Assembly: GCA_965218795.1 (NCBI GenBank)
Contig: OZ244653.1
Coordinates: forward strand, 1,824,001-1,888,000
Direction of reading: 5' to 3'
DNA: 64,000 nt
Source of the DNA: a bacterium
GTDB lineage: Bacteria > UBA8248 > JACPRG01 > G963555815
This document shows positions 1 to 64,000 of the stretch, one piece after another. The stretch's first letter is position 1. Each line of letters opens with the position of its first letter. The notes below the pieces were generated by a model. That model saw only the letters and a list, made by a program, of their open reading frames with translations. It did not search any database and was not told the DNA's origin. A program made the translations under genes and the position numbers.

Positions 1-8
1 CCATTGAC

Positions 9-311
9 ATGGAAAACATCGTCCGGGAGACGCGGGACGAATCCAGAAAGGAAAGAGACTACGTCAAGGTCACCTATGGGTACAAGGAAACCGACCTGTA
101 CACCGAGAATGAGATCTCCGGACGCATCAAGGATTTTGAAAACAATCCCACGAAAGAGAATCTCCCGGATATCCCAGGCGTCACCACCTTGGGCGGCCGT
201 CTGGTCCTCATAACCCTTCGTCAAAATCTCCGGAAAGCCGCACTGGAGAATGTTCAGCGTCTCATTGACGCCAACAACGAAGTCCGCAAGGGGCTGAAGA
301 AGAAAAAGTAA
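9..311 (+). CDS. hypothetical protein, possibly the 3' end of a gene starting before the window
   Basis: 100-aa ORF co-directional with and 28 bp upstream of nagA; no motif recognised. Confidence 0.5.
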   Translation: MENIVRETRDESRKERDYVKVTYGYKETDLYTENEISGRIKDFENNPTKENLPDIPGVTTLGGRLVLITLRQNLRKAALENVQRLIDANNEVRKGLKKKK

Positions 312-339
312 CACCCTTTCCACCGCTTGGTTCATCCAC

Positions 340-1551
340 ATGGCCGATACGCCGATCCTTCTCCGCGGGGGGAGGGTTCATACGCCTGACGGCCCGTCCG
401 AACAGGCTGAGCTCCTCATCCGGGACGGACGCGTCGAGGCGTGCCAGCCGCGGATCCGGATCAGGCCCGAGATGGCCGTCCTCGATGTCCCGGGTCTCGA
501 AGTCCTTCCCGGGTTTATCGATCTTCAGGTCAATGGAGGCGGCGGGCGGGCGATTCTGGAGGGCACGAGCGAGGCGATAGAATCGGTTGCCCGCGCCCTG
601 CCCCCACAGGGTACGACTTCGTTCCTTCCAACGCTGATCAGCGCTCCCGAGGCCGATCTTCTCGACGCACTCGCCGCAATCCGTAAAGCTCGCGCCCATC
701 TCTCCGCTAAAAAGGATCCCCCTGCCGAAGCGTCGATTTCGGGGGTCCACATGGAAGGGCCGTTCCTCAATCCAGAAATGGCCGGGGCCCACCCGGTCGG
801 AGACATCCGCCCGCCTGATCCGGCGCTTTTTCACCGCATGGCGGACGCCTGGGCCGATGCGGACGGACCGCCCTCCGGACCCGCGTTTCTGACCTTCGCC
901 CCCGAAATCGAGGGTTCGATGGATCTTCTGGAAGCGGCTCTCCAACGGGGCTGGCTGCTCTCCTTCGGCCATACCCGGGCCACCTATGACGAGGCGGCTC
1001 TAGCCGTGGAGCGGGGGGTTCGCCTGGCCACGCACGTATTCAATCGAATGGGGGGCTTCCACCATCGAGAGCCGGGAGTCATCGGTCTGGCCCTGACCGA
1101 CGCAAGGGTGCAGTGCGGATTGATCGCCGACGGCATTCACGTCCATCCCGCAACCCTTCAAGCCGCCCTGCGACTGAAGGGGCCGGGCGGGGCGTTCCTG
1201 GTCTCCGACGCTACACCGGCGGGTGATTCACCGGTTGAATTTCCGGATCCGCACCGGATGGGCGGTACGGAGATTCAGCGTGAAGGCGACCGGCTCACGA
1301 CCGAAGGCGGGACGCTGGCCGGGGCGCTGTTGAGTCCCCGGCAGGCGCTTGAGAATGTCGTCCGATTTTGCGGATTCACCCTCGAAGAAGCGCTGCCCTG
1401 GGTAACTTCGACGCCCGCCCGGATCCTGGGTCTTGAGAAGCGGAAGGGGCAAATTGCCCCCGGGGCGGACGCCGATATCGTCATACTGGACCCGGACTGG
1501 GAGGTCCGATGGGTCTGCGTGGGAGGTCGAGTGGCGCTGGACCGCGTCTGA
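340..1551 (+). CDS. nagA: N-acetylglucosamine-6-phosphate deacetylase
   Basis: PGFIDLQVNGGGG, GTTSFLPTLIS, GVHMEGPFL, FGHT, THVFNRM, IADGIHVHP, LVSDA, GTLAG and GADAD motifs. Confidence 0.92.
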   Translation: MADTPILLRGGRVHTPDGPSEQAELLIRDGRVEACQPRIRIRPEMAVLDVPGLEVLPGFIDLQVNGGGGRAILEGTSEAIESVARALPPQGTTSFLPTLISAPEADLLDALAAIRKARAHLSAKKDPPAEASISGVHMEGPFLNPEMAGAHPVGDIRPPDPALFHRMADAWADADGPPSGPAFLTFAPEIEGSMDLLEAALQRGWLLSFGHTRATYDEAALAVERGVRLATHVFNRMGGFHHREPGVIGLALTDARVQCGLIADGIHVHPATLQAALRLKGPGGAFLVSDATPAGDSPVEFPDPHRMGGTEIQREGDRLTTEGGTLAGALLSPRQALENVVRFCGFTLEEALPWVTSTPARILGLEKRKGQIAPGADADIVILDPDWEVRWVCVGGRVALDRV

Positions 1552-1666
1552 TTCGAATCCAGGCCGCTCGGCCCCGATTCCGCATACCCTCCTGATGAAA
1601 ACCATCGCCGGGCCTCAAAAAACTTGTTCATCACCCGTGTGGACGGATAGAATTGATGCGGGCTGA

Positions 1667-3364
1667 TTGTGCGGCAGCGATGGGCAGGGGCGTTGGAGGT
1701 CGATATTGTCGGAAGGGTTCGACATCCTCTTTCGGAGGGCCAGAATTTTCGATGGTCTGGGTGGGGAACCTTTTGAAGGAGAGGTGGCGGTCCGTGGAGA
1801 CGAGATTGCCGCGGTCCGGAGGTCCCCGGCCGAAGGAGGGTCGTCCCGCCGTTCCCCCGGCCGGTCTCACGAGCTGACCGCCCGGCGGGAGCTCGATCTG
1901 AACGGCAAAGCCCTCTGTCCGGGTTTCATCGATATTCATTCCCATTCCGATTATTCCCTCCTCATCAACCCCCTTGCGGAGAGCAAGGTCCGGCAGGGAG
2001 TGACTACTGAGGTGGGCGGCAACTGTGGATACTCCGCCGCACCCGTCGCGGGAGAGGCCAAGGAGGAACGGCGTGACCTTTATCGGACCCGCTATGACTT
2101 CGACCCGGATTTCTCCGAGGTCAAGGATTATCTGGAGCGGATGGATGAGGCCGGCATATCAGTCAATTACGTCCACCAGGTGGGGCACAACACCATCCGT
2201 CAATCCGTCATGGGCGGCGTCGACCGGCCGCCTTCCCAGGCAGAGCTCGACGAGATGACCGGCATGGTCGAGGACGGTTTGGCCCAGGGGGCTTTCGGCA
2301 TTTCAACGGGTCTGGTCTACGCCCCGGCATGCTTCTCCTCCATGGAGGAGACAACTACGCTCGTCTCCGCGGCTGCAAAACACGGCGGATTTTTCAGCGT
2401 GCACATGCGAAGCGAGGGCGCCCTGCTCATCGAATCCATCGATGAAGTCCTGACGGTCTGTCGAGAAAGCGGGGCGCGGCTGCAGATTTCCCATCTCAAG
2501 ACCGCCGGGCGCGCCAACTGGAACAAAATCGACGAGGCCTTCGAACACATTGAACGGGCAGCGGCGTCCGGGGTGGATGTGGCTTGCGACCGGTATCCCT
2601 ACACCGCCTCCAACACCCATCTCTCCGCTCTTCTGCCCGACTGGGTCCATGAGGGGGGAAAGGCGAAGACGTTGGCAAGACTCAAAGATGAGACCGACCG
2701 TCAGCGAATCCGCGAGGCCTGGCGGGAAAGGGTCTGGGACCACGTCGTTATCTCTCTGGTCAGCCAGGGTGACAACAAGCGGTTCGAGGGGAAACCCGTG
2801 TCGTCCTGCGCCGAGGCACGGGGCGTGGAACCGCCGGATTTCGCAATGGACCTTCTCGTCGCCGAAGGGCTTTGGGTCGAAATCCTCCTGCTCCATCTCA
2901 TGGATGAAGGCAACCTCAGAAGGATCCTCAAGAAGCCGTATGTGTTGATCGGTTCCGATGCCGAGGCCCGGGCTCATTACGGCGTCCTTGGCGAAGGGGT
3001 TCCTCATCCGCGCGGCTTCGGGACCTTTCCGCGCGTTCTGGGGGCGCTGGTCCGCGGGGAAGGCCTCATGCCGCTGTCCGAAGCGATCGCCCGAATGACC
3101 TGGCTTCCGGCGCGGCGGGTGGGCCTGTCGCAAAGGGGATGCATCTCCACGGGGATGAAGGCCGACCTGGTGGCCTTCGATCCGGAGCGAATCCACGATA
3201 CGTCCACTTTCGAGTCATCCATCCGGTATCCTGAAGGCATTCACCATGTCCTGGTCAATGGGCGGCTCACCATCGAGGATGGCGCGCACCTGGGCGTGCG
3301 CGGCGGTCGATCCTTGCGCATGGGCGATGGGCATTCCAGTCGGAGGGAACCCCCCGTATGCTGA
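1667..3364 (+). CDS. N-acyl-D-amino-acid deacylase (D-aminoacylase, amidohydrolase); true start probably near 1707
   Basis: PGFIDIHSHSD, QGVTTEVGGNCG, STGLVYAP, HMRSEG, QISHLK, YPYTAS, IGSD, PHPRGFGTFPR, ADLVAFDP. Confidence 0.9.
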   Translation: MCGSDGQGRWRSILSEGFDILFRRARIFDGLGGEPFEGEVAVRGDEIAAVRRSPAEGGSSRRSPGRSHELTARRELDLNGKALCPGFIDIHSHSDYSLLINPLAESKVRQGVTTEVGGNCGYSAAPVAGEAKEERRDLYRTRYDFDPDFSEVKDYLERMDEAGISVNYVHQVGHNTIRQSVMGGVDRPPSQAELDEMTGMVEDGLAQGAFGISTGLVYAPACFSSMEETTTLVSAAAKHGGFFSVHMRSEGALLIESIDEVLTVCRESGARLQISHLKTAGRANWNKIDEAFEHIERAAASGVDVACDRYPYTASNTHLSALLPDWVHEGGKAKTLARLKDETDRQRIREAWRERVWDHVVISLVSQGDNKRFEGKPVSSCAEARGVEPPDFAMDLLVAEGLWVEILLLHLMDEGNLRRILKKPYVLIGSDAEARAHYGVLGEGVPHPRGFGTFPRVLGALVRGEGLMPLSEAIARMTWLPARRVGLSQRGCISTGMKADLVAFDPERIHDTSTFESSIRYPEGIHHVLVNGRLTIEDGAHLGVRGGRSLRMGDGHSSRREPPVC

Positions 3365-5223
3365 CCCTCCTGATTGTTTCCTTTCTTATTGGCGCAGGGA
3401 TCGCGTCCGTTCTGATCCTGACCTTCCGAACACGAAATGCCCTGCGCAACAAAAGAGATGCGGATCCTGAATACGAAAACGAACTCATCAGCGCAGATGT
3501 GGAAGAGATCGACGAGCCGTCGGTCAAAAGCCCAGCCACATTGCGCCTCCGCACCAGACCCGGTACCGCGATGCCGAAGCCCATCTCCCGAGAGAACGAT
3601 CCCGCCGCCCGGACCCTCAGCCTCGGCGGAGACCTTCCAGAAAGCGCAGCTGAAAGCATGGGCGCTGAGACGGTCCCCGCGCAGGAGGATGAGACGAGGC
3701 AGGTTGAGACAGAGGAGGCATTCTCCGGCGTTTCCGGGCCGTCCGATCTGGAAAGGGAGCTCCTTTCATCGGACCAAGAACCCTTGGAGGCGCCGGAAGG
3801 CCAGTCCGCCACGCCGCAGCGCCCTCCGAATTTTCAACCCCTTGAAGATGAGGGGTTCTCTGAACCCGGGATCATCGAAACCTTGGAGCGCCCGGCCGGC
3901 GAATCGGAGGAAACCGCCGAACCGCCATTGCTGACACAGGACCCGCTGGACCCCTCTGAAACCTTGGAAGAGAGCCCCTCCGAGACGGGGGGGCATCGGA
4001 CCTCTGGCGTCCCCTCGCTCCTCAACAGATTGGAACAATTGACAAAAGAGTACAACTTTCCGGACCCGCCTCTGCTTGATTCATGGCGGCCGCTGGACTC
4101 CGAGACCCATCAGGAAAACGAATCTGAAATCGTCTCCAGCGGCGTGGGGCTGTCAAAATCCTTCGCCCAAGAGTTTCACGAAATCTTAAAAGGTCTGGAT
4201 AAGGAGGAAGGCAAAGGAGAGGTGATTCCGCCGGACTCGTATTACCTTCTGGCTTTGTTTGCTTTTTACGCCGGAGAATTCGAATCCGCGGTGGCCTACC
4301 TTCAAATAGCGCTGGATTCAGGGACGGACCCCGCCCGCCCGCTCAACCTCCTGGGCTTGGTCTACCACTTGCAAGGATTTGAAACCGAGGCCGAATCCAG
4401 GCTTCAAGAGGCGGCGGAGACGGCCGGCGCTCCACTTTCCGACAGGGCGATCATCCTGACGAATCTGGGTCTGGTCTCCACCTATCGGCGGGCGCCGGAT
4501 GACGCCTTGGGGTACTATGCCCAGGCCCTGGAAATTCACCACCGGCTGGAGAACAAATCCGAGGCTGCGGAGACTCTGAGTCGGATGGGACGTCTGTGCC
4601 GAGCCAAGCATGCACTCTATGAAGCCTCCAAGTACCACCACGAGGGACTAGAGATCTGGCGTTCCCAGGGCGACCGGGCCAAGGTGGCGCTGGAGTTGCG
4701 TCTCCTGGCGGCGGTCCTCAGGGAGAAGGGAGACTACCCCGACGCCCTGGACCTGAGCGAGCGAGCGCTGGCCATGAACCGCGAGTCGGGCGATGTGCGC
4801 GAAGAGGCCATCAACCTGGGGAACATCGGGCTCATCTACAGCACCGAAAAAGATTGGCCCAAAGCGGTGGAATACTTTTACGCCGGTCTCTCGCTACATC
4901 GACAGGTTGAAAACTTACGGGGGGAAGCGGGCAGCCTGGGAAACATCGGCAACATCTTTTTCCTTCAGGGAAAGACGGAAGAATCCCTGAGGTCTTATTT
5001 GCGCGCATTGGAAATCAATCGTCAGATCGGATACTTCTGGGGAGAGGCCGTTGATTTAGGGAATATCGGAAAGATCCAGATGCACCTGGGCGACTCGGCG
5101 GCGGCCGCAGAAAATCTTCGGGAAGCCCGCCGGCTTTTCATCGAGTTGAACGCTACAGCTCAGGCGGAGGCCGTACAGACGACCCTTCAAGAGATGGGCG
5201 CCCTCGAGCCTCGGGAATACTAG
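3358..5223 (+). CDS. membrane-anchored tetratricopeptide-repeat protein
   Basis: N-terminal hydrophobic helix, acidic Pro-rich linker, then repeated LGNIG...A..Y...AL TPR units. Confidence 0.85.
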   Translation: MLTLLIVSFLIGAGIASVLILTFRTRNALRNKRDADPEYENELISADVEEIDEPSVKSPATLRLRTRPGTAMPKPISRENDPAARTLSLGGDLPESAAESMGAETVPAQEDETRQVETEEAFSGVSGPSDLERELLSSDQEPLEAPEGQSATPQRPPNFQPLEDEGFSEPGIIETLERPAGESEETAEPPLLTQDPLDPSETLEESPSETGGHRTSGVPSLLNRLEQLTKEYNFPDPPLLDSWRPLDSETHQENESEIVSSGVGLSKSFAQEFHEILKGLDKEEGKGEVIPPDSYYLLALFAFYAGEFESAVAYLQIALDSGTDPARPLNLLGLVYHLQGFETEAESRLQEAAETAGAPLSDRAIILTNLGLVSTYRRAPDDALGYYAQALEIHHRLENKSEAAETLSRMGRLCRAKHALYEASKYHHEGLEIWRSQGDRAKVALELRLLAAVLREKGDYPDALDLSERALAMNRESGDVREEAINLGNIGLIYSTEKDWPKAVEYFYAGLSLHRQVENLRGEAGSLGNIGNIFFLQGKTEESLRSYLRALEINRQIGYFWGEAVDLGNIGKIQMHLGDSAAAAENLREARRLFIELNATAQAEAVQTTLQEMGALEPREY

Positions 5224-5561
5224 GCATACGGCGCCTTGTCGTTTCCGCCTGGGCAACTGTCCTGGCGGCGCCGTACAGAACTTCACCTTCCCCTCCACCC
5301 GCGAGTTGACGGGATGCCGAATCGCATGAGAGGAAAGCCGCCTTCCGAAACCGCGAAGAATTCATGGCTTGAACCCTGGTAAGTTCAGCCGACAAAAAAT
5401 CGAAATGACCGCCCGCAGAGTTGGCGGATCGGTCCATTCATTTTATTCTGCAAATTTCGGTCCAGGGGGCGCAGCGAGATGGTCTTGACCCTATCCGGAA
5501 CGGGCGGCAGAGCCTATCCTGTCAGGAGAAAGGTTCAATCAGAGTGATGGAGGTCAGCTGA

Positions 5562-5960
5562 ATGGTTCGACGACTCGTTTCGGTTTCTCTTGCCGTGTCT
5601 CTTGCCGTGTCTCTTGTCTGCGTCAGCGGCGTCCCTCTCGCCGCACAATCGGCTTTTCGGCTCCCGGCGGCTCTCATGATCAGCTTTCTGAATCGAACCC
5701 AGCAAATCGCCTACGCCATCGGAGTCAGCGATTGGGAGCGCCTCCAAGCGGAGTCCGAAGGACTGGCGAACGATACGGATTCCTACGCCAAGCTGATTCC
5801 TCCCGGCATTCCCATGGCCAGTCAACTGCGGGATTTTCGGGCAGGCGTTCAGGCCCTGATTGGAGCGGCGGGGAGACGGGACGGGGAGGAAATCGGACGC
5901 TGGCTGGGCACAATCGAATCCGGATGCATCAAGTGCCACAAGCTGTACCGCGACCTTTGA
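5562..5960 (+). CDS. cytochrome c' (class II)-like periplasmic protein
   Basis: signal peptide, helical body, C-terminal CIKCHKLYR haem motif. Confidence 0.75.
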   Translation: MVRRLVSVSLAVSLAVSLVCVSGVPLAAQSAFRLPAALMISFLNRTQQIAYAIGVSDWERLQAESEGLANDTDSYAKLIPPGIPMASQLRDFRAGVQALIGAAGRRDGEEIGRWLGTIESGCIKCHKLYRDL

Positions 5961-6165
5961 GACGGCCCGCCTGCCGACTCAACCGACCTTTCCGGATGCC
6001 CGTGGCCTTTTCTTGGGGCGGTCCCTGAAACCCCAGGGGTTCAGGGACCCATCACTCCCCCCTTGAGGGGGAGTCGAAAAACCCGAGCGGGTTTTTCGGT
6101 GGGGGGCGGGTGGGCATGACATGAGAGGACCCACAGGCCGCGCTTCCATCATGCCCGACGGCGGT

Positions 6166-6504
6166 TCAGGGAACCGCCGGGTCAGGCGCCCAGGAATACT
6201 CGATACGCTCCACGCGCCGCCCTTCGCTCATCGCGTCGATGATCTCCGGAACGTCGTCGGGCTGAATTCCGCAATACCAGGTCCCCTCGGGATAGATGGC
6301 CACGGTCACGCCGGCGCCGCACGGCCCCAGGCAACTGGTTCCGGCCATCATCACCTTGTCCCAGAGATTTCGTTTTCCAATTTCATCGGCGAACCGCATC
6401 ATGCATTCCTGGGCGCCCTGCGGCCCGCAGGAACCTCGCGGATGTCCTTCGGGACGCTTGTTGTTGCAGATAAAGATGTAATGCGCGGGTCCCCTGGGTT
6501 CCAT
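6166..6504 (-). CDS. thioredoxin-like (2Fe-2S) ferredoxin
   Basis: HYIFICNNKRPEGHPRGSC...TSCLGPC..GVTVAIYPEGTWY; ATG at 6504 preceded by AAGGAGG-like GAAGGAGA. Confidence 0.85.
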   Translation of the reverse strand: MEPRGPAHYIFICNNKRPEGHPRGSCGPQGAQECMMRFADEIGKRNLWDKVMMAGTSCLGPCGAGVTVAIYPEGTWYCGIQPDDVPEIIDAMSEGRRVERIEYSWAPDPAVP

Positions 6505-6646
6505 GCGTTCTCCTTCCTTGACCAGGCGATGGTTTCCTGTGCAATCACGGCCCTGTTCGAAAGAAGGGGACGGTGAATCCGTCCCCTTCCGAAGCCACTC
6601 CATATCTTTCAGCAGTCCCGCCGCCGGGGATCCCGGACACGGTTCT

Positions 6647-7255
6647 CTAGGCGGCGCCCAGACGGACGTTCACCGCGTCCCAGTTGACGACGTTCCACCA
6701 GGCGGCGATGTAATCGGGGCGACGATTCTGGTAATTCAGGTAATAGGCGTGCTCCCAGACGTCAATGCCGAGCAGAGGCGTCAGGCCCTCGGTGCGGGGG
6801 CTCGTCTGGTTGGGCATGGCCTTGATCGAAACCTCTCCACCCTGGGCGACCAGCCAGCCCCAGCCACTCCCCTGGACGCCGGTCGCCGCCTTGCTGAATT
6901 GCTCTTTGAAGGAGGCGAAATCGCCAAAGGCCGCATGAATGGCATCCGCAACGGCTCCGGTCGCATCTCCGCCCCCGTTGGGCGACATGGTCTTCCAGAA
7001 GATGTTGTGGTTGTCGGTCCCGCCGCCATTGAAATTTACGCCGCCCCGGACATCCTCCGGAACACTGCTGATGTTGGCCAGCAGTTCCTCCACCGACATC
7101 GATGCGAGGTCGCCGCCGAGCTTTTCCAGGATACCGTTCACGTTGTTGATATAGGTCTGGTGATGCTTGCTGTGGTGAATCTCCATGGTTCGGGCATCGA
7201 TATGAGGCTCCAGCGCGTCATAGGCATAGTCCAACTTCGGCAACTCATAAGCCAT
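6647..7255 (-). CDS. Fe/Mn superoxide dismutase
   Basis: [50 protein letters not shown]; metal specificity not assigned. Confidence 0.95.
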
Positions 7256-7403
7256 TTTCAGGTTCTCCCATCTGGACAACGTAATGGAGGGGAAGCCGAC
7301 CGCTTCGGCTCACCTTCACACCCACGCTCGCCGGCACGCCCGGGGCGCAGGTCGGCGAATTTCCGGTAAGAATTGTTACCATGAACATTCTAATACGGTC
7401 AGG

Positions 7404-8366
7404 GGGCTTGTCAACTATACCCATGATCAGGGCCGGCTATATCTCGAGAAGATGCTGCCCAACGTGCAGACGGCAGTCACCGAAAACGTCCCCGAAGGGG
7501 GCGAGTCAGAGCGGGTCATCAACCAGTACGCCCGCAGGGGTTACAATCTGATTTTCGCGACGAGCTTCGGCTACATGGACCCGACGATCCAGGTCGCCAA
7601 GAAGTTCCCCGATACAGTGTTCATGCACTGCTCCGGCTTCAAGACCGCCCCCAACGTGGGGACGTACTTCGGCCGCATGTATCAGGCGAAATACCTCGCC
7701 GGTCTGATAGCCGGCCATATGGCCAAGACCAACATTTTGGGGTACGTCGCGCCGCACCCCATCCCGGAGGTCATCCGGCACGTCAACGCCTACGCGCTCG
7801 GAGTCCGGGAAATCCGGCCGAACGCCAAGATCCACGTTGTATTCACGAATTCGTGGTATGACCCCGCCAAAGAACGCGAGGCTGCGGAGAGCCTGCTGGA
7901 CATCGGCTCGGACATCATGTCTCATGGGCAGGACTCCCCGGCCACCATCCAGGCTGCAGCGAAGCGCGGTAAGTTTGTGTTCGGATACGACTCGGACATG
8001 ACGAAGTTCTCGCCGAAGTACCACTTGACCGCTCCCATGTGGAATTGGGGCATTCTATACGTCGCAATCGCCAAGGCCGTCCGTGCGGGGACGTGGAAAA
8101 ACGATCAAATATGGCCGGGCATGGAGAGCGGAGTCGCCACGCTCGCTCCGTTCAATAAAGCCATCCCCAAGAAGGTCGTTGACCTGATCAAGAAGAAGCG
8201 CAATGCCATCGAAACCGGAAAGCTCAAGGTTTTCCGAGGTCCTGTCAAGGATCAAGGCGGAAAGGTTATGATCCCGGCGGGCCGCTCCGCTGCCGATCCC
8301 GAAATGCTGAGCATGAGCTACTTCATCGAAGGGGTGGTGGGGACGCTGCCGAAGGGGGAAAAGTAG
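7404..8366 (+). pseudogene. BMP-family ABC transporter substrate-binding protein lacking its N-terminus
   Basis: HDQGR, ENVPEG, IFATSFGY, YFGRMYQ, NAYALG, SWYDPAKE are present; no signal peptide or first strand upstream of ~7404. Confidence 0.65.
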
Positions 8367-8453
8367 ACGAATCCTCGCGAATGCCAGTCCGGGGCACTGC
8401 GTCGGTCCGCGATGGACTGCGTGGTTCCCGGCTGAATCCTGAATCGTTTGCTT

Positions 8454-8489
8454 AAACAAGCGGGCCGCCTTTTGGCGGCCCGCTTGTTT
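8454..8489. terminator. intrinsic terminator-like hairpin, probably bidirectional
   Basis: perfect 16-bp stem AAACAAGCGGGCCGCC-TTTT-GGCGGCCCGCTTGTTT between convergent genes. Confidence 0.7.
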
Positions 8490-9076
8490 CTCCCCACCGC
8501 ACTCAGGTGATCCGACTCAAACCGCCTGTACCAAATTCCCGATGTCTGGCCTCTCTTCGTGTGCATCGCCGGTCGGAAGGGAATACCGCCCTCCTGGCGC
8601 ACAGGGAGGCAGCGCGGGCGATTTGGGTCCGATGAGAGCCAGAGGCCGGGAGGCTTCCACTCGGAGGCTGCCGAAAAACTCCGATGGTTTGCCGTTTTGG
8701 CCAAGAGCCGGACCTAACGAGGGGTCATTCCGAACGCAGCGAGGAATCCGCTCAAGCCGGGAAAACGGCCGAGAGAGGATCATCCAGGCCGCGAGTGTTC
8801 AAGCTGGAGCGGATTCGTCCTTGGGGACTCGCTGCACGTAGGTTCCATCGGCCTTCATATCCCACGCCTGCCGCTGGTCTTCCAGTGATATCTGCAAGAT
8901 TTCCCAAAGCTTGGCGCGAAGGAGCGGATCTTCCACCGGCACGATCGCCTCCACCCGTAAGGACAGATTGCGAAACATCCAATCGCTGGACCCGATAAAG
9001 AATTCCCCGCCCGCCGGGTCCGATACCGGGATGCGACGGTCGGCTGAAAATTCTTCCGCCCGGTTCAGGTTTCATA

Positions 9077-9724
9077 TCAGACCTGGGCCGGTTTTCGAGC
9101 CCCTTCGTTGATCAGCCTGAGAACCTCCTCGGTCGACAGCACCGCTCCGCAGTGATAGGCCACGTTTTTCAGCGTAGCCACGTGAAGCTCCTCGGAATAA
9201 CTGGCCGTTCCGTCGCTGACGACGATGACGTCGAAGTCAAGATTCCAGGCGTCACGCGCCGTGGATTCCACGCACACATTCGTGACCACTCCTGAGAGGA
9301 TGAGCGTTGTGATTCCGCGGTTCCGCAGCAGGACCTCCAGGTTTGTGTTGAAAAAGGCGCTGTACCTGCATTTTTCGACGACGAGCTCCGCCGCTTCGGG
9401 CGTGAGCTCATCCATCACGGCCGCCCCCCACGTGCCCCGGCGGCAAAGCCTGCGATCCCGCATCCGCTCCGGGACGATTTTGTGATGGCGGTCCTCGTAA
9501 GTGAACTCGTCGAAGATCATGGCCGTATACAGGACGAAAAGCCCCCGCGCCCGGCCGGCCTCAAGAAGCCGCTGGATGGCGGGAACGACTCCCTGCGCCG
9601 GGTCGATCGGAATTCCACGCTGATCGAAATCGCCGCCCGGCGAGCAGTAATCGTTCTGCATATCCACCACGACGAATGCGGTTTCGGCGGGATCGATTTG
9701 AATCGGCTGACTGCCCTCGGGCAT
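9077..9724 (-). CDS. isochorismatase-family cysteine hydrolase (RutB-like)
   Basis: VVDMQNDYC, GTWGA, EKCRYSAFFNT, GVVTNVCVESTARDA. Confidence 0.9.
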   Translation of the reverse strand: MPEGSQPIQIDPAETAFVVVDMQNDYCSPGGDFDQRGIPIDPAQGVVPAIQRLLEAGRARGLFVLYTAMIFDEFTYEDRHHKIVPERMRDRRLCRRGTWGAAVMDELTPEAAELVVEKCRYSAFFNTNLEVLLRNRGITTLILSGVVTNVCVESTARDAWNLDFDVIVVSDGTASYSEELHVATLKNVAYHCGAVLSTEEVLRLINEGARKPAQV

Positions 9725-10162
9725 CGCTCACTCCTCCATCCCCGTGGTTCACAAATTCGTCCGTTGACGAAAAACTCATCAAGGATAGGATAACCGAAAC
9801 AGAATGATTGGGGACACCGATTCTCGACGAGCCGGCTGCAAGAGAGCCAATCGGGGCGGAACAATCGGGTGAGACTCACGAGCCGGATCGCGACAAAGAG
9901 GGAGGATGCACGGATCATCTCGATCGAAGGGGAAACCCGATGAAGAAATTGAAGAGATCATTGGATTCTTTCACTTCCGATTCTCTATATTCCCGTCGTC
10001 CACTTTCCCTTTCACGCCGAGGGACGTTACTCTTTTCAGGGACGCTCTTTCCTCTTGATTGATGTTGCCGTCGCGCTTCTCCTCATCTGGAAGGCGGTGA
10101 AGGATCGAGCGCCCTCGCTGTTCGCCTGGCTCAATCAAGACAAGGTTGCGCTCTCATCCGGA

Positions 10163-10229
10163 GGACGTTTTCCCGACCATCCCTCTCCCTCTGGGAGAGG
10201 GTGGCCGAAGGGCGGGTGAGGGCGTTCGA
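10163..10229 (+). repeat. REP-like palindromic repeat, copy 1
   Basis: CCCTCTCCC-TCT-GGGAGAGGG hairpin followed by TGGCCGAAGGGCGGGTGAGGGCGTTCGA; near-identical copy at 11466-11532. Confidence 0.75.
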
Positions 10230-10453
10230 AGGCAGGGTTTTACGCTGGATGCGGACGTGCGCTTCCAGAATGGTGGAACGGGTCGGCATGCTATAATTTC
10301 AATCAGTTCAATCCACCCTGAGGGCGTTCGAATGGACAGGGGGTTCATTGACGCCGCGCTCGTCACCGTAAGCGCCGCTGGCGATTTTTTCAGACCCGCT
10401 CCTCCAGCCCGGGCATCCGGTCGCCGGGCGGAACAGACGCTGGGAGATTCATT

Positions 10454-11464
10454 ATGGCTGATCGATACAACCGGGTCGCTCTCTATCTGCAAGACGCCCA
10501 TCCTCCCCGCGAGGGCATGAAGATCGTCCAATACGCGGAAGAGCGGGGCTTTGAGGCGGTCTGGCAGGCGGAATCTCGCCTGGTCCGCGAGTGCACCATC
10601 CCCCTGGCCGCCTTCGCCGCGGTGACCGATCGGATCAAGGTAGGGTCCGGCGTCATCAGCATGTGGACCCGCAATCCGGCCTTCATCGCGCAGACCTTCT
10701 ATACCCTGGATGATCTGGCCCCTGGCCGCGTGCTGCTCGGTATCGGCGCCTGGTGGGAGCCCCTGGCCACCAAGGTCGGCGTGAAGCGTAGAAAATCCCT
10801 CCAGGCCATGCGGGAAATCGTCGAAGTCAGCCGCCGGCTCTTCCGGATGGAGCGGGTGACGTTGAAGGGCGAATACGTCAACGTAGAGGACATCCAGATC
10901 GATCCGATTTACGGGGCCGACCAGCCCCGGGATATCCCCATCTACATCGGGGCGACCGGGATGAAAATGATGGAACTGACCGGGGAGATCGGCGACGGTG
11001 TCGTGCTGAATTATCTGGTTTCTGAATCCTACAACGCCGATGCCATGGAAGCGCTGAAGCGGGGAGCCGAGAAGGCGGGGCGGACGGTCAATGACATCGA
11101 CCGGCCGCAGCTCGTCGTCTGCTCGTTGGATGAGAACCGCGAGCAGGCCCTGGACAACGCGCGGAAAATGGTCACCCTCTACCTGGGTCAGCAGCCCCAC
11201 ATCATGAAGGCCAGCGGCGTTTCACAGGAGTTAATCGATGAGGTCAACAAGATCGTCGGATGGCCCGCGGACGAATCAAAGCTTCTGGATGCCAAGCACC
11301 TGGTCACTGATGACATCGTGCAAAAAGTGGCCGCGGCCGGATCACCCGAGGAGTGCCGCGCCAAGGTCCGGCAATATTGCGATTCCGGTTGCACCTGCCC
11401 GATCCTCTATCCGCTGGGGGACGACCCGAAAGCGATGATCGACGCCTTCGCAGACGGCTTTTGA
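10454..11464 (+). CDS. LLM-class flavin/F420-dependent oxidoreductase (Mer-like)
   Basis: AEERGFEAVWQAE, TLDDLAPGRVLLGIG, IPIYIGATG, GEIGDGV, AAGSPEEC. Confidence 0.88.
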   Translation: MADRYNRVALYLQDAHPPREGMKIVQYAEERGFEAVWQAESRLVRECTIPLAAFAAVTDRIKVGSGVISMWTRNPAFIAQTFYTLDDLAPGRVLLGIGAWWEPLATKVGVKRRKSLQAMREIVEVSRRLFRMERVTLKGEYVNVEDIQIDPIYGADQPRDIPIYIGATGMKMMELTGEIGDGVVLNYLVSESYNADAMEALKRGAEKAGRTVNDIDRPQLVVCSLDENREQALDNARKMVTLYLGQQPHIMKASGVSQELIDEVNKIVGWPADESKLLDAKHLVTDDIVQKVAAAGSPEECRAKVRQYCDSGCTCPILYPLGDDPKAMIDAFADGF

Positions 11465-11465
11465 A

Positions 11466-11532
11466 GGGCGTTTTCCCGCCCTTCCCTTTCCCAGGGGGAG
11501 AGGGTGGCCGAAGGTCGGGTGAGGGCGTTCGA
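11466..11532 (+). repeat. REP-like palindromic repeat, copy 2
   Basis: direct repeat of 10163-10229, immediately after the LLM stop codon. Confidence 0.75.
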
Positions 11533-11719
11533 GAATACATAGGGAAAAACGCGGGAGGCGTGATGATCGAGATGCCCGCAGCAAGACTTTTCTCTCGCGA
11601 CACCGGGCGCCATTCACGGGTGTCCTGCGCCAATTCCTGCGGACATTCCTTCCAGTCCGGAAGGTCGAACAATGATTCGAAACCTTCCCTGGGTCCCCGG
11701 AATCACGGTGTCGGCCCTC

Positions 11720-11890
11720 CTCTTGGCCTCGTCGAGGCGCTGGACTGCACCTCCGCCGGGCTCGACCGGATGGACCGCGCCGCGTTCTTTGCCCGCTTCA
11801 ACAAAGGCGAGACGGCGCCCTATTTCTACGAGCCGTTTCTCGAAGCCTTCGATCCGAACCCGCGCAAGCAGCCCGGCGTCTGGTATCCTC
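11720..11890 (+). pseudogene. fragment of a Type ISP / N-6 DNA methyltransferase restriction-modification enzyme
   Basis: DRAAFFARF...YFYEPFLEAFDPNPRKQPGVWY resembles the YFYEPFL.AFDP.LRK.LGVWYTP segment of these enzymes. Confidence 0.6.
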
Positions 11891-12114
11891 TACGGCTAGG
11901 CATCTTCCCGAACAAAAGATAATTTTAGAATGTCATCCCTCTGCCAAGCAAGCGCCTGAATGCGTCATGCTAGGATAATTATCTGTATTTATTCGATTAT
12001 TTCCGTTATCCACCCACCTCCAGCCCCTTGCATTCCCGTCACGCCTGTGCTCAAATACGCACCAGTTCGATGCATCCCGTGTGCGATTTGATTACGGATC
12101 CTCCGGAGCAAACC

Positions 12115-13299
12115 ATGCCCAGACGAAGCGAGCTCAGGATCACCAAACGCGCCGTGGACGCGCTCACCGTCGAAGTTGAGGACGCCGTGTTCTGGGACCG
12201 GGACCTCCCGGGCTTCGGAGTGCGTGTCCATGCCACCGGCCGCAAGGTCTACGTGGTCCAGTCCCGGGGGCCGGCCGGACCGAAGCGCGTGACCCTCGGG
12301 CGTCATGGGGACATGTCGGCCGACGAGGCGAGGAAGCGGGCGGCGGTGGTCATCGACCGCATCAAGCAAGGCGAGGACCCCGTGCCCGTGCCGCCCGAGC
12401 CTGAGCTCACCGTATCCGATCTGGCCGAACGGTTCATGAGCACCCATGTCAACGTCCATTGCAAGCCGAAGACCGTTGCAACGTACCGGAGCGTCCTCGA
12501 CAAGCACATTCTACCCATCCTGGGTGACAAGGCCATCAGCGAGGTCGGACGAAGGGATATCTCGGCATTGCATCACCGACTCCACGACACGCCTGCCATG
12601 GCCAACCAGACCGTCAAGCTTGTGTCGAAGATGTACTCATTGGCGGAAGCCTGGGGAAGAATACCGCCCGGCCGGAACCCGTGCGGGTCGGTACGCCGCT
12701 ACAAGGAGAGATCGCGCGAGCGGTTCCTGACGCCGGAGGAGTTCCGGCGGCTGGGAAGGGTGTTGCAGGAGTCGGAAACGGACGGCTCGGTGTGGCCTCC
12801 GGCCATTGCGGCGATACGCCTGCTCATGCTGACCGGATGCCGGAAGAGCGAGATCCTGACACTTCGCTGGGAAGACGTGGACTGTACGGCTGGGGAGCTG
12901 AGGCTCAGGGACGCCAAGGCGGGTCCGCGCATGGTTCCCTTGACCATACCCGTGCTGACGGTGCTCGACCGTATCCCTCGTATCGATGGCACTCCCTGGG
13001 TGCTTGTGGGACAAAGGCAGGGGACCGGCCTGACCAAGCTCGACAACTACTGGCAATCCATCCGGGCAAGGGCCGGACTGGATGACGTACGGATCCACGA
13101 CTTGAGACACTCGTATGCCTCAAAGGCCCTGGCCCTTGGCGAGAGCCTGCCCACGATTGGCAAGCTGCTCGGTCACCGGAAGGTGGGGACAACAGCGCGT
13201 TATGCGCACCTGATGCGGGACGCGGAGAAGGAGGCCGCCACCCGGGTGGGGGACAGCATCGGCGCCCATCTTGGGCCCCGGAGCACCGAAGCGGCATGA
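12115..13299 (+). CDS. tyrosine integrase with N-terminal arm-binding (DUF4102-like) domain, pair 1 gene A
   Basis: WDRDLPGFGVRV...RVTLGRHG; catalytic LTGCRKSE, DAKAG, HDLRH, LLGH, TARYAH. Confidence 0.93.
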   Translation: MPRRSELRITKRAVDALTVEVEDAVFWDRDLPGFGVRVHATGRKVYVVQSRGPAGPKRVTLGRHGDMSADEARKRAAVVIDRIKQGEDPVPVPPEPELTVSDLAERFMSTHVNVHCKPKTVATYRSVLDKHILPILGDKAISEVGRRDISALHHRLHDTPAMANQTVKLVSKMYSLAEAWGRIPPGRNPCGSVRRYKERSRERFLTPEEFRRLGRVLQESETDGSVWPPAIAAIRLLMLTGCRKSEILTLRWEDVDCTAGELRLRDAKAGPRMVPLTIPVLTVLDRIPRIDGTPWVLVGQRQGTGLTKLDNYWQSIRARAGLDDVRIHDLRHSYASKALALGESLPTIGKLLGHRKVGTTARYAHLMRDAEKEAATRVGDSIGAHLGPRSTEAA

Positions 13300-14504
13300 G
13301 ACTTGAATACAAGACCCTCTCGAACAGAACGGTCGAGAAGCTGAAGGTCCAAAAGGACACGGTGTTCTGGGATCACGAGCTCACCGGCTTCGGTGTGCGG
13401 GTCTATCCCACTGGGAGCAAGGTCTATATCGCCCAGGCCCGGGGACCTGGGGGACCGAAGCGGGTCACGGTGGGCCGTCACGGGGTGATCGGCGCGGAGC
13501 AGGCGCGCCAGCGGGCGGCCCTGATCATCGCCCGGGTCAAGGCGGGCGAGGAACTTCTGCCGGAACCGATGAAGCCGGCCGGAGGTCCCACCGTGGGCGA
13601 GCTTGCGAGGCGGTATCTCGAAGAGCATGTGGATATCCGGTGCAAGCCGAGAACCGCGGCGTCTACCCGGACGGTGGTGAACCGTCATATCGTCCCCGCC
13701 CTGGGCAAGGTTCCGCTGATAGTGGTCAACCGCACACAGGTCGTGGAGCTGCATCAACGCCTGTGCGGGATCCCTTCCGTTGCGAACACGGTGGTCCGCA
13801 CCCTGTCGCTGATGTACAGGCTGGCCGAGGGCTGGGGGCTCGTTCCGGAGGGATGCAACCCCTGCCGCTCCGTGGTCAAGTACCCCGCGCGCAAGCGGGA
13901 GCGGTTCCTGACCGATGGGGAGTTCACTCGATTAGGAGAAGTATTGGACGAGGCCGAGGCCCGGGGAGAGGCATCGGCGGCGGCGGTAGCGGCCATCCGT
14001 CTGCTCATGCTGACCGGATGCCGGAAGAACGAGATCCTGTGCCTGCGCTGGGAGGACGTGGCGCTGGATGAGAAGGAATTGAGGCTGCCCGACGCAAAGA
14101 CGGGCGCCAGGGTGGTTCCATTGTCGCCCTCGGCAATGAAGCTTCTTTCCGGCCTGCCTCGAGAACCGGGCAACCCCTGGGTCATTCCCGGCCGGAAGCC
14201 GGGCACGCACATGAGCAACGTGGATCAGGCCTGGACGGTCATCCGGGCGCGGGCCAGCCTGGAGGACGTCCGGATTCATGACCTGCGTCACTCGTATGCC
14301 AGCCGCGCACTGGCGCTGGGCGAGAGCTTACCCATGATTGGGAAACTCCTGGGCCACAGCCAGGTGGAGACCACGGCTCGGTACGCGCATCTGGCCCGGG
14401 ATTCGGTGCAGGAGGTCGCGGAGCGGATCGCCGGGAGTATCGCGACCGACATTCTGGACGAAGGCTGGGAGCATGCTTCCGGACAAAACCCGGCGCATGC
14501 TTGA
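13296..14504 (+). CDS. tyrosine integrase with arm-binding domain, pair 1 gene B
   Basis: WDHELTGFGVRV; LTGCRKNE, DAKTG, HDLRH, LLGH, TARYAH; ATGA overlap with the upstream paralog. Confidence 0.93.
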   Translation: MRLEYKTLSNRTVEKLKVQKDTVFWDHELTGFGVRVYPTGSKVYIAQARGPGGPKRVTVGRHGVIGAEQARQRAALIIARVKAGEELLPEPMKPAGGPTVGELARRYLEEHVDIRCKPRTAASTRTVVNRHIVPALGKVPLIVVNRTQVVELHQRLCGIPSVANTVVRTLSLMYRLAEGWGLVPEGCNPCRSVVKYPARKRERFLTDGEFTRLGEVLDEAEARGEASAAAVAAIRLLMLTGCRKNEILCLRWEDVALDEKELRLPDAKTGARVVPLSPSAMKLLSGLPREPGNPWVIPGRKPGTHMSNVDQAWTVIRARASLEDVRIHDLRHSYASRALALGESLPMIGKLLGHSQVETTARYAHLARDSVQEVAERIAGSIATDILDEGWEHASGQNPAHA

Positions 14505-14544
14505 AGAGTATGAGATTACATCTGGAACCGTTCTTGGGGGGCAG

Positions 14545-14687
14545 GTCATGACCGCCCGCGAGACGGGCTTCGCGGCCACCGTGATTTCCTCGCCGGTGAA
14601 GGGCGAGATCATCTTGCGCGCCTTTCTTGCCGGCTTGCGCACCGCCTTGATTTTCAGAAGGCCGGGAAGCGTGAACGTTCCCGCCGC
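14545..14687 (-). pseudogene. HU-family DNA-binding protein fragment
   Basis: GTFTLPGLLKIKAVRKPARKARKMISPFTGEEITVAAKP; an in-frame stop lies immediately upstream. Confidence 0.65.
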
Positions 14688-14827
14688 CTAGTTCCGGAAG
14701 GCGCACGAGGGCCATCGACCGCAGCACGGGCTGCCATTTGCCAAAATTGAAATATCCCATGGCTCAAAAAATTTCCGTTTCACAACCCGTGTGAGACACG
14801 TGCATCCTACCAAGTGATCAAACTCTG

Positions 14828-15157
14828 GTGTGGAGGCGCTTGAAGTTCCGTACCCAGGCCGAGGCGCGCAGGGCGCTCTTCCAATACATCGAGGGCTGGT
14901 GCAACCCACGCCGCCGCCCTTCGGCCCTGGGTGACCTCAGCCCGAACGAATTCGAACGCGCCGCGGCGAAGGCAACGCTCATCGTCCGTCTCGAACCGTC
15001 CCCGGCGCTTCCCGGAGCGGCGAGCCGGAGGCAAAGACATACCCTCCGGGGGACCTTACCTACGGTATAGGGAGAAGACTTTACTTCCACCGCCTATCGT
15101 CCACCTCTGTGCGGGGGACGATAACCATAAACTGTCCACGAAACCGGGGGGACTCCA
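14828..15157 (+). mobile_element. IS3-family right-end remnant
   Basis: FRTQAEARRALFQYIEGWCNPRRRPSALGDLSPNEFE transposase tail and terminal ACTGTCCACGAAACCGGGGGGACTCCA. Confidence 0.75.
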
Positions 15158-15327
15158 CCAGGACGAAAAGGAGGGCATAAACATATCGAAGAAGGGTGTC
15201 CCCTGAGTTCATTCTTGCCGCCTCGCAGCGCGAACTGGTATGTTGACGCTCCTGTGAACGGGTGATTTCGCCGGATCCGCGTCATCAATTCATCATCATT
15301 TCCCAAATGAGAGAGGGGGTCTTTCAC

Positions 15328-17187
15328 ATGCTTCGTCATTTTCGCCTGCTCGGCGTTCTTCTTCTCGTTCCCGTCCTCGCCGGTAGCGCCTGGGCCCAGA
15401 GCTTCAGCAACTTCTTCGTGTTCGGCGCCAGCCTGAGCGACACCGGCAATATAGCCCAGCGGGAAGGGCTGCCAGCGGGCAGCAGCTTCACCACCAACCC
15501 CGACCCGCTCGCCGCCGAGATCATCGCGCAGACCTTCGGCGCATCGGGCAGGCACTCCCTCGCCGGCGGACCGAACTACGCCTGGAGCGGCGCCTGTGTG
15601 CGCCCGGAGGGCCCGTGCCGCAATCCAGTGCCGACAATCACGGAGCAGGTCGACCAGCACCTCTCCTCACGGGCGGGCGGGCGAGCCGACCCGGACGCGC
15701 TCTACTTCCTGTGGGCCGGCCTCAACGATATCAATGACGCGTTGTTCGTGGATCCAGCCAATGCGCAGACCCACGCATTGGCGGCCGCCGCCGCTCATGC
15801 CGGGCAGGTCCGGCGTCTCCAGGAAGCCGGGGCCCGCTATATCGTGGTGCCCAACCTGCCCGATCTCAGCGTGATCCCATTCGCCGCCAACCTGCCTCCG
15901 GCTCTCCGGGGAGCGCTGACCGCACTGAGCGCCGCCTATAACGAGGTGGTCTATACCGGTCTGCGAGAGAGAGAGGATGGCATCATCCCCATCAATATCC
16001 TGGCCCTGACCGAGGAGTTACTCGAAAGTCCCCAGACGTACGGCTTCACCAACGTCCGGGAAACGGCCTGCCCCCTGAACGCGAATCCCCTGACGGACCG
16101 CAGCCCGGTCTCGCTCGTATGCGGTCCGGAGGGCTCGGGTTATCCCAAGACCTACGCCCCCGGCGCCAATCAGCGCTACCTGTTCGCGGACGACAAACAT
16201 CCGAGCGGCGCGGCTCACGCGATCATCGCCCGCGTGGTCACCTCCACCCTCGCCGCTCCGGTCCAGGTTTCACTGGTCGGCGAGGCGGGCGTCGATGTGG
16301 CGGGGGTTCACCGCGGCGCCGTGTCCACGGAGCGGATGGCGGATTTCGCCCTTGACCGACCCGTCGGGAGCTGGCGCGGCTACGTAACGGGAGGCATCGG
16401 CAAGCATGAGCTTGACGTTCTGCCGCGCCTGGGCGAAACGCGGGCCAACACGCAGGTGCTCACGCTGGGGGCCAACCGCCGGGCGGGGGCCGACTTGCAC
16501 TGGGGCGCCGCATTGAGCCTCGCTCGCCACGACAACGACGTCACGGGCGCGAGCCTCGACAGCACCGTGGTGCTCGGCTCGCTGCACGGAACGTGGCGTA
16601 CCGGTGGCCTCCACCTGAGCGGCGCCCTGAGCGGGGGCAGGACATCGGTGGACATCGAGCGCTCGATCCGCCTTGGACCGGCGCGGCGCCCCGAGCGCGG
16701 CTCCACCAGCGCCGTTCAGTTCGGGACCGAACTCGACCTGGGCTGGCTCTTCGGTGAACCCGCGGCTCTTCGGCACGGTCCCTTCCTCGGTTTCGTCTGG
16801 ATCGATCAGAAGGTCAAGGGCTACCGGGAGAGCGGGCGCTCCTCCACCTCGATGAACTTCTCCGACTTCGAGCGCGATTCCCTCATCGCGCGCGGCGGCT
16901 ACCAGCTCACCTGGCGCCTCGGCGGCGGGGTCCGCCCCTACGCCCGCGTCACCTATGAGAGGGAACTCAAGGACGACCCCATCCTGGTCACCGCGGGTTC
17001 CAACACCCTGCCCGGGCGCTTCACCCTCCCGGGCTTCGCGCCGCCGCGCCAGTCGGTGAGCGCCGACCTTGGCCTGAGCGCGAAACTGACCGAGCGCGCG
17101 AGCGTCCTCGCGGGCTACGCCGGACGCTTCGGCGACGGGTCGCGTCAGGACCACCAGCTGTCTCTCGTTCTGCGCATTGCCTTCTGA
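15328..17187 (+). CDS. SGNH/GDSL esterase autotransporter (EstA/ApeE-like)
   Basis: signal peptide, FGASLSDTGN, NYAWSGA, WAGLND, LFADDKHPS, C-terminal beta-barrel ending LRIAF. Confidence 0.88.
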   Translation: MLRHFRLLGVLLLVPVLAGSAWAQSFSNFFVFGASLSDTGNIAQREGLPAGSSFTTNPDPLAAEIIAQTFGASGRHSLAGGPNYAWSGACVRPEGPCRNPVPTITEQVDQHLSSRAGGRADPDALYFLWAGLNDINDALFVDPANAQTHALAAAAAHAGQVRRLQEAGARYIVVPNLPDLSVIPFAANLPPALRGALTALSAAYNEVVYTGLREREDGIIPINILALTEELLESPQTYGFTNVRETACPLNANPLTDRSPVSLVCGPEGSGYPKTYAPGANQRYLFADDKHPSGAAHAIIARVVTSTLAAPVQVSLVGEAGVDVAGVHRGAVSTERMADFALDRPVGSWRGYVTGGIGKHELDVLPRLGETRANTQVLTLGANRRAGADLHWGAALSLARHDNDVTGASLDSTVVLGSLHGTWRTGGLHLSGALSGGRTSVDIERSIRLGPARRPERGSTSAVQFGTELDLGWLFGEPAALRHGPFLGFVWIDQKVKGYRESGRSSTSMNFSDFERDSLIARGGYQLTWRLGGGVRPYARVTYERELKDDPILVTAGSNTLPGRFTLPGFAPPRQSVSADLGLSAKLTERASVLAGYAGRFGDGSRQDHQLSLVLRIAF

Positions 17188-17540
17188 GATGCTTAGTGGG
17201 GAGCTCACCAGCAGACACACTTATCTTGATTGCCGCAGCAAGACTTGGAAAACCGTTTTCCTGAAAATGGGCGAGACCCTTCACTACAACTACTGGCATA
17301 CCAAAGAGCAACGATGTAAGAGGGCCTCTTACACGCGCGGCGTAGATTCAAGGCGATATGTGTGGGGCTAGCAGGGTGCTGAAAAGTCTCTGGTGTACTA
17401 TTAGATGTCGCGTTCTCTGGTCTTGCGGTGATGGTGCAGGAGGTTGGGATGCGGGGCCGGGACGAGCGCGGCGGCGGGCGCAACGATTCGGACCTCGAAC
17501 GCCACGAAGGACCGTATGGCTCAGATGCTGGGGGACTGAC

Positions 17541-20033
17541 GTGAAATCCATTCCTATGCTGCTCGTTATGGTGCTGGTACTGACCGCCTGCGGGAGCCGC
17601 AACGGCCCGCCACCCGAAGCCGAAGGCTTTATTCAGCTCGAGAGGAATACCGAGTTCGACGGCACGAACCTGCGGTTTTTCGTGACGCTGGACGACGGAA
17701 CCGTGGCTTCCGTCAACACGACCGACGATGTCATCGAGACGCTGCCCGGGGCAACGCCCATGCCCGGCCACCAGGCGCGGGCCTGGACGTTCCTGAAGGT
17801 AACGGAGGACGACACGTCGGTGGCCCACGCCCTGGTAAGCTGGGACCCGGGCAACCCGGCGGACTACCTCATGTTCGGCTGGTGGGCGCAGTTCCCGGAC
17901 CAGCATCCGCCGGATCTATCGTTCAAGGAATCGATACGGTACGCGATCATCGACGGCCCGGAACTCGACCATGGCATCGTGCCGCAGTTGCCAATCGAGG
18001 GGACGGCCACATACGCGGGACCGGCCGGGGGGCTCTACACCTACGTGGCCGGAAGCGACTGGGGAGAGAACGAGGGCGCCTTCGTGATCGACGAGTACCA
18101 GGGGACGGTCACCCTCACCGCGGACTTCGCGGACGGCACCCTGAGAGGCTGCATCGGGTGCGTGGGCGATCTCGTCACGCAGCGCGCGCATTTCGGCGTT
18201 TTTCTCGGCGAGGAGTTGAGGGACGTGCAGGCCGTAGCCGCGGACTACGAGCTCCAACTCGCCACGGCGATTATCAGAGTGGACGGCATGTTCGAGCGCG
18301 ACAGGGTGACGGTGAGACACCCGGAGCGGACCATCACGCATTCCGAGGGGGATTGGGGCGGGGCCATGTCCAGCCGCCAGGACGCGGACGGAAACCCCCG
18401 ACTGGTCGCGGGCTTCAACGGTGTCTACTTCCAGGAGAGCGACGGCAGCGAGGGTGAGAACGCACTGGCGTTCATGACTGTTTTGTTGAAGGCGGGAGCG
18501 AATGTGAACGCGCGAGATTATGGTGGCGAAACACCTCTCCACGATGCGGCGCTGGGCATCGAAACACCTGGGGTCGTATCGGCCCTGGTAAAAGCAGGGG
18601 CGGACGTGAACGCGCGAGACGAGAATGGCGAAACACCTCTCCACAACGTAGAGAGACTGGAGGATATGACGGTTTTGCTGAAAGCGGGAGCGGACGTGAA
18701 CGCGCGAGATAAAAAAGGCCAAACCCCTCTTCACCATGCGGCGCGGAACAGCGTGACGCCTTTGTTCGTGACGGCCTTGCTGAAAGCGGGGGCGAATGTG
18801 AACGGACGAGATGGTGATGGCGAAACCTCTCTCCACCATGCGGCGCGGAACAGCATGACGCCTTGGGTCGTGGCGGCCTTGCTGAAGGCGGGCGCAGACC
18901 TGAACGCGCGGGATGACGGCGGCGAAACCCCTCTCCACGATGCGGCGCGAAACAGCGAGACACCTTGGGTCGTGGCGGCCTTGCTGAAGGCGGGCGCAGA
19001 CCTGAACGCGCGGGATGACGGCGGCGAAACCCCTCTTCACCATGCGGCGCGGTACAGCGAGACACCGGAGGTCGTGACGGTTTTGCTGAAGGCGGGCGCG
19101 GACCTGAACGCGCAGGATATAAATGGCAAGACACCTCTCCACCATGCGGCGTGGGGGAGCAAGACACCGGAGGTCGTGGCGGCGTTGCTGAAGGCAGGGG
19201 CGAAAGTGAGTGCGCGAGATAAAAAAGGCGCAACCCCTCTCCACGATGCGGCGCGGTACAGCAAGACACCGGGAGTCGTAACGGCCCTGCTAAAAGCGGG
19301 GGCGAATGTGAATACGCGAGATAGCAGTGCCGCAACACCTCTCTACCATGCGGCGCGGTACAGCAAGACACCAGGAGTTGTAACGGCCCTGGCGAAAGCG
19401 GGGGCGGACGTGAACGAACGAGATGAGCATGGCGCAACACCTCTCCACCATGCGGCGACGCCGGAGGTCGTGGCGGCCTTGGTGAAAGCGGGGGCGAATG
19501 TGAACGCGCGAGATGACTATAACGCAACACCTCTCCATCATGCGGCGACACCTGGGGTCGTGACGGCCCTGGTGAAAGCGGGCGCGGAGGTGGACGTGCG
19601 GAATAAAGCCGGGGAAACGCCCCTGCACCGGGCGGCGAAGTACAACGAAAACCCGGCGGTCATCAAAGCCTTCGTGAAGGCCGGGGCGGAGGTGAACGCC
19701 AGGGACAAGAGCGAATGGACGCCCCTGCATAAGGCGGCGAAGCACAACGAAAACCTGATGGTCGTCAAAGCCCTCGTAAAGACGCGGGCGGAGGTCAACG
19801 CGCGGGATCAAGAGGGGAAAACGCCCCTGCATTATGCGGCGTACGGCAACGACAACCCGGCGGTCATCACGCTCCTCGTGAAGGCCGGGGCGGATGTGAG
19901 CGCGCGGGATAGAGGCGGATATACGCCCCTAGACAAGGCGGCGCGTTATTCACGAAAACAGGCCTTCGTGGAGGCCTTGCGCGACGCCGGGGCGAGTCCG
20001 GCGGCGAGAGCCGTAAAAGGCCAAACGCCGTAG
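17541..20033 (+). CDS. lipoprotein with TbpB-like beta-barrel region fused to ~15 ankyrin repeats
   Basis: GTG start then lipobox LTAC; GTATYAGPAGG and VTLTADFADGTL barrel motifs; 15 GxTPLH-type ankyrin units. Confidence 0.8.
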   Translation: MKSIPMLLVMVLVLTACGSRNGPPPEAEGFIQLERNTEFDGTNLRFFVTLDDGTVASVNTTDDVIETLPGATPMPGHQARAWTFLKVTEDDTSVAHALVSWDPGNPADYLMFGWWAQFPDQHPPDLSFKESIRYAIIDGPELDHGIVPQLPIEGTATYAGPAGGLYTYVAGSDWGENEGAFVIDEYQGTVTLTADFADGTLRGCIGCVGDLVTQRAHFGVFLGEELRDVQAVAADYELQLATAIIRVDGMFERDRVTVRHPERTITHSEGDWGGAMSSRQDADGNPRLVAGFNGVYFQESDGSEGENALAFMTVLLKAGANVNARDYGGETPLHDAALGIETPGVVSALVKAGADVNARDENGETPLHNVERLEDMTVLLKAGADVNARDKKGQTPLHHAARNSVTPLFVTALLKAGANVNGRDGDGETSLHHAARNSMTPWVVAALLKAGADLNARDDGGETPLHDAARNSETPWVVAALLKAGADLNARDDGGETPLHHAARYSETPEVVTVLLKAGADLNAQDINGKTPLHHAAWGSKTPEVVAALLKAGAKVSARDKKGATPLHDAARYSKTPGVVTALLKAGANVNTRDSSAATPLYHAARYSKTPGVVTALAKAGADVNERDEHGATPLHHAATPEVVAALVKAGANVNARDDYNATPLHHAATPGVVTALVKAGAEVDVRNKAGETPLHRAAKYNENPAVIKAFVKAGAEVNARDKSEWTPLHKAAKHNENLMVVKALVKTRAEVNARDQEGKTPLHYAAYGNDNPAVITLLVKAGADVSARDRGGYTPLDKAARYSRKQAFVEALRDAGASPAARAVKGQTP
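18470..19990 (+). repeat. tandem ankyrin-coding DNA repeats (~102 bp unit)
   Basis: near-identical adjacent units, e.g. GTGGCGGCCTTGCTGAAGGCGGGCGCAGACCTGAACGCGCGGGATGACGGCGGCGAAACCCCTCT twice, 102 bp apart. Confidence 0.85.
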
Positions 20034-20215
20034 GATGATGTAGTAAAGAATCCCTTTTTCATGGGGACGGACGCCCACCGGCGGCTGACCCGGCAATCCA
20101 TAGGTTTCGAAGAGATGTGGTGCATCTCACCTCATAGGGATCGGATAGACAAAATGTGGGTAATCATCCACAGACCGCACATCAGATCAATACAGTAGGA
20201 CGGAAAAATGTCAGA

Positions 20216-21239
20216 TGTGTCGTCTGCCCACATCGTTTCAAGGAGACATGGGGCGAACCACGGGCCAGTCGTTCCGCGGTAGGATGAACTCGCGCTTCGG
20301 ATCGTAGTTGGCGGCGATCTCCTCGCCGATGGGAGCTTCGCGAAGGAGATCGCACACACGGTCAATCGGGGCGCGGCCGCCGAGGCTGTCGTGAGGGCGG
20401 TCCCAGTTGTAGAAATGCTGCCACTCAGCAAGCCTGTCTTCGAGCTCCGGATCCCGCAGATCGACAGTGGACCAAAACTCTTCGAGAGCGGTTCGCTGCA
20501 CACTTTCGACCTTTCCGTTGAGATGGGGTGCACGTGGCCGGATCGGCCGGAACTTGATGCTCCACTCGCGAAGGCGCTCCTGCACCCCATAGGCAAAGAA
20601 CTCCTGGCCTCGGTCTGTCTGGATGCGGTGAATAGAAAAAGGCATTTCCTCGACTACCTGTTCAAGGAAGGTCAGCGTCGAAGCGGCGGTTTTCCGCGGG
20701 AACACCCCGATCACCTGGTACCGCGAACAGTCATCGATAGCGGTGTACTGATACATGCCCGCACCGATTTTGCAGACATCCATCTGGACCCGATCGCCCG
20801 GAACCGGTCGTGAGTAACGCTTCCACCTCTTGTGAACCAGTTTCGGACGCTTCAGGCGGTTCAGGCCATGCCGACACAGACTTTGTGAATGGTGTCCACC
20901 GAGAGTCGGATGCCGAGTTGACGGCTCTTGCGCAACGAAACGATGAAATCCTCCTCGGTGGCAAAAACCAGGCGCGACGGTGAACGGTACGGGCGACGGC
21001 TACGATCCGTGAGACCCGCAACGCCCTCCGCCTGATAACGCCGCCACCACTTCCGAAGGGTCGGCCGTGAAACGTCACAGCGCCGACAGGTAAGGCCAGC
21101 GTCGCCCGTCTGCTCATACATCCTCACCCATGTGAGTCGTGCCGAGGGTGTCATAGAAGCCTCCTACACTGGTCGTGTACGCCGCTTGTGACGCCGTTTC
21201 AATCAACAAGATGTTGAAACGATGTAGGCAGACTTCACA
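20216..21239 (-). mobile_element. IS481-family element with a frameshifted transposase
   Basis: 25-bp imperfect terminal IRs TGTGTCGTCTGCCCACATCGTTTCA / TGAAACGATGTAGGCAGACTTCACA; HTH ORF 20861-21154 and DDE ORF 20238-20783 (QMDVCK, IQTDRGQEF, NGKVE) in different frames. Confidence 0.88.
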
Positions 21240-21809
21240 TGTCATTTGAACCTACTATGCAGATCATGACCGTACTTGGAACGTGAATTGCAGGAATTGA
21301 AAGCCTTGCCGCCGCCAACCGACCCGTTCGAGGTCGGCCGGCCCATCTTCCGGCGCTCCAACGGCCCGTATCGAACTATCCTCCGTTCCCCACCGACACA
21401 CCCCATTCCCACTCCACCGCATCCATGCCGGATGCCCGGCAACGGTCCCTGGCAGAGCGAAGACCCACGGCTGAAACCCGGCCGCGCGAGGTCGGGACAG
21501 GCGAACGTTGACCGTGTAATGGCCGGCCCGCCGTCGGTCACTAAGTCTGGCCGCAGGCCTCCCAAGGCCAAGCTCCAACGCCTGCCGAACCTCTTCAACA
21601 AACCCGGTCCATAGCGCCGGGCCGGACCTCCATCCGCCCGTTCGACACATACGGATGGCCGGCCGGGCGACGGCCACAGGGGCCGTCCCCCCCCGACGCG
21701 CGGCACGCCGTGAAGAGGCCGAGTCGGGCCGTGAGGGGGCGGCGGACGGATGTCCCGGGGGAGGGTGCCGCCGCCTCTTACAACCACCGGCCTATAAGGA
21801 GACGGCGCC

Positions 21810-22106
21810 ATGCACACGGTCCAGACCCATCCCGGCAACGCAAGCACCTTCCTCACCCACCTGTTCGGCCAAGGTTTCGATGACGACCGCTACGTGGTCG
21901 AGCGCTTCCGGTCCATGGCCGACGGCGACATCCGGCCCCTGCGCCCCGGAGGGCCGAGGACCAACGTGTCCCGGCAGGCGGTCCGGAAGATGCGGCCCGC
22001 GCGGGACGAGATCATCATTGCAACCGGAATCAACCTCCGAAACTCCGGGATCCAGCTGTGGGGTGATCTCGCGACCGGTTTGTTCGTGGAACGCAGGCAG
22101 CGCTGA
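21810..22106 (+). CDS. conserved small hypothetical protein, module copy 1
   Basis: AAGGAGA RBS; close homolog at 49368-49658 and a remnant at ~41346-41460. Confidence 0.7.
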   Translation: MHTVQTHPGNASTFLTHLFGQGFDDDRYVVERFRSMADGDIRPLRPGGPRTNVSRQAVRKMRPARDEIIIATGINLRNSGIQLWGDLATGLFVERRQR

Positions 22107-22177
22107 TTGGCGTTCTCTGTCTGGACATCCTGCCGGCCCGGCGCCGGCCGGGCGTCCTTCGTCCCGATTCCAGCCGC

Positions 22178-22999
22178 ATGGAGGACATGCCAGTGCCCTA
22201 TAAGGAACCCGACAAGGCCCGCGCGCATGACCGGAAACGCTACCGCAGGATCACCAAAGAGCGCCACGCCAGCGGGATGTGCCCCAAATGCGGAAAAGAG
22301 CCCCTCCCTCTCGACCGCAGTCTGTGCCATACCTGCGGCGAGAAGCGGCGCAAGGCCGACCGCGCCCGGTACGCCAGGGGCAAGGCCGCCGGCAGGCTCT
22401 ACGGCGGCGGGGATCCCAAGGACCGCCGAAGGATCGGGCGGGAGAGAAGCAGGAAGCGCTTCAGGGCATACCGAGACGCCGGCCTGTGCACGCGATGCGG
22501 CACCCTTCCTCCCGTCCAGGGCGGTACGACCTGCCAGTCTTGCCGTGACGCCCGGCAAGCGGCCGAACGGGAGCAGTATGCCGCCCGGCGGGTCGAGGGT
22601 TTCTGTGGCCGATGCGGCGGATCGGCCCTTGACCGCGCCTCCCGCTGCAGTCCCTGCGCTACTCTCGAGGCCGGGCGTAATCCACGGAAGAACGCGGCCA
22701 GCCGAAGGCGCTACTCCCAGAGGCGAGAGAAGTGGCGTTGCACTGACTGCGGCCAACCCTCGCAGGGAGCGGCTCGGTGCGTGCCGTGCGCGCACCGGTC
22801 CTGGGTGCGGTCGGGCCGGCATCGGGGCCTGCCGATCCTTCCGCCGCGGTATACCGTGATCGAGGTCGCCACGGGCGAGGACCACGGGACCTGGGACAGC
22901 TGGGAGGAGGTGGCCATGTGCCTGGCCTTCGCACGGTTGTCCCACGATCAGGTGGAGATCATCTCCGAGGCATCGTTGATGGCGTCCTTCACGGGGTAA
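22178..22999 (+). CDS. Arg-rich multi-zinc-finger protein (8 CxxC), module copy 1
   Basis: CPKC, CHTC, CTRC, CQSC, CGRC, CSPC, CTDC, CVPC; frame conserved in the homolog at 48477-49298. Confidence 0.8.
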   Translation: MEDMPVPYKEPDKARAHDRKRYRRITKERHASGMCPKCGKEPLPLDRSLCHTCGEKRRKADRARYARGKAAGRLYGGGDPKDRRRIGRERSRKRFRAYRDAGLCTRCGTLPPVQGGTTCQSCRDARQAAEREQYAARRVEGFCGRCGGSALDRASRCSPCATLEAGRNPRKNAASRRRYSQRREKWRCTDCGQPSQGAARCVPCAHRSWVRSGRHRGLPILPPRYTVIEVATGEDHGTWDSWEEVAMCLAFARLSHDQVEIISEASLMASFTG

Positions 23000-23353
23000 G
23001 ACCCCGATGCGCCGAGCCGTCCATGAGTCTCTGTGGCCATCCGCACACGTGTTGCCGGCCCGCCGCCCGCCAGCCGGGGGGACCATCACCCGCGCCCCCC
23101 GGCGCACCGTCGACCCCTGGAGAGGCCCGCACATGACCGCGCACACCCTGCCGAAGAACCCCTGCTACGCCTTCTCCCCGGCCTACGACCTCGACAACGA
23201 GCTACAGCAGATCAGAATCGTTATCCATGGAGCGGCTACATTCCCACCACCCTGGCCGCACGGTCCATGCGCGCCGAGAACGATGCACCGGACAATCAGA
23301 CCGTGCGCTGAGCCGCCCGCCTTGCTGCGCAGCCGGCCCGATGTCATCTGGCC

Positions 23354-23623
23354 TCAGCCCCGCCGCGCGAGCCTCCTCCACCACGCGATCCACACCGGAA
23401 GGCTCAAGACCATCGCGTAGTCGGCGATGACTATTGGGCCAAGCAGTCCCGCCATCGGCGACGCCGTCGACATCAGCAGCATCGACAGCCACATCCTGGG
23501 CTCCATCTCCGGTCCCGCCTCCGGCGCGAATCGGAGAGCGGCGGTCGCGACCACTCCGGCGGGCAGCCACAGAAGGGACAGCGCCCAGAACCCGTGTCGC
23601 TTGATGAGTCCCTGGTCGTCCAT
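23354..23623 (-). CDS. small hydrophobic membrane protein, possibly a remnant
   Basis: MDDQGLIKRHGFWALSLLWLPAGVVATAAL... with several hydrophobic stretches; absent from the second module copy. Confidence 0.4.
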   Translation of the reverse strand: MDDQGLIKRHGFWALSLLWLPAGVVATAALRFAPEAGPEMEPRMWLSMLLMSTASPMAGLLGPIVIADYAMVLSLPVWIAWWRRLARRG

Positions 23624-23843
23624 GCGCCTTACCTGACGGCGATTCCCGCACCCCATGTAAGCCCGAGTAGGTCCGTGTTCGACGACAGCCGGGCGGGGGC
23701 GAAGGCCGCGCACGGTCTCAGAGCGCCTTCTCGCCGTAGAGCTAGAGGGAAGCAAGAGCCGGGCGAACGCCCGGCATGGGAGAGGGAGAACGGTCTCCCG
23801 GTCCCCATGCCGGAAGCGCCAACCCGGAACAGGAGGCCAGCCC

Positions 23844-23984
23844 ATGCTCGACCGTGACTTCGAACCCGACATCCCGACCCATGACGAACTGCTCGCCGAG
23901 ATCGGCCTCGACTCGCACACCATCCGCAGGATCCTCACCGAAGCGGTCCATGCCGACACCGGCGAAGGAGAGGAGCTTTCATAG
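23844..23984 (+). CDS. 46-aa acidic protein upstream of ssb
   Basis: AGGAGG RBS; MLDRDFEPDIPTHDELLAEIGLDSHTIRRILTEAVHADTGEGEELS; homolog at 47791-47919. Confidence 0.6.
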   Translation: MLDRDFEPDIPTHDELLAEIGLDSHTIRRILTEAVHADTGEGEELS

Positions 23985-24078
23985 GGTGAACCGAAGGGGG
24001 CCGGGGAGAGAGGACCCCGGTCCCGGTCGCTCCCATCACCCGTTGTCATCCACACCCTCACACAGAAGGAGAATAATA

Positions 24079-24290
24079 ATGAGCTTCGGACTCAATCGCG
24101 CAGAACTGATCGGACGCCTGGGCGCCGACGTCACCGTCAACCATCTCACAAGCGGCGGACGCGTGGCCAACCTGTCCATCGCCACCGACGAGGGCTACAT
24201 CGACAAGCAGACCGGAGACCGGGTCGACAAGACCGAGTGGCACCGGGTCGTGACCTTCCAGCCCGGGCTGGTGGACATGTTCGAGAAACA
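24079..24290 (+). pseudogene. ssb: 5' half of a single-stranded DNA-binding protein gene interrupted by integration
   Basis: MSFGLNRAELIGRLGAD...TEWHRVVTFQPGLVDMFEKH, then an abrupt switch to AT-rich non-ssb sequence. Confidence 0.9.
24275..24290 (+). repeat. left attachment-site core
   Basis: ACATGTTCGAGAAACA versus ACATGTTCGAGAAGCA at 57434-57449. Confidence 0.85.
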
Positions 24291-24427
24291 TATTATACCA
24301 AAACAGACAAACGTACGATTGTCTTCGAATGAAACGCCTATACTATATGTATTTCAATGAATTAAAATGGATTCCTGTCTCTGATCTACCGCAATTCGTA
24401 CGTTTGCACACGCACTGGTTTCTTTTA

Positions 24428-24453
24428 TCGTGTTGACAAAAGTGTTGCCAATT
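24428..24453 (+). promoter_or_regulatory. putative integrase arm-type binding sites, left end
   Basis: TCGTGTTGACAAAAGTGTTGCCAATT, similar to TCGTGTTGCAATAGTGTTGACAATT at 57337-57361. Confidence 0.65.
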
Positions 24454-24480
24454 CTGATGCACGGTGTTATAGTCCGGGGC

Positions 24481-25698
24481 ATGAACGAGAACACCGGAAA
24501 ACGCACAGCCAGGGTCAGGACGACACTCACCAGGCGCACCGTCGAGGCGCTCAAGCCCACAGAGAAGTCCTGGATCGCCTGGGACGACAAACTGACGGGC
24601 TTCGGCGTTCGCGTCCAGCCCTCGGGCACCAAGTCGTTCATCGTCAACTACCGCGCGGGCTCCGGCGGCCGCAAGGCGCCCAACAAGCGGGTGGTGATCG
24701 GACGCTACGGCCGCATCGCTCCAGACCGGGCGCGGCGCATGGCCCAGGACCTGCTCGGACGCGTCGCCCGTGGCGAGGATCCTGCCGGAGAACGAGCCGA
24801 TGCCCGCGGCGTCCCCACCCTGGCCCGAGCCTTCAAGGTCTACATGGCGGCTAATCCCAACCGCGCAGCCAATACCGTGAGGCTCTACCAACAGAACCTG
24901 CGGGTCAACCTCTCCGACTGGCTGAAGCGTCCGCTCGACGCCATCACTCGCCAGGACGTCGAGGACCGCTTCAATCTCATTACAGGCAAACACGGCTGGT
25001 CGGCGGCCAACCAGACGCTCTCGATGCTGCGCTCGATCTACCGCAGGCCCTGCGTCGATTTCGAGGGTTTGCGCAATCCAGTCGACCTGTGGCTGGCGGC
25101 CGGGGGGCGCTTCCACAGGAAGCGGAGGCGGCGGATATCGAGCCCGGCGGAGGTGCTGCCCCGCTGGCGCGCGGGCATCGAGGCCGTGGACCTCGATCCG
25201 GAGATTCGCGACATCTTCCTGATCGGCATGTACACCGGCATGCGCCGGGGCGAGATCGTTTCGCTGCGCCGGGAGCAGGTGGACATGGAGCGGCGCATCC
25301 TCAGGGTCGAGGAGACCAAGACCGGGGAGCCGCTGGAGCTTCCGCTCACCCGGCAGCTCGCCGCTATCCTCGAGCAGTGCCTCGCGGGTGGCGAGGACCC
25401 GTGGGTGTTTCCCTCTCCCCGGAGCGGGGCCGGGCACGTGGCGGACCTTGCGCGGTTCTATGGCGAGATTTCAGAAAAAGGCGGAACCCGGTTCTGGTTC
25501 CACGGACTGCGCAACGCCTTCATCACGGTGGCGGAACGCGAACTCATGCTGCCGCGTTCGCTCACGAAGCGGCTGGTGAACCACGCCCGGCCCAGCGACG
25601 TAACCGAGGGCTATGCCGCCGACTGGAGCGTCGAGCAGCTTCGCGAACCTGCCCAACGTATCGCCGACCGCATCGATGAACTGATGAAGGGAACATGA
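24481..25698 (+). CDS. tyrosine integrase with arm-binding domain; likely integrase of the ssb-inserted element
   Basis: WDDKLTGFGVRV; YTGMRRGE, ETKTG, HGLR, LVNH, DVTEGY. Confidence 0.92.
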   Translation: MNENTGKRTARVRTTLTRRTVEALKPTEKSWIAWDDKLTGFGVRVQPSGTKSFIVNYRAGSGGRKAPNKRVVIGRYGRIAPDRARRMAQDLLGRVARGEDPAGERADARGVPTLARAFKVYMAANPNRAANTVRLYQQNLRVNLSDWLKRPLDAITRQDVEDRFNLITGKHGWSAANQTLSMLRSIYRRPCVDFEGLRNPVDLWLAAGGRFHRKRRRRISSPAEVLPRWRAGIEAVDLDPEIRDIFLIGMYTGMRRGEIVSLRREQVDMERRILRVEETKTGEPLELPLTRQLAAILEQCLAGGEDPWVFPSPRSGAGHVADLARFYGEISEKGGTRFWFHGLRNAFITVAERELMLPRSLTKRLVNHARPSDVTEGYAADWSVEQLREPAQRIADRIDELMKGT

Positions 25699-26025
25699 CG
25701 GCGCTTGAATGTTCGCGCGCGGTGCGGCAGATGTGAAATTGCCTAACTCCACGGCGAAGGGGCGCCACGTCGGGTAGTCCTGGAAAACCGTGTCGAGTCA
25801 TGTGCTTCGCTCGCAGTTACGATGCGCTTGCTGGCATTGTCAAGAGGCTGGAATGATTTCGCTATTCCAGCCCGTATCCCAGAAGGATCTGAATGACGGA
25901 TATCCCGACACTTTACCGCGCGCTTAAGTGCGAGTCGGCCATGAGAAACCATCTTCAGGGAATGCTCGATTGGATTCGATATTCATTGCTTTCGATGGAC
26001 CCAATCTGATCAATGTGATGAGGCC

Positions 26026-27198
26026 CTAGTGTACTGTCGCAGAAATTTTTTCACAAAGGCGTTTGATCTTTGCAAGGATGGAATCGGCCGTGGCCGTCCA
26101 CACAAACGGCTGGGCGTTTTCGTTCCAGTGGTCGGTGAATCGGTCAATCCGGCGGATCAGTTCTTTCACTTTGTTGAAGGAGCCCCGTCGAATCGCACGT
26201 TGCGTGATGATGTGAAACCAGATTTCCACTTGGTTGAGCCAGGAAGCATACGTCGGCGTGAAGTGGAGTTGAAACCGTGGGTGTCTTGCCAACCATTGCT
26301 TGATTTTGGCGTGCTTGTGGGTGGCGTAGTTGTCGATCACCAAATGAATGTCCAAATCCGGCGGCACCTGCTCCTCGATGTGGCGTAGAAACTGAAGAAA
26401 TTCCTGATGACGATGGCGGGGCTTACACTGCGCCATGACTTCTCCGGTCTGGATGTCCAGCGCGGCAAACAGAGTCGTTGTGCCATGGCGCCTGTAGTCG
26501 TGGGTGACCCCTTCCACATAGCCCAAGCCCAAGGGCAGCAACGGCTGCGTGCGTTCCAGAGCCTGGACCTGGCTCTTCTCGTCCACGCACAGCACCATGG
26601 CATGCTCGGGCGGATTCAGGTATAACCCCACGATGTCGCGTACTTTCTCCACGAAGAAGGGATCCGTGGAGAGTTTGAAGTGCGCTTGTCGATGGGGCTG
26701 CAACCCGAAGGCACGCCAGATGCGATGCACCGTATCTTTGGATACACCCGTCGCCTGCGCCATGGAACGCACCGTCCACTGGGTCGCCTCGTTGGGACGC
26801 TCTTTGAGTGTCTTGTATACGACCTCGGCCACTTGCTCATCCTCAATCGATCGCGGCGCTCCAGGCCGCAATTCGTCATACAGGCCGATCAGGCCGCGGT
26901 CGAGATACCGCTGGCGCCATTTTCCCACGGTGGCACGATTCACGCCAAGCGCCTCGCCAACCGCACGATTGGGCTTGCCATCGGCGGCCAACAAGACAAT
27001 CTGGGCACGGCGCACCAGCCCATGGGGTAGGCTGCGGGAATGGGCCATAGACTCCAATTGCTGTCGAGCATCATCGCTCAACTCCAAAGCTTTCAGCGGG
27101 CGTCCCCGTGGCATAGGTTCCTCCTTGAAAAAGGGGTGATCAGGAAACCTATGCACAAACATGACTTTTGCCTACTTATTCTTGAGACGAAACACTAG
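26026..27198 (-). mobile_element. IS630-family element with intact transposase (CDS ~26026-27114)
   Basis: [46 protein letters not shown]; CTAG at both ends followed by imperfect IRs. Confidence 0.92.
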
Positions 27199-29249
27199 TC
27201 CATCAAGGCTTTAAAGACGCCATCGGGGCCATCCTTGTAGAATTCGATATTGATCTTGGTCCAAAGCTCGTCGGGCAGGTCATTCAACAGCCGGCGTGCC
27301 GAGACGGGCATCAAAAGCGTCTGTGCCTGTTTGTCTATCGCAAGCTCGGCAACGCGAACGGCGTTAGAAATCGTCTCGATCGATCCGCCAAGGTTCAGTG
27401 CGCCGGCGACAATCGTCCCGCCTCGCGTGTTCCGCCCGAGAAGCGATCCGCATAGAGCGACGATGACCGGCACCCCCAACCCTTCACCGGTCTTGTCGGC
27501 GTCCATGGGGCGCATCTGTATGGTGAATTCATCCTCACGAGGGTTGCGATCGCCGACCAGCTCCTTGGCGCGAGTATAGAGGTTCTGCTCTCCGACCCGT
27601 ACGCTTTCCCGGAACGGAGGTGGGGTTGGTTGATTCAGGATCGTCACACCGCTCCCAGGTCCGCACGTTACTTCGATCCGGTAGAGGCCGGGCCCGGTTT
27701 CCGCTGAGCCGAGACTCACGCCCCAGACTTGGCCGGGGGGTAGCGGGTCGCTGTCGATCGCCTCATCGCTGTGAAGCTCAGGCGTCGCCACAAATTGCTC
27801 GACGCCATCCGGCACGAGGGTGTAGCTGAAATTTGTGTTCCTGAATTCGCTTTTGAAGACGCGTCGCTGTTGCTCCTTGACGCGCCGGCGCGCTTCGAGA
27901 GCCAACCTTATGATCGATTCAAGATCTTCATCCGAGACTGCCATCTCTGGATCAGGGAACAACAGCTTGGTCATACCGCTGACGGTCTTGTTGACTGCTT
28001 CGATGTCGCGTCCATTAAGCGCGCCGCCCAAGTGAACCCGGTTTTGCATTACTGAGACCCGGTTTCCATTGCGTAGCCGGCTCCAGCATTCGCTCAGGAA
28101 ATCGCTCACCAGACCGAAGTGATCCGTTAGATGCTTCTCGGGATTGAGTTTCGGATAATCCCACCCTGGCGCATAAGCATGTAGACGGTCCATGAAGGCT
28201 GTGTCGTCACGCATCTCGGGCGGGAGCGGGCTCAGAAGATGACCTATCCGCTGTTGCTGTTCCACGTCGACATCGAGGTTGCCGACCATCACGAGGCCAC
28301 CCTCAGCACGGATGTTTTCTTTGCCGCGGCTGAATTGCCCGGAGGCCATGTAGCCTTTCATGATGTTCACGCCGTCCTTCTGATCGAAGGATATGCCGGA
28401 AACCTCGTCGAAACAGACGATGTCGTATTGGCATACCAAGCCTCGTTGTCCGTTGGCGTTGTTCACGAACATCTTGGCGACCGTCGCCTTGCCGCCGGAA
28501 ATCAGGTGAGCGTATGGGGAAATCTGCTGGAAGAGGTGGCTTTTTCCAGTGCCGCGAGGCCCGAGCTCAACCAGATTGTAGTTCCGCTCCACAAACGGGA
28601 TCATGCGGAGCAACACGACGCGCTTGGCGCGTTCATCAAAGGCTCCTGGCTCCAACCCGATCGAACGCAGCAGAAAATCGATCCATTCCTGTGTGGTGAA
28701 GGCGCTCCGCGCCTTGACGTAGATGTCAAGGACGTCGGATTTCGACATCTGGATCGGCCGCAAAGCATCGGCCTTGAAGGGGCGACCGCTCTTTTCCTGC
28801 GCAATGATGCCATCGTAGCTCAGGGTCACCTCGGCGTAGAACCCATCGGTGAGCATGCGCTCGTTTTCGCGCACCAGATCGTCGTCTATGCGGACATCGC
28901 GAAGGTTTACGCTTGGTAATTCGGCGATGTAGCAGTCGTTCTTTGCGTCAAGCCGCGCCTTTACGATGTCGATGATCCGGACAGATCCAACTTCTCTTGC
29001 CCGGGCTTTGAAGAGCTCTTCTTCGCCGGTTCGAACCGTCCGGTCCTTCAGCTGTTGCTCGACAATCTTGAGACCTTCGGCGATCTCATCCTCGTCAACG
29101 CTTGCGCAGTAGCGTCCCAGCAAGAACTCGACCACATAGGTAGGAACCGGGTATTGGCGCGCATACCTCCTAACGAGATCCTTTCTCACCAGATACCCGT
29201 CCAAAGCGGATGCGGCGAGCTTGTCCAGATGATCGATTGCCATTGTCAT
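27195..29249 (-). CDS. brxL: BREX Lon-like AAA+ protein
   Basis: VPTYVVEFLLGRYC, ELGPRGTGKSH, CFDEVSG, DTAFMDRLH, Lon-like C-terminus; last gene of the BREX operon. Confidence 0.9.
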   Translation of the reverse strand: MTMAIDHLDKLAASALDGYLVRKDLVRRYARQYPVPTYVVEFLLGRYCASVDEDEIAEGLKIVEQQLKDRTVRTGEEELFKARAREVGSVRIIDIVKARLDAKNDCYIAELPSVNLRDVRIDDDLVRENERMLTDGFYAEVTLSYDGIIAQEKSGRPFKADALRPIQMSKSDVLDIYVKARSAFTTQEWIDFLLRSIGLEPGAFDERAKRVVLLRMIPFVERNYNLVELGPRGTGKSHLFQQISPYAHLISGGKATVAKMFVNNANGQRGLVCQYDIVCFDEVSGISFDQKDGVNIMKGYMASGQFSRGKENIRAEGGLVMVGNLDVDVEQQQRIGHLLSPLPPEMRDDTAFMDRLHAYAPGWDYPKLNPEKHLTDHFGLVSDFLSECWSRLRNGNRVSVMQNRVHLGGALNGRDIEAVNKTVSGMTKLLFPDPEMAVSDEDLESIIRLALEARRRVKEQQRRVFKSEFRNTNFSYTLVPDGVEQFVATPELHSDEAIDSDPLPPGQVWGVSLGSAETGPGLYRIEVTCGPGSGVTILNQPTPPPFRESVRVGEQNLYTRAKELVGDRNPREDEFTIQMRPMDADKTGEGLGVPVIVALCGSLLGRNTRGGTIVAGALNLGGSIETISNAVRVAELAIDKQAQTLLMPVSARRLLNDLPDELWTKINIEFYKDGPDGVFKALMD

Positions 29250-31579
29250 GATTCTTCTCCGACAGTCGTCGGCCTGTAGTCGAGCACCTGTCCTGATTGA
29301 TCGATGAGGACGACCGATGCCGCTGCTCCTTCATGGATGTCGTCGGACACGGCAAGGTTCGCTTTGCCAGCTTCAGTCAGTTCCTTGGAAGTCGCAGCAA
29401 TACTGGATCCGGCCTGTTTCCAATTGAGCCTCAGGTCGACAAAGATGCCCGAGGCATTGGTGTCGACATCGACCCGGCAGCGCATGCCGCGCCAGGAGAT
29501 CGTCGTTATGGTGGCAGAGGCAGCTACCTCGCCACGCTCAACGGTCAAATCGGGGACGACGCATTCCTGTAGGCTTACACCGCCATGGGCGTATTCTGTG
29601 TTGACCCGGAAGGCGCCGATGCCAGGTGGCGAGGCAATGCGGAGCACCGGGTTCCAGTACCAGGGATAGGTCGGCACGGAGGGTGTCGACTCACCTTTGA
29701 CGGCAGCACAGCGTGCCCACTTGGTTTCCACCAGATACGGCGGCAGCTCTATTTTTGGCAGTCCGCCGGGAAGCAACAGCCAGCCGTGGTCTGTGACGAT
29801 CCGGACCTTGCTCCATCCTGCGCTGAGAAGCGCAACAATGCGATCTACGATGGATTCGATCTCGGGTTCGATCTGTTGGACCAGTGCCGCATCGAGCGAA
29901 TGGCCAAGTGAGTCGATCTTGCCTATCTCTGTCCAGGCACCCGCCTCGGAGCCCACGGCCATGAAGGTTTCGCCGTTCTCCAGAACCTCCACGCCCTGGC
30001 GGGCCATAGCCTCGCGAAGGCGGAGGGCATTGGCCGGCTTACCGCTATCGGAAACAAGCGGATAGAAATCCTCGGCGTCCGAGCCGCCAGCACAGGTAGA
30101 ATGGGCTGGTGAAGCCAGCGGCTTCGCCGTTGTGGTAACGGTGGGTATTGGAGCCACACGATGGGAAAGTTGCGTCTTGATGCCACGCGACTCAAGCCTC
30201 TCCTGCAGCGTCATGCCGAGATCGAAGCGCAGGCCGTCCGCGAAAAGGATGCAGGTATCTGCGTCGGATTCTATACCGGTCGCCAGTTTTCCCGGATCAA
30301 CGTCATCCGCTGAGAGGAGCTCCTGAAAACGCCGCGCTGTGTGGTCCAGCCAAGGTTCATAAATCGCGCGCACGACTCTGGTTACGAGATCTTGGTCGGT
30401 CCCGTGTGTAAAGGGCTTCAGGGCTTCGATGGCTGCAAGGTCGCAACGCCAACCTTCGGCGACATAGTGCGAGATCAAGTCTTCGGCGGTAGCGCCCCCA
30501 GGAGGGGTGTACTGTACCCCACGGGCGAGACGGCCTAGAGGGTCTAGGGAAAACGCAAACGGGCTTTTGCCAAGCTGTGCCCAAACCCACCCGCGACGCT
30601 CCTTATGCTCTTCGTCGAGTGCCGTAATCCTTTTACATGCGTCGTTGTGGGCAAGCTGTGCCGCTACTTCGAGTTCCCTCCGGAGATTGTTCTCTTGGTC
30701 TTCGTTGTAACTTGGCTGTCTCGCGAGGTCGCTGAACAGGTCCTTCGGACTGGCGGCCCATAATGCACCGAAGACACCTGGATAGAGTTTCGGTGCGTCG
30801 CAGAACCGTTGCCAAACCTCTTCCCATCTGTCTCCACCCTCTGTGAGCGAGTCAGCAGCCGCGCGGATGCCGTCCGTGTCCGGATCGAAACCAAATTCGC
30901 GGGTGCAGACGTCACGAAAAGTGTCCCAGCGGTCTATGTCCGAGCGTTTCTCGAAAGCTTCCGTGCCACTCATCCATACCAGCAGGTCGCGTACCGGATC
31001 GCCGATAGCCAGGCGATCGAAATCGTCAGCGTCGAGCCGTCGCCCGCGGAGGCCCGCGATCGGTTCCTGTGCCAATAGGGGCAGGGCGCGCAGCATCGAG
31101 TCGCGGGTATGGCTGTCCCGCGCAATATCGAGAGCAAGCGCATCGCCTGAGGTAAGGAACGCCTCGACCGTCCAATCGCGGCCGTTGCGCTGGTGCCAGA
31201 CCCCGCCACGGTACTGCAGCTCGATCAGCGGCTGAAGCATTGGGTCGCAGTCGCCGGCGGCGCGCAGATCCTGGCGTCCAACGTTCGGCAGGTAGAGGAT
31301 CGGAGCCACCCCCTCCTCCGGTGCGACATCGGGCAGGGTCCGGTCAACGATGCACTTGAGCCAGATGACCGGACCCTGTCGTTCATGTGGCGCGTAGGGA
31401 CCAAACAGATATAGTTGAGGCAACGTTTTTTGGAGCGCGGGTAGCAAAGGCTTCCATTGCCCGTCGGCATCGGTCCATAGCAGCGCTATCGGCGCACCCA
31501 CGCCATCTGGCGTTCGCAGGGCTGCGGCGAACGACGCCTTCATGGCGTCGATGAAGGTCTCTGCCTGGGCGGCGTTCAC
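29246..31579 (-). CDS. pglZ: BREX alkaline-phosphatase-family protein PglZ (type B-like)
   Basis: LFADGLRFD, PTVTTTAKP, IDSLGH, VTDHGWLL, YAHGGVSLQE. Confidence 0.92.
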   Translation of the reverse strand: MNAAQAETFIDAMKASFAAALRTPDGVGAPIALLWTDADGQWKPLLPALQKTLPQLYLFGPYAPHERQGPVIWLKCIVDRTLPDVAPEEGVAPILYLPNVGRQDLRAAGDCDPMLQPLIELQYRGGVWHQRNGRDWTVEAFLTSGDALALDIARDSHTRDSMLRALPLLAQEPIAGLRGRRLDADDFDRLAIGDPVRDLLVWMSGTEAFEKRSDIDRWDTFRDVCTREFGFDPDTDGIRAAADSLTEGGDRWEEVWQRFCDAPKLYPGVFGALWAASPKDLFSDLARQPSYNEDQENNLRRELEVAAQLAHNDACKRITALDEEHKERRGWVWAQLGKSPFAFSLDPLGRLARGVQYTPPGGATAEDLISHYVAEGWRCDLAAIEALKPFTHGTDQDLVTRVVRAIYEPWLDHTARRFQELLSADDVDPGKLATGIESDADTCILFADGLRFDLGMTLQERLESRGIKTQLSHRVAPIPTVTTTAKPLASPAHSTCAGGSDAEDFYPLVSDSGKPANALRLREAMARQGVEVLENGETFMAVGSEAGAWTEIGKIDSLGHSLDAALVQQIEPEIESIVDRIVALLSAGWSKVRIVTDHGWLLLPGGLPKIELPPYLVETKWARCAAVKGESTPSVPTYPWYWNPVLRIASPPGIGAFRVNTEYAHGGVSLQECVVPDLTVERGEVAASATITTISWRGMRCRVDVDTNASGIFVDLRLNWKQAGSSIAATSKELTEAGKANLAVSDDIHEGAAASVVLIDQSGQVLDYRPTTVGEES

Positions 31580-34500
31580 GTGTTGCCCTCCACTTCAGTC
31601 GCCCGACGCGCGCGTGCAGCCTGCTTGAAAGAATTTGAATAGTGCAGGTCATTCCAGCGATTGCCGTCGAACTTCTCTCCGCCGGCAAAATCAGACGCCG
31701 CCTCGTCCCAGCCCCAGAACCAGGGATAGTCTTCTTTGTCCCGCATGGGCTCCTTGCCCCGGTCCTTCGTCCATTTGATCTTCGGCGTAGAACGGAGAAT
31801 GCAGGCGCTCTTCGCTCGGGCGCCGAGAGGACGGGAAGTCATGAACGGGCGGATGTTCATTCGGACGCCGTTGTTTATATCGGGGTCCCAGCCGATCGGT
31901 TGGAGATGCAGCGGTTTCCAGCGCACGAAAATGTCGTACGGCGGCTCGCCCTTGAGGATATTTCTCAGTTCTGCCCGCAAATGTTCGGCATGGGCGAGGC
32001 GGGCATCGGCTCCCTCGACACTGGCACTTTGATCTGCGCGCTGGCGGTCGATCCAATCGCCAAGATACGAGTAGATCAGCTTCTCAAGCGTCCGACGGCC
32101 CTCGCCGTTCGGGGCGGCGAGTCGGTGATAGTTCACGAGCGCATGGAACCCGTCACGCCGGCCGTCCCAAATGTGCCAGATGAAGGGGCGTTGCTGGAAC
32201 AACGCGCAGTGCTGTTCGAAGAACCCGTCGTGCAGCCAGTCGTCGAGAGATTTGCCGGAAAAGCCGGTTTCGGCCAGCAAATCAGCGAGTTTGGACGCCG
32301 ACCAATCAGCGCCGAAGGCGTCGGCAAGAATCTCGCTTGCTCGTTCTGCCGCAGGTCTTTCTCCCTTTATTGCGGAAAGACAAGCAATTCCGTCTTCGTC
32401 TATCAGGCGCCCAGAAATTCTTGTCGGCTGCGGTTCACCTAATACCGACCTAATCTGTCGAGGCCATTTGTAACCGAGAAAGGTTGCTATAGAGCTCTGA
32501 AGTGGCGCGATCGAATCATGAATATTGCCACTGTGTATCCATTCAGCAGGGCTAATCGAGCTCGGGTTCGGCAAACCTTTATTGTATTTAACTCGAAAAA
32601 TTGAGTACCATTTTGCGAGTTCAAATGGAATCTTTACAAGACTGGCGTTTGTCACCCCCAATTTCTCGTCTATTTTACGAACGTCTCTTGCATAGTCATC
32701 CGATGAGCAATATGCCCAAATCGGGCCGAGGTATTCCTCATTTTTTGGAACGAGCACAGCAATATTGTTATCGAACCATCGTCCTGCAAATAAGGAACAC
32801 GGGAGTGCTCGCATTTGAGTAACCGCAATGCCGCGTTTCCCGATTGCTTGAGTTCCTCTAATAGCCGCGCCTTCATGTTTCGACAATTCGCCCTTTCCCT
32901 GATCCCATTTCACAACAAATCGGCAGCCGGAATACTCATCAGTCTGTTTAATTGTCGATTGCTGAAATTCCCAACTGTCATCCGCTCCATCTATTTCCCA
33001 AAAAAAGCGTCCGAACCTCTGAAAATCTCCCGTTGATGGTCCTTGCAATGAATCCGCGAATTCACTCAACAGCGCGCTAGCCTCAAATTCACCGAAAACA
33101 AAACGTTGATCGGGAACTTGGGCAATTTTTCCATGGGTTGCTAGTCTCACAGGATTTCGCTTCAGATCTTGACCGCGCTGCTTCTCTTCGATTTCGTCAG
33201 ATTCAAGGCCCGCCGCAACCTGTGACTGGTGACCTCGGAAACGGGTTATAATTGTGAGCGCCCGCAGTGTGTCCCAGCTGGCTTGAGCAGTTGTTCCTGA
33301 GCCGACTTTGGCTACGAAATTGATAGATTGCGAGTTGAGTATCCTGTTTCTGAACTTTTCATAGGTCCCTAGAAAGAGCCAATTGTTTGGGGAGACTACA
33401 GCGTAGGTACCACCGTTCTCAGTTAGTTCATGGCATCGCTTCAAAAATACCGTCGCCAAATCTTGATCAATATCGGGAGCATAAGACATGGAAAAGTCAC
33501 GAATTATCGTGCCTTGCTTTCCACGTACTAGATACGGAACGTTCGTTGCTACAAGCGAGTAGCTTGTCGCCAAGAGCTCGGCAGCCCTAGTCATCCCATG
33601 GGCGGCTACAGCCATTTCGTATTGCACTTCATCGCTTTCCACTCCAGACAGGACCAACGCGAACAGTGGTTCCAGCTTCTCGAAACCTTCACGGAAGATT
33701 TCCGCACCTTCGCGACGTGGATCGATCAGGCTGCCAAGCCAAGGTGCCTTGGCGAAGAGATCGTAGAGCGCCTCGAGCCCGTTCTTTGCACGCTCTTCCA
33801 GCCCATGGGTAAGCAGGTTGTTTTCCACGCCGAAAAGGTCGCGCCTCGCGTCCGGATCGACCGCCATGACCGCCTTGTCCGCGAGCTTCAGCCATTCCGC
33901 TTTGGTCACGCCGATTGCGAGACCTGAGCAGGCTAGGTTCAACTGCGGCAATGTGCGATAGCCGACCTTTCGCCAAGCCGCGAAGGCCAGGTTGAAAGCC
34001 GCAATCTGCGTGCAGCGCGGGTCGATTTCCAACCCGAACAAATTGTCGCGAAGCACGGCTTCGAAGGCTTCCGTCTCGCTTAGTCCTTCCTCGGCTTTGC
34101 GGAAGGCGGCGAGGATCGGCAGCGCGAAGACCAGGAAATGCCCCGAGCCCATGCAGGGATCTAGCACAGTGAGGTCTTTCGCAGCCGTCGGCCAGCCCTT
34201 GAACGTGCCGGCGGCCGGGCGCCACGGGCCTTGATCGCCGTCCTCAGCCTTCTCGCGGATGAAGCGCAGGTAGGTCCACTCGACATCGCCGACCTTGCAC
34301 GTCGCCCGCAGCTCTTCCTCGCTCTGCGCCGAAGTTGCGATATCGGGATTTCCAGCCAGAACTTTGCCAGCCCACCAAGCGCCAAGGGTGTTGTGGAGCA
34401 GGAAGAGGACCATGTAGTCCTCGGTGAAGAGCTGAGTGACCGCCGGCAGCTCGTCTGCCCCGATTTTGGTCTCGGATCGGTTGACCTCTTCTTTCTTCTC

Positions 34501-35070
34501 CGCTTGCCAGAACTGGTAGACCCATCCGAGGCTGTCGTCTGCGGTAAAGACATCGCGAGGCAGCGACTTCAGCAGGTCCTCCAGATCGGATCGCGTTTCG
34601 GGCGGGAGCGTGACGGCTAAGGCGGGGTCGTTAGAACGGAAGATTTGAGGCAGCATGCGTTCGGCGTAGTCGCTGGCGAGTGCAAGCCAGTCGGCGCCTT
34701 CCTCTCGCGCCAGTTCCTGGCACTCCTCCAGTGTGATGGCGACACCTGAATTGGGCTCGATCAGCAGGTCCGTCTCAGCGAGGAAGCGGGCGAACAGCAT
34801 GCGATGCCAATGCTCGTAGGCACATTCCTGGACTAGGCGGCCAACTGTCTGCGTTCCTTTCTGGCGATCTCGTCGGTCACCCAGTTGTCGACCATGCGCG
34901 CGCAGGCGATTTCGCAGTGCGCGTTGCTCCGGAGTCATTGAGCCGTAAGGCTCATGGTGATGGACGCCGAGTTGCTCCAAGACCTTGCGAGCACCGGTTT
35001 CAGCGACGCGCCGGGCTTGTTTGACCGTCCTTTCGAGATCCCTGCGTAGGTCTCTGGCCAGAGTTGTCAT
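31576..35070 (-). CDS. pglX: BREX adenine DNA methyltransferase
   Basis: PAVTQLFTEDYMV, LDPCMGSGHF, LFGLEID, ATNVPY; position between brxC and pglZ. Confidence 0.9.
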   Translation of the reverse strand: MTTLARDLRRDLERTVKQARRVAETGARKVLEQLGVHHHEPYGSMTPEQRALRNRLRAHGRQLGDRRDRQKGTQTVGRLVQECAYEHWHRMLFARFLAETDLLIEPNSGVAITLEECQELAREEGADWLALASDYAERMLPQIFRSNDPALAVTLPPETRSDLEDLLKSLPRDVFTADDSLGWVYQFWQAEKKEEVNRSETKIGADELPAVTQLFTEDYMVLFLLHNTLGAWWAGKVLAGNPDIATSAQSEEELRATCKVGDVEWTYLRFIREKAEDGDQGPWRPAAGTFKGWPTAAKDLTVLDPCMGSGHFLVFALPILAAFRKAEEGLSETEAFEAVLRDNLFGLEIDPRCTQIAAFNLAFAAWRKVGYRTLPQLNLACSGLAIGVTKAEWLKLADKAVMAVDPDARRDLFGVENNLLTHGLEERAKNGLEALYDLFAKAPWLGSLIDPRREGAEIFREGFEKLEPLFALVLSGVESDEVQYEMAVAAHGMTRAAELLATSYSLVATNVPYLVRGKQGTIIRDFSMSYAPDIDQDLATVFLKRCHELTENGGTYAVVSPNNWLFLGTYEKFRNRILNSQSINFVAKVGSGTTAQASWDTLRALTIITRFRGHQSQVAAGLESDEIEEKQRGQDLKRNPVRLATHGKIAQVPDQRFVFGEFEASALLSEFADSLQGPSTGDFQRFGRFFWEIDGADDSWEFQQSTIKQTDEYSGCRFVVKWDQGKGELSKHEGAAIRGTQAIGKRGIAVTQMRALPCSLFAGRWFDNNIAVLVPKNEEYLGPIWAYCSSDDYARDVRKIDEKLGVTNASLVKIPFELAKWYSIFRVKYNKGLPNPSSISPAEWIHSGNIHDSIAPLQSSIATFLGYKWPRQIRSVLGEPQPTRISGRLIDEDGIACLSAIKGERPAAERASEILADAFGADWSASKLADLLAETGFSGKSLDDWLHDGFFEQHCALFQQRPFIWHIWDGRRDGFHALVNYHRLAAPNGEGRRTLEKLIYSYLGDWIDRQRADQSASVEGADARLAHAEHLRAELRNILKGEPPYDIFVRWKPLHLQPIGWDPDINNGVRMNIRPFMTSRPLGARAKSACILRSTPKIKWTKDRGKEPMRDKEDYPWFWGWDEAASDFAGGEKFDGNRWNDLHYSNSFKQAARARRATEVEGNT

Positions 35071-35082
35071 AGGCCGCCTTCC

Positions 35083-38000
35083 TTAGCTCACCAGCACGGG
35101 ACCGTTGGCCACGGCGTCCAACAGGGTTTTCTTCTGGCGTTCGGTCCACGCTTCGACCTCTGCCGCGTCCCGGAGCGTGCTGCGCTCCAGCGCGACGGAC
35201 TGCACCTCCGGTTCGAGCAGTTTCGCGGCACGCTCGATGGCTTGGACGGCCCTTCCCGGGATGGCGTCGATTTCGGCCTGGGCGCTGGACAGCGGCGTCT
35301 GGTCGAGATGACCGACAAGCGCTTCTTCATCCGAGACACTTGGCTTGGTTGGTGCCCTCAGCCCGACTGTTTCCTTGATGGTGCTTTGGTCTTCCGCCGA
35401 CACCTTCTTCCAGACCTCGTTCGCATCGAGGGTCTTGATGGCTTCATCGAACGCTGACTCATGGGCCGCAAAATTCTCCTGGACCGTCTTGCGAAGAATG
35501 CTAGCGAGGCCTTTGCGAATTCCGCTGGCCGGATCTGAGCTTTCCAGCAACAGCCTCTGGGATTTGACCGCTTCGATTTCTTCAAGGTGAGGCTTTGCGT
35601 CCTCAATCGGGGCGGCATGTCGGGCTAGGCGCTCGATCAGGCCCCATTTCGGCAAGCGATCGTCGACCAGATCTCTCGCGGCCTGCCAGTCCTTGATTGT
35701 TGTTTCCCACTCGCCCGTCATGTTTTTGATGGCGACGAGCTGCTCGTTGCCGACGAGCCTCTGGATATCTTCGATTTCAGTGACCGATGGCGCAACGGGG
35801 AGGGGTGCGTTTCCGCCGGCTGAATTGGCGAGGTCAATCAGCTTGGTGAGGAAATCACCGGTACGGACCCCTTCCTCTCCGCTCTTGCAAGAGACCCCGA
35901 GGCCCTGGAACAATTTCCGGAGAAGCAGTCGATCCTGAACGGAAAGAGTCGCCTGTTCGATCCGGAAGTCCGATTTCGAGATTTTGTTCTGATCCAATTG
36001 GCCGAGTGGGACCGCTACGCCATTCAGTGTCGCGGTGATGTGCTGTGAGCGGTGGAGTGCAATCAGCGCGGCATCGACGGCGTCCCGCGGCCAGCCGAAG
36101 GGTGATTCGCTTAGCGTCTTACGAATATCCTTGCCCGACTTACCAGCGCCGATGGTTGAGAGCACCTGCTGGCAAACCGCATGCTTCTCGGTGGCGTCGG
36201 AATGCCCTGTCGGTTGGAAAGGGTGATCGGCGCCGTCGCGTGCGCGCTTGATGACGGCCGTCCAAGCAGCGGTGTCGGCTTCCTTGAAGCGTGGGAACAT
36301 GCGGACCAGCGCGTCGTCGCTGGACGTCTTGATGCGATCCTCAAGCGTCGAAAGGAGAACTTCGTTGCCACCGCCCTGAAAGACCTTGGCATTGGAAACG
36401 ATCTCGCGGATCAGTCGATCGCGGTCACCGACAACCCGGGCCCTGCGGCTGTCCATGCTTTGCCGCGCTTCCTGCCCCTCAGGACCAGTCGGATTGCCTC
36501 TCGTGTCCAGGGTCTGCTGTGCCGCGTCAGCCTCGACGAGCAGGCACCGCAGGTCGTCCGCCGACTGACGAGGAATAAACACGTGAATCGTCGGACTGTC
36601 GGATCCGGCCGAGCGTGCGGCGTCGGTCACATCTTTTTCCGATGCGCTCCACCCGTCACGGATCCAGACTGGGATACCGGACCCGTCGACGTCAGACGGT
36701 GCCGCCTCCCGATGGATGACGAACTGCCGCGGTTCCTTTGCAGCCCCGTGCACCACGCGCAAGCCGCGAATGACCTTGTCGATCTCGCTGTAAAGGAACT
36801 GGTCGCGTTTGAACTGGATGCCGGCATCGTCGTTGTTGAGCTTGGTTTGCCGGTTCCGGAATTCCTGGTCCCATTCGCTGCCTTCGCGGGTCTGCAGCCG
36901 GTATTCATGGCCGACAAGCATCAGCACACCGTCGTCGGCCAGCTTCTTGAGCATCGTCTCGATATCGTTCCGAAGCTTGCCGTTGTCCCCGGCAAGATCG
37001 TCGATGATCAGGTCCGCGATATGGTCCTTGGTGGCCCGGACTCCCGTGTCTGCGCCCGCCTCTCGCGTAAGCTTGCCGATAAGGAACACAAGGCCGCAGA
37101 GGCGCTGGGCGAGAGGGCCGTCGGTTTTGCCGACCTGGATGATCCGCTCGTTGATTTCCCGCAGTAACACACCGGTATTGACCATCTCCGGTGCAAGGGC
37201 ATCGAAGAGCTCGTCCGCCGACACAACCGTGCCGACGGGCCGATCCGACAGTTTGGCAACCGCGTCATGGATAATGCGCAGTTGAGATCGAAGCTGGCTG
37301 CTCGTGCCGGCAGCGTCGATTTGACGGAAGCACTCTTCCCAGAACCGTCGTCGCACCGGAAGCAGCGGATAATCATCGACAATGACCGCGCGATCTTCGG
37401 TGATTTCACCAATTCGTGTTCCCTGCAACTGTCGCGAAATCTCGCCGCTGTGCTTGTCGAGCAGGGTGCGCACGTCACCGACGGCGCTGGGTTTTTTCTG
37501 GAGCAGCACCTTGCGGGTGACAGTTTCCACCTCCGCATCGGAGAGGGGGACCCGGATCGTGAAGCGATCCATCAGCTTCTGCAGAAGAGGGATGTCGGTC
37601 AGGGCGCTCTGGCCAGCGCCCACGATCATGACATGACTATCCAGCTGTTTCTCAGCAGCCTCAACAACCTCTGTGACCAGAACCGACCGGTCATTTGATT
37701 CGCCGATATACTGCTGGACCTCGTCCAGAACGATGAGTGTGCACGGCAGCCTGTCGTTCTGGGAAGCGAACTCAAGTGCATCCTTGGCGATGCGAAGAAA
37801 TTCCTGCGTCGTGATGTCCGAGGCCTGCGGCGGGAACTGGGCTTTGATCAGCTGTTTCGCTTCGGCTTCACCATCCGCGAATGTCGGCTCGCAGTCGATT
37901 ATCGCGCGCGCGATCAGGCCGCTGACATATAGATTGTTGAGCTCGCGGTCGAACGATTTGCCCGCGGCCTCGATAGTTGATTTCACCGCCTCGAAGTAGT

Positions 38001-38532
38001 CTTGGGAGTGAAGCCACAAGCAGAAACGTGCTTGGGGATACTGTTCGGGCAGGCCGGTGGCGCGAAGCAAGATGCCCAGGATTGTGGTCCGGACGTTGTC
38101 CGTCGTACCGCTTGGCAAGGAGCCCGCGGCAGCCAGAAGACCGCCGGCGCGTTTGCCGGCAACGTCCAGTTCGCGGAGGAGCGCGTTCAGTTCTTCTGGT
38201 ATCGATGGCACGAGGCTGCGAGCCGTCGCGCCATCGGGAAACTCGGTGTTCTGCCACAGGTGGCACAGCATCTTCAGAAGGTGCGACTTTCCGCTTCCGA
38301 AAAATCCGCTGACCCAGGCGCCCCTTTGATTCGTTCTGCCAAGATTGTCGATGAAGGAGCGGATGATCTTCTGGATCCCGTCCGCGTACTGTCCTTCGCA
38401 GACAAACGTGGACAGTTCGCCGTGGAGTTCCTGCATGGTGCGTTCGTCCTGGCGATCGGTGATGCGCGCCTGACCCTGGTTGATAAGGGGGTTCGCCGCA
38501 GGGTCTCGCTGCAGCACGTCTTTGATTTTCAT
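35083..38532 (-). CDS. brxC: BREX P-loop ATPase
   Basis: WVSGFFGSGKSHLLK, VLDEVQQYIG, GAGQSAL, YPLLP, PFGWPRDA. Confidence 0.92.
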   Translation of the reverse strand: MKIKDVLQRDPAANPLINQGQARITDRQDERTMQELHGELSTFVCEGQYADGIQKIIRSFIDNLGRTNQRGAWVSGFFGSGKSHLLKMLCHLWQNTEFPDGATARSLVPSIPEELNALLRELDVAGKRAGGLLAAAGSLPSGTTDNVRTTILGILLRATGLPEQYPQARFCLWLHSQDYFEAVKSTIEAAGKSFDRELNNLYVSGLIARAIIDCEPTFADGEAEAKQLIKAQFPPQASDITTQEFLRIAKDALEFASQNDRLPCTLIVLDEVQQYIGESNDRSVLVTEVVEAAEKQLDSHVMIVGAGQSALTDIPLLQKLMDRFTIRVPLSDAEVETVTRKVLLQKKPSAVGDVRTLLDKHSGEISRQLQGTRIGEITEDRAVIVDDYPLLPVRRRFWEECFRQIDAAGTSSQLRSQLRIIHDAVAKLSDRPVGTVVSADELFDALAPEMVNTGVLLREINERIIQVGKTDGPLAQRLCGLVFLIGKLTREAGADTGVRATKDHIADLIIDDLAGDNGKLRNDIETMLKKLADDGVLMLVGHEYRLQTREGSEWDQEFRNRQTKLNNDDAGIQFKRDQFLYSEIDKVIRGLRVVHGAAKEPRQFVIHREAAPSDVDGSGIPVWIRDGWSASEKDVTDAARSAGSDSPTIHVFIPRQSADDLRCLLVEADAAQQTLDTRGNPTGPEGQEARQSMDSRRARVVGDRDRLIREIVSNAKVFQGGGNEVLLSTLEDRIKTSSDDALVRMFPRFKEADTAAWTAVIKRARDGADHPFQPTGHSDATEKHAVCQQVLSTIGAGKSGKDIRKTLSESPFGWPRDAVDAALIALHRSQHITATLNGVAVPLGQLDQNKISKSDFRIEQATLSVQDRLLLRKLFQGLGVSCKSGEEGVRTGDFLTKLIDLANSAGGNAPLPVAPSVTEIEDIQRLVGNEQLVAIKNMTGEWETTIKDWQAARDLVDDRLPKWGLIERLARHAAPIEDAKPHLEEIEAVKSQRLLLESSDPASGIRKGLASILRKTVQENFAAHESAFDEAIKTLDANEVWKKVSAEDQSTIKETVGLRAPTKPSVSDEEALVGHLDQTPLSSAQAEIDAIPGRAVQAIERAAKLLEPEVQSVALERSTLRDAAEVEAWTERQKKTLLDAVANGPVLVS

Positions 38533-39092
38533 GCGTATCCTCCTTCGCCATGCAGCGTGATCGGCACCGCCAGGTAGTTCCAGCCATCACGCGCATCGAG
38601 CAGGCGGTAATTGTTTTTTTCGTAGTGGCCCGGAAAGAAGACAACGAGGCGACCGAGGATGTCGCCCTCCACCATTTTCAGGATCTGAGAAACGCGGGCG
38701 AATCCGAAGATGGCCCCGACGCCGAAGACGGCGACAACCGATGTCTCTGTTACGCCTGGTTGGTTCAGTAACTCGCTCAGGCGTTCCGCCACATAGTCCG
38801 CGAATTCGGCATCCAGCTTAAGTTGGAGATCCTCGGGCGAGGCAAAGTACTCATCCTTGTAGTCGTCCTGCGCGATCCATTCGGCAAAGACCGAAGCTAG
38901 ATCGATTTCGTGCCATTCGTGGCCGGCCTGCTTGGTGGCGGTTTCGAAGGCGAGTTTACGGGCGCGTAAGGTTCTCTCGAGCTCCTTGTCGTAAACGACC
39001 ATCACGACGCGTTGGGCGCCGGCGACCGTTCGTTGCCAGGGGGTCGCAATGTGCCGGCCGTACTTCTCTGCGAGAGCTTCAATGCGGGCCAT
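38529..39092 (-). CDS. brxB: BREX BrxB (DUF1788-like) protein
   Basis: GRLVVFFPGHY...YRLLDARDGWNYLAVPI; directly upstream of brxC. Confidence 0.8.
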   Translation of the reverse strand: MARIEALAEKYGRHIATPWQRTVAGAQRVVMVVYDKELERTLRARKLAFETATKQAGHEWHEIDLASVFAEWIAQDDYKDEYFASPEDLQLKLDAEFADYVAERLSELLNQPGVTETSVVAVFGVGAIFGFARVSQILKMVEGDILGRLVVFFPGHYEKNNYRLLDARDGWNYLAVPITLHGEGGYA

Positions 39093-39094
39093 GG

Positions 39095-39901
39095 TCAGGT
39101 CCTCTTGCTTGCAGGATCAAGGAGCGAGACATCCAACTCGACGACATCCCCGGCCATGCGAAGATTGATCAATCCCAGTCGTTTTGCTTCAAGGGCGTAA
39201 TGGCGAGTTTGAGATGGATCGCAGTCGAGCACCCGGAACCAAGCCGAAGTAAAGGTTTCAGTCCCGCGATAGCCTGCCGCGCTGGCCAGATAGAGCGCGA
39301 ATGCAGCCGTTGCCGGAGAAGCCTGGACAGGCCGCCGCTTTTTGAAAGTGCGCCCTTCGAGGTGCCCCGATTGTGTCCAACTGCTCGCCGCATTCTGGCA
39401 CACTTTTTTAAGGGTACTGTCGCTCAACCGATCACCGACTGCAGCACGCAGGGCGGCCTTCATCGGTACGCGCTGAAATTCCTCACCGGGAGCTAGAAGG
39501 ATGATGGAGGGGGCGCTTGCCGCAAGAAGGGGGTCTCTGGCGATTGCGGCCAGCAAGGCCAGTCTCGAACGGTTCTCTTGGTCGATGTTCCACAGCCGAC
39601 GTAGGATCCGAAACAGAGGGATCTTGGAGTCCAATCCGTAGAGTTCGCTCAGTCTCTGGCTTGAGAGCCGCCGGGTTGCAGCAGTAACCTTCGAAAGGCA
39701 ATTTGCGTCGATGATTGCCGAAGTGTAGTCATCTCGCACTGCTGTTTCTCCGGTCGCATCGAGGATTGCTTCCAGTTCCGCCAGCATCATGGTACGGCTG
39801 GTGTGCGTTCCTTTATCTCCGAACCGAAAGCCGGCCTTTTCAGCTCTTGTGCGCGGTTCGTTGGCCGGGTAGAAGCGAAATTCTGCCTGTTGTGAATTCA
39901 T
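39095..39901 (-). CDS. first gene of the BREX operon, BrxA-position protein
   Basis: GTHTSRTMMLAEL, RLSELYGLD, ARDPLL, ASSWTQSGHLEGR; stop 2 bp from brxB; brxA equivalence inferred from position. Confidence 0.7.
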   Translation of the reverse strand: MNSQQAEFRFYPANEPRTRAEKAGFRFGDKGTHTSRTMMLAELEAILDATGETAVRDDYTSAIIDANCLSKVTAATRRLSSQRLSELYGLDSKIPLFRILRRLWNIDQENRSRLALLAAIARDPLLAASAPSIILLAPGEEFQRVPMKAALRAAVGDRLSDSTLKKVCQNAASSWTQSGHLEGRTFKKRRPVQASPATAAFALYLASAAGYRGTETFTSAWFRVLDCDPSQTRHYALEAKRLGLINLRMAGDVVELDVSLLDPASKRT

Positions 39902-39967
39902 AAGGGCTCCGTCTACAAATTTTTCAGTATAATCGATCACGAAAAATCCCAGAGTCAATCAAAAATA

Positions 39968-40001
39968 AAATTTTCGCCGGCAAAGTTGCCGGCTAAAATT
40001 T
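39968..40001. promoter_or_regulatory. palindrome upstream of the BREX operon, candidate operator
   Basis: AAATTTTCGCCGGCAA-AG-TTGCCGGCTAAAATTT, 15 of 16 pairs matched. Confidence 0.5.
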
Positions 40002-40462
40002 AACTCATTGCTCTTACAAGCTCAGAGGAGACTCTATTCGCCGCGTACCTGATTGGATCGTCTGAAATGTGGGCATAGCGAACAACCTCAGCCCGGCGTC
40101 AGCGCCGGGCGTGATTATGTTTCGCTTGTCCGTATCCGATTGCCGTAAACGGCCGCCGTTTACCTACGCCCGCTGAGCGCCACGCGCCACGGAGAGGGCA
40201 AGCGTGGCCGTGAGCGGGGTGGCGAAGGCGCTCCGGAGAGCGAGGCACTGCCGCCGTCCTCATCCACTGACGCTCTCATATTTGTCAAGTGTTCGTTGAG
40301 GCAGTAAGGACACGGTCGCGCTCGGCGATCTCATCGTTCAGGTCGAGGCCTCTTCGGGCGAAGTATTTCAGTGAGGGCTTGATGTCTACCACAGGGTCGT
40401 GGTATCCGACGGTGTCCGCTCTCCAGACCGCGCAGGCGCGAAGGCACTGCATGCTAGTGAGA

Positions 40463-40942
40463 TTACGGATTGGTCGCGCAATATGCCTCAACAATTGCCG
40501 TGAGCGCCGTCTTGAGGACACCTGTTTCGGCAAACAGAGCATGGTGTTCATGCGCGTATCTCCACTCCACGAACAGATTCTTGTTTTGGGACAATGCGTC
40601 TCTTATGCCCGGATAGTACGGCGGCAATCCTGCCCCCGGTCCTGGAACTTCCGGCATCTTGTCCTCAAGTCGTCTCCGCGTGTTCTCCCCCAAGGCATCG
40701 AACAGCTCCAGAAGATCGTGAGTGTGATCGGGCGGCCCGTTGCGTTCTTTACATTGCCATGCCTTCAAACCGATCTCGGCGGCGAGGGACAGTAGGATCG
40801 GGACCGCTACAGACGTTCCTTCGAACCGTGAACCGTCACTCTGTCCAGACATCTCAGCGTCGTCGAGATGTTCCACAAGCCGCCGCAGTTCGTTTGCCCG
40901 GATCATCATGAGATCGGGATGCCAGACCACCTCCCGTGTCAT
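40463..40942 (-). CDS. HEPN-like domain protein
   Basis: LSLAAEIGLKA...THDLLELFDAL...FVEWRYAHE pattern. Confidence 0.6.
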   Translation of the reverse strand: MTREVVWHPDLMMIRANELRRLVEHLDDAEMSGQSDGSRFEGTSVAVPILLSLAAEIGLKAWQCKERNGPPDHTHDLLELFDALGENTRRRLEDKMPEVPGPGAGLPPYYPGIRDALSQNKNLFVEWRYAHEHHALFAETGVLKTALTAIVEAYCATNP

Positions 40943-41269
40943 CCCACCCTCCCCGCTGACCTGATTTCCGCCTGTTCGAGCACCGTCCGCGTCACCTTTT
41001 CCTGACATGTCAGGGTCAAACTATGCCACTGAACTCCGAACGGCTCCCCGTCATGCCATGTCTTGCCTTGCCATGCGCACGGCATCTCCGACTTTCCATC
41101 GTGTGTCTCGCACCCCCCCGGTTCGAACGCGCCCCGGCGCGTTCGGAGTCAACCACCGCGGGTTCCAATGCCGGAACTCAACTGACCGAGCAACGCAAGA
41201 CACCGTCGTGATCGCCACTGCCGCGGCGGATGCTTCGACGCGGTCGCGCCGCCGAGAGGGGAGTCTAGC

Positions 41270-41460
41270 CGGAAGCGGGGCGGCGGGTGGATGTCCGGGG
41301 GAGGGCATCCCCGCCGTTCCCGACCACCGGCACGAGGACGGCACCATGACGACAGCGATCGCGTTTCCCGGCAACACGCGTCCACCTTCCTGACGCACTT
41401 CTTCGGCAGCGGCCTCGCGGACGAGCGCTACGTCGTCGAGCGGTTCAAGGCGCTCGCCTG
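41270..41460 (+). pseudogene. third, truncated copy of the module leader and small gene
   Basis: GGCGGCGGGTGGATGTCCGGGGGAGGG leader, then FPGN...STFLTHFFGSGLADERYVVERFKALA with a frameshift. Confidence 0.65.
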
Positions 41461-41750
41461 GATTCCCACCCTTCGGCAAGGAGCACGTCCCATGTGCTCC
41501 AGCGGCCCGCGCGATCTGCGATTGGATCACCTCGTCTGGCTCGGCTTCCGTATTGTCCAACCACAGCCGATCATCCCAGTCAAACAGCGAGATTTCGACC
41601 GCGTCGTTGTTGTATCCATTGCTGAAAAACACGGCGGTCACATTGTAAGCGCGGAGCCTCAATTCCTGGATCATCTCGCGCAAATGGTCGATAGAAGACC
41701 CATGCGCTTGGGAGGAGAGAAACTAATACACAACAATTCGTCTGTTTCCT

Positions 41751-42650
41751 CTATCTTCCGGCAAACTCTCCATCCCGAAAAAGCTTGTGACAAGAACCGC
41801 AGGATTGCCATACATCCACCAATGCCCGAACGGCCTTGTCCACTTCCCCCCGATCCAGGGCGGCCACGAGTTCTCCCGTATCTCCCTTGAGCTTCTCCGA
41901 CAACTCGACGAATTTACCCTGCTCTGCGCCTACCCTCAGAGCAGGTATCAATTCAGCCATCCGATCCAAACGTCTCGCCCGCCTGGCGACAGCCTGAATC
42001 ACCTCTCTGCCGGCAGGATCCGGCAAATCGAGCTCCATCAGGGGACCGGCGAGAGCGGCGAACCTTCGGTATATATCACCCATCAACTCTTTGAGTCCCT
42101 GATAGCCGTATTCAAATTCAAACGTGGCCTCTCTCTTACGAAAATATTCTTCCCGCCTCTTGGAAAGGGCACTCAGGACCATTCTCTTGGGCTCCAGCAT
42201 CACAACCAGTTCGTACGCTCCCCGACGGTCCAGCCGAACGTTTCCCCCATAGTGGAACCCCCTTTCTCCGAACCTCGGCTCCATCGGGAAGTCCTTCCGG
42301 TACCCTTCCTCTCCTCGCGCCGACAGCGTGACAGCCAGTCTCGGGACCGGCTCCCTGAGACGGGTATCCTCAACGAAGACCTGAAAGTGATGTGTAAAAC
42401 CCGCCAGACTTTTATGTGTCTTTTCGATTTTTTCCCGATTGATGCAGGTCCGTCGAGGTGAAAGACGCTTCAGGCGGTTTCACGATCAGCGTAACGCGCG
42501 ATAGCCATTGACCAAATTCTTCCCGACCTGCATCCAGGTGCAGGCAAACCTCGTTACGTGGTGCCCCCCGGATGGGAGAGGAAAAATCGCCAAGGTGACC
42601 ATGACAACACCTGCCTGCAAGGACCAACGAACCTGACGACTGATCATGCG
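41751..42650 (-). pseudogene. P19/Tp34-like iron-transport domain fused to cytochrome c'; 5' part frameshifted, 5' end approximate
   Basis: THHFQVFVED...MEPRFGERGFHYGGNVRL..GAYEL followed by a helical domain ending CGSCHKLFR. Confidence 0.55.
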
Positions 42651-43249
42651 ATGCCGTCTCCTCAAGGGTCTGCCGCTCCCTCCTTCACACGACCTGAATC
42701 ATCGTTGTTTGACCCGCTCTTCGTGTTTGATGAAACTGTACCAGCCCACAGCATCCTTTGAGGTCCCAAAGCGCGATCGCCAAGTGCTCTTCGGACGGTT
42801 CCTGGTCACCGTCACAGGGCGTCGAAATTTTCCCCCGGTGTTCGACAAAATAACATTTGCCGCTGTCCGAGCGGCGCGGGGCGCATCGTTTCAGTTCTTT
42901 GTACTCGCCGCAAAGCGCGTTCCGATCAACACTGGAAATGGCCTCGGCGAGCCGAGTTGTGGGCCACTTTTTGTTGAAAAGAATATTGAAATCGCTTGGT
43001 GAGAAGCTCGAGATTTTCCCACTCCTTCCTCAGTGCGGCGATCCGTTGCCTTTCCGCTTGGAAGGCGATTCGGAACGCGCTCGGAGATCACGGGCCGATC
43101 GTGTCGCTCAATCGCCGGACAGCTCCAATCCCTCGGCACGCAGCGGCCTTACGGGTCGATGACGGTGTGCAGGGCGCAAGTGCCCATCGGGATCCCCGCG
43201 GAGTTTTTTTTCACAACCCGGACGATCACGTTTGCGTCGCAGCCGCCCG

Positions 43250-43504
43250 CGTTAGCAGCTTGCAGATGGTCATGATCGGTCGAATCCAGTTGGTTCTCGA
43301 TGATCACCGCGCGGTTGGTTCCGGTGTCGCGAGCCAGCAAATCCAGTGACAATGTCCCGACCTGGGCTTCGCTGGATTGCAGTTCGAGTTCCAATCCCAA
43401 GGCGGCGCCAAGTTCCGATACATGGTCCCGAGCCAAGGAGTGAAATCGGCGGCCTCACGGAGGTCGGCCGTTTCGATGCGACCAAGTCCCGCCGTTTCCG
43501 TCAT
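43250..43504 (-). pseudogene. DUF4268-type PD-(D/E)xK nuclease-like gene, N-terminal remnant
   Basis: LGRIETADLREAADFTPWL / ELGAALGLELEL..EAQVG.LSLDLLA...VIIENQLDSTDHDHL; frameshifted and truncated. Confidence 0.65.
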
Positions 43505-43577
43505 TGTTCTCTCTCTCCCTTTCGGTTTTTTATCGAACGCATGCGGCCTGTAGCCGGGTGCTTCTCGACGGCCGGGT

Positions 43578-43949
43578 TCATTTCGAGGCATCTTCCAAGA
43601 TCGTCGCCTGGGTCTCCCGGGCCGCCTTTATCATCTCGTCGAGCTCGTCGCCGCGCCCTTCGCGGAGCATTTCATCGCGCTTGAGGGTCGCAACGATGTA
43701 CGTGCTTCGATAGATGCGCTCGATCAGCGCGACGATTCCGGGCGGAATGGCGGCTGATTTGCCCTCGGCTGCATCCAGCGCCGCCATGCGAACGTACTCG
43801 GCGGCGGGCATTCCGCGCCGGACCGCGGCGCTTTCGACCAGTTCCCACTCGGGACCGGAGAAGCGAATCGTCTTTGGTGTTCGGGTATCGCCGCGTTTTT
43901 CCTCCTGCCGTGCTCCGATTTCCGACGGGTTTCGGGCGTCTCCACTCAT
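43578..43949 (-). CDS. ribbon-helix-helix (MobC-like) DNA-binding protein
   Basis: RTPKTIRFSGPEWELVESAAVRRGMPAAEYVRMAAL; AAGGAG RBS. Confidence 0.55.
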   Translation of the reverse strand: MSGDARNPSEIGARQEEKRGDTRTPKTIRFSGPEWELVESAAVRRGMPAAEYVRMAALDAAEGKSAAIPPGIVALIERIYRSTYIVATLKRDEMLREGRGDELDEMIKAARETQATILEDASK

Positions 43950-44520
43950 GATTTTGCTCCTTCTGGCGCCGGGTCGGGTCGGGAAGGGATGGATTTTCTG
44001 CGGTAAATCCATCAGTTCCCGGGTTCATCGTGCATTCGGTGGCGAATGCTTATTAGCATACGCGCTGGAAATCCCCTAGTCTCGTCGTATGCCGTTCAGC
44101 ATCCACATCGCCGAAGTGCAGGGAATTCAAGGGGTTTCGCCGATGCTGATCAGCATCGCCTCTGTCCAACAACATGGAGGGGTCCAAAGCGTCGAATGCG
44201 CACAGGAATGCAGGACAAGCGCGCGCATGGAGCGCAGGGCACCCCAGGTGCGTGGGGTGTGAGAGTAAAAGCGCCGACCGGCGTCCGACAGACCAAAATG
44301 CGAGGAACGAGCGAAGAGGGGATCTCCGCGGGCGCGGGACGCGCGGGGGAGCCGCCGCGGCGATTGAGCGGACGGCCGTGCGGAGCATGGTGCATGGAGC
44401 AGTGCGGGACGGAGTGAGCAGTGGGGTCCGCACCGGTGCGGTGCGAAGTGCGGCGGGCGGTGCAAGGAAGGAAGAACGGGCCGCGCCGCCGAAGCGACGC
44501 GACCCGCGAGGTCGTGCGGC

Positions 44521-45444
44521 TTATGCCGCGACGCGCTGGACCGGGATCCCGAGCTTGCGCGCCTTGTCGACCAGATTGTCCGTGATGCCCGAACCCGGGA
44601 ACGCGATGACGCCCTTGGGGAGGAGATCGAGCAGCTCGTCATTGCGCCGGAAGGGAGCCGCGCGTCCGTGTGCGTCCCAGTCGGGCTTGCAGACGATCTG
44701 ATGGACGCCGTTGCGGTCCGCCCACTTGGCCGCGATCTTCTCGACGCCGGGGCCGCCTCCGTGGACCAGGACCACGTCGTCGTACTTGGCCTTGAGCCTC
44801 TCGAGGGTGCGGATGATGGCGCCTGCGTCGCCGGCCTGCTTGCCGCCTGCCACCGCCACGAGGGTTCCCTGGGGCAGGAGCGCCTTGTTCTCGCGGTCCC
44901 TGCGGGCACGCTGGAAGTCGCGGGCATCGATCATGGCCGAAGTGAGCTTGCCGGTCTGGCTGGTGTGGGACCCGCGCCGGGGCCGCCAGAGGTCTCCGGT
45001 CTCGACCCGGTAGGCCTCGGCCGCGGTGTCTCTGAGCTGCTCGAAGGCGTCCCGCCGGTCCGTGAGGTTCTTGGTTCGGTCGGTGACGAGTTCGAGCTCT
45101 CGGGACTTGAACTCGGAGCCGTCCTGCTCGCGCTGGAGGTCGCGCATCTCGGGTACGAGCCTGTCGGCCGCGCGGTCGAGGCGTTGGGTCTGGGCGTCGA
45201 GCATGTTGACGAAGCCCCAGAGCAGGCTCTCGCGTTCGTCGGCGAGCTGCGTTCCGTCTGGCCCGACGCCCAGTGCGAGGATGCGGAAGGCTTCCGTGAC
45301 GGCGGAGAGGGCGTTCTCCGGGTCCCAGACCTCCCGGTTGTCGAATTCGTCGCGCTCTGGAGTTGCGCCGAAGAGAGCCGCCTGGTCGCAGACGGTGGCG
45401 GTGACGGACTGCGCTTGCGCTTGGATGTTGTCGATATCGTTCAT
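44521..45444 (-). CDS. DUF2493 (YspA/SLOG-family) domain protein, inner copy
   Basis: VAVAGG, VLVHGGGPGVEKIAAKWA, PDW..HGRAAPFRRND, IAFPGSGIT. Confidence 0.85.
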   Translation of the reverse strand: MNDIDNIQAQAQSVTATVCDQAALFGATPERDEFDNREVWDPENALSAVTEAFRILALGVGPDGTQLADERESLLWGFVNMLDAQTQRLDRAADRLVPEMRDLQREQDGSEFKSRELELVTDRTKNLTDRRDAFEQLRDTAAEAYRVETGDLWRPRRGSHTSQTGKLTSAMIDARDFQRARRDRENKALLPQGTLVAVAGGKQAGDAGAIIRTLERLKAKYDDVVLVHGGGPGVEKIAAKWADRNGVHQIVCKPDWDAHGRAAPFRRNDELLDLLPKGVIAFPGSGITDNLVDKARKLGIPVQRVAA

Positions 45445-46089
45445 GATGCTCTCCTTATGGATTGAGTGTAGAGAACCGTTACGGTTCGTTGTGCGGAGAG
45501 AGTCTCCGAACGTGATGGTTGAGTGGCCCACGCGCGCGCAGCAAAGCCACCGCGGCCGCAAGGCCTGGCGCGGCGAGTGGCGCGAGTGGTGCGGGCGCAC
45601 AAGCGACCGCAGGGAGCGCGGAGCCTCGGTCGCGTTTCTCGGCGCGCCTAGGCGCTTTTGCGCCGTAGCCTTGCGAGCCAAGGCCGGAACGGAGCGTAGC
45701 GGAGAGTAGGACCCCTTGGGGGTTGGCGCAGCGAGCACGTGTGGGACAATGGTCCATCACGTCGGGAGGAGTAGTGTTTGTTAGCCACTGGCGTGGACGC
45801 CCTGGGCGGTTCCGGAATTGAGATCCGGGTCTCGGGCGCCGGCCCGGCAAGCGGAGATTGCAGCGGAGAGCCCGGCCCGAAGGGATCGCCCGAAGACGGC
45901 ATGGCCCGTCACCGCAACGGACGCGTATCGACGAGTCGCTCCGCAACCTCGCAGGCGAGATTGCCATCGTGGTAGACCCTCGACGCATACGGGGCGATGC
46001 ACTTGAAAGTGACGGATTGCATGGTGCGGTTCTCCTTCCGTGTTGCCGATGCCCGGGGCCCTCTCTCTCCCTCCTCGCGGCGTTCGCCC

Positions 46090-47093
46090 CGCTCCCGCTC
46101 TTCCCTCCCTCTCTCCGACCCGCTGCGGCGCGGGGAACAGGGCGGCGAGCCGAAGGGCCAGGGCCCGGGGTCCGAGAGCAACGAGATCGTCGTTGAAGTC
46201 GCCGTATTCGGAGACGATGACGTGGGCGGCGACGCCCGCCCGCGCGCAGCGCCGGGCGAGGCGTTGGGCGGCCCGCTCTCCCTCGGAATCGTTGTCCCGG
46301 ACGATGACGAGGCGCGCGACGCCGCCAGGCGGAGCGAAGGCGCCGAGGCTTCCGGCCGAGAGCGCGGCGGCCGAAATGACCCCGGGCGCCGCGGTGACGA
46401 TCGACAGAACGGTCTCGGTGCCTTCGCCGACGAGCAGCGAAGCGGCGGCGGCGGGCCTGCCGAAGCGCACGGCGCGTCCGTGGATGCGGCCGAGCGCCTT
46501 GCGCGGGGCCGCGACGTCCGCCTTGGCGGGCAAGCGCGAATCGAGCCAGGTGCGCTGCACCCCGTGGATGGCGCCGTCGTCGCCGGTCACGGCGGCGACC
46601 AGCGCCGGGAAACGGCGCAGGGAAGAGCCTTCGCGATAGCGAAGCTCGGGATGGAAGCGCAATGCCGGGAACCGGCAGCGCGCGAGTCCGCGGGCGCGGA
46701 GATAGGCCTCGGCATGGGTGCCGTGGATGGCGCGGCAACGCCGCCAGAGGCGGCGGGCCGCTTCCGTTGCGTCGTAGCTCTCGCCCGACGCCGGCGGAGC
46801 CGGCAGGGCGAGGAAGGCCCGGGCCTCGGCGCGCCCGAGCGATGCCGGACGAGATCGAGCAGGTCGCCGTGCTCTCCGGTGGCCGCGTCGGCCCACTTCC
46901 CGGGAACACCGGGACCGTGCAGGCGGACGAAGAGCGAGCGGCCGCGAGCGCCTTCGAGATCGCCGGCGACCCAGTACCGGCCCTGCTTGCGGCCCTGGGG
47001 CAGGTAACGCCGGCACACGGCCTCGGCGCTCGCTCCGAGCGTGGCGGCCATGTCGGCGGCTGGAGATGCGGAACGGGACGATGGGGGCGGCAT
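46090..47093 (-). pseudogene. Toprim-domain (primase-like) protein, frameshifted, inner copy; 3' end approximate
   Basis: GKWADAATGEHGDLLDL, AEAYLRARG, GVQRTWL, VGEGTET, RDNDSEG; frame change near 46830. Confidence 0.75.
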
Positions 47094-47287
47094 GACGGGC
47101 CTCCTCTGGATGGACGGGGAACGCCCGATACCGGCCGGCCTTTGCCTCCGGCCGGCGCCGGAGGGCGAAGCGCCGCGCGTAGCGCCGACGCGATGCCCGA
47201 ACGGGTACGGACTCGGAACAGGCGGCAAAAAGAAAGGCCGACGCGCGAAGCGCCGGCCCAGGTAGAGGGAAGAAACGGAATGCGTGC

Positions 47288-47713
47288 TCAGAACGGGATG
47301 TCGTCCATGGGCGCTTCGGCGGACGGCGTCTCTGTCTCCGCGACCGGCGCGCCGTTGCCGTTCGGCTTGTCGAGGAACTGCACGCGCCCGCCCGGAACCA
47401 GCAGGATCTCGGTCGAGAACCGGTCGGAGTCCTCGTCGTCCTTCTTCCAGCGACGGGTCTGCAGCTTGCCAGCCACATAGACCAGCCGGCCCTTCGTCGC
47501 GTGCTTTTCGAACATGTCCACCAGCCCGGGCTGGAACGTCACGACCCGGTGCCACTCGGTCTTGTCGACCCGGTCTCCGGTCTGCTTGTCGATGTAGCCC
47601 TCGTCGGTGGCGATGGACAGGTTGGCCACGCGTCCGCCGCTGGCGAGGTGGTTGACGGTGACGTCGGCGCCCAGGCGTCCGATCACTTCAGCGCGATTGA
47701 GTCCGAAGGCCAT
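47288..47713 (-). CDS. ssb: single-stranded DNA-binding protein, intact inner copy
   Basis: LNRAEVIGRLGAD, TEWHRVV, KGRLVYVAGKLQTRRW, C-terminal DDIPF. Confidence 0.95.
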   Translation of the reverse strand: MAFGLNRAEVIGRLGADVTVNHLASGGRVANLSIATDEGYIDKQTGDRVDKTEWHRVVTFQPGLVDMFEKHATKGRLVYVAGKLQTRRWKKDDEDSDRFSTEILLVPGGRVQFLDKPNGNGAPVAETETPSAEAPMDDIPF

Positions 47714-47790
47714 GACGAATCTCCTTATGGTTAAGGTGTGGAAGACGATGGGTGACGGGAGATCCTCTCTCCCAAGCCCCTTGGTTCACC

Positions 47791-47919
47791 CTAGAAGAGC
47801 GTCTCTCCTTCTTCTCCGGCTTCTGTCCGGATCCTTCGGATGGTGTGGGCATCGAGTCCGATCTCGGCTAGCAGTTCGTCAGTGGTGGTGACATCGAGTT
47901 CGAGGTCACAGTCGAGCAT
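47791..47919 (-). CDS. 42-aa acidic protein upstream of ssb, inner copy
   Basis: MLDCDLELDVTTTDELLAEIGLDAHTIRRIRTEAGEEGETLF; AGGAGA RBS. Confidence 0.6.
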   Translation of the reverse strand: MLDCDLELDVTTTDELLAEIGLDAHTIRRIRTEAGEEGETLF

Positions 47920-48476
47920 GGGCTGGTCTCCTGTTCCGGGGTTGCCAATTCCCGGCATCGGGACCGGGAGACCGTTCTCCCTCTCCCATGCCGGGCGTTC
48001 GCCCGGCCCTTGCTTCCCTCTAGCTCGAAGGACGGAGACGGAACCCTGGGAGCTCAGAGAGCGCGATGGACGCCGGCAGCCGCTCGCGGACCACGCCGTT
48101 GCGGTCGTTCATGAACGGACAGGCGGAGTGAGTGCGCGGGACCGGGGCGATGCGGCGTGTTCGCGCCTCCCGACCGTCGATGAGGAGCCGGATCTCCCAG
48201 GGTGCGTTTCGAGGTCGTAAGAAGGACAGAAGGCATAGTCTGGGTTCTCCGGCGGGGTGTGTGCGGTGATGTGCAGGTCTACTGTGATCGTTCCGCGATG
48301 CGCGGGGAGCGCGTGGGTAATCGTCCCCCCCGGCAATGGCAATACGGATTCTGGACGGATCCGGGCCGACGATGTGTATTCGGGCGGACGGCAAGCCGGC
48401 TGTACGGACAGGCTCAGTCCTCCTGGGGCGAGCGCTTGTGGACGCGTTCGAGCAAGCTGCCGTCGAACGCCTATGG

Positions 48477-49298
48477 CTACCCCGTGAAGGTCGCCATGGG
48501 TGACTGGTCGCTTATCACCTCCACCTGATCGTGAGACAGCCTTGCGAAGGCCATGCACATGGCCACCTCCTCCCAGCTGTCCCAGGTCCCGTGGTCCTCG
48601 CCCGTGGCGGTCTCGATCACGGTGTAGCGAGGCGGAAGGATCGGAAGGCCCCGGTGCTGGCCCGACCGCACCCAGGACCGATGCGCGCACGGCACGCACC
48701 GCGCCGCTCCCTGCGAGGGTTGGCCGCAGTCCGTGCAACGCCACCTCTCTCGCCTTTGGGCGTAGCGCCTTCGGCTGACCGCGTTCTTCCGTGGATGGCG
48801 CCCGGCCTCCAGGGCAGCGCAGGGACCGCAACGGGAGGCGCCTTCAAGGGCATGTCTTCCACACCTGCCGCACCGGCCCTCGGCCCGCCGGCCGGCATAC
48901 TGCTCCCGTTCGGCCGCCTGCCGGATGTCACGGCAAGCCCGGCAGGTCGTGCCGCCCTCTACGGGAGGACGGTGGCCGCATCGCGTGCAAAGGCCGGCGT
49001 CCCGGAGTGCCCCGAGGCGCTTCCTGCTTCTCTCCCGCCCGATCCTCCGGCGGTCCTTGGGATCCCGGCCGCCGTAGAGCCTGCCTTCGGCCTTGCCCCT
49101 GGCGTACCGGGCGCGCTCGGCCTTGCGCTTCTTCTCGCCGCAGGAGCGGCACAGTCTGCGGTCGGGAGGGAGGGGCTCTCTTCCACATTTGGGGCAGAGG
49201 CCCTGGGCGAGGCGCTCCTTGGTGAGCCGGCGGTAGCGTTCCCGATCTTGCTCGCGGGCCTTGCCTAGGTCCCTGTAGGGCACCGGCATGTCCTCCAT
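48477..49298 (-). CDS. Arg-rich multi-zinc-finger protein (8 CxxC), inner copy
   Basis: same 273-aa length and all 16 CxxC cysteines conserved relative to 22178-22999. Confidence 0.8.
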   Translation of the reverse strand: MEDMPVPYRDLGKAREQDRERYRRLTKERLAQGLCPKCGREPLPPDRRLCRSCGEKKRKAERARYARGKAEGRLYGGRDPKDRRRIGRERSRKRLGALRDAGLCTRCGHRPPVEGGTTCRACRDIRQAAEREQYAGRRAEGRCGRCGRHALEGASRCGPCAALEAGRHPRKNAVSRRRYAQRRERWRCTDCGQPSQGAARCVPCAHRSWVRSGQHRGLPILPPRYTVIETATGEDHGTWDSWEEVAMCMAFARLSHDQVEVISDQSPMATFTG

Positions 49299-49367
49299 GA
49301 GGTTGGAATCGGGACGACGGACGACCGGCCGGCGACGGGCCGGCGGGACGTCCCTTGAGAACGCCGT

Positions 49368-49658
49368 TCAGCGCTGCAACATGTTCCGCCAGAGAACATT
49401 GCAGCCCCAGTACTGGACCCCGGAGTTCCGGAGGTTGATTCCGGTTGCAACGATGATCTCGTCCCGCGCGGGCCGCATCTTCCGGACCGCCTGCCGGGAC
49501 ACGTTGGTCCTCGTCCCTCCGTCGCGAAGGGGCCGGATGTCGCCGTCGGCCATGGACCGGAAGCGCTCGATCATGTAGCGGTCGTCATCGAGACCTTGGC
49601 CGAACAGGTGGGTGAGGAAGGTGCTTGCGTTGCCGGGATGGGTCTGGACCGTGCGCAT
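49368..49658 (-). CDS. conserved small hypothetical protein, inner copy
   Basis: near-identical to 21810-22106 except for the C-terminus. Confidence 0.7.
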   Translation of the reverse strand: MRTVQTHPGNASTFLTHLFGQGLDDDRYMIERFRSMADGDIRPLRDGGTRTNVSRQAVRKMRPARDEIIVATGINLRNSGVQYWGCNVLWRNMLQR

Positions 49659-49784
49659 GGCGCCGTCTCCTTCGGATGGGTGATCGGGAATGGCGAGGAC
49701 GCCCTCTCCCGGGACATCCGTCCGCCGCCCCGCTCACGGCCCGGCTCGGTCTCTTGGCGGTGCACCGCGCGCCAAGGAGAACGG

Positions 49785-50230
49785 CTCACGCGATAGCGGT
49801 CCAGGGTGCGGGGCGACAGGCCCAGGAAGGCCGCCACCTCGCACGTGCTCATGTAGCTCTCGTCTTGCATCACTTCCTCCCTTTGCCTTGTGGGATCGAT
49901 GGGAACCCCCGGGGTGCCGTCCTTGATCGCAGCCCTCACGGCCTCGCGTTCGGCCGGGCTCGAGTTGGCCGCCATCCAGGTGCGTACGCAGTCGAACGTA
50001 TGCAGCGTCGGGGATGATCCGCAGCGCAGCCGCACCACGAAGGATGGATCTCCTACCGGTTCCTCGTCCATGAATGCCAGCACCTTGTCGGCAGTGGCCA
50101 CCCGCACCGCCGCGCCTCTCGCGAGGCGGCCCACGAAATTCGGATTCCCGAGCGCCAGTTCGCCGAAGCGGGTGCGCGTCATGCCGACCGCGGCGATGAA
50201 CGCCTCGATGGCGTTCTCCTGAGTCTGCCT
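49785..50230 (-). pseudogene. decayed Cro-like HTH and excisionase/AlpA-like HTH genes
   Basis: MTRTRFGELALGNPNFVGRLARG...TADKVLAFM and YMSTCEVAAFLGLSPRTLDRYRV (truncated). Confidence 0.6.
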
Positions 50231-50429
50231 GCTGTCCGAAGTAGCGGATTGGGTGTCTGTCGCGGTGTTTATGGGGCAAGAATAAAAAAAGAACGACTAT
50301 CGTTGACAATAGGACTGTATAGGGCACAAGTCATTCGCGACGACACAACCGCGAGGACGTGCGATGGAACGCGACCCGGTACGATAGAAAAATACCAACC
50401 TGCTTTGGTACCGCGGCCTCACCATGCGC

Positions 50430-51030
50430 GAGGCCTCGCTCTCCATCTGACGCAACGCCTCCTAAATGCACCAGTTCCTGGAACGGGGTATTCCGAAGGC
50501 GCTGGGATTCAGGGCTCGGAGAAGCTCGCCGAGTTGCTCGGCTGCGAGGCCGAGGAGCTGCGCCCGGAGACGATCCCCAAGCGCAAGCCCTGGGCGCGGA
50601 AGAAACGCCCGAAGTCCCCGGAGGCTCCGGCCCAGCTGTCAGCGGTGGTTCCCGAGATGGAGATCGAGGCCGCGCCGGGGTGAGGGTATTCAATGAGGAG
50701 TTCGTTCAGGAGAAAGCGCGCTGGCGGATCCCCGAAGGCATGATCCGCCACCAGGGCGACGCCGTCCCTGAGAACCTGCGCATCCTCCGGGTACGGGGCA
50801 ACTCGATGGAGCCCGAGATGCGCGAGGGCGATCGGCTGCTGGTTGACACCGGAAGGTGCAGGCTGACCACAGGAGAGATGTTCGTGCTCTGGGACAACAA
50901 CGGTCTCGTGGCCAAGCGGGTTGAGGCTCTAAGGAGCGAGCCAAGGCAGCTCAAGCGGCTCTCCGCCAACCCGGACTACGAGTCCTATACCTGCCTCGCC
51001 GAGGATGGCATATCGTCGGCAAGGTGGTCT
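50430..51030 (+). pseudogene. CI/LexA-like repressor with S24 peptidase domain, frameshifted
   Basis: HQFLERGIPKAL, LAELLGC, LRVRGNSMEPEMREGDRLLVD, VAKRV, LSANPDY spread over different frames; divergent from the Cro-like remnant. Confidence 0.75.
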
Positions 51031-51711
51031 CTGGGCTCTGCGGAGGATGTGATCGTCACACTGGATCAGAGAGGATGGGCAGGATTTCGGACAAGAATGG
51101 GAATATGACTGGTTCCGGACGAAGCCCCAGACATGAAGTGACGGAGTCCCCGACGGATACCCCTGGACGATGGCGCCTCGAAAGCCGATCTCACGGCACA
51201 TCAATCGAAAATGGCGGCGCTCGGCAACGATCTGGCCTTTGAGATCGATTGTATTGAGGACTAGATCGGTGTCCGGGGAGCGGTTCACGTGAATCAGCCG
51301 GACCAAAGGTTTGGTGGGCGTGGGAATCCGAATCTTTCTGGTCAGGCCGTGTCACGGATAGGCGACAACAGCGACTGCAATATAATCAAGGCTGGGGAAC
51401 AGATCCCGCTTCCGTTGGCTGGCAGCATGCCGGCCAAGGCAGGCATCTCGACATCCCGAGATATGATCGATTCTCGTACTTACACAGTGGCCGATGAGAA
51501 GGATCACTCCTTCGGGAAAGTTCGATCCCATGTGACCTTGGAAATTGAGGCGCTAAGCGCCTCAGCGGAGAGAGCGCAGAGCGAGACGATGATGAAAGCG
51601 TCGATTGAACGCCATCGGAAGGACTAACCTGATGCTGTTTCCGTGCGCCTTTGGAGGGAGTCAACCGTGGTATATTCCGCCGGCTTGCTCCAATACCCAG
51701 CCAGGATCCGA

Positions 51712-54700
51712 ATGGCCATCCTGAGAAACGATATCGAAAGGGCTCTCGATGAACTCACCTCTCAAGAGGAGGGGATGCGTTTTCAGGGGCTGGCGGTAGT
51801 ACTCGGCAAGAAGCGCTGGCCCGAACTCATCGCGCGCCAGCGCAAGAAGGATTTCGGCCTTGATGCTTACGCGCCTGCAAGCCTGACGCCGGAGAAATTC
51901 GGCAAGGGACTCGCCGCCTCGATCACACCAACGCTGCAGAAAGTTTCTCACGACGTAACGGAGGCCAAGAAAAAATTTCCTGATCTAAAAACGCTTCTCT
52001 TCGTGACGCCTGCCAAAGTGGGCAACCTGAAACGAAAACAATGGGAAGAGGCAATTCAGAAGGACCACGATCTCGAACTTCATATCATTGAGCGTGAGGA
52101 AATCATCACGCTGATGCTGATGCCGGAGAACGCATCGCTTTGCGCCAGCTTCCTCTACCTCGAGATCCATGCCGAACCGGAGATCGCAGACCTCATTGAA
52201 AGAACGAGGCGTGCGGCCGCTGTTGTCACGCGGACCTGGGCTGAGAAAACGAAAGGACATCCGCTCATCGATCTCACAGCGGTGCGGCTTGACCCGAATG
52301 GTGCGGAGTCTGCCGACGTGCTGTCGCTTGAGCAGATCGACCGGGCGCTGTCGCAGAGCGGCCGCATCGTTCTCGAAGGGCCCGCCGGGCGTGGAAAAAC
52401 AACGACGCTGATACAGCTCGCGCAGCGTACACGCACCGCCGGCATACCGTTCATAGTCGAACTTTCGGCGTGGACGACGTCGCGCCGGAACATTCTCGAA
52501 TACATTGCCGGCATGCCTGCGTTCCAGGCCGAACGTCTCGCACCAGCCGACCTCGCGTGGGTGCAGCAGACGGAACCATTCCTGTTGTTGTTGAACGGCT
52601 GGAATGAAATTACGGAGTCGAGTTCTGCGCAAGCACACGATGCACTCCGGGAACTCGAGCGGAATTTTCCGAGCGCGGGCATCATCGTCGTTACCCGCAC
52701 GCACCATTTGGCCCCACCGCTGCCCGGCGCATTGCGGCTCCGGTTGTTGCGCCTTCGACGCGTGCAGCGTGCAGCTTACCTGGCAGCCCGCCTTGGCGCG
52801 AAAAGCGTCGAACTCCGTGCCCGCATTGATGCCGACCCGTCGCTCGATGGCCTGACACGCACGCCGTTCATCCTCTCGGAAGTCGCTTCTCTGTTTGAAG
52901 CCGGCGCCGAAATTCCCTCCATGAAGTTCGGCGTTCTCGCCCAAGTTCTACGTCTGCAAGAACAACGAGACGAACACAGAAACTCGCTACAAGCCGCTCC
53001 GATCTTCGGTCAGCAAACGGACTACCTGAAAGCTCTCGCAACTGAGATGACACGCCGCGGTGCAGTGGCAATGTCCGAGGCTGATGCGCGCGCTGTAGTT
53101 GCCACCGTCGCACGAGATCTTTTGGACCGTGGGCAGATCGAGCGGGCGGGAGCGCCGGCGGTCCTCGCGAGCCTCACGGCGCACCACCTTCTTGAGCGCG
53201 TTGAGTATCCGGAAACTGTGTTTCAATTCGAGCATCAGCAGTTTCAGGAGTATTACGCAGCGCTCGACGTCCGCGCGCGGCTTCTCGACCTGCGGGACGA
53301 TGACCACGACACGACCGAGCGCTTCACTGACGACTACGTGAACTATCCGGCATGGGCCGAATCTCTGCGCATGATCGCTGAGACTCTTGCCGAACAGACC
53401 GGCAATGAAGGAACCGACAGGCGAAACATCTGCGCTAGCGTGAAGCTGGTGAATATGGCGCTGGTGGTCGACTTGGTATTCGCCGGTGAGCTTGCGCAGG
53501 TTTGCGGCGCGGCCGTCTGGAATGAAGTTCGCGCCGTGGTGGGCGAGACCTTCCGCGCCGCGTACGCGATCCCCGACGGGAACTATCAGCAGTATGCCAT
53601 CGCCGCTATGCTTACGACTGGCGCGGACGACTTCCGCGACATCATCCTGCCGCTTTTGTCGGGACAAGATCAGCAAACGCGGCTAAGCACGTACCGGATC
53701 TGGCCTGACATCAAGCTCTCGTCTCTTGGATCGAACTGGCGCGAGCAGGTGCGCGGCTGGAGCGATGAGGCGCGAGCGGATTTCGTCTCCGAACTGCTTC
53801 ATCATCGTGTCGATGGCGAGATAGCATCCTTCGCTGTGGTGGACAACAGCGTCGCGGTGAAGAAGGCGGCGGTCTCCGGCCTCATGTGGACCGGGTCTGA
53901 CGACGCGCTGACCCGCGTCCTTGAGTCCATGGATGCGCAGACTTTCGAGGATGTTGCGAGCGAGAATGCCGATCGTATGCCCCTGGCCCTCAGGCCCAAG
54001 GCTATCGCAGCGATGCGGAAGCTTATCGCCAGTACGGCCGACTATTCTGTCCGCCTGCGCACTGCGCTTCATCTGATCGAGCTCGGCGAGCCAGGCCTGG
54101 ACCGCATCGTCAAGGACGCGATGGCGGCATTGCCCGGCGGTGACATGCGCAAACTGAATTCGCACCTCATCCGAACGGCGCTTGAGTATCTGCGTGATAC
54201 CGATCCCGCTTGGACCAGCGAGTGGGTGGTAATCCGGATTGCCGAAGGCATCCTTTACGGGCATGAGGAATGGTTGCCCTTCGCCACCGTTATTCCCGAT
54301 GAATTCGTGGAGACCTACCTGCACCGCCTCGAGACCGAAGACCTCAACAACTCGCGCTTTGAGGGGATGATTGCGGTTATCGCTACGCAGGCGGATGCAA
54401 AGCTTGCGGCGCGGGTGTTTGCGAAGCTGCGCGAGTTGCGGTGCAAGTTGGATGCGGAACCCGACAAGCGGCACGAATTCGAGTGGCAGGTGATGAGGCA
54501 GCTGGAGGCTGTGTTTCGTGGTCTTCCCGGCGACGTCGTCGCGGCCGGCATCCTCTCGTCCGTCATGAGCGGCGACCCCCTCGACATCAAAGTCGCGGCG
54601 AACCTTCTTAGTAGAGTCGCCAGATCCGATCTGGAACCGTTGCGCGTCGCCGACGACGACCTAAAGGGACGCCTCCGCGCATACCTGAAGAGCAGCGTCA

Positions 54701-56220
54701 ATCTTGTGCTCCGCCAGGACGACTTCAACGGCGAGGAGAAAGCCAATCTGGCGTCGTCGATTGCACAGGTCGGAACAGCCGAAGACATGGCGGACTTGGT
54801 GACGCTCATCCGCGCCGACATCGAGAGGATACGCCGAGGCCGGGCCGCACGAGCGGCTGGCGACCGTGGACCTCTCGGCAATGACAGCAGCATGAGCTAC
54901 GCTGGATGGCACATCTCCGCCGTCATGCACCTCGATCCGACCGGAGCCGATCAGGTCCTCATTGACCTGCTTCCCGAGCCGGAATACTCCTCCGACGCTG
55001 CGGCAGCGATGGCGCGAGACTTCGTGTCAAAGCCGGAGCATTCCTTCGATCGGGGGTTCCGGTACGACTTGATATGGGACGCGCGCGAATGCCGCACTCC
55101 CCCGCTTGACGACGACCAGCGGCGCACACGGTTCGTCGCTGCACTCAATGCCGAGATCGATCGCCTGCGAGAGCAGAATCAAGACGGGAAACCCGCCGCC
55201 GGTCTTAAAAAGCTTGCACAGGTACTTGCCGCAATTGACGGCAGCAGTTCGGCGGCAGCGGTGCTCGACGTAATTGCCATGCCTAGTGAATGGGACCAAG
55301 GCACCAGTCTCGACGCCGCTGAGCGCTTATTGATGGCGGGTGTCGTATTGCCCGCGACCACCGCGTTCGCTCTGGTCGATTCCATCCTCAAGCGGACAGA
55401 GAAGTGGATGCAAAATTCAGACAGATACCTTCTGCGCCGCTTACTCGCTCTCTGCCCCTTCGTTGACGACCCTGTGGCAGGGATCGCCAAGATACGCGAG
55501 GTGATCGGCAAGCGCCGGCTCGGGGCATACGAACTGCGCGAGGTCATCACCGCTCTCGGCGAGAGCCGATCGGATGACGCCATCGACCTTCTGTACAAGC
55601 TCACCTCCGATGCGCAGATGTTCGAGCAATGCGAGGACAATTTCATCAACGCCATCGCCGCGCTCGATACGCCGCGCGCACGCGAACTGCTCCTGGGTTT
55701 TGTCGATCCAGACATACGCGCCATCGCACTGTCACGCCGTCCTGACCACGAGGACTTGCTGGTCGCGCGGCTCACGGAACTAGCCCAGCGCAGGCCGGCG
55801 GTGGCAGCGCGGTTGCGGGAATTGTGCGAACGCGAACTGCCAGAAATCAATCGGCACGTCCTCTCGAAAGTCATGGGCTGGTTCGGAACGCCCGAGGCCC
55901 TGACCGCCAATCTGAACCTGATCGATGACGCTAAGCCCTCGTCGGTTCCGCAAGGCGTCTGGGACCAACTCGAAAGCGCTTTCGTCGAGCGACAACCTTA
56001 CGGGCAAAATCCCAACGTCTTTACGGTACACGCACGAGCCTCAAACGAACTGCGCGCCCGGCTGCTCAGAATGGCGCTTGAGGACCGTAAACGTCGAAAA
56101 TCCGCCTTCATTCTTCTAGGACAAATCGAGGTATGGCGCCTTGAGCATGGCAGGCCGACGGACGAACCGCGTCACCCCGATCTCGCATCCGGCCAGTATT
56201 GGCCGCCCAAGGAGTTCTGA
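51712..56220 (+). CDS. large NACHT/STAND NTPase with N-terminal restriction-endonuclease-like domain (Avs-like defence candidate)
   Basis: N-terminal FQGLA...KDFGLDA...LLFVTP; Walker A GPAGRGKTT; LLLLNGWNE; VVTR; RTPFILS; FEHQQFQEYYAA; long helical C-terminus. Confidence 0.8.
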   Translation: MAILRNDIERALDELTSQEEGMRFQGLAVVLGKKRWPELIARQRKKDFGLDAYAPASLTPEKFGKGLAASITPTLQKVSHDVTEAKKKFPDLKTLLFVTPAKVGNLKRKQWEEAIQKDHDLELHIIEREEIITLMLMPENASLCASFLYLEIHAEPEIADLIERTRRAAAVVTRTWAEKTKGHPLIDLTAVRLDPNGAESADVLSLEQIDRALSQSGRIVLEGPAGRGKTTTLIQLAQRTRTAGIPFIVELSAWTTSRRNILEYIAGMPAFQAERLAPADLAWVQQTEPFLLLLNGWNEITESSSAQAHDALRELERNFPSAGIIVVTRTHHLAPPLPGALRLRLLRLRRVQRAAYLAARLGAKSVELRARIDADPSLDGLTRTPFILSEVASLFEAGAEIPSMKFGVLAQVLRLQEQRDEHRNSLQAAPIFGQQTDYLKALATEMTRRGAVAMSEADARAVVATVARDLLDRGQIERAGAPAVLASLTAHHLLERVEYPETVFQFEHQQFQEYYAALDVRARLLDLRDDDHDTTERFTDDYVNYPAWAESLRMIAETLAEQTGNEGTDRRNICASVKLVNMALVVDLVFAGELAQVCGAAVWNEVRAVVGETFRAAYAIPDGNYQQYAIAAMLTTGADDFRDIILPLLSGQDQQTRLSTYRIWPDIKLSSLGSNWREQVRGWSDEARADFVSELLHHRVDGEIASFAVVDNSVAVKKAAVSGLMWTGSDDALTRVLESMDAQTFEDVASENADRMPLALRPKAIAAMRKLIASTADYSVRLRTALHLIELGEPGLDRIVKDAMAALPGGDMRKLNSHLIRTALEYLRDTDPAWTSEWVVIRIAEGILYGHEEWLPFATVIPDEFVETYLHRLETEDLNNSRFEGMIAVIATQADAKLAARVFAKLRELRCKLDAEPDKRHEFEWQVMRQLEAVFRGLPGDVVAAGILSSVMSGDPLDIKVAANLLSRVARSDLEPLRVADDDLKGRLRAYLKSSVNLVLRQDDFNGEEKANLASSIAQVGTAEDMADLVTLIRADIERIRRGRAARAAGDRGPLGNDSSMSYAGWHISAVMHLDPTGADQVLIDLLPEPEYSSDAAAAMARDFVSKPEHSFDRGFRYDLIWDARECRTPPLDDDQRRTRFVAALNAEIDRLREQNQDGKPAAGLKKLAQVLAAIDGSSSAAAVLDVIAMPSEWDQGTSLDAAERLLMAGVVLPATTAFALVDSILKRTEKWMQNSDRYLLRRLLALCPFVDDPVAGIAKIREVIGKRRLGAYELREVITALGESRSDDAIDLLYKLTSDAQMFEQCEDNFINAIAALDTPRARELLLGFVDPDIRAIALSRRPDHEDLLVARLTELAQRRPAVAARLRELCERELPEINRHVLSKVMGWFGTPEALTANLNLIDDAKPSSVPQGVWDQLESAFVERQPYGQNPNVFTVHARASNELRARLLRMALEDRKRRKSAFILLGQIEVWRLEHGRPTDEPRHPDLASGQYWPPKEF

Positions 56221-56353
56221 CTTTCCTCCTTGGCCCAAAGGGGCAGTTACCCCCCTGTCGTCCATATCGCAGTGCGCAACTTCCTCGTGTTCCGACATCG
56301 CGATCATGTTCACTTATTGCTTGGTGGACACCAAACCGGGGGCCATTCATGGT

Positions 56354-56985
56354 TGACCTGCCCCCTTTAACCGGAGCCATTTGCTGAGTTAGTGTATTTC
56401 GGCATTTGGGTCATTGAGGAGGGGGATCAGCTGCCCAGGAAACGTTTTACGGTCGAGCAGATCATCAATCATCTTCGGGAGGCGGAAGTGCTGCTGGCAC
56501 AGGGCCAGCGGGTTGGCGAGCTCTGTCGTCGGATAGGCATCACGGAGCAGACGTTTTACCGGTGGCGCCGCGAGTATGGCGGCCTGAAGCTGGACCAGGC
56601 GAAGCGTCTGAAGGTGCTAGAGCAGGAGAATGCCCGGCTCAAGCGTGCGGTTGCCGATCTGACGCTGGACAAGTTGATCCTGAAGGAAGCTGTTGAGGGA
56701 AACTGGTAAGCCCCGAGCGTCGCCGACGCTGTGTGTCCTACGTGATGGAACGCTACCCTGTTTCCGAACGTCGGGCCTGCATGGTCCTGGGCCAGTCGCG
56801 CACGAGCCAGCGCTACAGTCCGATCATCGTGGAGGAGGCCGGTCCGTTGGCGGCGGCGATCATCCGCTTGGCTGGTCAGTATGGCCGTTATGGCTATCGC
56901 CGGGTGACGGCGTTGCTTCGAGCAGAAGGTTGGCGCGTGAACCACAAGCGGGTGGAACGGTTCTGGCGGCGGGAGGGGCCCCAGC
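56354..56985 (+). mobile_element. IS3-family (IS407 group) element truncated in orfB
   Basis: left end TGACCTGCCCCC; orfA 56431-56709 (FYRWRREYGG, LEQENARLK); GGGAAAC frameshift window; orfB YGRYGYRRV...VNHKRVER.WRREG, then homology stops. Confidence 0.85.
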
Positions 56986-57336
56986 GAGGCATGGCTCGGC
57001 GCCGGCTGTCATGGGATATTGATGGTTCGTGAGGACGCATGGCGGATGAGCCGGGACGGGACGATCCCGGGTAGGTTCGAGAGGGTTTCCGGAGCGTTCC
57101 CATCCCGCCCGGCTCTGGCTGGCGGCCTTCGTGGCCGATGGAAATCATCGAGAGATGGACACCGGCCTTGACGACCATGCCGGCTAGCGCAGGGTGGTCA
57201 ACTCATCAAGGGAAAATATGGGAAACCGTATCTATGACCAGGTGGGTTGCGGAGGTTGAACCCTTCACCGAAACGGAACATCATTGTCGCTCTCACCCGG
57301 GCGCAGGCAAACGAAGTCGTGTACATGATCGATGCG

Positions 57337-57361
57337 TCGTGTTGCAATAGTGTTGACAATT
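57337..57361 (+). promoter_or_regulatory. putative integrase arm-type binding sites, right end
   Basis: TCGTGTTGCAATAGTGTTGACAATT, matching 24428-24453. Confidence 0.65.
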
Positions 57362-57433
57362 ATTATCTAGAAAATCTATTTCTAAATAAATCCATTATAT
57401 TCAATAGTTTATGTTGAATATAAAGTATTGAAT

Positions 57434-57449
57434 ACATGTTCGAGAAGCA
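57434..57449 (+). repeat. right attachment-site core
   Basis: ACATGTTCGAGAAGCA at the AT-rich to GC-rich switch. Confidence 0.85.
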
Positions 57450-57663
57450 CGCGACGAAGGGCCGGCTGGTCTATGTGGCGGGCAAGCTGCAGACCCGTCG
57501 CTGGAAGAAGGACGACGAGGACTCCGACCGGTTCTCGACCGAGATCCTGCTGGTTCCGGGCGGGCGCGTGCAGTTCCTCGACAAGCCCAACGGCAACGGC
57601 GCGCCGGTCGCGGGGGCGGAGACGCCGTCCGCCGAAGCGCCCATGGACGACATCCCGTTCTGA
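57436..57663 (+). pseudogene. ssb: 3' half of the interrupted ssb
   Basis: MFEKHATKGRLVYVAGKLQTRRW...DDIPF continues exactly where 24079-24290 stops. Confidence 0.9.
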
Positions 57664-57691
57664 GCGCGCATTCCGTTTCCTCTCTCTACCC

Positions 57692-57724
57692 GGGCCGGCG
57701 CTTCGCGCGTCGGCCCTTTTTCTT
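57692..57724 (+). terminator. intrinsic terminator after ssb
   Basis: GGGCCGGCGC-TTCGC-GCGTCGGCCC followed by a T tract; equivalent hairpin after the inner ssb. Confidence 0.55.
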
Positions 57725-57857
57725 GCTGCCCGTTCCGAGACAGCGCCCGTTCGGGCCTCGCGCCGGCGCTACGCGCGGCGCTTTGTCCTCCGGCGCCGGC
57801 CGGAGGCGGAGGCCGGCCGGTATCGGGCGTTCCCCGTCCATCCAGAGGAGGCTCGTC

Positions 57858-58780
57858 ATGCCGCCCCCATCGTCCCGTTCCGCATCTCCCGCCGCCGACA
57901 TCGCCGCCGCGCTCGGCGCGCGCGCCGAGGCCGTCTGCCGGCGTTACCTGCCCCAGGGCCGCAAGCAGGGCCGGTACTGGGTCGCCGGCGATCTCGAAGG
58001 CGCTCGCGGGCGCTCGCTCTTCGTCCGCCTGCACGGTCCCGGGGTCCCCGGGAAGTGGACCGACGCGGCCACTGGAGAGCACGGCGACCTGCTCGATCTC
58101 GTCCGGTATCGCTCGGGCGCGCCGAGGCCCGCGCCTTCCTCGCCCTGCCGGCTCCGCCGGCGTCGGGCAAGAGCTACGACGCAACAGAAGCGGCCCGCCG
58201 CCTCTGGCGGCGTTGCCGCGCCATCCACGGCACCCATGCGGAGGCCTATCTCCGCGCCCGCGGGCTCGCGCGCTGCCGGTTCCCGGCATTGCGCTTCCAT
58301 CCCGAGCTTCGCTATCGCGAAGGCTCTTCCCTGCGCCGTTTTCCGGCGCTGGTCGCCGCCGTGACCGGCGACGACGGCGCCATCCACGGCGTGCAGCGCA
58401 CCTGGCTCGATCCGCGCTTGCCCGCCAAGGCGGACGTCGCGGCCCCGCGCAAGGCGCTCGGCCGCATCCACGGACGCGCCGTGCGCTTCGGCAGGCCCGC
58501 CGCCGCCGCTTCGCTGCTCGTCGGCGAAGGCATCGAGACCGTTCTGTCGATCGTCACCGCGGTGCCCGGGGTCATTTCGGCCGCCGCGCTCTCGGCCGGA
58601 AGCCTCGGCGCGTTCGCTCCGCCTGGCGGCGTCGCCGCCCACGTCATCGTCTCCGAATACGGCGACTTCAACGACGACCTCGTTGCACTCGGACCCCGGG
58701 TCCTGTCCCTTCGGCTCGCCGCCCTGTTCCCCGCGCCGCAGCGGGTCGGAGAGAGGGAGGGGAGAGCCGGGGAGGGGTGA
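57858..58780 (+). pseudogene. Toprim-domain protein, frameshifted and internally deleted, outer copy
   Basis: same motifs as the inner copy; frame change near 58120; lacks the RDNDSEG segment. Confidence 0.75.
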
Positions 58781-58804
58781 ACGGATCCAAAGGAGAAACG
58801 GAGC

Positions 58805-59140
58805 ATGGCGCACATCGTCAATCTCAGGCATGCGCCCGCCCTGCGGGCGGCGCTCGACGGCAAGGCGGAGCACGGCGGGACCGTGCGGATCGACCGCCGC
58901 TTTCAATGGGGAAACCGGTTCCGCATCGGCCCGGACGGACCGCGCGATGAAGTGATCGCGCGCTATCGCGCCGATCTCTGGCGCCGCATTCGCGCCGCCG
59001 AGGTCGGGCTCGACGAACTCGCCGCCCTTCACGGCAAGCCGCTGGCCTGCCGGTGCGCGCCGCTGCCCTGCCATGGGCAGGTCCTCGCCCGCGCCGCGGC
59101 ATGGGCGGCCTCCGTTCTGGCGGAACGGAGGGGAGAGTGA
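58805..59140 (+). CDS. DUF4326-domain protein
   Basis: RIDRRFQWGNRFRIGPDG.RDEVIARY...LHGKPLACRCAPLPCHGQVL. Confidence 0.8.
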   Translation: MAHIVNLRHAPALRAALDGKAEHGGTVRIDRRFQWGNRFRIGPDGPRDEVIARYRADLWRRIRAAEVGLDELAALHGKPLACRCAPLPCHGQVLARAAAWAASVLAERRGE

Positions 59141-59787
59141 AGCGGGAGAGGGGCGAACGCCGCGAGGAGGGAGAGAGAGGGCCCCGGGCATCGGCAACAC
59201 GGAAGGAGAACCGAAATGCAATCCGTTACCTTGAGGAGCATCGCCCGTACGAGTCCAGGGTCTACCACGATGGCAATCTCGCCTGCGAGGTTGCGGAGCG
59301 ACTCGTCGATACGCGTCCGTTGCGGTGACGGGCCATGCCGTCTTCGGGCGATCCCTTCGGGCCGGGCTCTCCGCTGCAATCTCCGCTTGCCGGCGCCCGA
59401 GACCCGCGTCTCAATTCCGGAACCGCCCAGGGCGTCCACGCCAGTGGCTAACAAACACTACTCCTCCCGACGTGATGGCCCATTGTCCCACACGTGCTCG
59501 CTGCGCCAACCCCTAAGGGGTCCTACTCTCCGCTACGCTCCGTTCCGGCCTTGGCTCGCAAGGCTACGGCGCTGAAGCGCCTAGGCGCGCCGAGAAACGC
59601 GACCGAGGCTCCGCGCTCCCTGCGGTCGCTTGTGCGCCCGCACCACTCGCGCCCCTCGCCGCGCCAGGCCTTGCGGCCACGGTGGCTTTGCTGCGCGCGC
59701 GTGGGCCATTCAACCATCACGTCCGGAGACTCTCTCCGCACAACGAACCGTAACGGTTCTCTACACTCAATCCATAAGGAGAGCATC

Positions 59788-60711
59788 ATGAACGATATCG
59801 ACAACATCCAAGCGCAAGCGCAGTCCGTCACCGCCACCGTCTGCGACCAGGCGGCTCTCTTCGGCGCTACCCCGGAGCAAGACGAATTCGACAACCGGGA
59901 GCTCTGGGACCCGGAGAACGCGATCTCCGCCGTCACGGAAGCCTTCCGCATCATGGCACACGGCGTCGCGCCCGACGGAACGCAACTCGCCGACGAGCGC
60001 GAGAGCCTGCTCTGGGGCTTCGTCAACATGCTCGACGCCCAGACCCAGCGCCTCGACCGCGCGGCCGACAGGCTCGTCCCCGAGATGCGCGACCTCCAGC
60101 GAGAGCAGGACGGCTCCGAGATCCGGTCCCGAGAGCTCGAACTCGTCACCGACCGGACCAAGAACCTCACGGACCGGCGGGACGCCTTCGAGCAGCTCAG
60201 AGATGCAGCGGCCGAGGCCTACCGCGTCGAGACCGGAGATGTCTGGCGGCCCCGGCGCGGGTCCCACACCTCCCAGACCGGCAAGCTCACCTCGGCCATG
60301 ATCGACGCCCGCGACTTCCAGAGAGCCCGCAGGGACCGCGAGAACAAGGCGATCCTGCCCCAGGGAACCCTCGTGGCGGTGGCAGGCGGCAAGCAGGCCG
60401 GCGACGCAGGTACGGTCATCCGGCACCTGGAGAGGCTCAAGGCCAAGTACGACGACGTGGTCCTGGTCCACGGAGGCGGCCCCGGCGTCGAGCGCATCGC
60501 GGCCAAGTGGGCGGATCGCAACGGCGTCCATCAGATCGTCTGCAAGCCCGACTGGGACGCACACGGCAGGGCCGCTCCCTTCCGTAGGAACGACGAGCTG
60601 CTGGACCTGTTGCCCAAGGGCGTCATCGCGTTCCCGGGTTCGGGCATCACGGACAATCTGGTGGACAAGGCGCGCAAGCTCGGTATCCCGGTCCAGTGCG
60701 TTGCCGCCTGA
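59788..60711 (+). CDS. DUF2493 (YspA/SLOG-family) domain protein, outer copy
   Basis: near-identical to 44521-45444; AAGGAGA RBS. Confidence 0.85.
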   Translation: MNDIDNIQAQAQSVTATVCDQAALFGATPEQDEFDNRELWDPENAISAVTEAFRIMAHGVAPDGTQLADERESLLWGFVNMLDAQTQRLDRAADRLVPEMRDLQREQDGSEIRSRELELVTDRTKNLTDRRDAFEQLRDAAAEAYRVETGDVWRPRRGSHTSQTGKLTSAMIDARDFQRARRDRENKAILPQGTLVAVAGGKQAGDAGTVIRHLERLKAKYDDVVLVHGGGPGVERIAAKWADRNGVHQIVCKPDWDAHGRAAPFRRNDELLDLLPKGVIAFPGSGITDNLVDKARKLGIPVQCVAA

Positions 60712-61165
60712 TCCGAACGACCTCGCGGGTCGTGTCGCCACCCGGCGGCGCGGCCCGTTCTTCCTTCCTTCACGTCCCGCTGCACTGTGCACCGCACCGG
60801 TGCGGACCCCACTGCTGACTCCGTCCCGCACTGCTCCATGCACCGTGCTCCGCACGGCCGTCCGCTCAATCGCCGCGGCGGCTCCCCCGCGCGTCCCGCG
60901 CCCGCGGAGATCCCCTCTTCGCTCGTTCCTCGCATTCTGGTCTGTCGGACGCCGGTCGGCGCTTTTACTCTCACACCCCACGCATCGCTGATGCACTTCC
61001 GGCCAGCGTCCGCCATCGCGTGAACTGGCGGAAACGTCCGTAAATACAGGGCCTTCCGGCTCGACCCGTCCCGCCCAGGCGCGCGGCTTCCTTGGATAAA
61101 CGCCGCCGCGGCCGCTTCCTATACTGACCACCGGTCGCGCGGCCCAACTCAGGGAGCCGCGACCC

Positions 61166-62356
61166 ATGACCGACCCAAACAGATCCACCTTCGCGCGCCG
61201 CGTCCGCGCCGCCAGGCCCCGTAACAAGCCCTACGATGTCTGGGACGACGTGATTTCCGGCCTCGCGCTGCGCGTCGGCACGACCGGCTATCGCTCGTTC
61301 TTTCTACGCCGCAGCGTGCGCGGGCACAAACGCTACGCCACCATCGGCAACGCCGACGAGATGACCGTACCCGAGGTCCGGCGGGAGGCCCGCAAGCTGA
61401 TCGCCGCCTTCATCGACACGTTGAAGACGAACGACGGCCCCAGGACGCCCGGCCGACCGATGGACGCCTTCGCCGACGAGTTCCTCGAACGCTACGCCCG
61501 CCACTGGAAGCCCAAAACCCTGGAGTCCAGTGCCCTCTGCATACGCAAGTACATTCTCCCCGCCTTCGGCCACCTCACCGTGGACGCCATCACCGTCGAG
61601 CACGTCAAGGACTGGTTCGCCTCCATGGCCGACCGGCCCGGCATGGCCAACCGCTCCATGCCGGTCCTGTCCGTCATGATGCGCATGGCCGAGCTTTGGG
61701 GCTACCGGCCGCACAACTCCAATCCCTGCAAGAACACGAAGCGATACCGGATGCAGGCCAGGGAACGGTTCCTTACGGCCGAGGAGATGGCCCGGCTCAA
61801 CGCGGTGCTCACCCGCGATGAGTTCTATTGTCCCCAGGTCGTCGCCATCATCCGCCTGCTCATGCTGACCGGCTGCCGCCTGGGCGAGATCGTCTCGCTC
61901 GAATGGGGCTGGATCAAGGGCAAGCGGATCCATCTCCCCGATTCCAAGTCAGGGCCACGTACGGTCTGGCTGTCCAGCGCCGCCCGCGCGGTTATCGACG
62001 CCATACCGCACTACAGCGAAGATTGCCCGTTCCTCTTTCCCGCCCGTCCCCCCACGAGCCACATCGAGAACTTTGCCAACCAATGGCATCGCATCCGCAA
62101 GGAGGCCGGTCTGGAAGGGCTGCGGATTCACGACCTCCGCCACAACTGGGCTTCGGTCGCGGCCATGAACGGCGTGGATATGGTCACCATCGCCAAGCTC
62201 TTGGGCCATGCCCTGGTCGAGACCACGGAGCGTTACGCCCACCTTTCCGACCAGTCGGTATCGGACGCCGCCAACCGGATGTCGAACCGCATTCAGGCCG
62301 CCCTGGCCGGAAGGGGCGCGGAGGGTAAGGGAGGGTCCGATCATGCCCACGGTTGA
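61166..62356 (+). CDS. tyrosine integrase with arm-binding domain, pair 2 gene A
   Basis: WDDVISGLALRV; LTGCRLGE, DSKSG, HDLRH, LLGH, TERYAH. Confidence 0.92.
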   Translation: MTDPNRSTFARRVRAARPRNKPYDVWDDVISGLALRVGTTGYRSFFLRRSVRGHKRYATIGNADEMTVPEVRREARKLIAAFIDTLKTNDGPRTPGRPMDAFADEFLERYARHWKPKTLESSALCIRKYILPAFGHLTVDAITVEHVKDWFASMADRPGMANRSMPVLSVMMRMAELWGYRPHNSNPCKNTKRYRMQARERFLTAEEMARLNAVLTRDEFYCPQVVAIIRLLMLTGCRLGEIVSLEWGWIKGKRIHLPDSKSGPRTVWLSSAARAVIDAIPHYSEDCPFLFPARPPTSHIENFANQWHRIRKEAGLEGLRIHDLRHNWASVAAMNGVDMVTIAKLLGHALVETTERYAHLSDQSVSDAANRMSNRIQAALAGRGAEGKGGSDHAHG

Positions 62357-63536
62357 CCTCACCCCGCGCCTGGCCCGCGAGAGCAGGCCCGGCCACAAGG
62401 ACACGTTCCTGTTCGACAGGACGCTCCCCGGCTTCGGCCTTCGCATCCACCCCTCGGGGCGTAAGGTCTGGATCGTCCAGGCCCGCATCGAGGGACGGAG
62501 CCGGCGCATCGTCATCGCCCGCCATGGCGAGATGGAGTTATCGGAAGCCCGCCGCCGCGCCCGCGACATGCTCGGGCGCATCCGCGCGGGCGAGAACCCC
62601 GCCGAGGACATCCGCAGGGAGAAGGAGACGCCGACGCTCGGGGAGTTCGCGGACGAATACCTGCGCCGCTGCGATCCGCTTTGGAAGCCTTCCGGGCGCA
62701 AGACCGTGCGAATCTATCTCAAGGCCCGCATCCTGCCCGCCTTCGGTAGGATGCCCATCGACCGGATCGGCCCCGAGGACGTGGCCGCGTGGTTTGACGC
62801 GGCGAGCAAGGACAGGCCGGGCGCGGCCAACCGGGCGTTCGAGATACTCCGCGCGATGATGTTCCGGGCCGAGGAATGGGGCTGGCGCGAGCGCGACAGC
62901 AATCCCTGTCTCGGCATCGTCAAGAACCCGAGGAACCATGTCGCCCGGTTCCTCGACACGGACGAGTTGGCGCGGCTGGGCCGCGCGCTCGACGCCCGCG
63001 AAGCGGAATGGCCCGAGGCCGTCGCGGCGATCCGGCTGCTGGCCCTGACCGGATGCAGGCGGGGCGAGGTGCTCAATCTCAGATGGCGCGACATCGGTAA
63101 CGACGCCATCAACCTGCCCGACTCCAAGACTGGTCCGCGCGCGGTGCCGCTCGGCGAAACCGCACGGGCGCTGATCGACGCGCTGCCCGGACCGCGCGAT
63201 GCGGAAGCATGCCTGTTTCCGCGACATGCCGACGGCCGGGGTCTCTGGATTCTCGTGAACTGCTGGCGCACGGTCTGCGCCGACGCGAAGCTCGGCAGGC
63301 CGCGTCTGCATGACTTGCGGCATACCGCCGCCAGTCACGCCGTCATGTCCGGCGAAAACCTTCCGCTCGTGGGAAAATTGCTCGGGCATCGGCGGCACCA
63401 GACCACGGCGGGCTATGCCCACCTGGCGGATGCGCACCTTATCGAAGCGGCGGAAAGGGTCGGAAACGTGATTGCAGAGGCGATGGCCTGTATGTACAAA
63501 GGAGGCGATGTAGTTACAGTTACAATATTGGCGTGA
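62343..63536 (+). CDS. tyrosine integrase with arm-binding domain, pair 2 gene B
   Basis: FDRTLPGFGLRI; LTGCRRGE, DSKTG, HDLRH, LLGH, TAGYAH; overlaps gene A by 14 bp. Confidence 0.92.
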   Translation: MPTVDLTPRLARESRPGHKDTFLFDRTLPGFGLRIHPSGRKVWIVQARIEGRSRRIVIARHGEMELSEARRRARDMLGRIRAGENPAEDIRREKETPTLGEFADEYLRRCDPLWKPSGRKTVRIYLKARILPAFGRMPIDRIGPEDVAAWFDAASKDRPGAANRAFEILRAMMFRAEEWGWRERDSNPCLGIVKNPRNHVARFLDTDELARLGRALDAREAEWPEAVAAIRLLALTGCRRGEVLNLRWRDIGNDAINLPDSKTGPRAVPLGETARALIDALPGPRDAEACLFPRHADGRGLWILVNCWRTVCADAKLGRPRLHDLRHTAASHAVMSGENLPLVGKLLGHRRHQTTAGYAHLADAHLIEAAERVGNVIAEAMACMYKGGDVVTVTILA

Positions 63537-63539
63537 GGA

Positions 63540-64000
63540 CTACGCATCCGAAGCGCGTGTAACCCTAAACATCCGGTACATCATGCTCCGCAGATCGTCG
63601 TCCCAATCAATTTCGGCGGCTTTCAACGCCATAATGAAGTCCACTTGTTCCTTGCTATGCGGCGGGCGGCGTAATATCTCGCGTAGGGTCTGCGGATCAA
63701 AAAATCTATGAAGATAATCGTAAGGATTCTTTCCGCTTGCTATCTGCTCAACCATTATCTTCGCCCACTGCCTTCTTCCCTGTCGCTTGTGGCTGTCCTC
63801 GATATCGAAAAAATCTTTCTCTGAAGGAGTTACATTCCTAGCGAACACATTGTTAATTTCGCGAATAAGGCCATTTAACAATCTGAAATGCTTGCGAATT
63901 ATGCCGGATAGCTGCACCTTTTCGCCGTGAAGAGTCAAGACAAAGTTTTGAGACCTGTCATTCCATTTTCCAGACTGTATCAAATTATCAATATAATACA
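63540..64000 (-). CDS. hypothetical protein, AT-rich, probably extends beyond the window
   Basis: 147-aa ORF at the window edge, convergent with integrase pair 2. Confidence 0.5.
   Translation of the reverse strand, partial: YYIDNLIQSGKWNDRSQNFVLTLHGEKVQLSGIIRKHFRLLNGLIREINNVFARNVTPSEKDFFDIEDSHKRQGRRQWAKIMVEQIASGKNPYDYLHRFFDPQTLREILRRPPHSKEQVDFIMALKAAEIDWDDDLRSMMYRMFRVTRASDA

Follow-up and report, generated by a model that had tools for sequence, protein, structure and literature searches.

IMEs of Firmicutes are described as integrating, by means of serine integrases, into conserved genes (Maff2-like, SNF2 and traG) of ICEs of the Tn5252 superfamily, with IMESp2907, Tn6104 and IME_Sco1050_traG as examples (in the parts of PMC5704250 available to us). 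Stacking of integrative elements is also described, both as site-specific accretion for ICESt1/ICESt3 (as cited in PMC5704250, same parts) and as nesting of Tn1806 in ICEs of the ICESa2603 family (in the accessible parts of PMC12942858). Here we analyse a 64,000-nucleotide stretch of bacterial DNA (the window) in which an accessory ssb gene is interrupted by a long segment, E1 (24288–57433). We conclude, with a probability of roughly 0.85, that E1 is an integrative element placed by a tyrosine integrase, IntE, in the accessory ssb of a resident ICE-like island.

The split ssb gene and the ends of E1

The ssb gene is interrupted at codons D-M-F-E-K (codons 66–70), and 33,159 bp separate its two halves (24079–24290 and 57436–57663). 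The gene is distinct from the housekeeping ssb; it is accessory and present in multiple copies, and the islands that hold an ssb of this type also hold integrase pairs (IntA/IntB), TrwB/TrwC and TrbI-like genes. The features at the two junctions are as follows.

24079–24290, plus strand: first 70 residues (5′ half) of the accessory, ICE-type ssb; ATG at 24079, frame continuing into element DNA
24275–24287, plus strand: attL core, first copy of the direct repeat ACATGTTCGAGAA
24288–24480, plus strand: P′ arm, AT-rich, with two same-strand arm-type repeats, GTGTTGAC (24430–24437) and GTGTTGCC (24442–24449)
24481–25698, plus strand: IntE, a 405-aa tyrosine integrase; Pfam domains for arm binding (N-terminal) and catalysis
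57200–57433, plus strand: P arm with two same-strand arm-type repeats, GTGTTGCA (57339–57346) and GTGTTGAC (57350–57357), followed by an AT-rich spacer
57434–57446, plus strand: attR core, second copy of ACATGTTCGAGAA
57436–57663, plus strand: 3′ half of the target ssb, beginning MFEKHATKG and ending with the SSB tail DDIPF at 57663

A first-pass annotation of this DNA had proposed that ssb is split at a sequence shared by both junctions, and this is what we find: the 5′ half reads ...GLVDMFEKH before passing into unrelated sequence (IIPKQT...), the 13-mer ACATGTTCGAGAA occurs twice in the window when both strands are searched, at the two junctions only, and in-silico deletion of the interval together with one repeat copy yields an open 141-aa SSB. 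The inverted ATGTT/AACAT pair around CGAGA, also proposed there, can be read in both junctions and is present again in sister elements. Equally sound were its placement of an intact integrase beside the left end and of paired GTGTTG repeats about 150 bp inside the left end and about 90 bp inside the right. The 405-aa ORF matches Arm-DNA-bind_3 (1.8e-16) and Phage_integrase (2.5e-13) and contains GMRRGE, TKTG, HGLR, NHA and EGY, which we take to be the catalytic-residue motifs. The pattern GTGTTG-N5/6-GTGTTG has two matches in the window (24430–24447 and 57339–57355, both on the plus strand), about 143–160 bp inside the left end and 79–95 bp inside the right end, and no match in 100 shuffles of the window. 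Genome-wide the paired motif has 11 occurrences and its reversed control none; six of the 11 are the left and right ends of E1 and of a second element (E2), the left end of a third (E3), and one orphan right end. The position and orientation of the arm repeats are kept in seven left and seven right arms; the AT-rich spacers diverge.

This layout suggests that the N-terminal domain of IntE would read the two GTGTTG repeats in each attP arm and that the catalytic domain would exchange strands within the shared core ATGTTCGAGAA. After such an exchange ssb would be in two pieces, with a copy of the core at either end of the element.

An inverted copy of the target module, and the cargo of E1

E1 contains, at 44249–49771, an inverted paralogue of both of its own flanks, which was absent from the first-pass annotation. 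The module and the host backbone to which it corresponds are laid out as follows.

12028–14504, plus strand: tandem integrase pair, IntA (12028–13299) and IntB (13296–14504), likely the left end of the host island
21655–23420, plus strand: host backbone upstream of ssb, with a 182-aa ORF, a double-zinc-ribbon protein (22178–22999) and a 137-aa ORF
57750–60984, plus strand: host backbone downstream of ssb, with a Toprim/DUF7146-like gene and YAcAr (59494–60711), 94–96% identical to the inverted copy in E1
44249–49771, minus strand: backbone module of E1 itself, inverted relative to the target
44521–45738, minus strand: YAcAr/SLOG gene of the module
45781 to about 47200, minus strand: Toprim/DUF7146 primase-like gene of the module
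47288–47713, minus strand: ssb of the module, intact
48020–48394, minus strand: p124 of the module
48477–49298, minus strand: double-zinc-ribbon protein of the module
49571–50182: 203-aa ORF overlapping the module end

A module of this kind (ssb-primase-YAcAr, intact, in inverted orientation and homologous to the target) is present within every complete element examined. In E1 the internal copy is 84–86% identical to the left flank and 94–96% identical to the right flank and, because the flanks are unequal in this respect, recombination after insertion probably occurred. A rival reading, in which homologous recombination or inversion between the inverted ssb-primase-YAcAr modules produced the arrangement with no integrase involved, could draw on the 3.3-kb inverted repeats (94–96% identity) that flank 47518–57433, on the step in identity that falls exactly at the core, and on one attL and one attR that lie on opposite strands about 1 Mb apart in the genome. 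We regard it as very improbable: such recombination would neither make a 13-bp direct repeat with AT-rich arms and matching arm repeats on both sides nor give rise to an identical junction in five further elements whose cargo is unrelated, and the arms are not part of the DNA flanking ssb in uninterrupted copies.

The host island in the window holds the IntA/IntB pair and the ssb module only, with no TrwB, TrwC or TrbI within reach; the target here is an ICE remnant, not a working conjugative element. Other copies of the host family (at about 476–541 kb and 2661–2702 kb) have TrwB, TrwC and a TrbI-like gene, and PF03135 (VirB4) has no match anywhere in the genome. The earlier suggestion that the element parasitises other mobile elements thus stands insofar as the ssb of a mobile element is targeted; it fails in that the invader is kin to its target, with an inverted ssb-primase-YAcAr module of its own, and not a foreign parasite. 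The features that members of the E1 family have in common (the integrase, the two arms and an inverted ICE backbone module of double-zinc-ribbon gene, ssb, primase-like gene and YAcAr, around variable cargo) make the family a derivative of the same ICE family as its target. Each member would then bring a working spare of the gene that it breaks, and the spare ssb may complement the broken one.

The remainder of E1 is cargo.

26026–27198, minus strand: IS630-family insertion sequence, DDE_3 transposase at 26026–27162
27195–39958, minus strand: type 1 BREX operon (PADLOC and Pfam)
27195–29249, minus strand: brxL (Pfam BrxL, 4.6e-130)
29246–31579, minus strand: pglZ (PADLOC PglZ, 3e-276)
31576–35070, minus strand: pglX (Pfam PglX-type methylase domains)
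35083–38532, minus strand: brxC (PADLOC BrxC, E=0)
38529–39092, minus strand: brxB (Pfam BrxB, 1.7e-08)
39095–39958, minus strand: brxA (PADLOC BrxA, 6.4e-96)
40285–44417, no strand assigned: small ORFs, of which 41751–42284 matches Cytochrom_C_2 marginally (28.6 bits; the cut-off is 26.5)
50359–51108, plus strand: S24 (LexA/CI-like) peptidase-type regulator
51643–56220, plus strand: STAND-type protein, 1525 aa, with an NCAB2 C-terminal domain, HEAT repeats and a weak NACHT match
56392–57032, plus strand: IS3-type transposase remnant (HTH_Tnp_1 orfA and a truncated second frame)

The carriage of BREX by E1, noted in the first-pass annotation, was confirmed by PADLOC and Pfam, all six genes (brxA, brxB, brxC, pglX, pglZ and brxL) being present in the order usual for type 1 BREX; the system itself is ordinary and its carrier is unusual. 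The same cannot be said of the gene that had been called Avs-like, since its product has no PADLOC family match and its Pfam NACHT score (20.8 bits) lies below the cut-off of 26.7. Matches to NCAB2 (2.5e-25) and HEAT_2 (3.2e-07) were found, no NCBIfam name was applicable, and as judged from these domain matches the architecture is NACHT-like. The IS630 element has nine further copies in the genome at 100% identity and a tenth at 99.8%, and the remaining small ORFs tested in 40285–44417 gave no domain match.

Recurrence of the insertion, present mobility and choice of site

The ends of E1 recur. In its own genome the same junction and arm repeats mark two further left ends (attL of E2 and of E3) and two further right ends (attR of E2 and of one orphan), and ssb N-halves that break off at this codon have integrase paralogues of 92% identity at a distance of 0.2 kb. 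E2 is 39,280 bp long, and complete sister elements of 30,986, 43,027, 31,935 and 31,604 bp are present in the genomes of four other species (G001–G004); each of these five elements is bounded by attL and attR, has the core duplicated at both junctions, and contains the integrase and an intact ssb in inverted orientation. The same junction is found in two metagenome contigs, and further records contain partial attL junctions. Empty sites are found as well: the core is perfect in four intact ssb copies of the genome of E1 and in 7 of the 27 non-element ssb copies examined in G001–G005. Taken together, the recurring junction and arm repeats and the uninterrupted perfect-core copies support the original proposal that the ssb of a mobile-element family is entered site-specifically, and the E1 family uses this site repeatedly.

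What E1 has in common with its sisters is limited to integrase, ends and module. TrwB and TrwC are both carried by E2 and by the G004 element, and TrwC by the elements of G001–G003; given these genes, the sister elements look like mobilizable elements on their gene content. In E1 neither TrwB nor TrwC is matched, even as a remnant (E ≤ 1e-3), and a scan of large ORFs also found none. Because cargo varies and E1 is without the TrwB/TrwC that its sisters carry, the term defence element fits this copy and not the family. E1, with its IS630, type 1 BREX operon, S24 regulator and NACHT-like STAND protein, would have lost TrwB/TrwC; we infer that an active IntE could still drive its excision and integration and that the element would be transferred only inside a conjugative element or with help in trans. 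The attP-type junction motif had 0 matches in the genome and 0 in the metagenome contigs, a collection with little power for this, as only two true attL junctions were found in it, and neither an excised circle nor a restored ssb was seen in the contigs of four runs, which are too fragmented to tell.

The lack of a relaxase and a coupling protein in E1, together with its IS630 copy and IS3 remnant, would fit decay, and raises the question of whether ssb was entered only once, the element now being immobile and its copies being duplicates that spread with the ICE or vertically. The mutated attL core of E3 (ACATGTTCAAGAA) with its misplaced partner end, the failure to find an excised form, and a divergence of the flanks that about equals that of the elements also speak for such a fossil composite. 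We consider it unlikely, though a serious contender, as the cargo between the conserved ends is completely different among E1, E2 and G001–G004, the genes upstream of the broken ssb vary among five loci (L009–L013), an identical private core variant (ACATGTTTGAGAA) is found at both ends of the G004 element, the integrase ORF is intact in all copies examined, and occupied and empty perfect sites coexist in one genome. We therefore favour repeated, integrase-mediated entry into ssb.

How closely the integrase is tied to ssb was assessed by collecting its homologues, which the first-pass annotation had expected to neighbour an ssb split at these codons. In the closest clade of a quick tree (99% SH-aLRT), 9 of 10 rows lie at this ssb codon and one lies elsewhere, in keeping with that expectation. 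Specificity for ssb is not absolute: one relative of 86% identity (L014) and several of 79–80% lie outside ssb, at sites that match the core in its right part only and end ...GAA|ACAT. These sites, and the chance presence of the attL 21-mer in an unrelated ORF on two metagenome contigs, are what would be expected if ssb were incidental and the integrase required only a short core such as TTCGAGAA, landing wherever it is present. That reading is improbable in view of the preference of the closest clade, of a more distant integrase (L018, 80%) at the same position in a diverged ssb, and of the other clades of the integrase family, which occupy other fixed positions of the same module, cutting ssb at about residues 34, 46 and 86 and the neighbouring YAcAr gene at about residues 182, 300 and 353.

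Tentatively, these positions could mean that one tyrosine-integrase family has radiated and specialised on coding sequences in the DNA-processing module of one ICE family (ssb at about 34, 46, 71 and 86; YAcAr at about 182, 300 and 353), the invaders being kin of that ICE family that carry an inverted spare with a recoded core. In the spare ssb, codons within the core tend to be changed (GAG to GAA, or AAG to CGG). If this picture is correct, the recoded spare would give an element immunity to insertion by its siblings, the inverted orientation would turn homologous recombination with the host copy into inversion rather than loss, and ICE backbones would be landing pads for the build-up of nested defence islands. 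The hosts concerned are uncultured, largely marine host-associated bacteria, and the ICE family is deposited under several phylum labels. What is new relative to the first-pass annotation is the inverted ssb module of E1 itself, TrwB/TrwC in the sisters, and the other target sites of the other clades.

Comparison with described systems

E1 resembles P4/lambda-type integrase systems in combining Arm-DNA-bind_3 with Phage_integrase and in having a short core, long arms and arm-type repeats on both sides. It differs in that it targets a block of codons inside an accessory ssb and not the 3′ end of a tRNA or tmRNA gene, although one sister clade adjoins a tRNA-Met-like 3′ fragment, a target of the classical kind. 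It differs also in that no Xis/AlpA-like (excisionase) Pfam domain was found among nine small ORFs of E1 that were tested; a novel small protein may take that place. With ICE accretion and nesting, as far as the accessible parts of the two sources above describe them, it has in common that related integrative elements stack by site-specific recombination to give composite islands; there the site is a resident att site or another ICE locus, whereas here it lies inside a protein-coding backbone gene.

The first-pass annotation recognised no described family with this target. An ssb target was indeed not found in the literature searched, but the strategy of entering conserved genes of conjugative elements is known from Firmicutes (PMC5704250, in the parts available). 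As in those IMEs, a fixed internal attB in a conserved conjugative-element gene is used and the gene is disrupted, the invader is not self-transmissible, and several sites can be used in one ICE backbone (same parts). The IMEs of that source have serine integrases and Gram-positive hosts; here a tyrosine integrase with arm sites is found, in uncultured bacteria deposited under Gram-negative labels, the host ICE family has a TrwC-type relaxase, and the target is ssb (YAcAr in sister clades). E1 falls short of an IME in that the TrwB/TrwC search found no relaxase of its own. Finally, the available parts of PMC5704250 describe no spare of the disrupted gene, whereas members of the E1 family share the target's backbone and have, in inverted orientation, an intact copy of the gene that they interrupt.

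Junctions and cargo of the inserted element

The genome that contains the window is a single contig of 5.17 Mb, of which the window covers bases 1,824,001-1,888,000. In the window, an SSB N-terminus can be read from the ATG at 24079 to ...GLVDMFEKH, where it gives way to unrelated AT-rich DNA, and the SSB reading picks up at 57436 (MFEKHATKG...) and runs to its tail, DDIPF, at 57663. The 13-mer ACATGTTCGAGAA is present at 24275-24287 and again at 57434-57446, with no further copy on either strand of the window. The interval between the junctions is 33,159 bp, and its removal in silico, together with one copy of the repeat, produces an open SSB of 141 aa. AT-rich arms lie directly inside both ends of the invading element (E1; 24288-57433), and a GTGTTG-N5/6-GTGTTG pair, a motif that gave no matches in 100 shuffles, occurs on the plus strand at 24430-24447 and 57339-57355. 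The split ssb, shared core and arm repeats described in the first-pass annotation proved correct in every detail that could be checked by reading the junctions, the 13-mer and the motif in the window. Its broader claim, that E1 integrated site-specifically into the ssb of a mobile element, is upheld with amendments by this junction anatomy, by the recurrence of the junctions and by the presence of empty sites, and we put the probability that E1 is a site-specific insertion into ssb at about 0.85. A tRNA scan of the window found no tRNA.

Features of E1 (window coordinates)
24481-25698: tyrosine integrase IntE, 405 aa, arm-binding and catalytic domains
26026-27198: IS630-family insertion sequence
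27195-39958: type 1 BREX operon, complete
about 4 kb in total: small ORFs, one with a marginal cytochrome c' match
44249-49771: inverted backbone block
50359-51108: S24 LexA/CI-like regulator
1525-aa protein: strong NCAB2 domain and HEAT repeats, NACHT match below cut-off
IS3-type remnant

IntE contains the motifs GMRRGE, TKTG, HGLR, NHA and EGY, which we take to be its catalytic residues; among nine small E1 ORFs checked for an excisionase, none had a Pfam match to one. The IS630 element is found elsewhere in the genome in nine copies at 100% identity and a tenth at 99.8%. The BREX cargo had been correctly recognized, all of the type 1 operon being present at 27195-39958, and G+C content is 52-62% over the BREX genes as against 63-73% in the flanks. 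The 1525-aa NACHT-like protein has no match in PADLOC and, in NCBIfam, only a sub-threshold, 21-bit partial match to FlhF.

The targeted ssb is an accessory rather than a housekeeping gene. The housekeeping ssb is located separately (2,314,844-2,315,152), and its Pfam SSB score is 129 bits, compared to ~81 bits for the accessory type. The accessory gene belongs to a module (double-zinc-ribbon gene, ssb, Toprim/DUF7146 primase-like gene and YAcAr) that is repeatedly accompanied by IntA/IntB tandem integrase pairs, by a coupling protein of the TrwB type and a relaxase of the TrwC type, and on three of the islands by a TrbI/VirB10-like gene, and we therefore consider the target family to be ICE-like; no VirB4 (PF03135) was found in the genome. 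Besides cargo, the host island in the window contains only the ssb module and an IntA/IntB pair (12028-14504), and it looks like a remnant.

Several further features of the host islands can be recorded here. IntA/IntB-type pairs are present at ~6 places in the genome, in addition to fragments, and the paired motif GTGTTGAAATAGTGTTG occurs beside IntA-type integrase fragments at 238951, 1641858, 2829034 and 3968643, so that IntA elements, whose integrases are ~30% identical to IntE and look unrelated, may use similar arm repeats. A second, more distant tandem integrase pair (window 61166-63536) lies directly behind the host YAcAr gene, and a further element may therefore be stacked there. Within the window, a GDSL-lipase autotransporter gene (15262-17187) adjoins a gene encoding an 891-aa ankyrin-repeat protein (17358-20033), and inside the latter gene lies a long array that repeats every ~102 bp. 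A 68-bp direct repeat (88% identity; 10162-10229 and 11465-11532), which could be an att remnant of the host island, brackets the gene of a luciferase-like monooxygenase immediately to the left of the IntA/IntB pair.

Recurrence of the ssb site and targets of related integrases

The same genome encodes three IntE paralogues, two at 92% identity and one at 75%. Searching it by tblastn with the two ssb halves returned 10 N-halves and 10 C-halves, which represent seven largely intact copies, three left junctions (attL; those of E1 and of the sister elements E2 and E3) and three right junctions (attR; E1, E2 and an orphan). In each of the three attL junctions, the reading frame of ssb is broken after the same core and followed by the same arm, and at the attR junctions the core is preceded by an AT-rich arm with a GTGTTG pair. 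Four intact ssb copies retain a perfect core, and these are empty sites. E2 is 39,280 bp long, and what it has in common with E1 is limited to the end with the integrase, its right arm and the inverted ssb module.

The E3 attL, at about 229,198 (minus strand), has a core mutated to ACATGTTCAAGAA, and the orphan attR, at about 4,386,885 (plus strand), has a diverged arm. That the two are on opposite strands and ~1 Mb apart across the contig start suggests a large inversion or an exchange between ssb modules.

In a search across prokaryotes, with one genome for each species, 371 IntE relatives were identified, of which we analysed the best 80. At loci L009-L013 the integrase gene is preceded, at a distance of ~190 bp, by the end of an ssb cut off at residue 71; at L015 an insertion sequence lies between the two, and at L018, where the integrase is 80% identical to IntE, the break position is the same and the ssb is more diverged. 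Four of the five genomes of other species that were searched whole (G001-G004) contain the full architecture, i.e. attL, integrase, inverted intact ssb and attR, in elements of 30,986, 43,027, 31,935 and 31,604 bp; in the fifth (G005) the matching ssb C-half was not found on the attL contig. Both cores of the G004 element carry the same private variant, ACATGTTTGAGAA, and the two cores of the G003 element differ at position 2 only, which together with L018 places strand exchange within ATGTTCGAGAA. Two more attL junctions are present in metagenome contigs (L131 and L132), and in G001-G005 the core is perfect in 7 of the 27 examined ssb copies that lie outside the elements.

In a maximum-likelihood tree built from the integrases with a quick IQ-TREE run (L020, L035 and L039, with translations below 350 aa, were left out), a clade with 99% SH-aLRT support comprises nine rows at this ssb site and one (L014) at a look-alike site. 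The expectation that IntE homologues sit beside an ssb split at this codon holds for nine of ten members of the closest clade; other clades are at other ssb codons, in YAcAr or beside a tRNA-like fragment, and several loci are at look-alike sites. A truncated module gene lies directly upstream of the integrase at 25 of the best 80 of the 371 loci. The broken gene is ssb at 14 of these (residue ~71, n=7; 86, n=2; 34, n=2; 46, n=1; two of the 14 are reverse-oriented fragments) and YAcAr at 11 (residue ~182, n=8; 353, n=2; 300, n=1). Break positions track integrase clades, and the YAcAr-182 clade has 100% support, with eight of its nine rows at that site. Ahead of the integrase gene, the GTGTTG pair is retained across groups, sometimes as GGGTTG or TCGTTG.

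Two of these groups merit description. The YAcAr-182 loci (L062, L067, L069, L077-L080 and L087), which break around position 5820 of the locus (368 in L067), have a conserved junction, ...AACATGCTCGACGC followed by TTTT, and come from genomes deposited as Binatia, Thermodesulfobacteriota and Bryobacterales. The clade of L068, L072, L075 and L083 uses the core CGCCAACCTCCC, which occurs both in ssb (~residues 28-34 or 46) and in YAcAr (~residue 300), i.e. one core specificity serves two module genes.

A further 19 of the best 80 loci cluster by common upstream DNA, and in 11 of the 12 aligned a stretch of ~45 nt reads, on the opposite strand, as the 3' half of a tRNA whose anticodon loop carries CAT; this 3' fragment beside the integrases is tRNA-Met-like. 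The 3' part of a tRNA is the classical target of such integrases. A tRNA as the target was considered and set aside, as a full tRNA is present within 1 kb upstream of the integrase at 0 of the best 80 of the 371 loci. Among the other 36 of the 80, several loci are at look-alike sites that have only the right part of the core in common.

An inverted spare module and the nature of the element

Comparison of the window with itself revealed that 44249-49771, inside E1, is an inverted paralogue of both flanks.

Flanking segments and their inverted internal counterparts (window coordinates)
21697-22998: inverted at 48478-49771, 86% identity
23739-24290: inverted at 47502-48026, 84% identity
57434-58651: inverted at 46300-47517, 95.6% identity
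59120-60984: inverted at 44249-46123, 93.6% identity

The internal block encodes YAcAr/SLOG, the Toprim/DUF7146 primase-like protein, SSB, a 124-aa ORF and the double-zinc-ribbon protein, a gene set and order identical to those of the interrupted host module. Its ssb is intact (47288-47713; 141 aa; Pfam SSB, 9.6e-23), and the spare module is inverted in all six complete elements. The spare ssb would stand in for the broken one. Because the spare is inverted, homologous exchange with the host module would flip the intervening DNA instead of deleting the cargo. The internal ssb carries core variants in E1, E2 and the G001, G002 and G003 elements; in G004 no internal core copy was found at up to three mismatches. 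A core variant is also present in 20 of the 27 ssb copies outside the elements of G001-G005, 12 of which differ at the same right-hand positions, so that a role of the recoded core in self-immunity is no more than possible.

The host copy of the Toprim/DUF7146 gene (57750-59200) seems disrupted, as its uninterrupted alignment covers only residues 1-285 of 473, the reading frame shifts and ~300 bp are without an equivalent in the internal copy.

TrwB and TrwC are encoded by E2 and the G004 element, and TrwC by those of G001, G002 and G003, the last of which also has a Cas3 gene; none of the three TrbI-like genes of the genome lies inside E2. On these grounds the members of the family look like mobilizable elements that arose from the same ICE backbone and have a different integrase module at the other end. 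Neither TrwB nor TrwC is present in E1, not even as a fragment, and its BREX operon, S24 regulator and NACHT-like gene are specific to it. We read E1 as a reduced, defence-carrying member of the family, which can excise and integrate if IntE is active and would transfer only inside, or aided by, a conjugative relative. Elsewhere, the cargo of E2 includes a giant ORF (~4,500 aa; L098:6130 to L099:5096) whose product has domains of the Calx-beta and Ig-like He_PIG types, and that of the G002 element includes an ankyrin/SH3 protein.

By analogy with known arm-binding tyrosine integrases, the N-terminal domain of IntE would bind the four GTGTTG repeats, and its catalytic domain would pair the element core with the ssb core, strands being exchanged within ATGTTCGAGAA. 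CI-like repressors link excision to DNA damage in other integrative elements, and the S24 regulator may do the same here. The contigs of the four runs (one study) that best match 42000-61500 are short and broken at the repeats, and among the matches listed for these runs there is no usable joint or loose end at 57433/57434. The predicted circular junction motif (attP) had no match in metagenome contigs and none in the genome at one mismatch. A control attL 21-mer had four matches in metagenome contigs, two of them true junctions and two (L133 and L134) chance matches in an unrelated ORF, and the attP blank carries little weight.

Comparison with known integrative elements

Literature searches (supplements aside) returned nothing relevant on integration into ssb, and those on BREX-carrying elements of sponge symbionts gave no description of the family of E1. 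The strategy itself is already known: a review describes serine-integrase IMEs of Firmicutes whose fixed insertion sites lie inside conserved genes of Tn5252-superfamily ICEs, namely Maff2-like, SNF2 and traG genes (PMC5704250), and according to a 2026 preprint some hitchers integrate in ICEs.

A split accessory ssb or YAcAr gene beside an IntE-family integrase shows exactly where a cargo island begins and ends, here one with BREX and a STAND protein, and this can serve as a rule for setting the limits of defence islands in metagenome-assembled genomes. Sister clades that choose different codons within one module provide a natural data set for the evolution of integrase core specificity. Compared to the Firmicutes IMEs, the E1 family uses a tyrosine rather than a serine integrase, targets ssb rather than Maff2-like, SNF2 or traG genes, and resides in uncultured hosts whose deposited labels range over several phyla, and it thereby extends the lifestyle of elements that hunt conjugative elements to tyrosine integrases and uncultured marine bacteria. 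It differs, too, in that the invader is akin to its target and carries a spare copy of it, a tidy answer to the cost of breaking the target gene.
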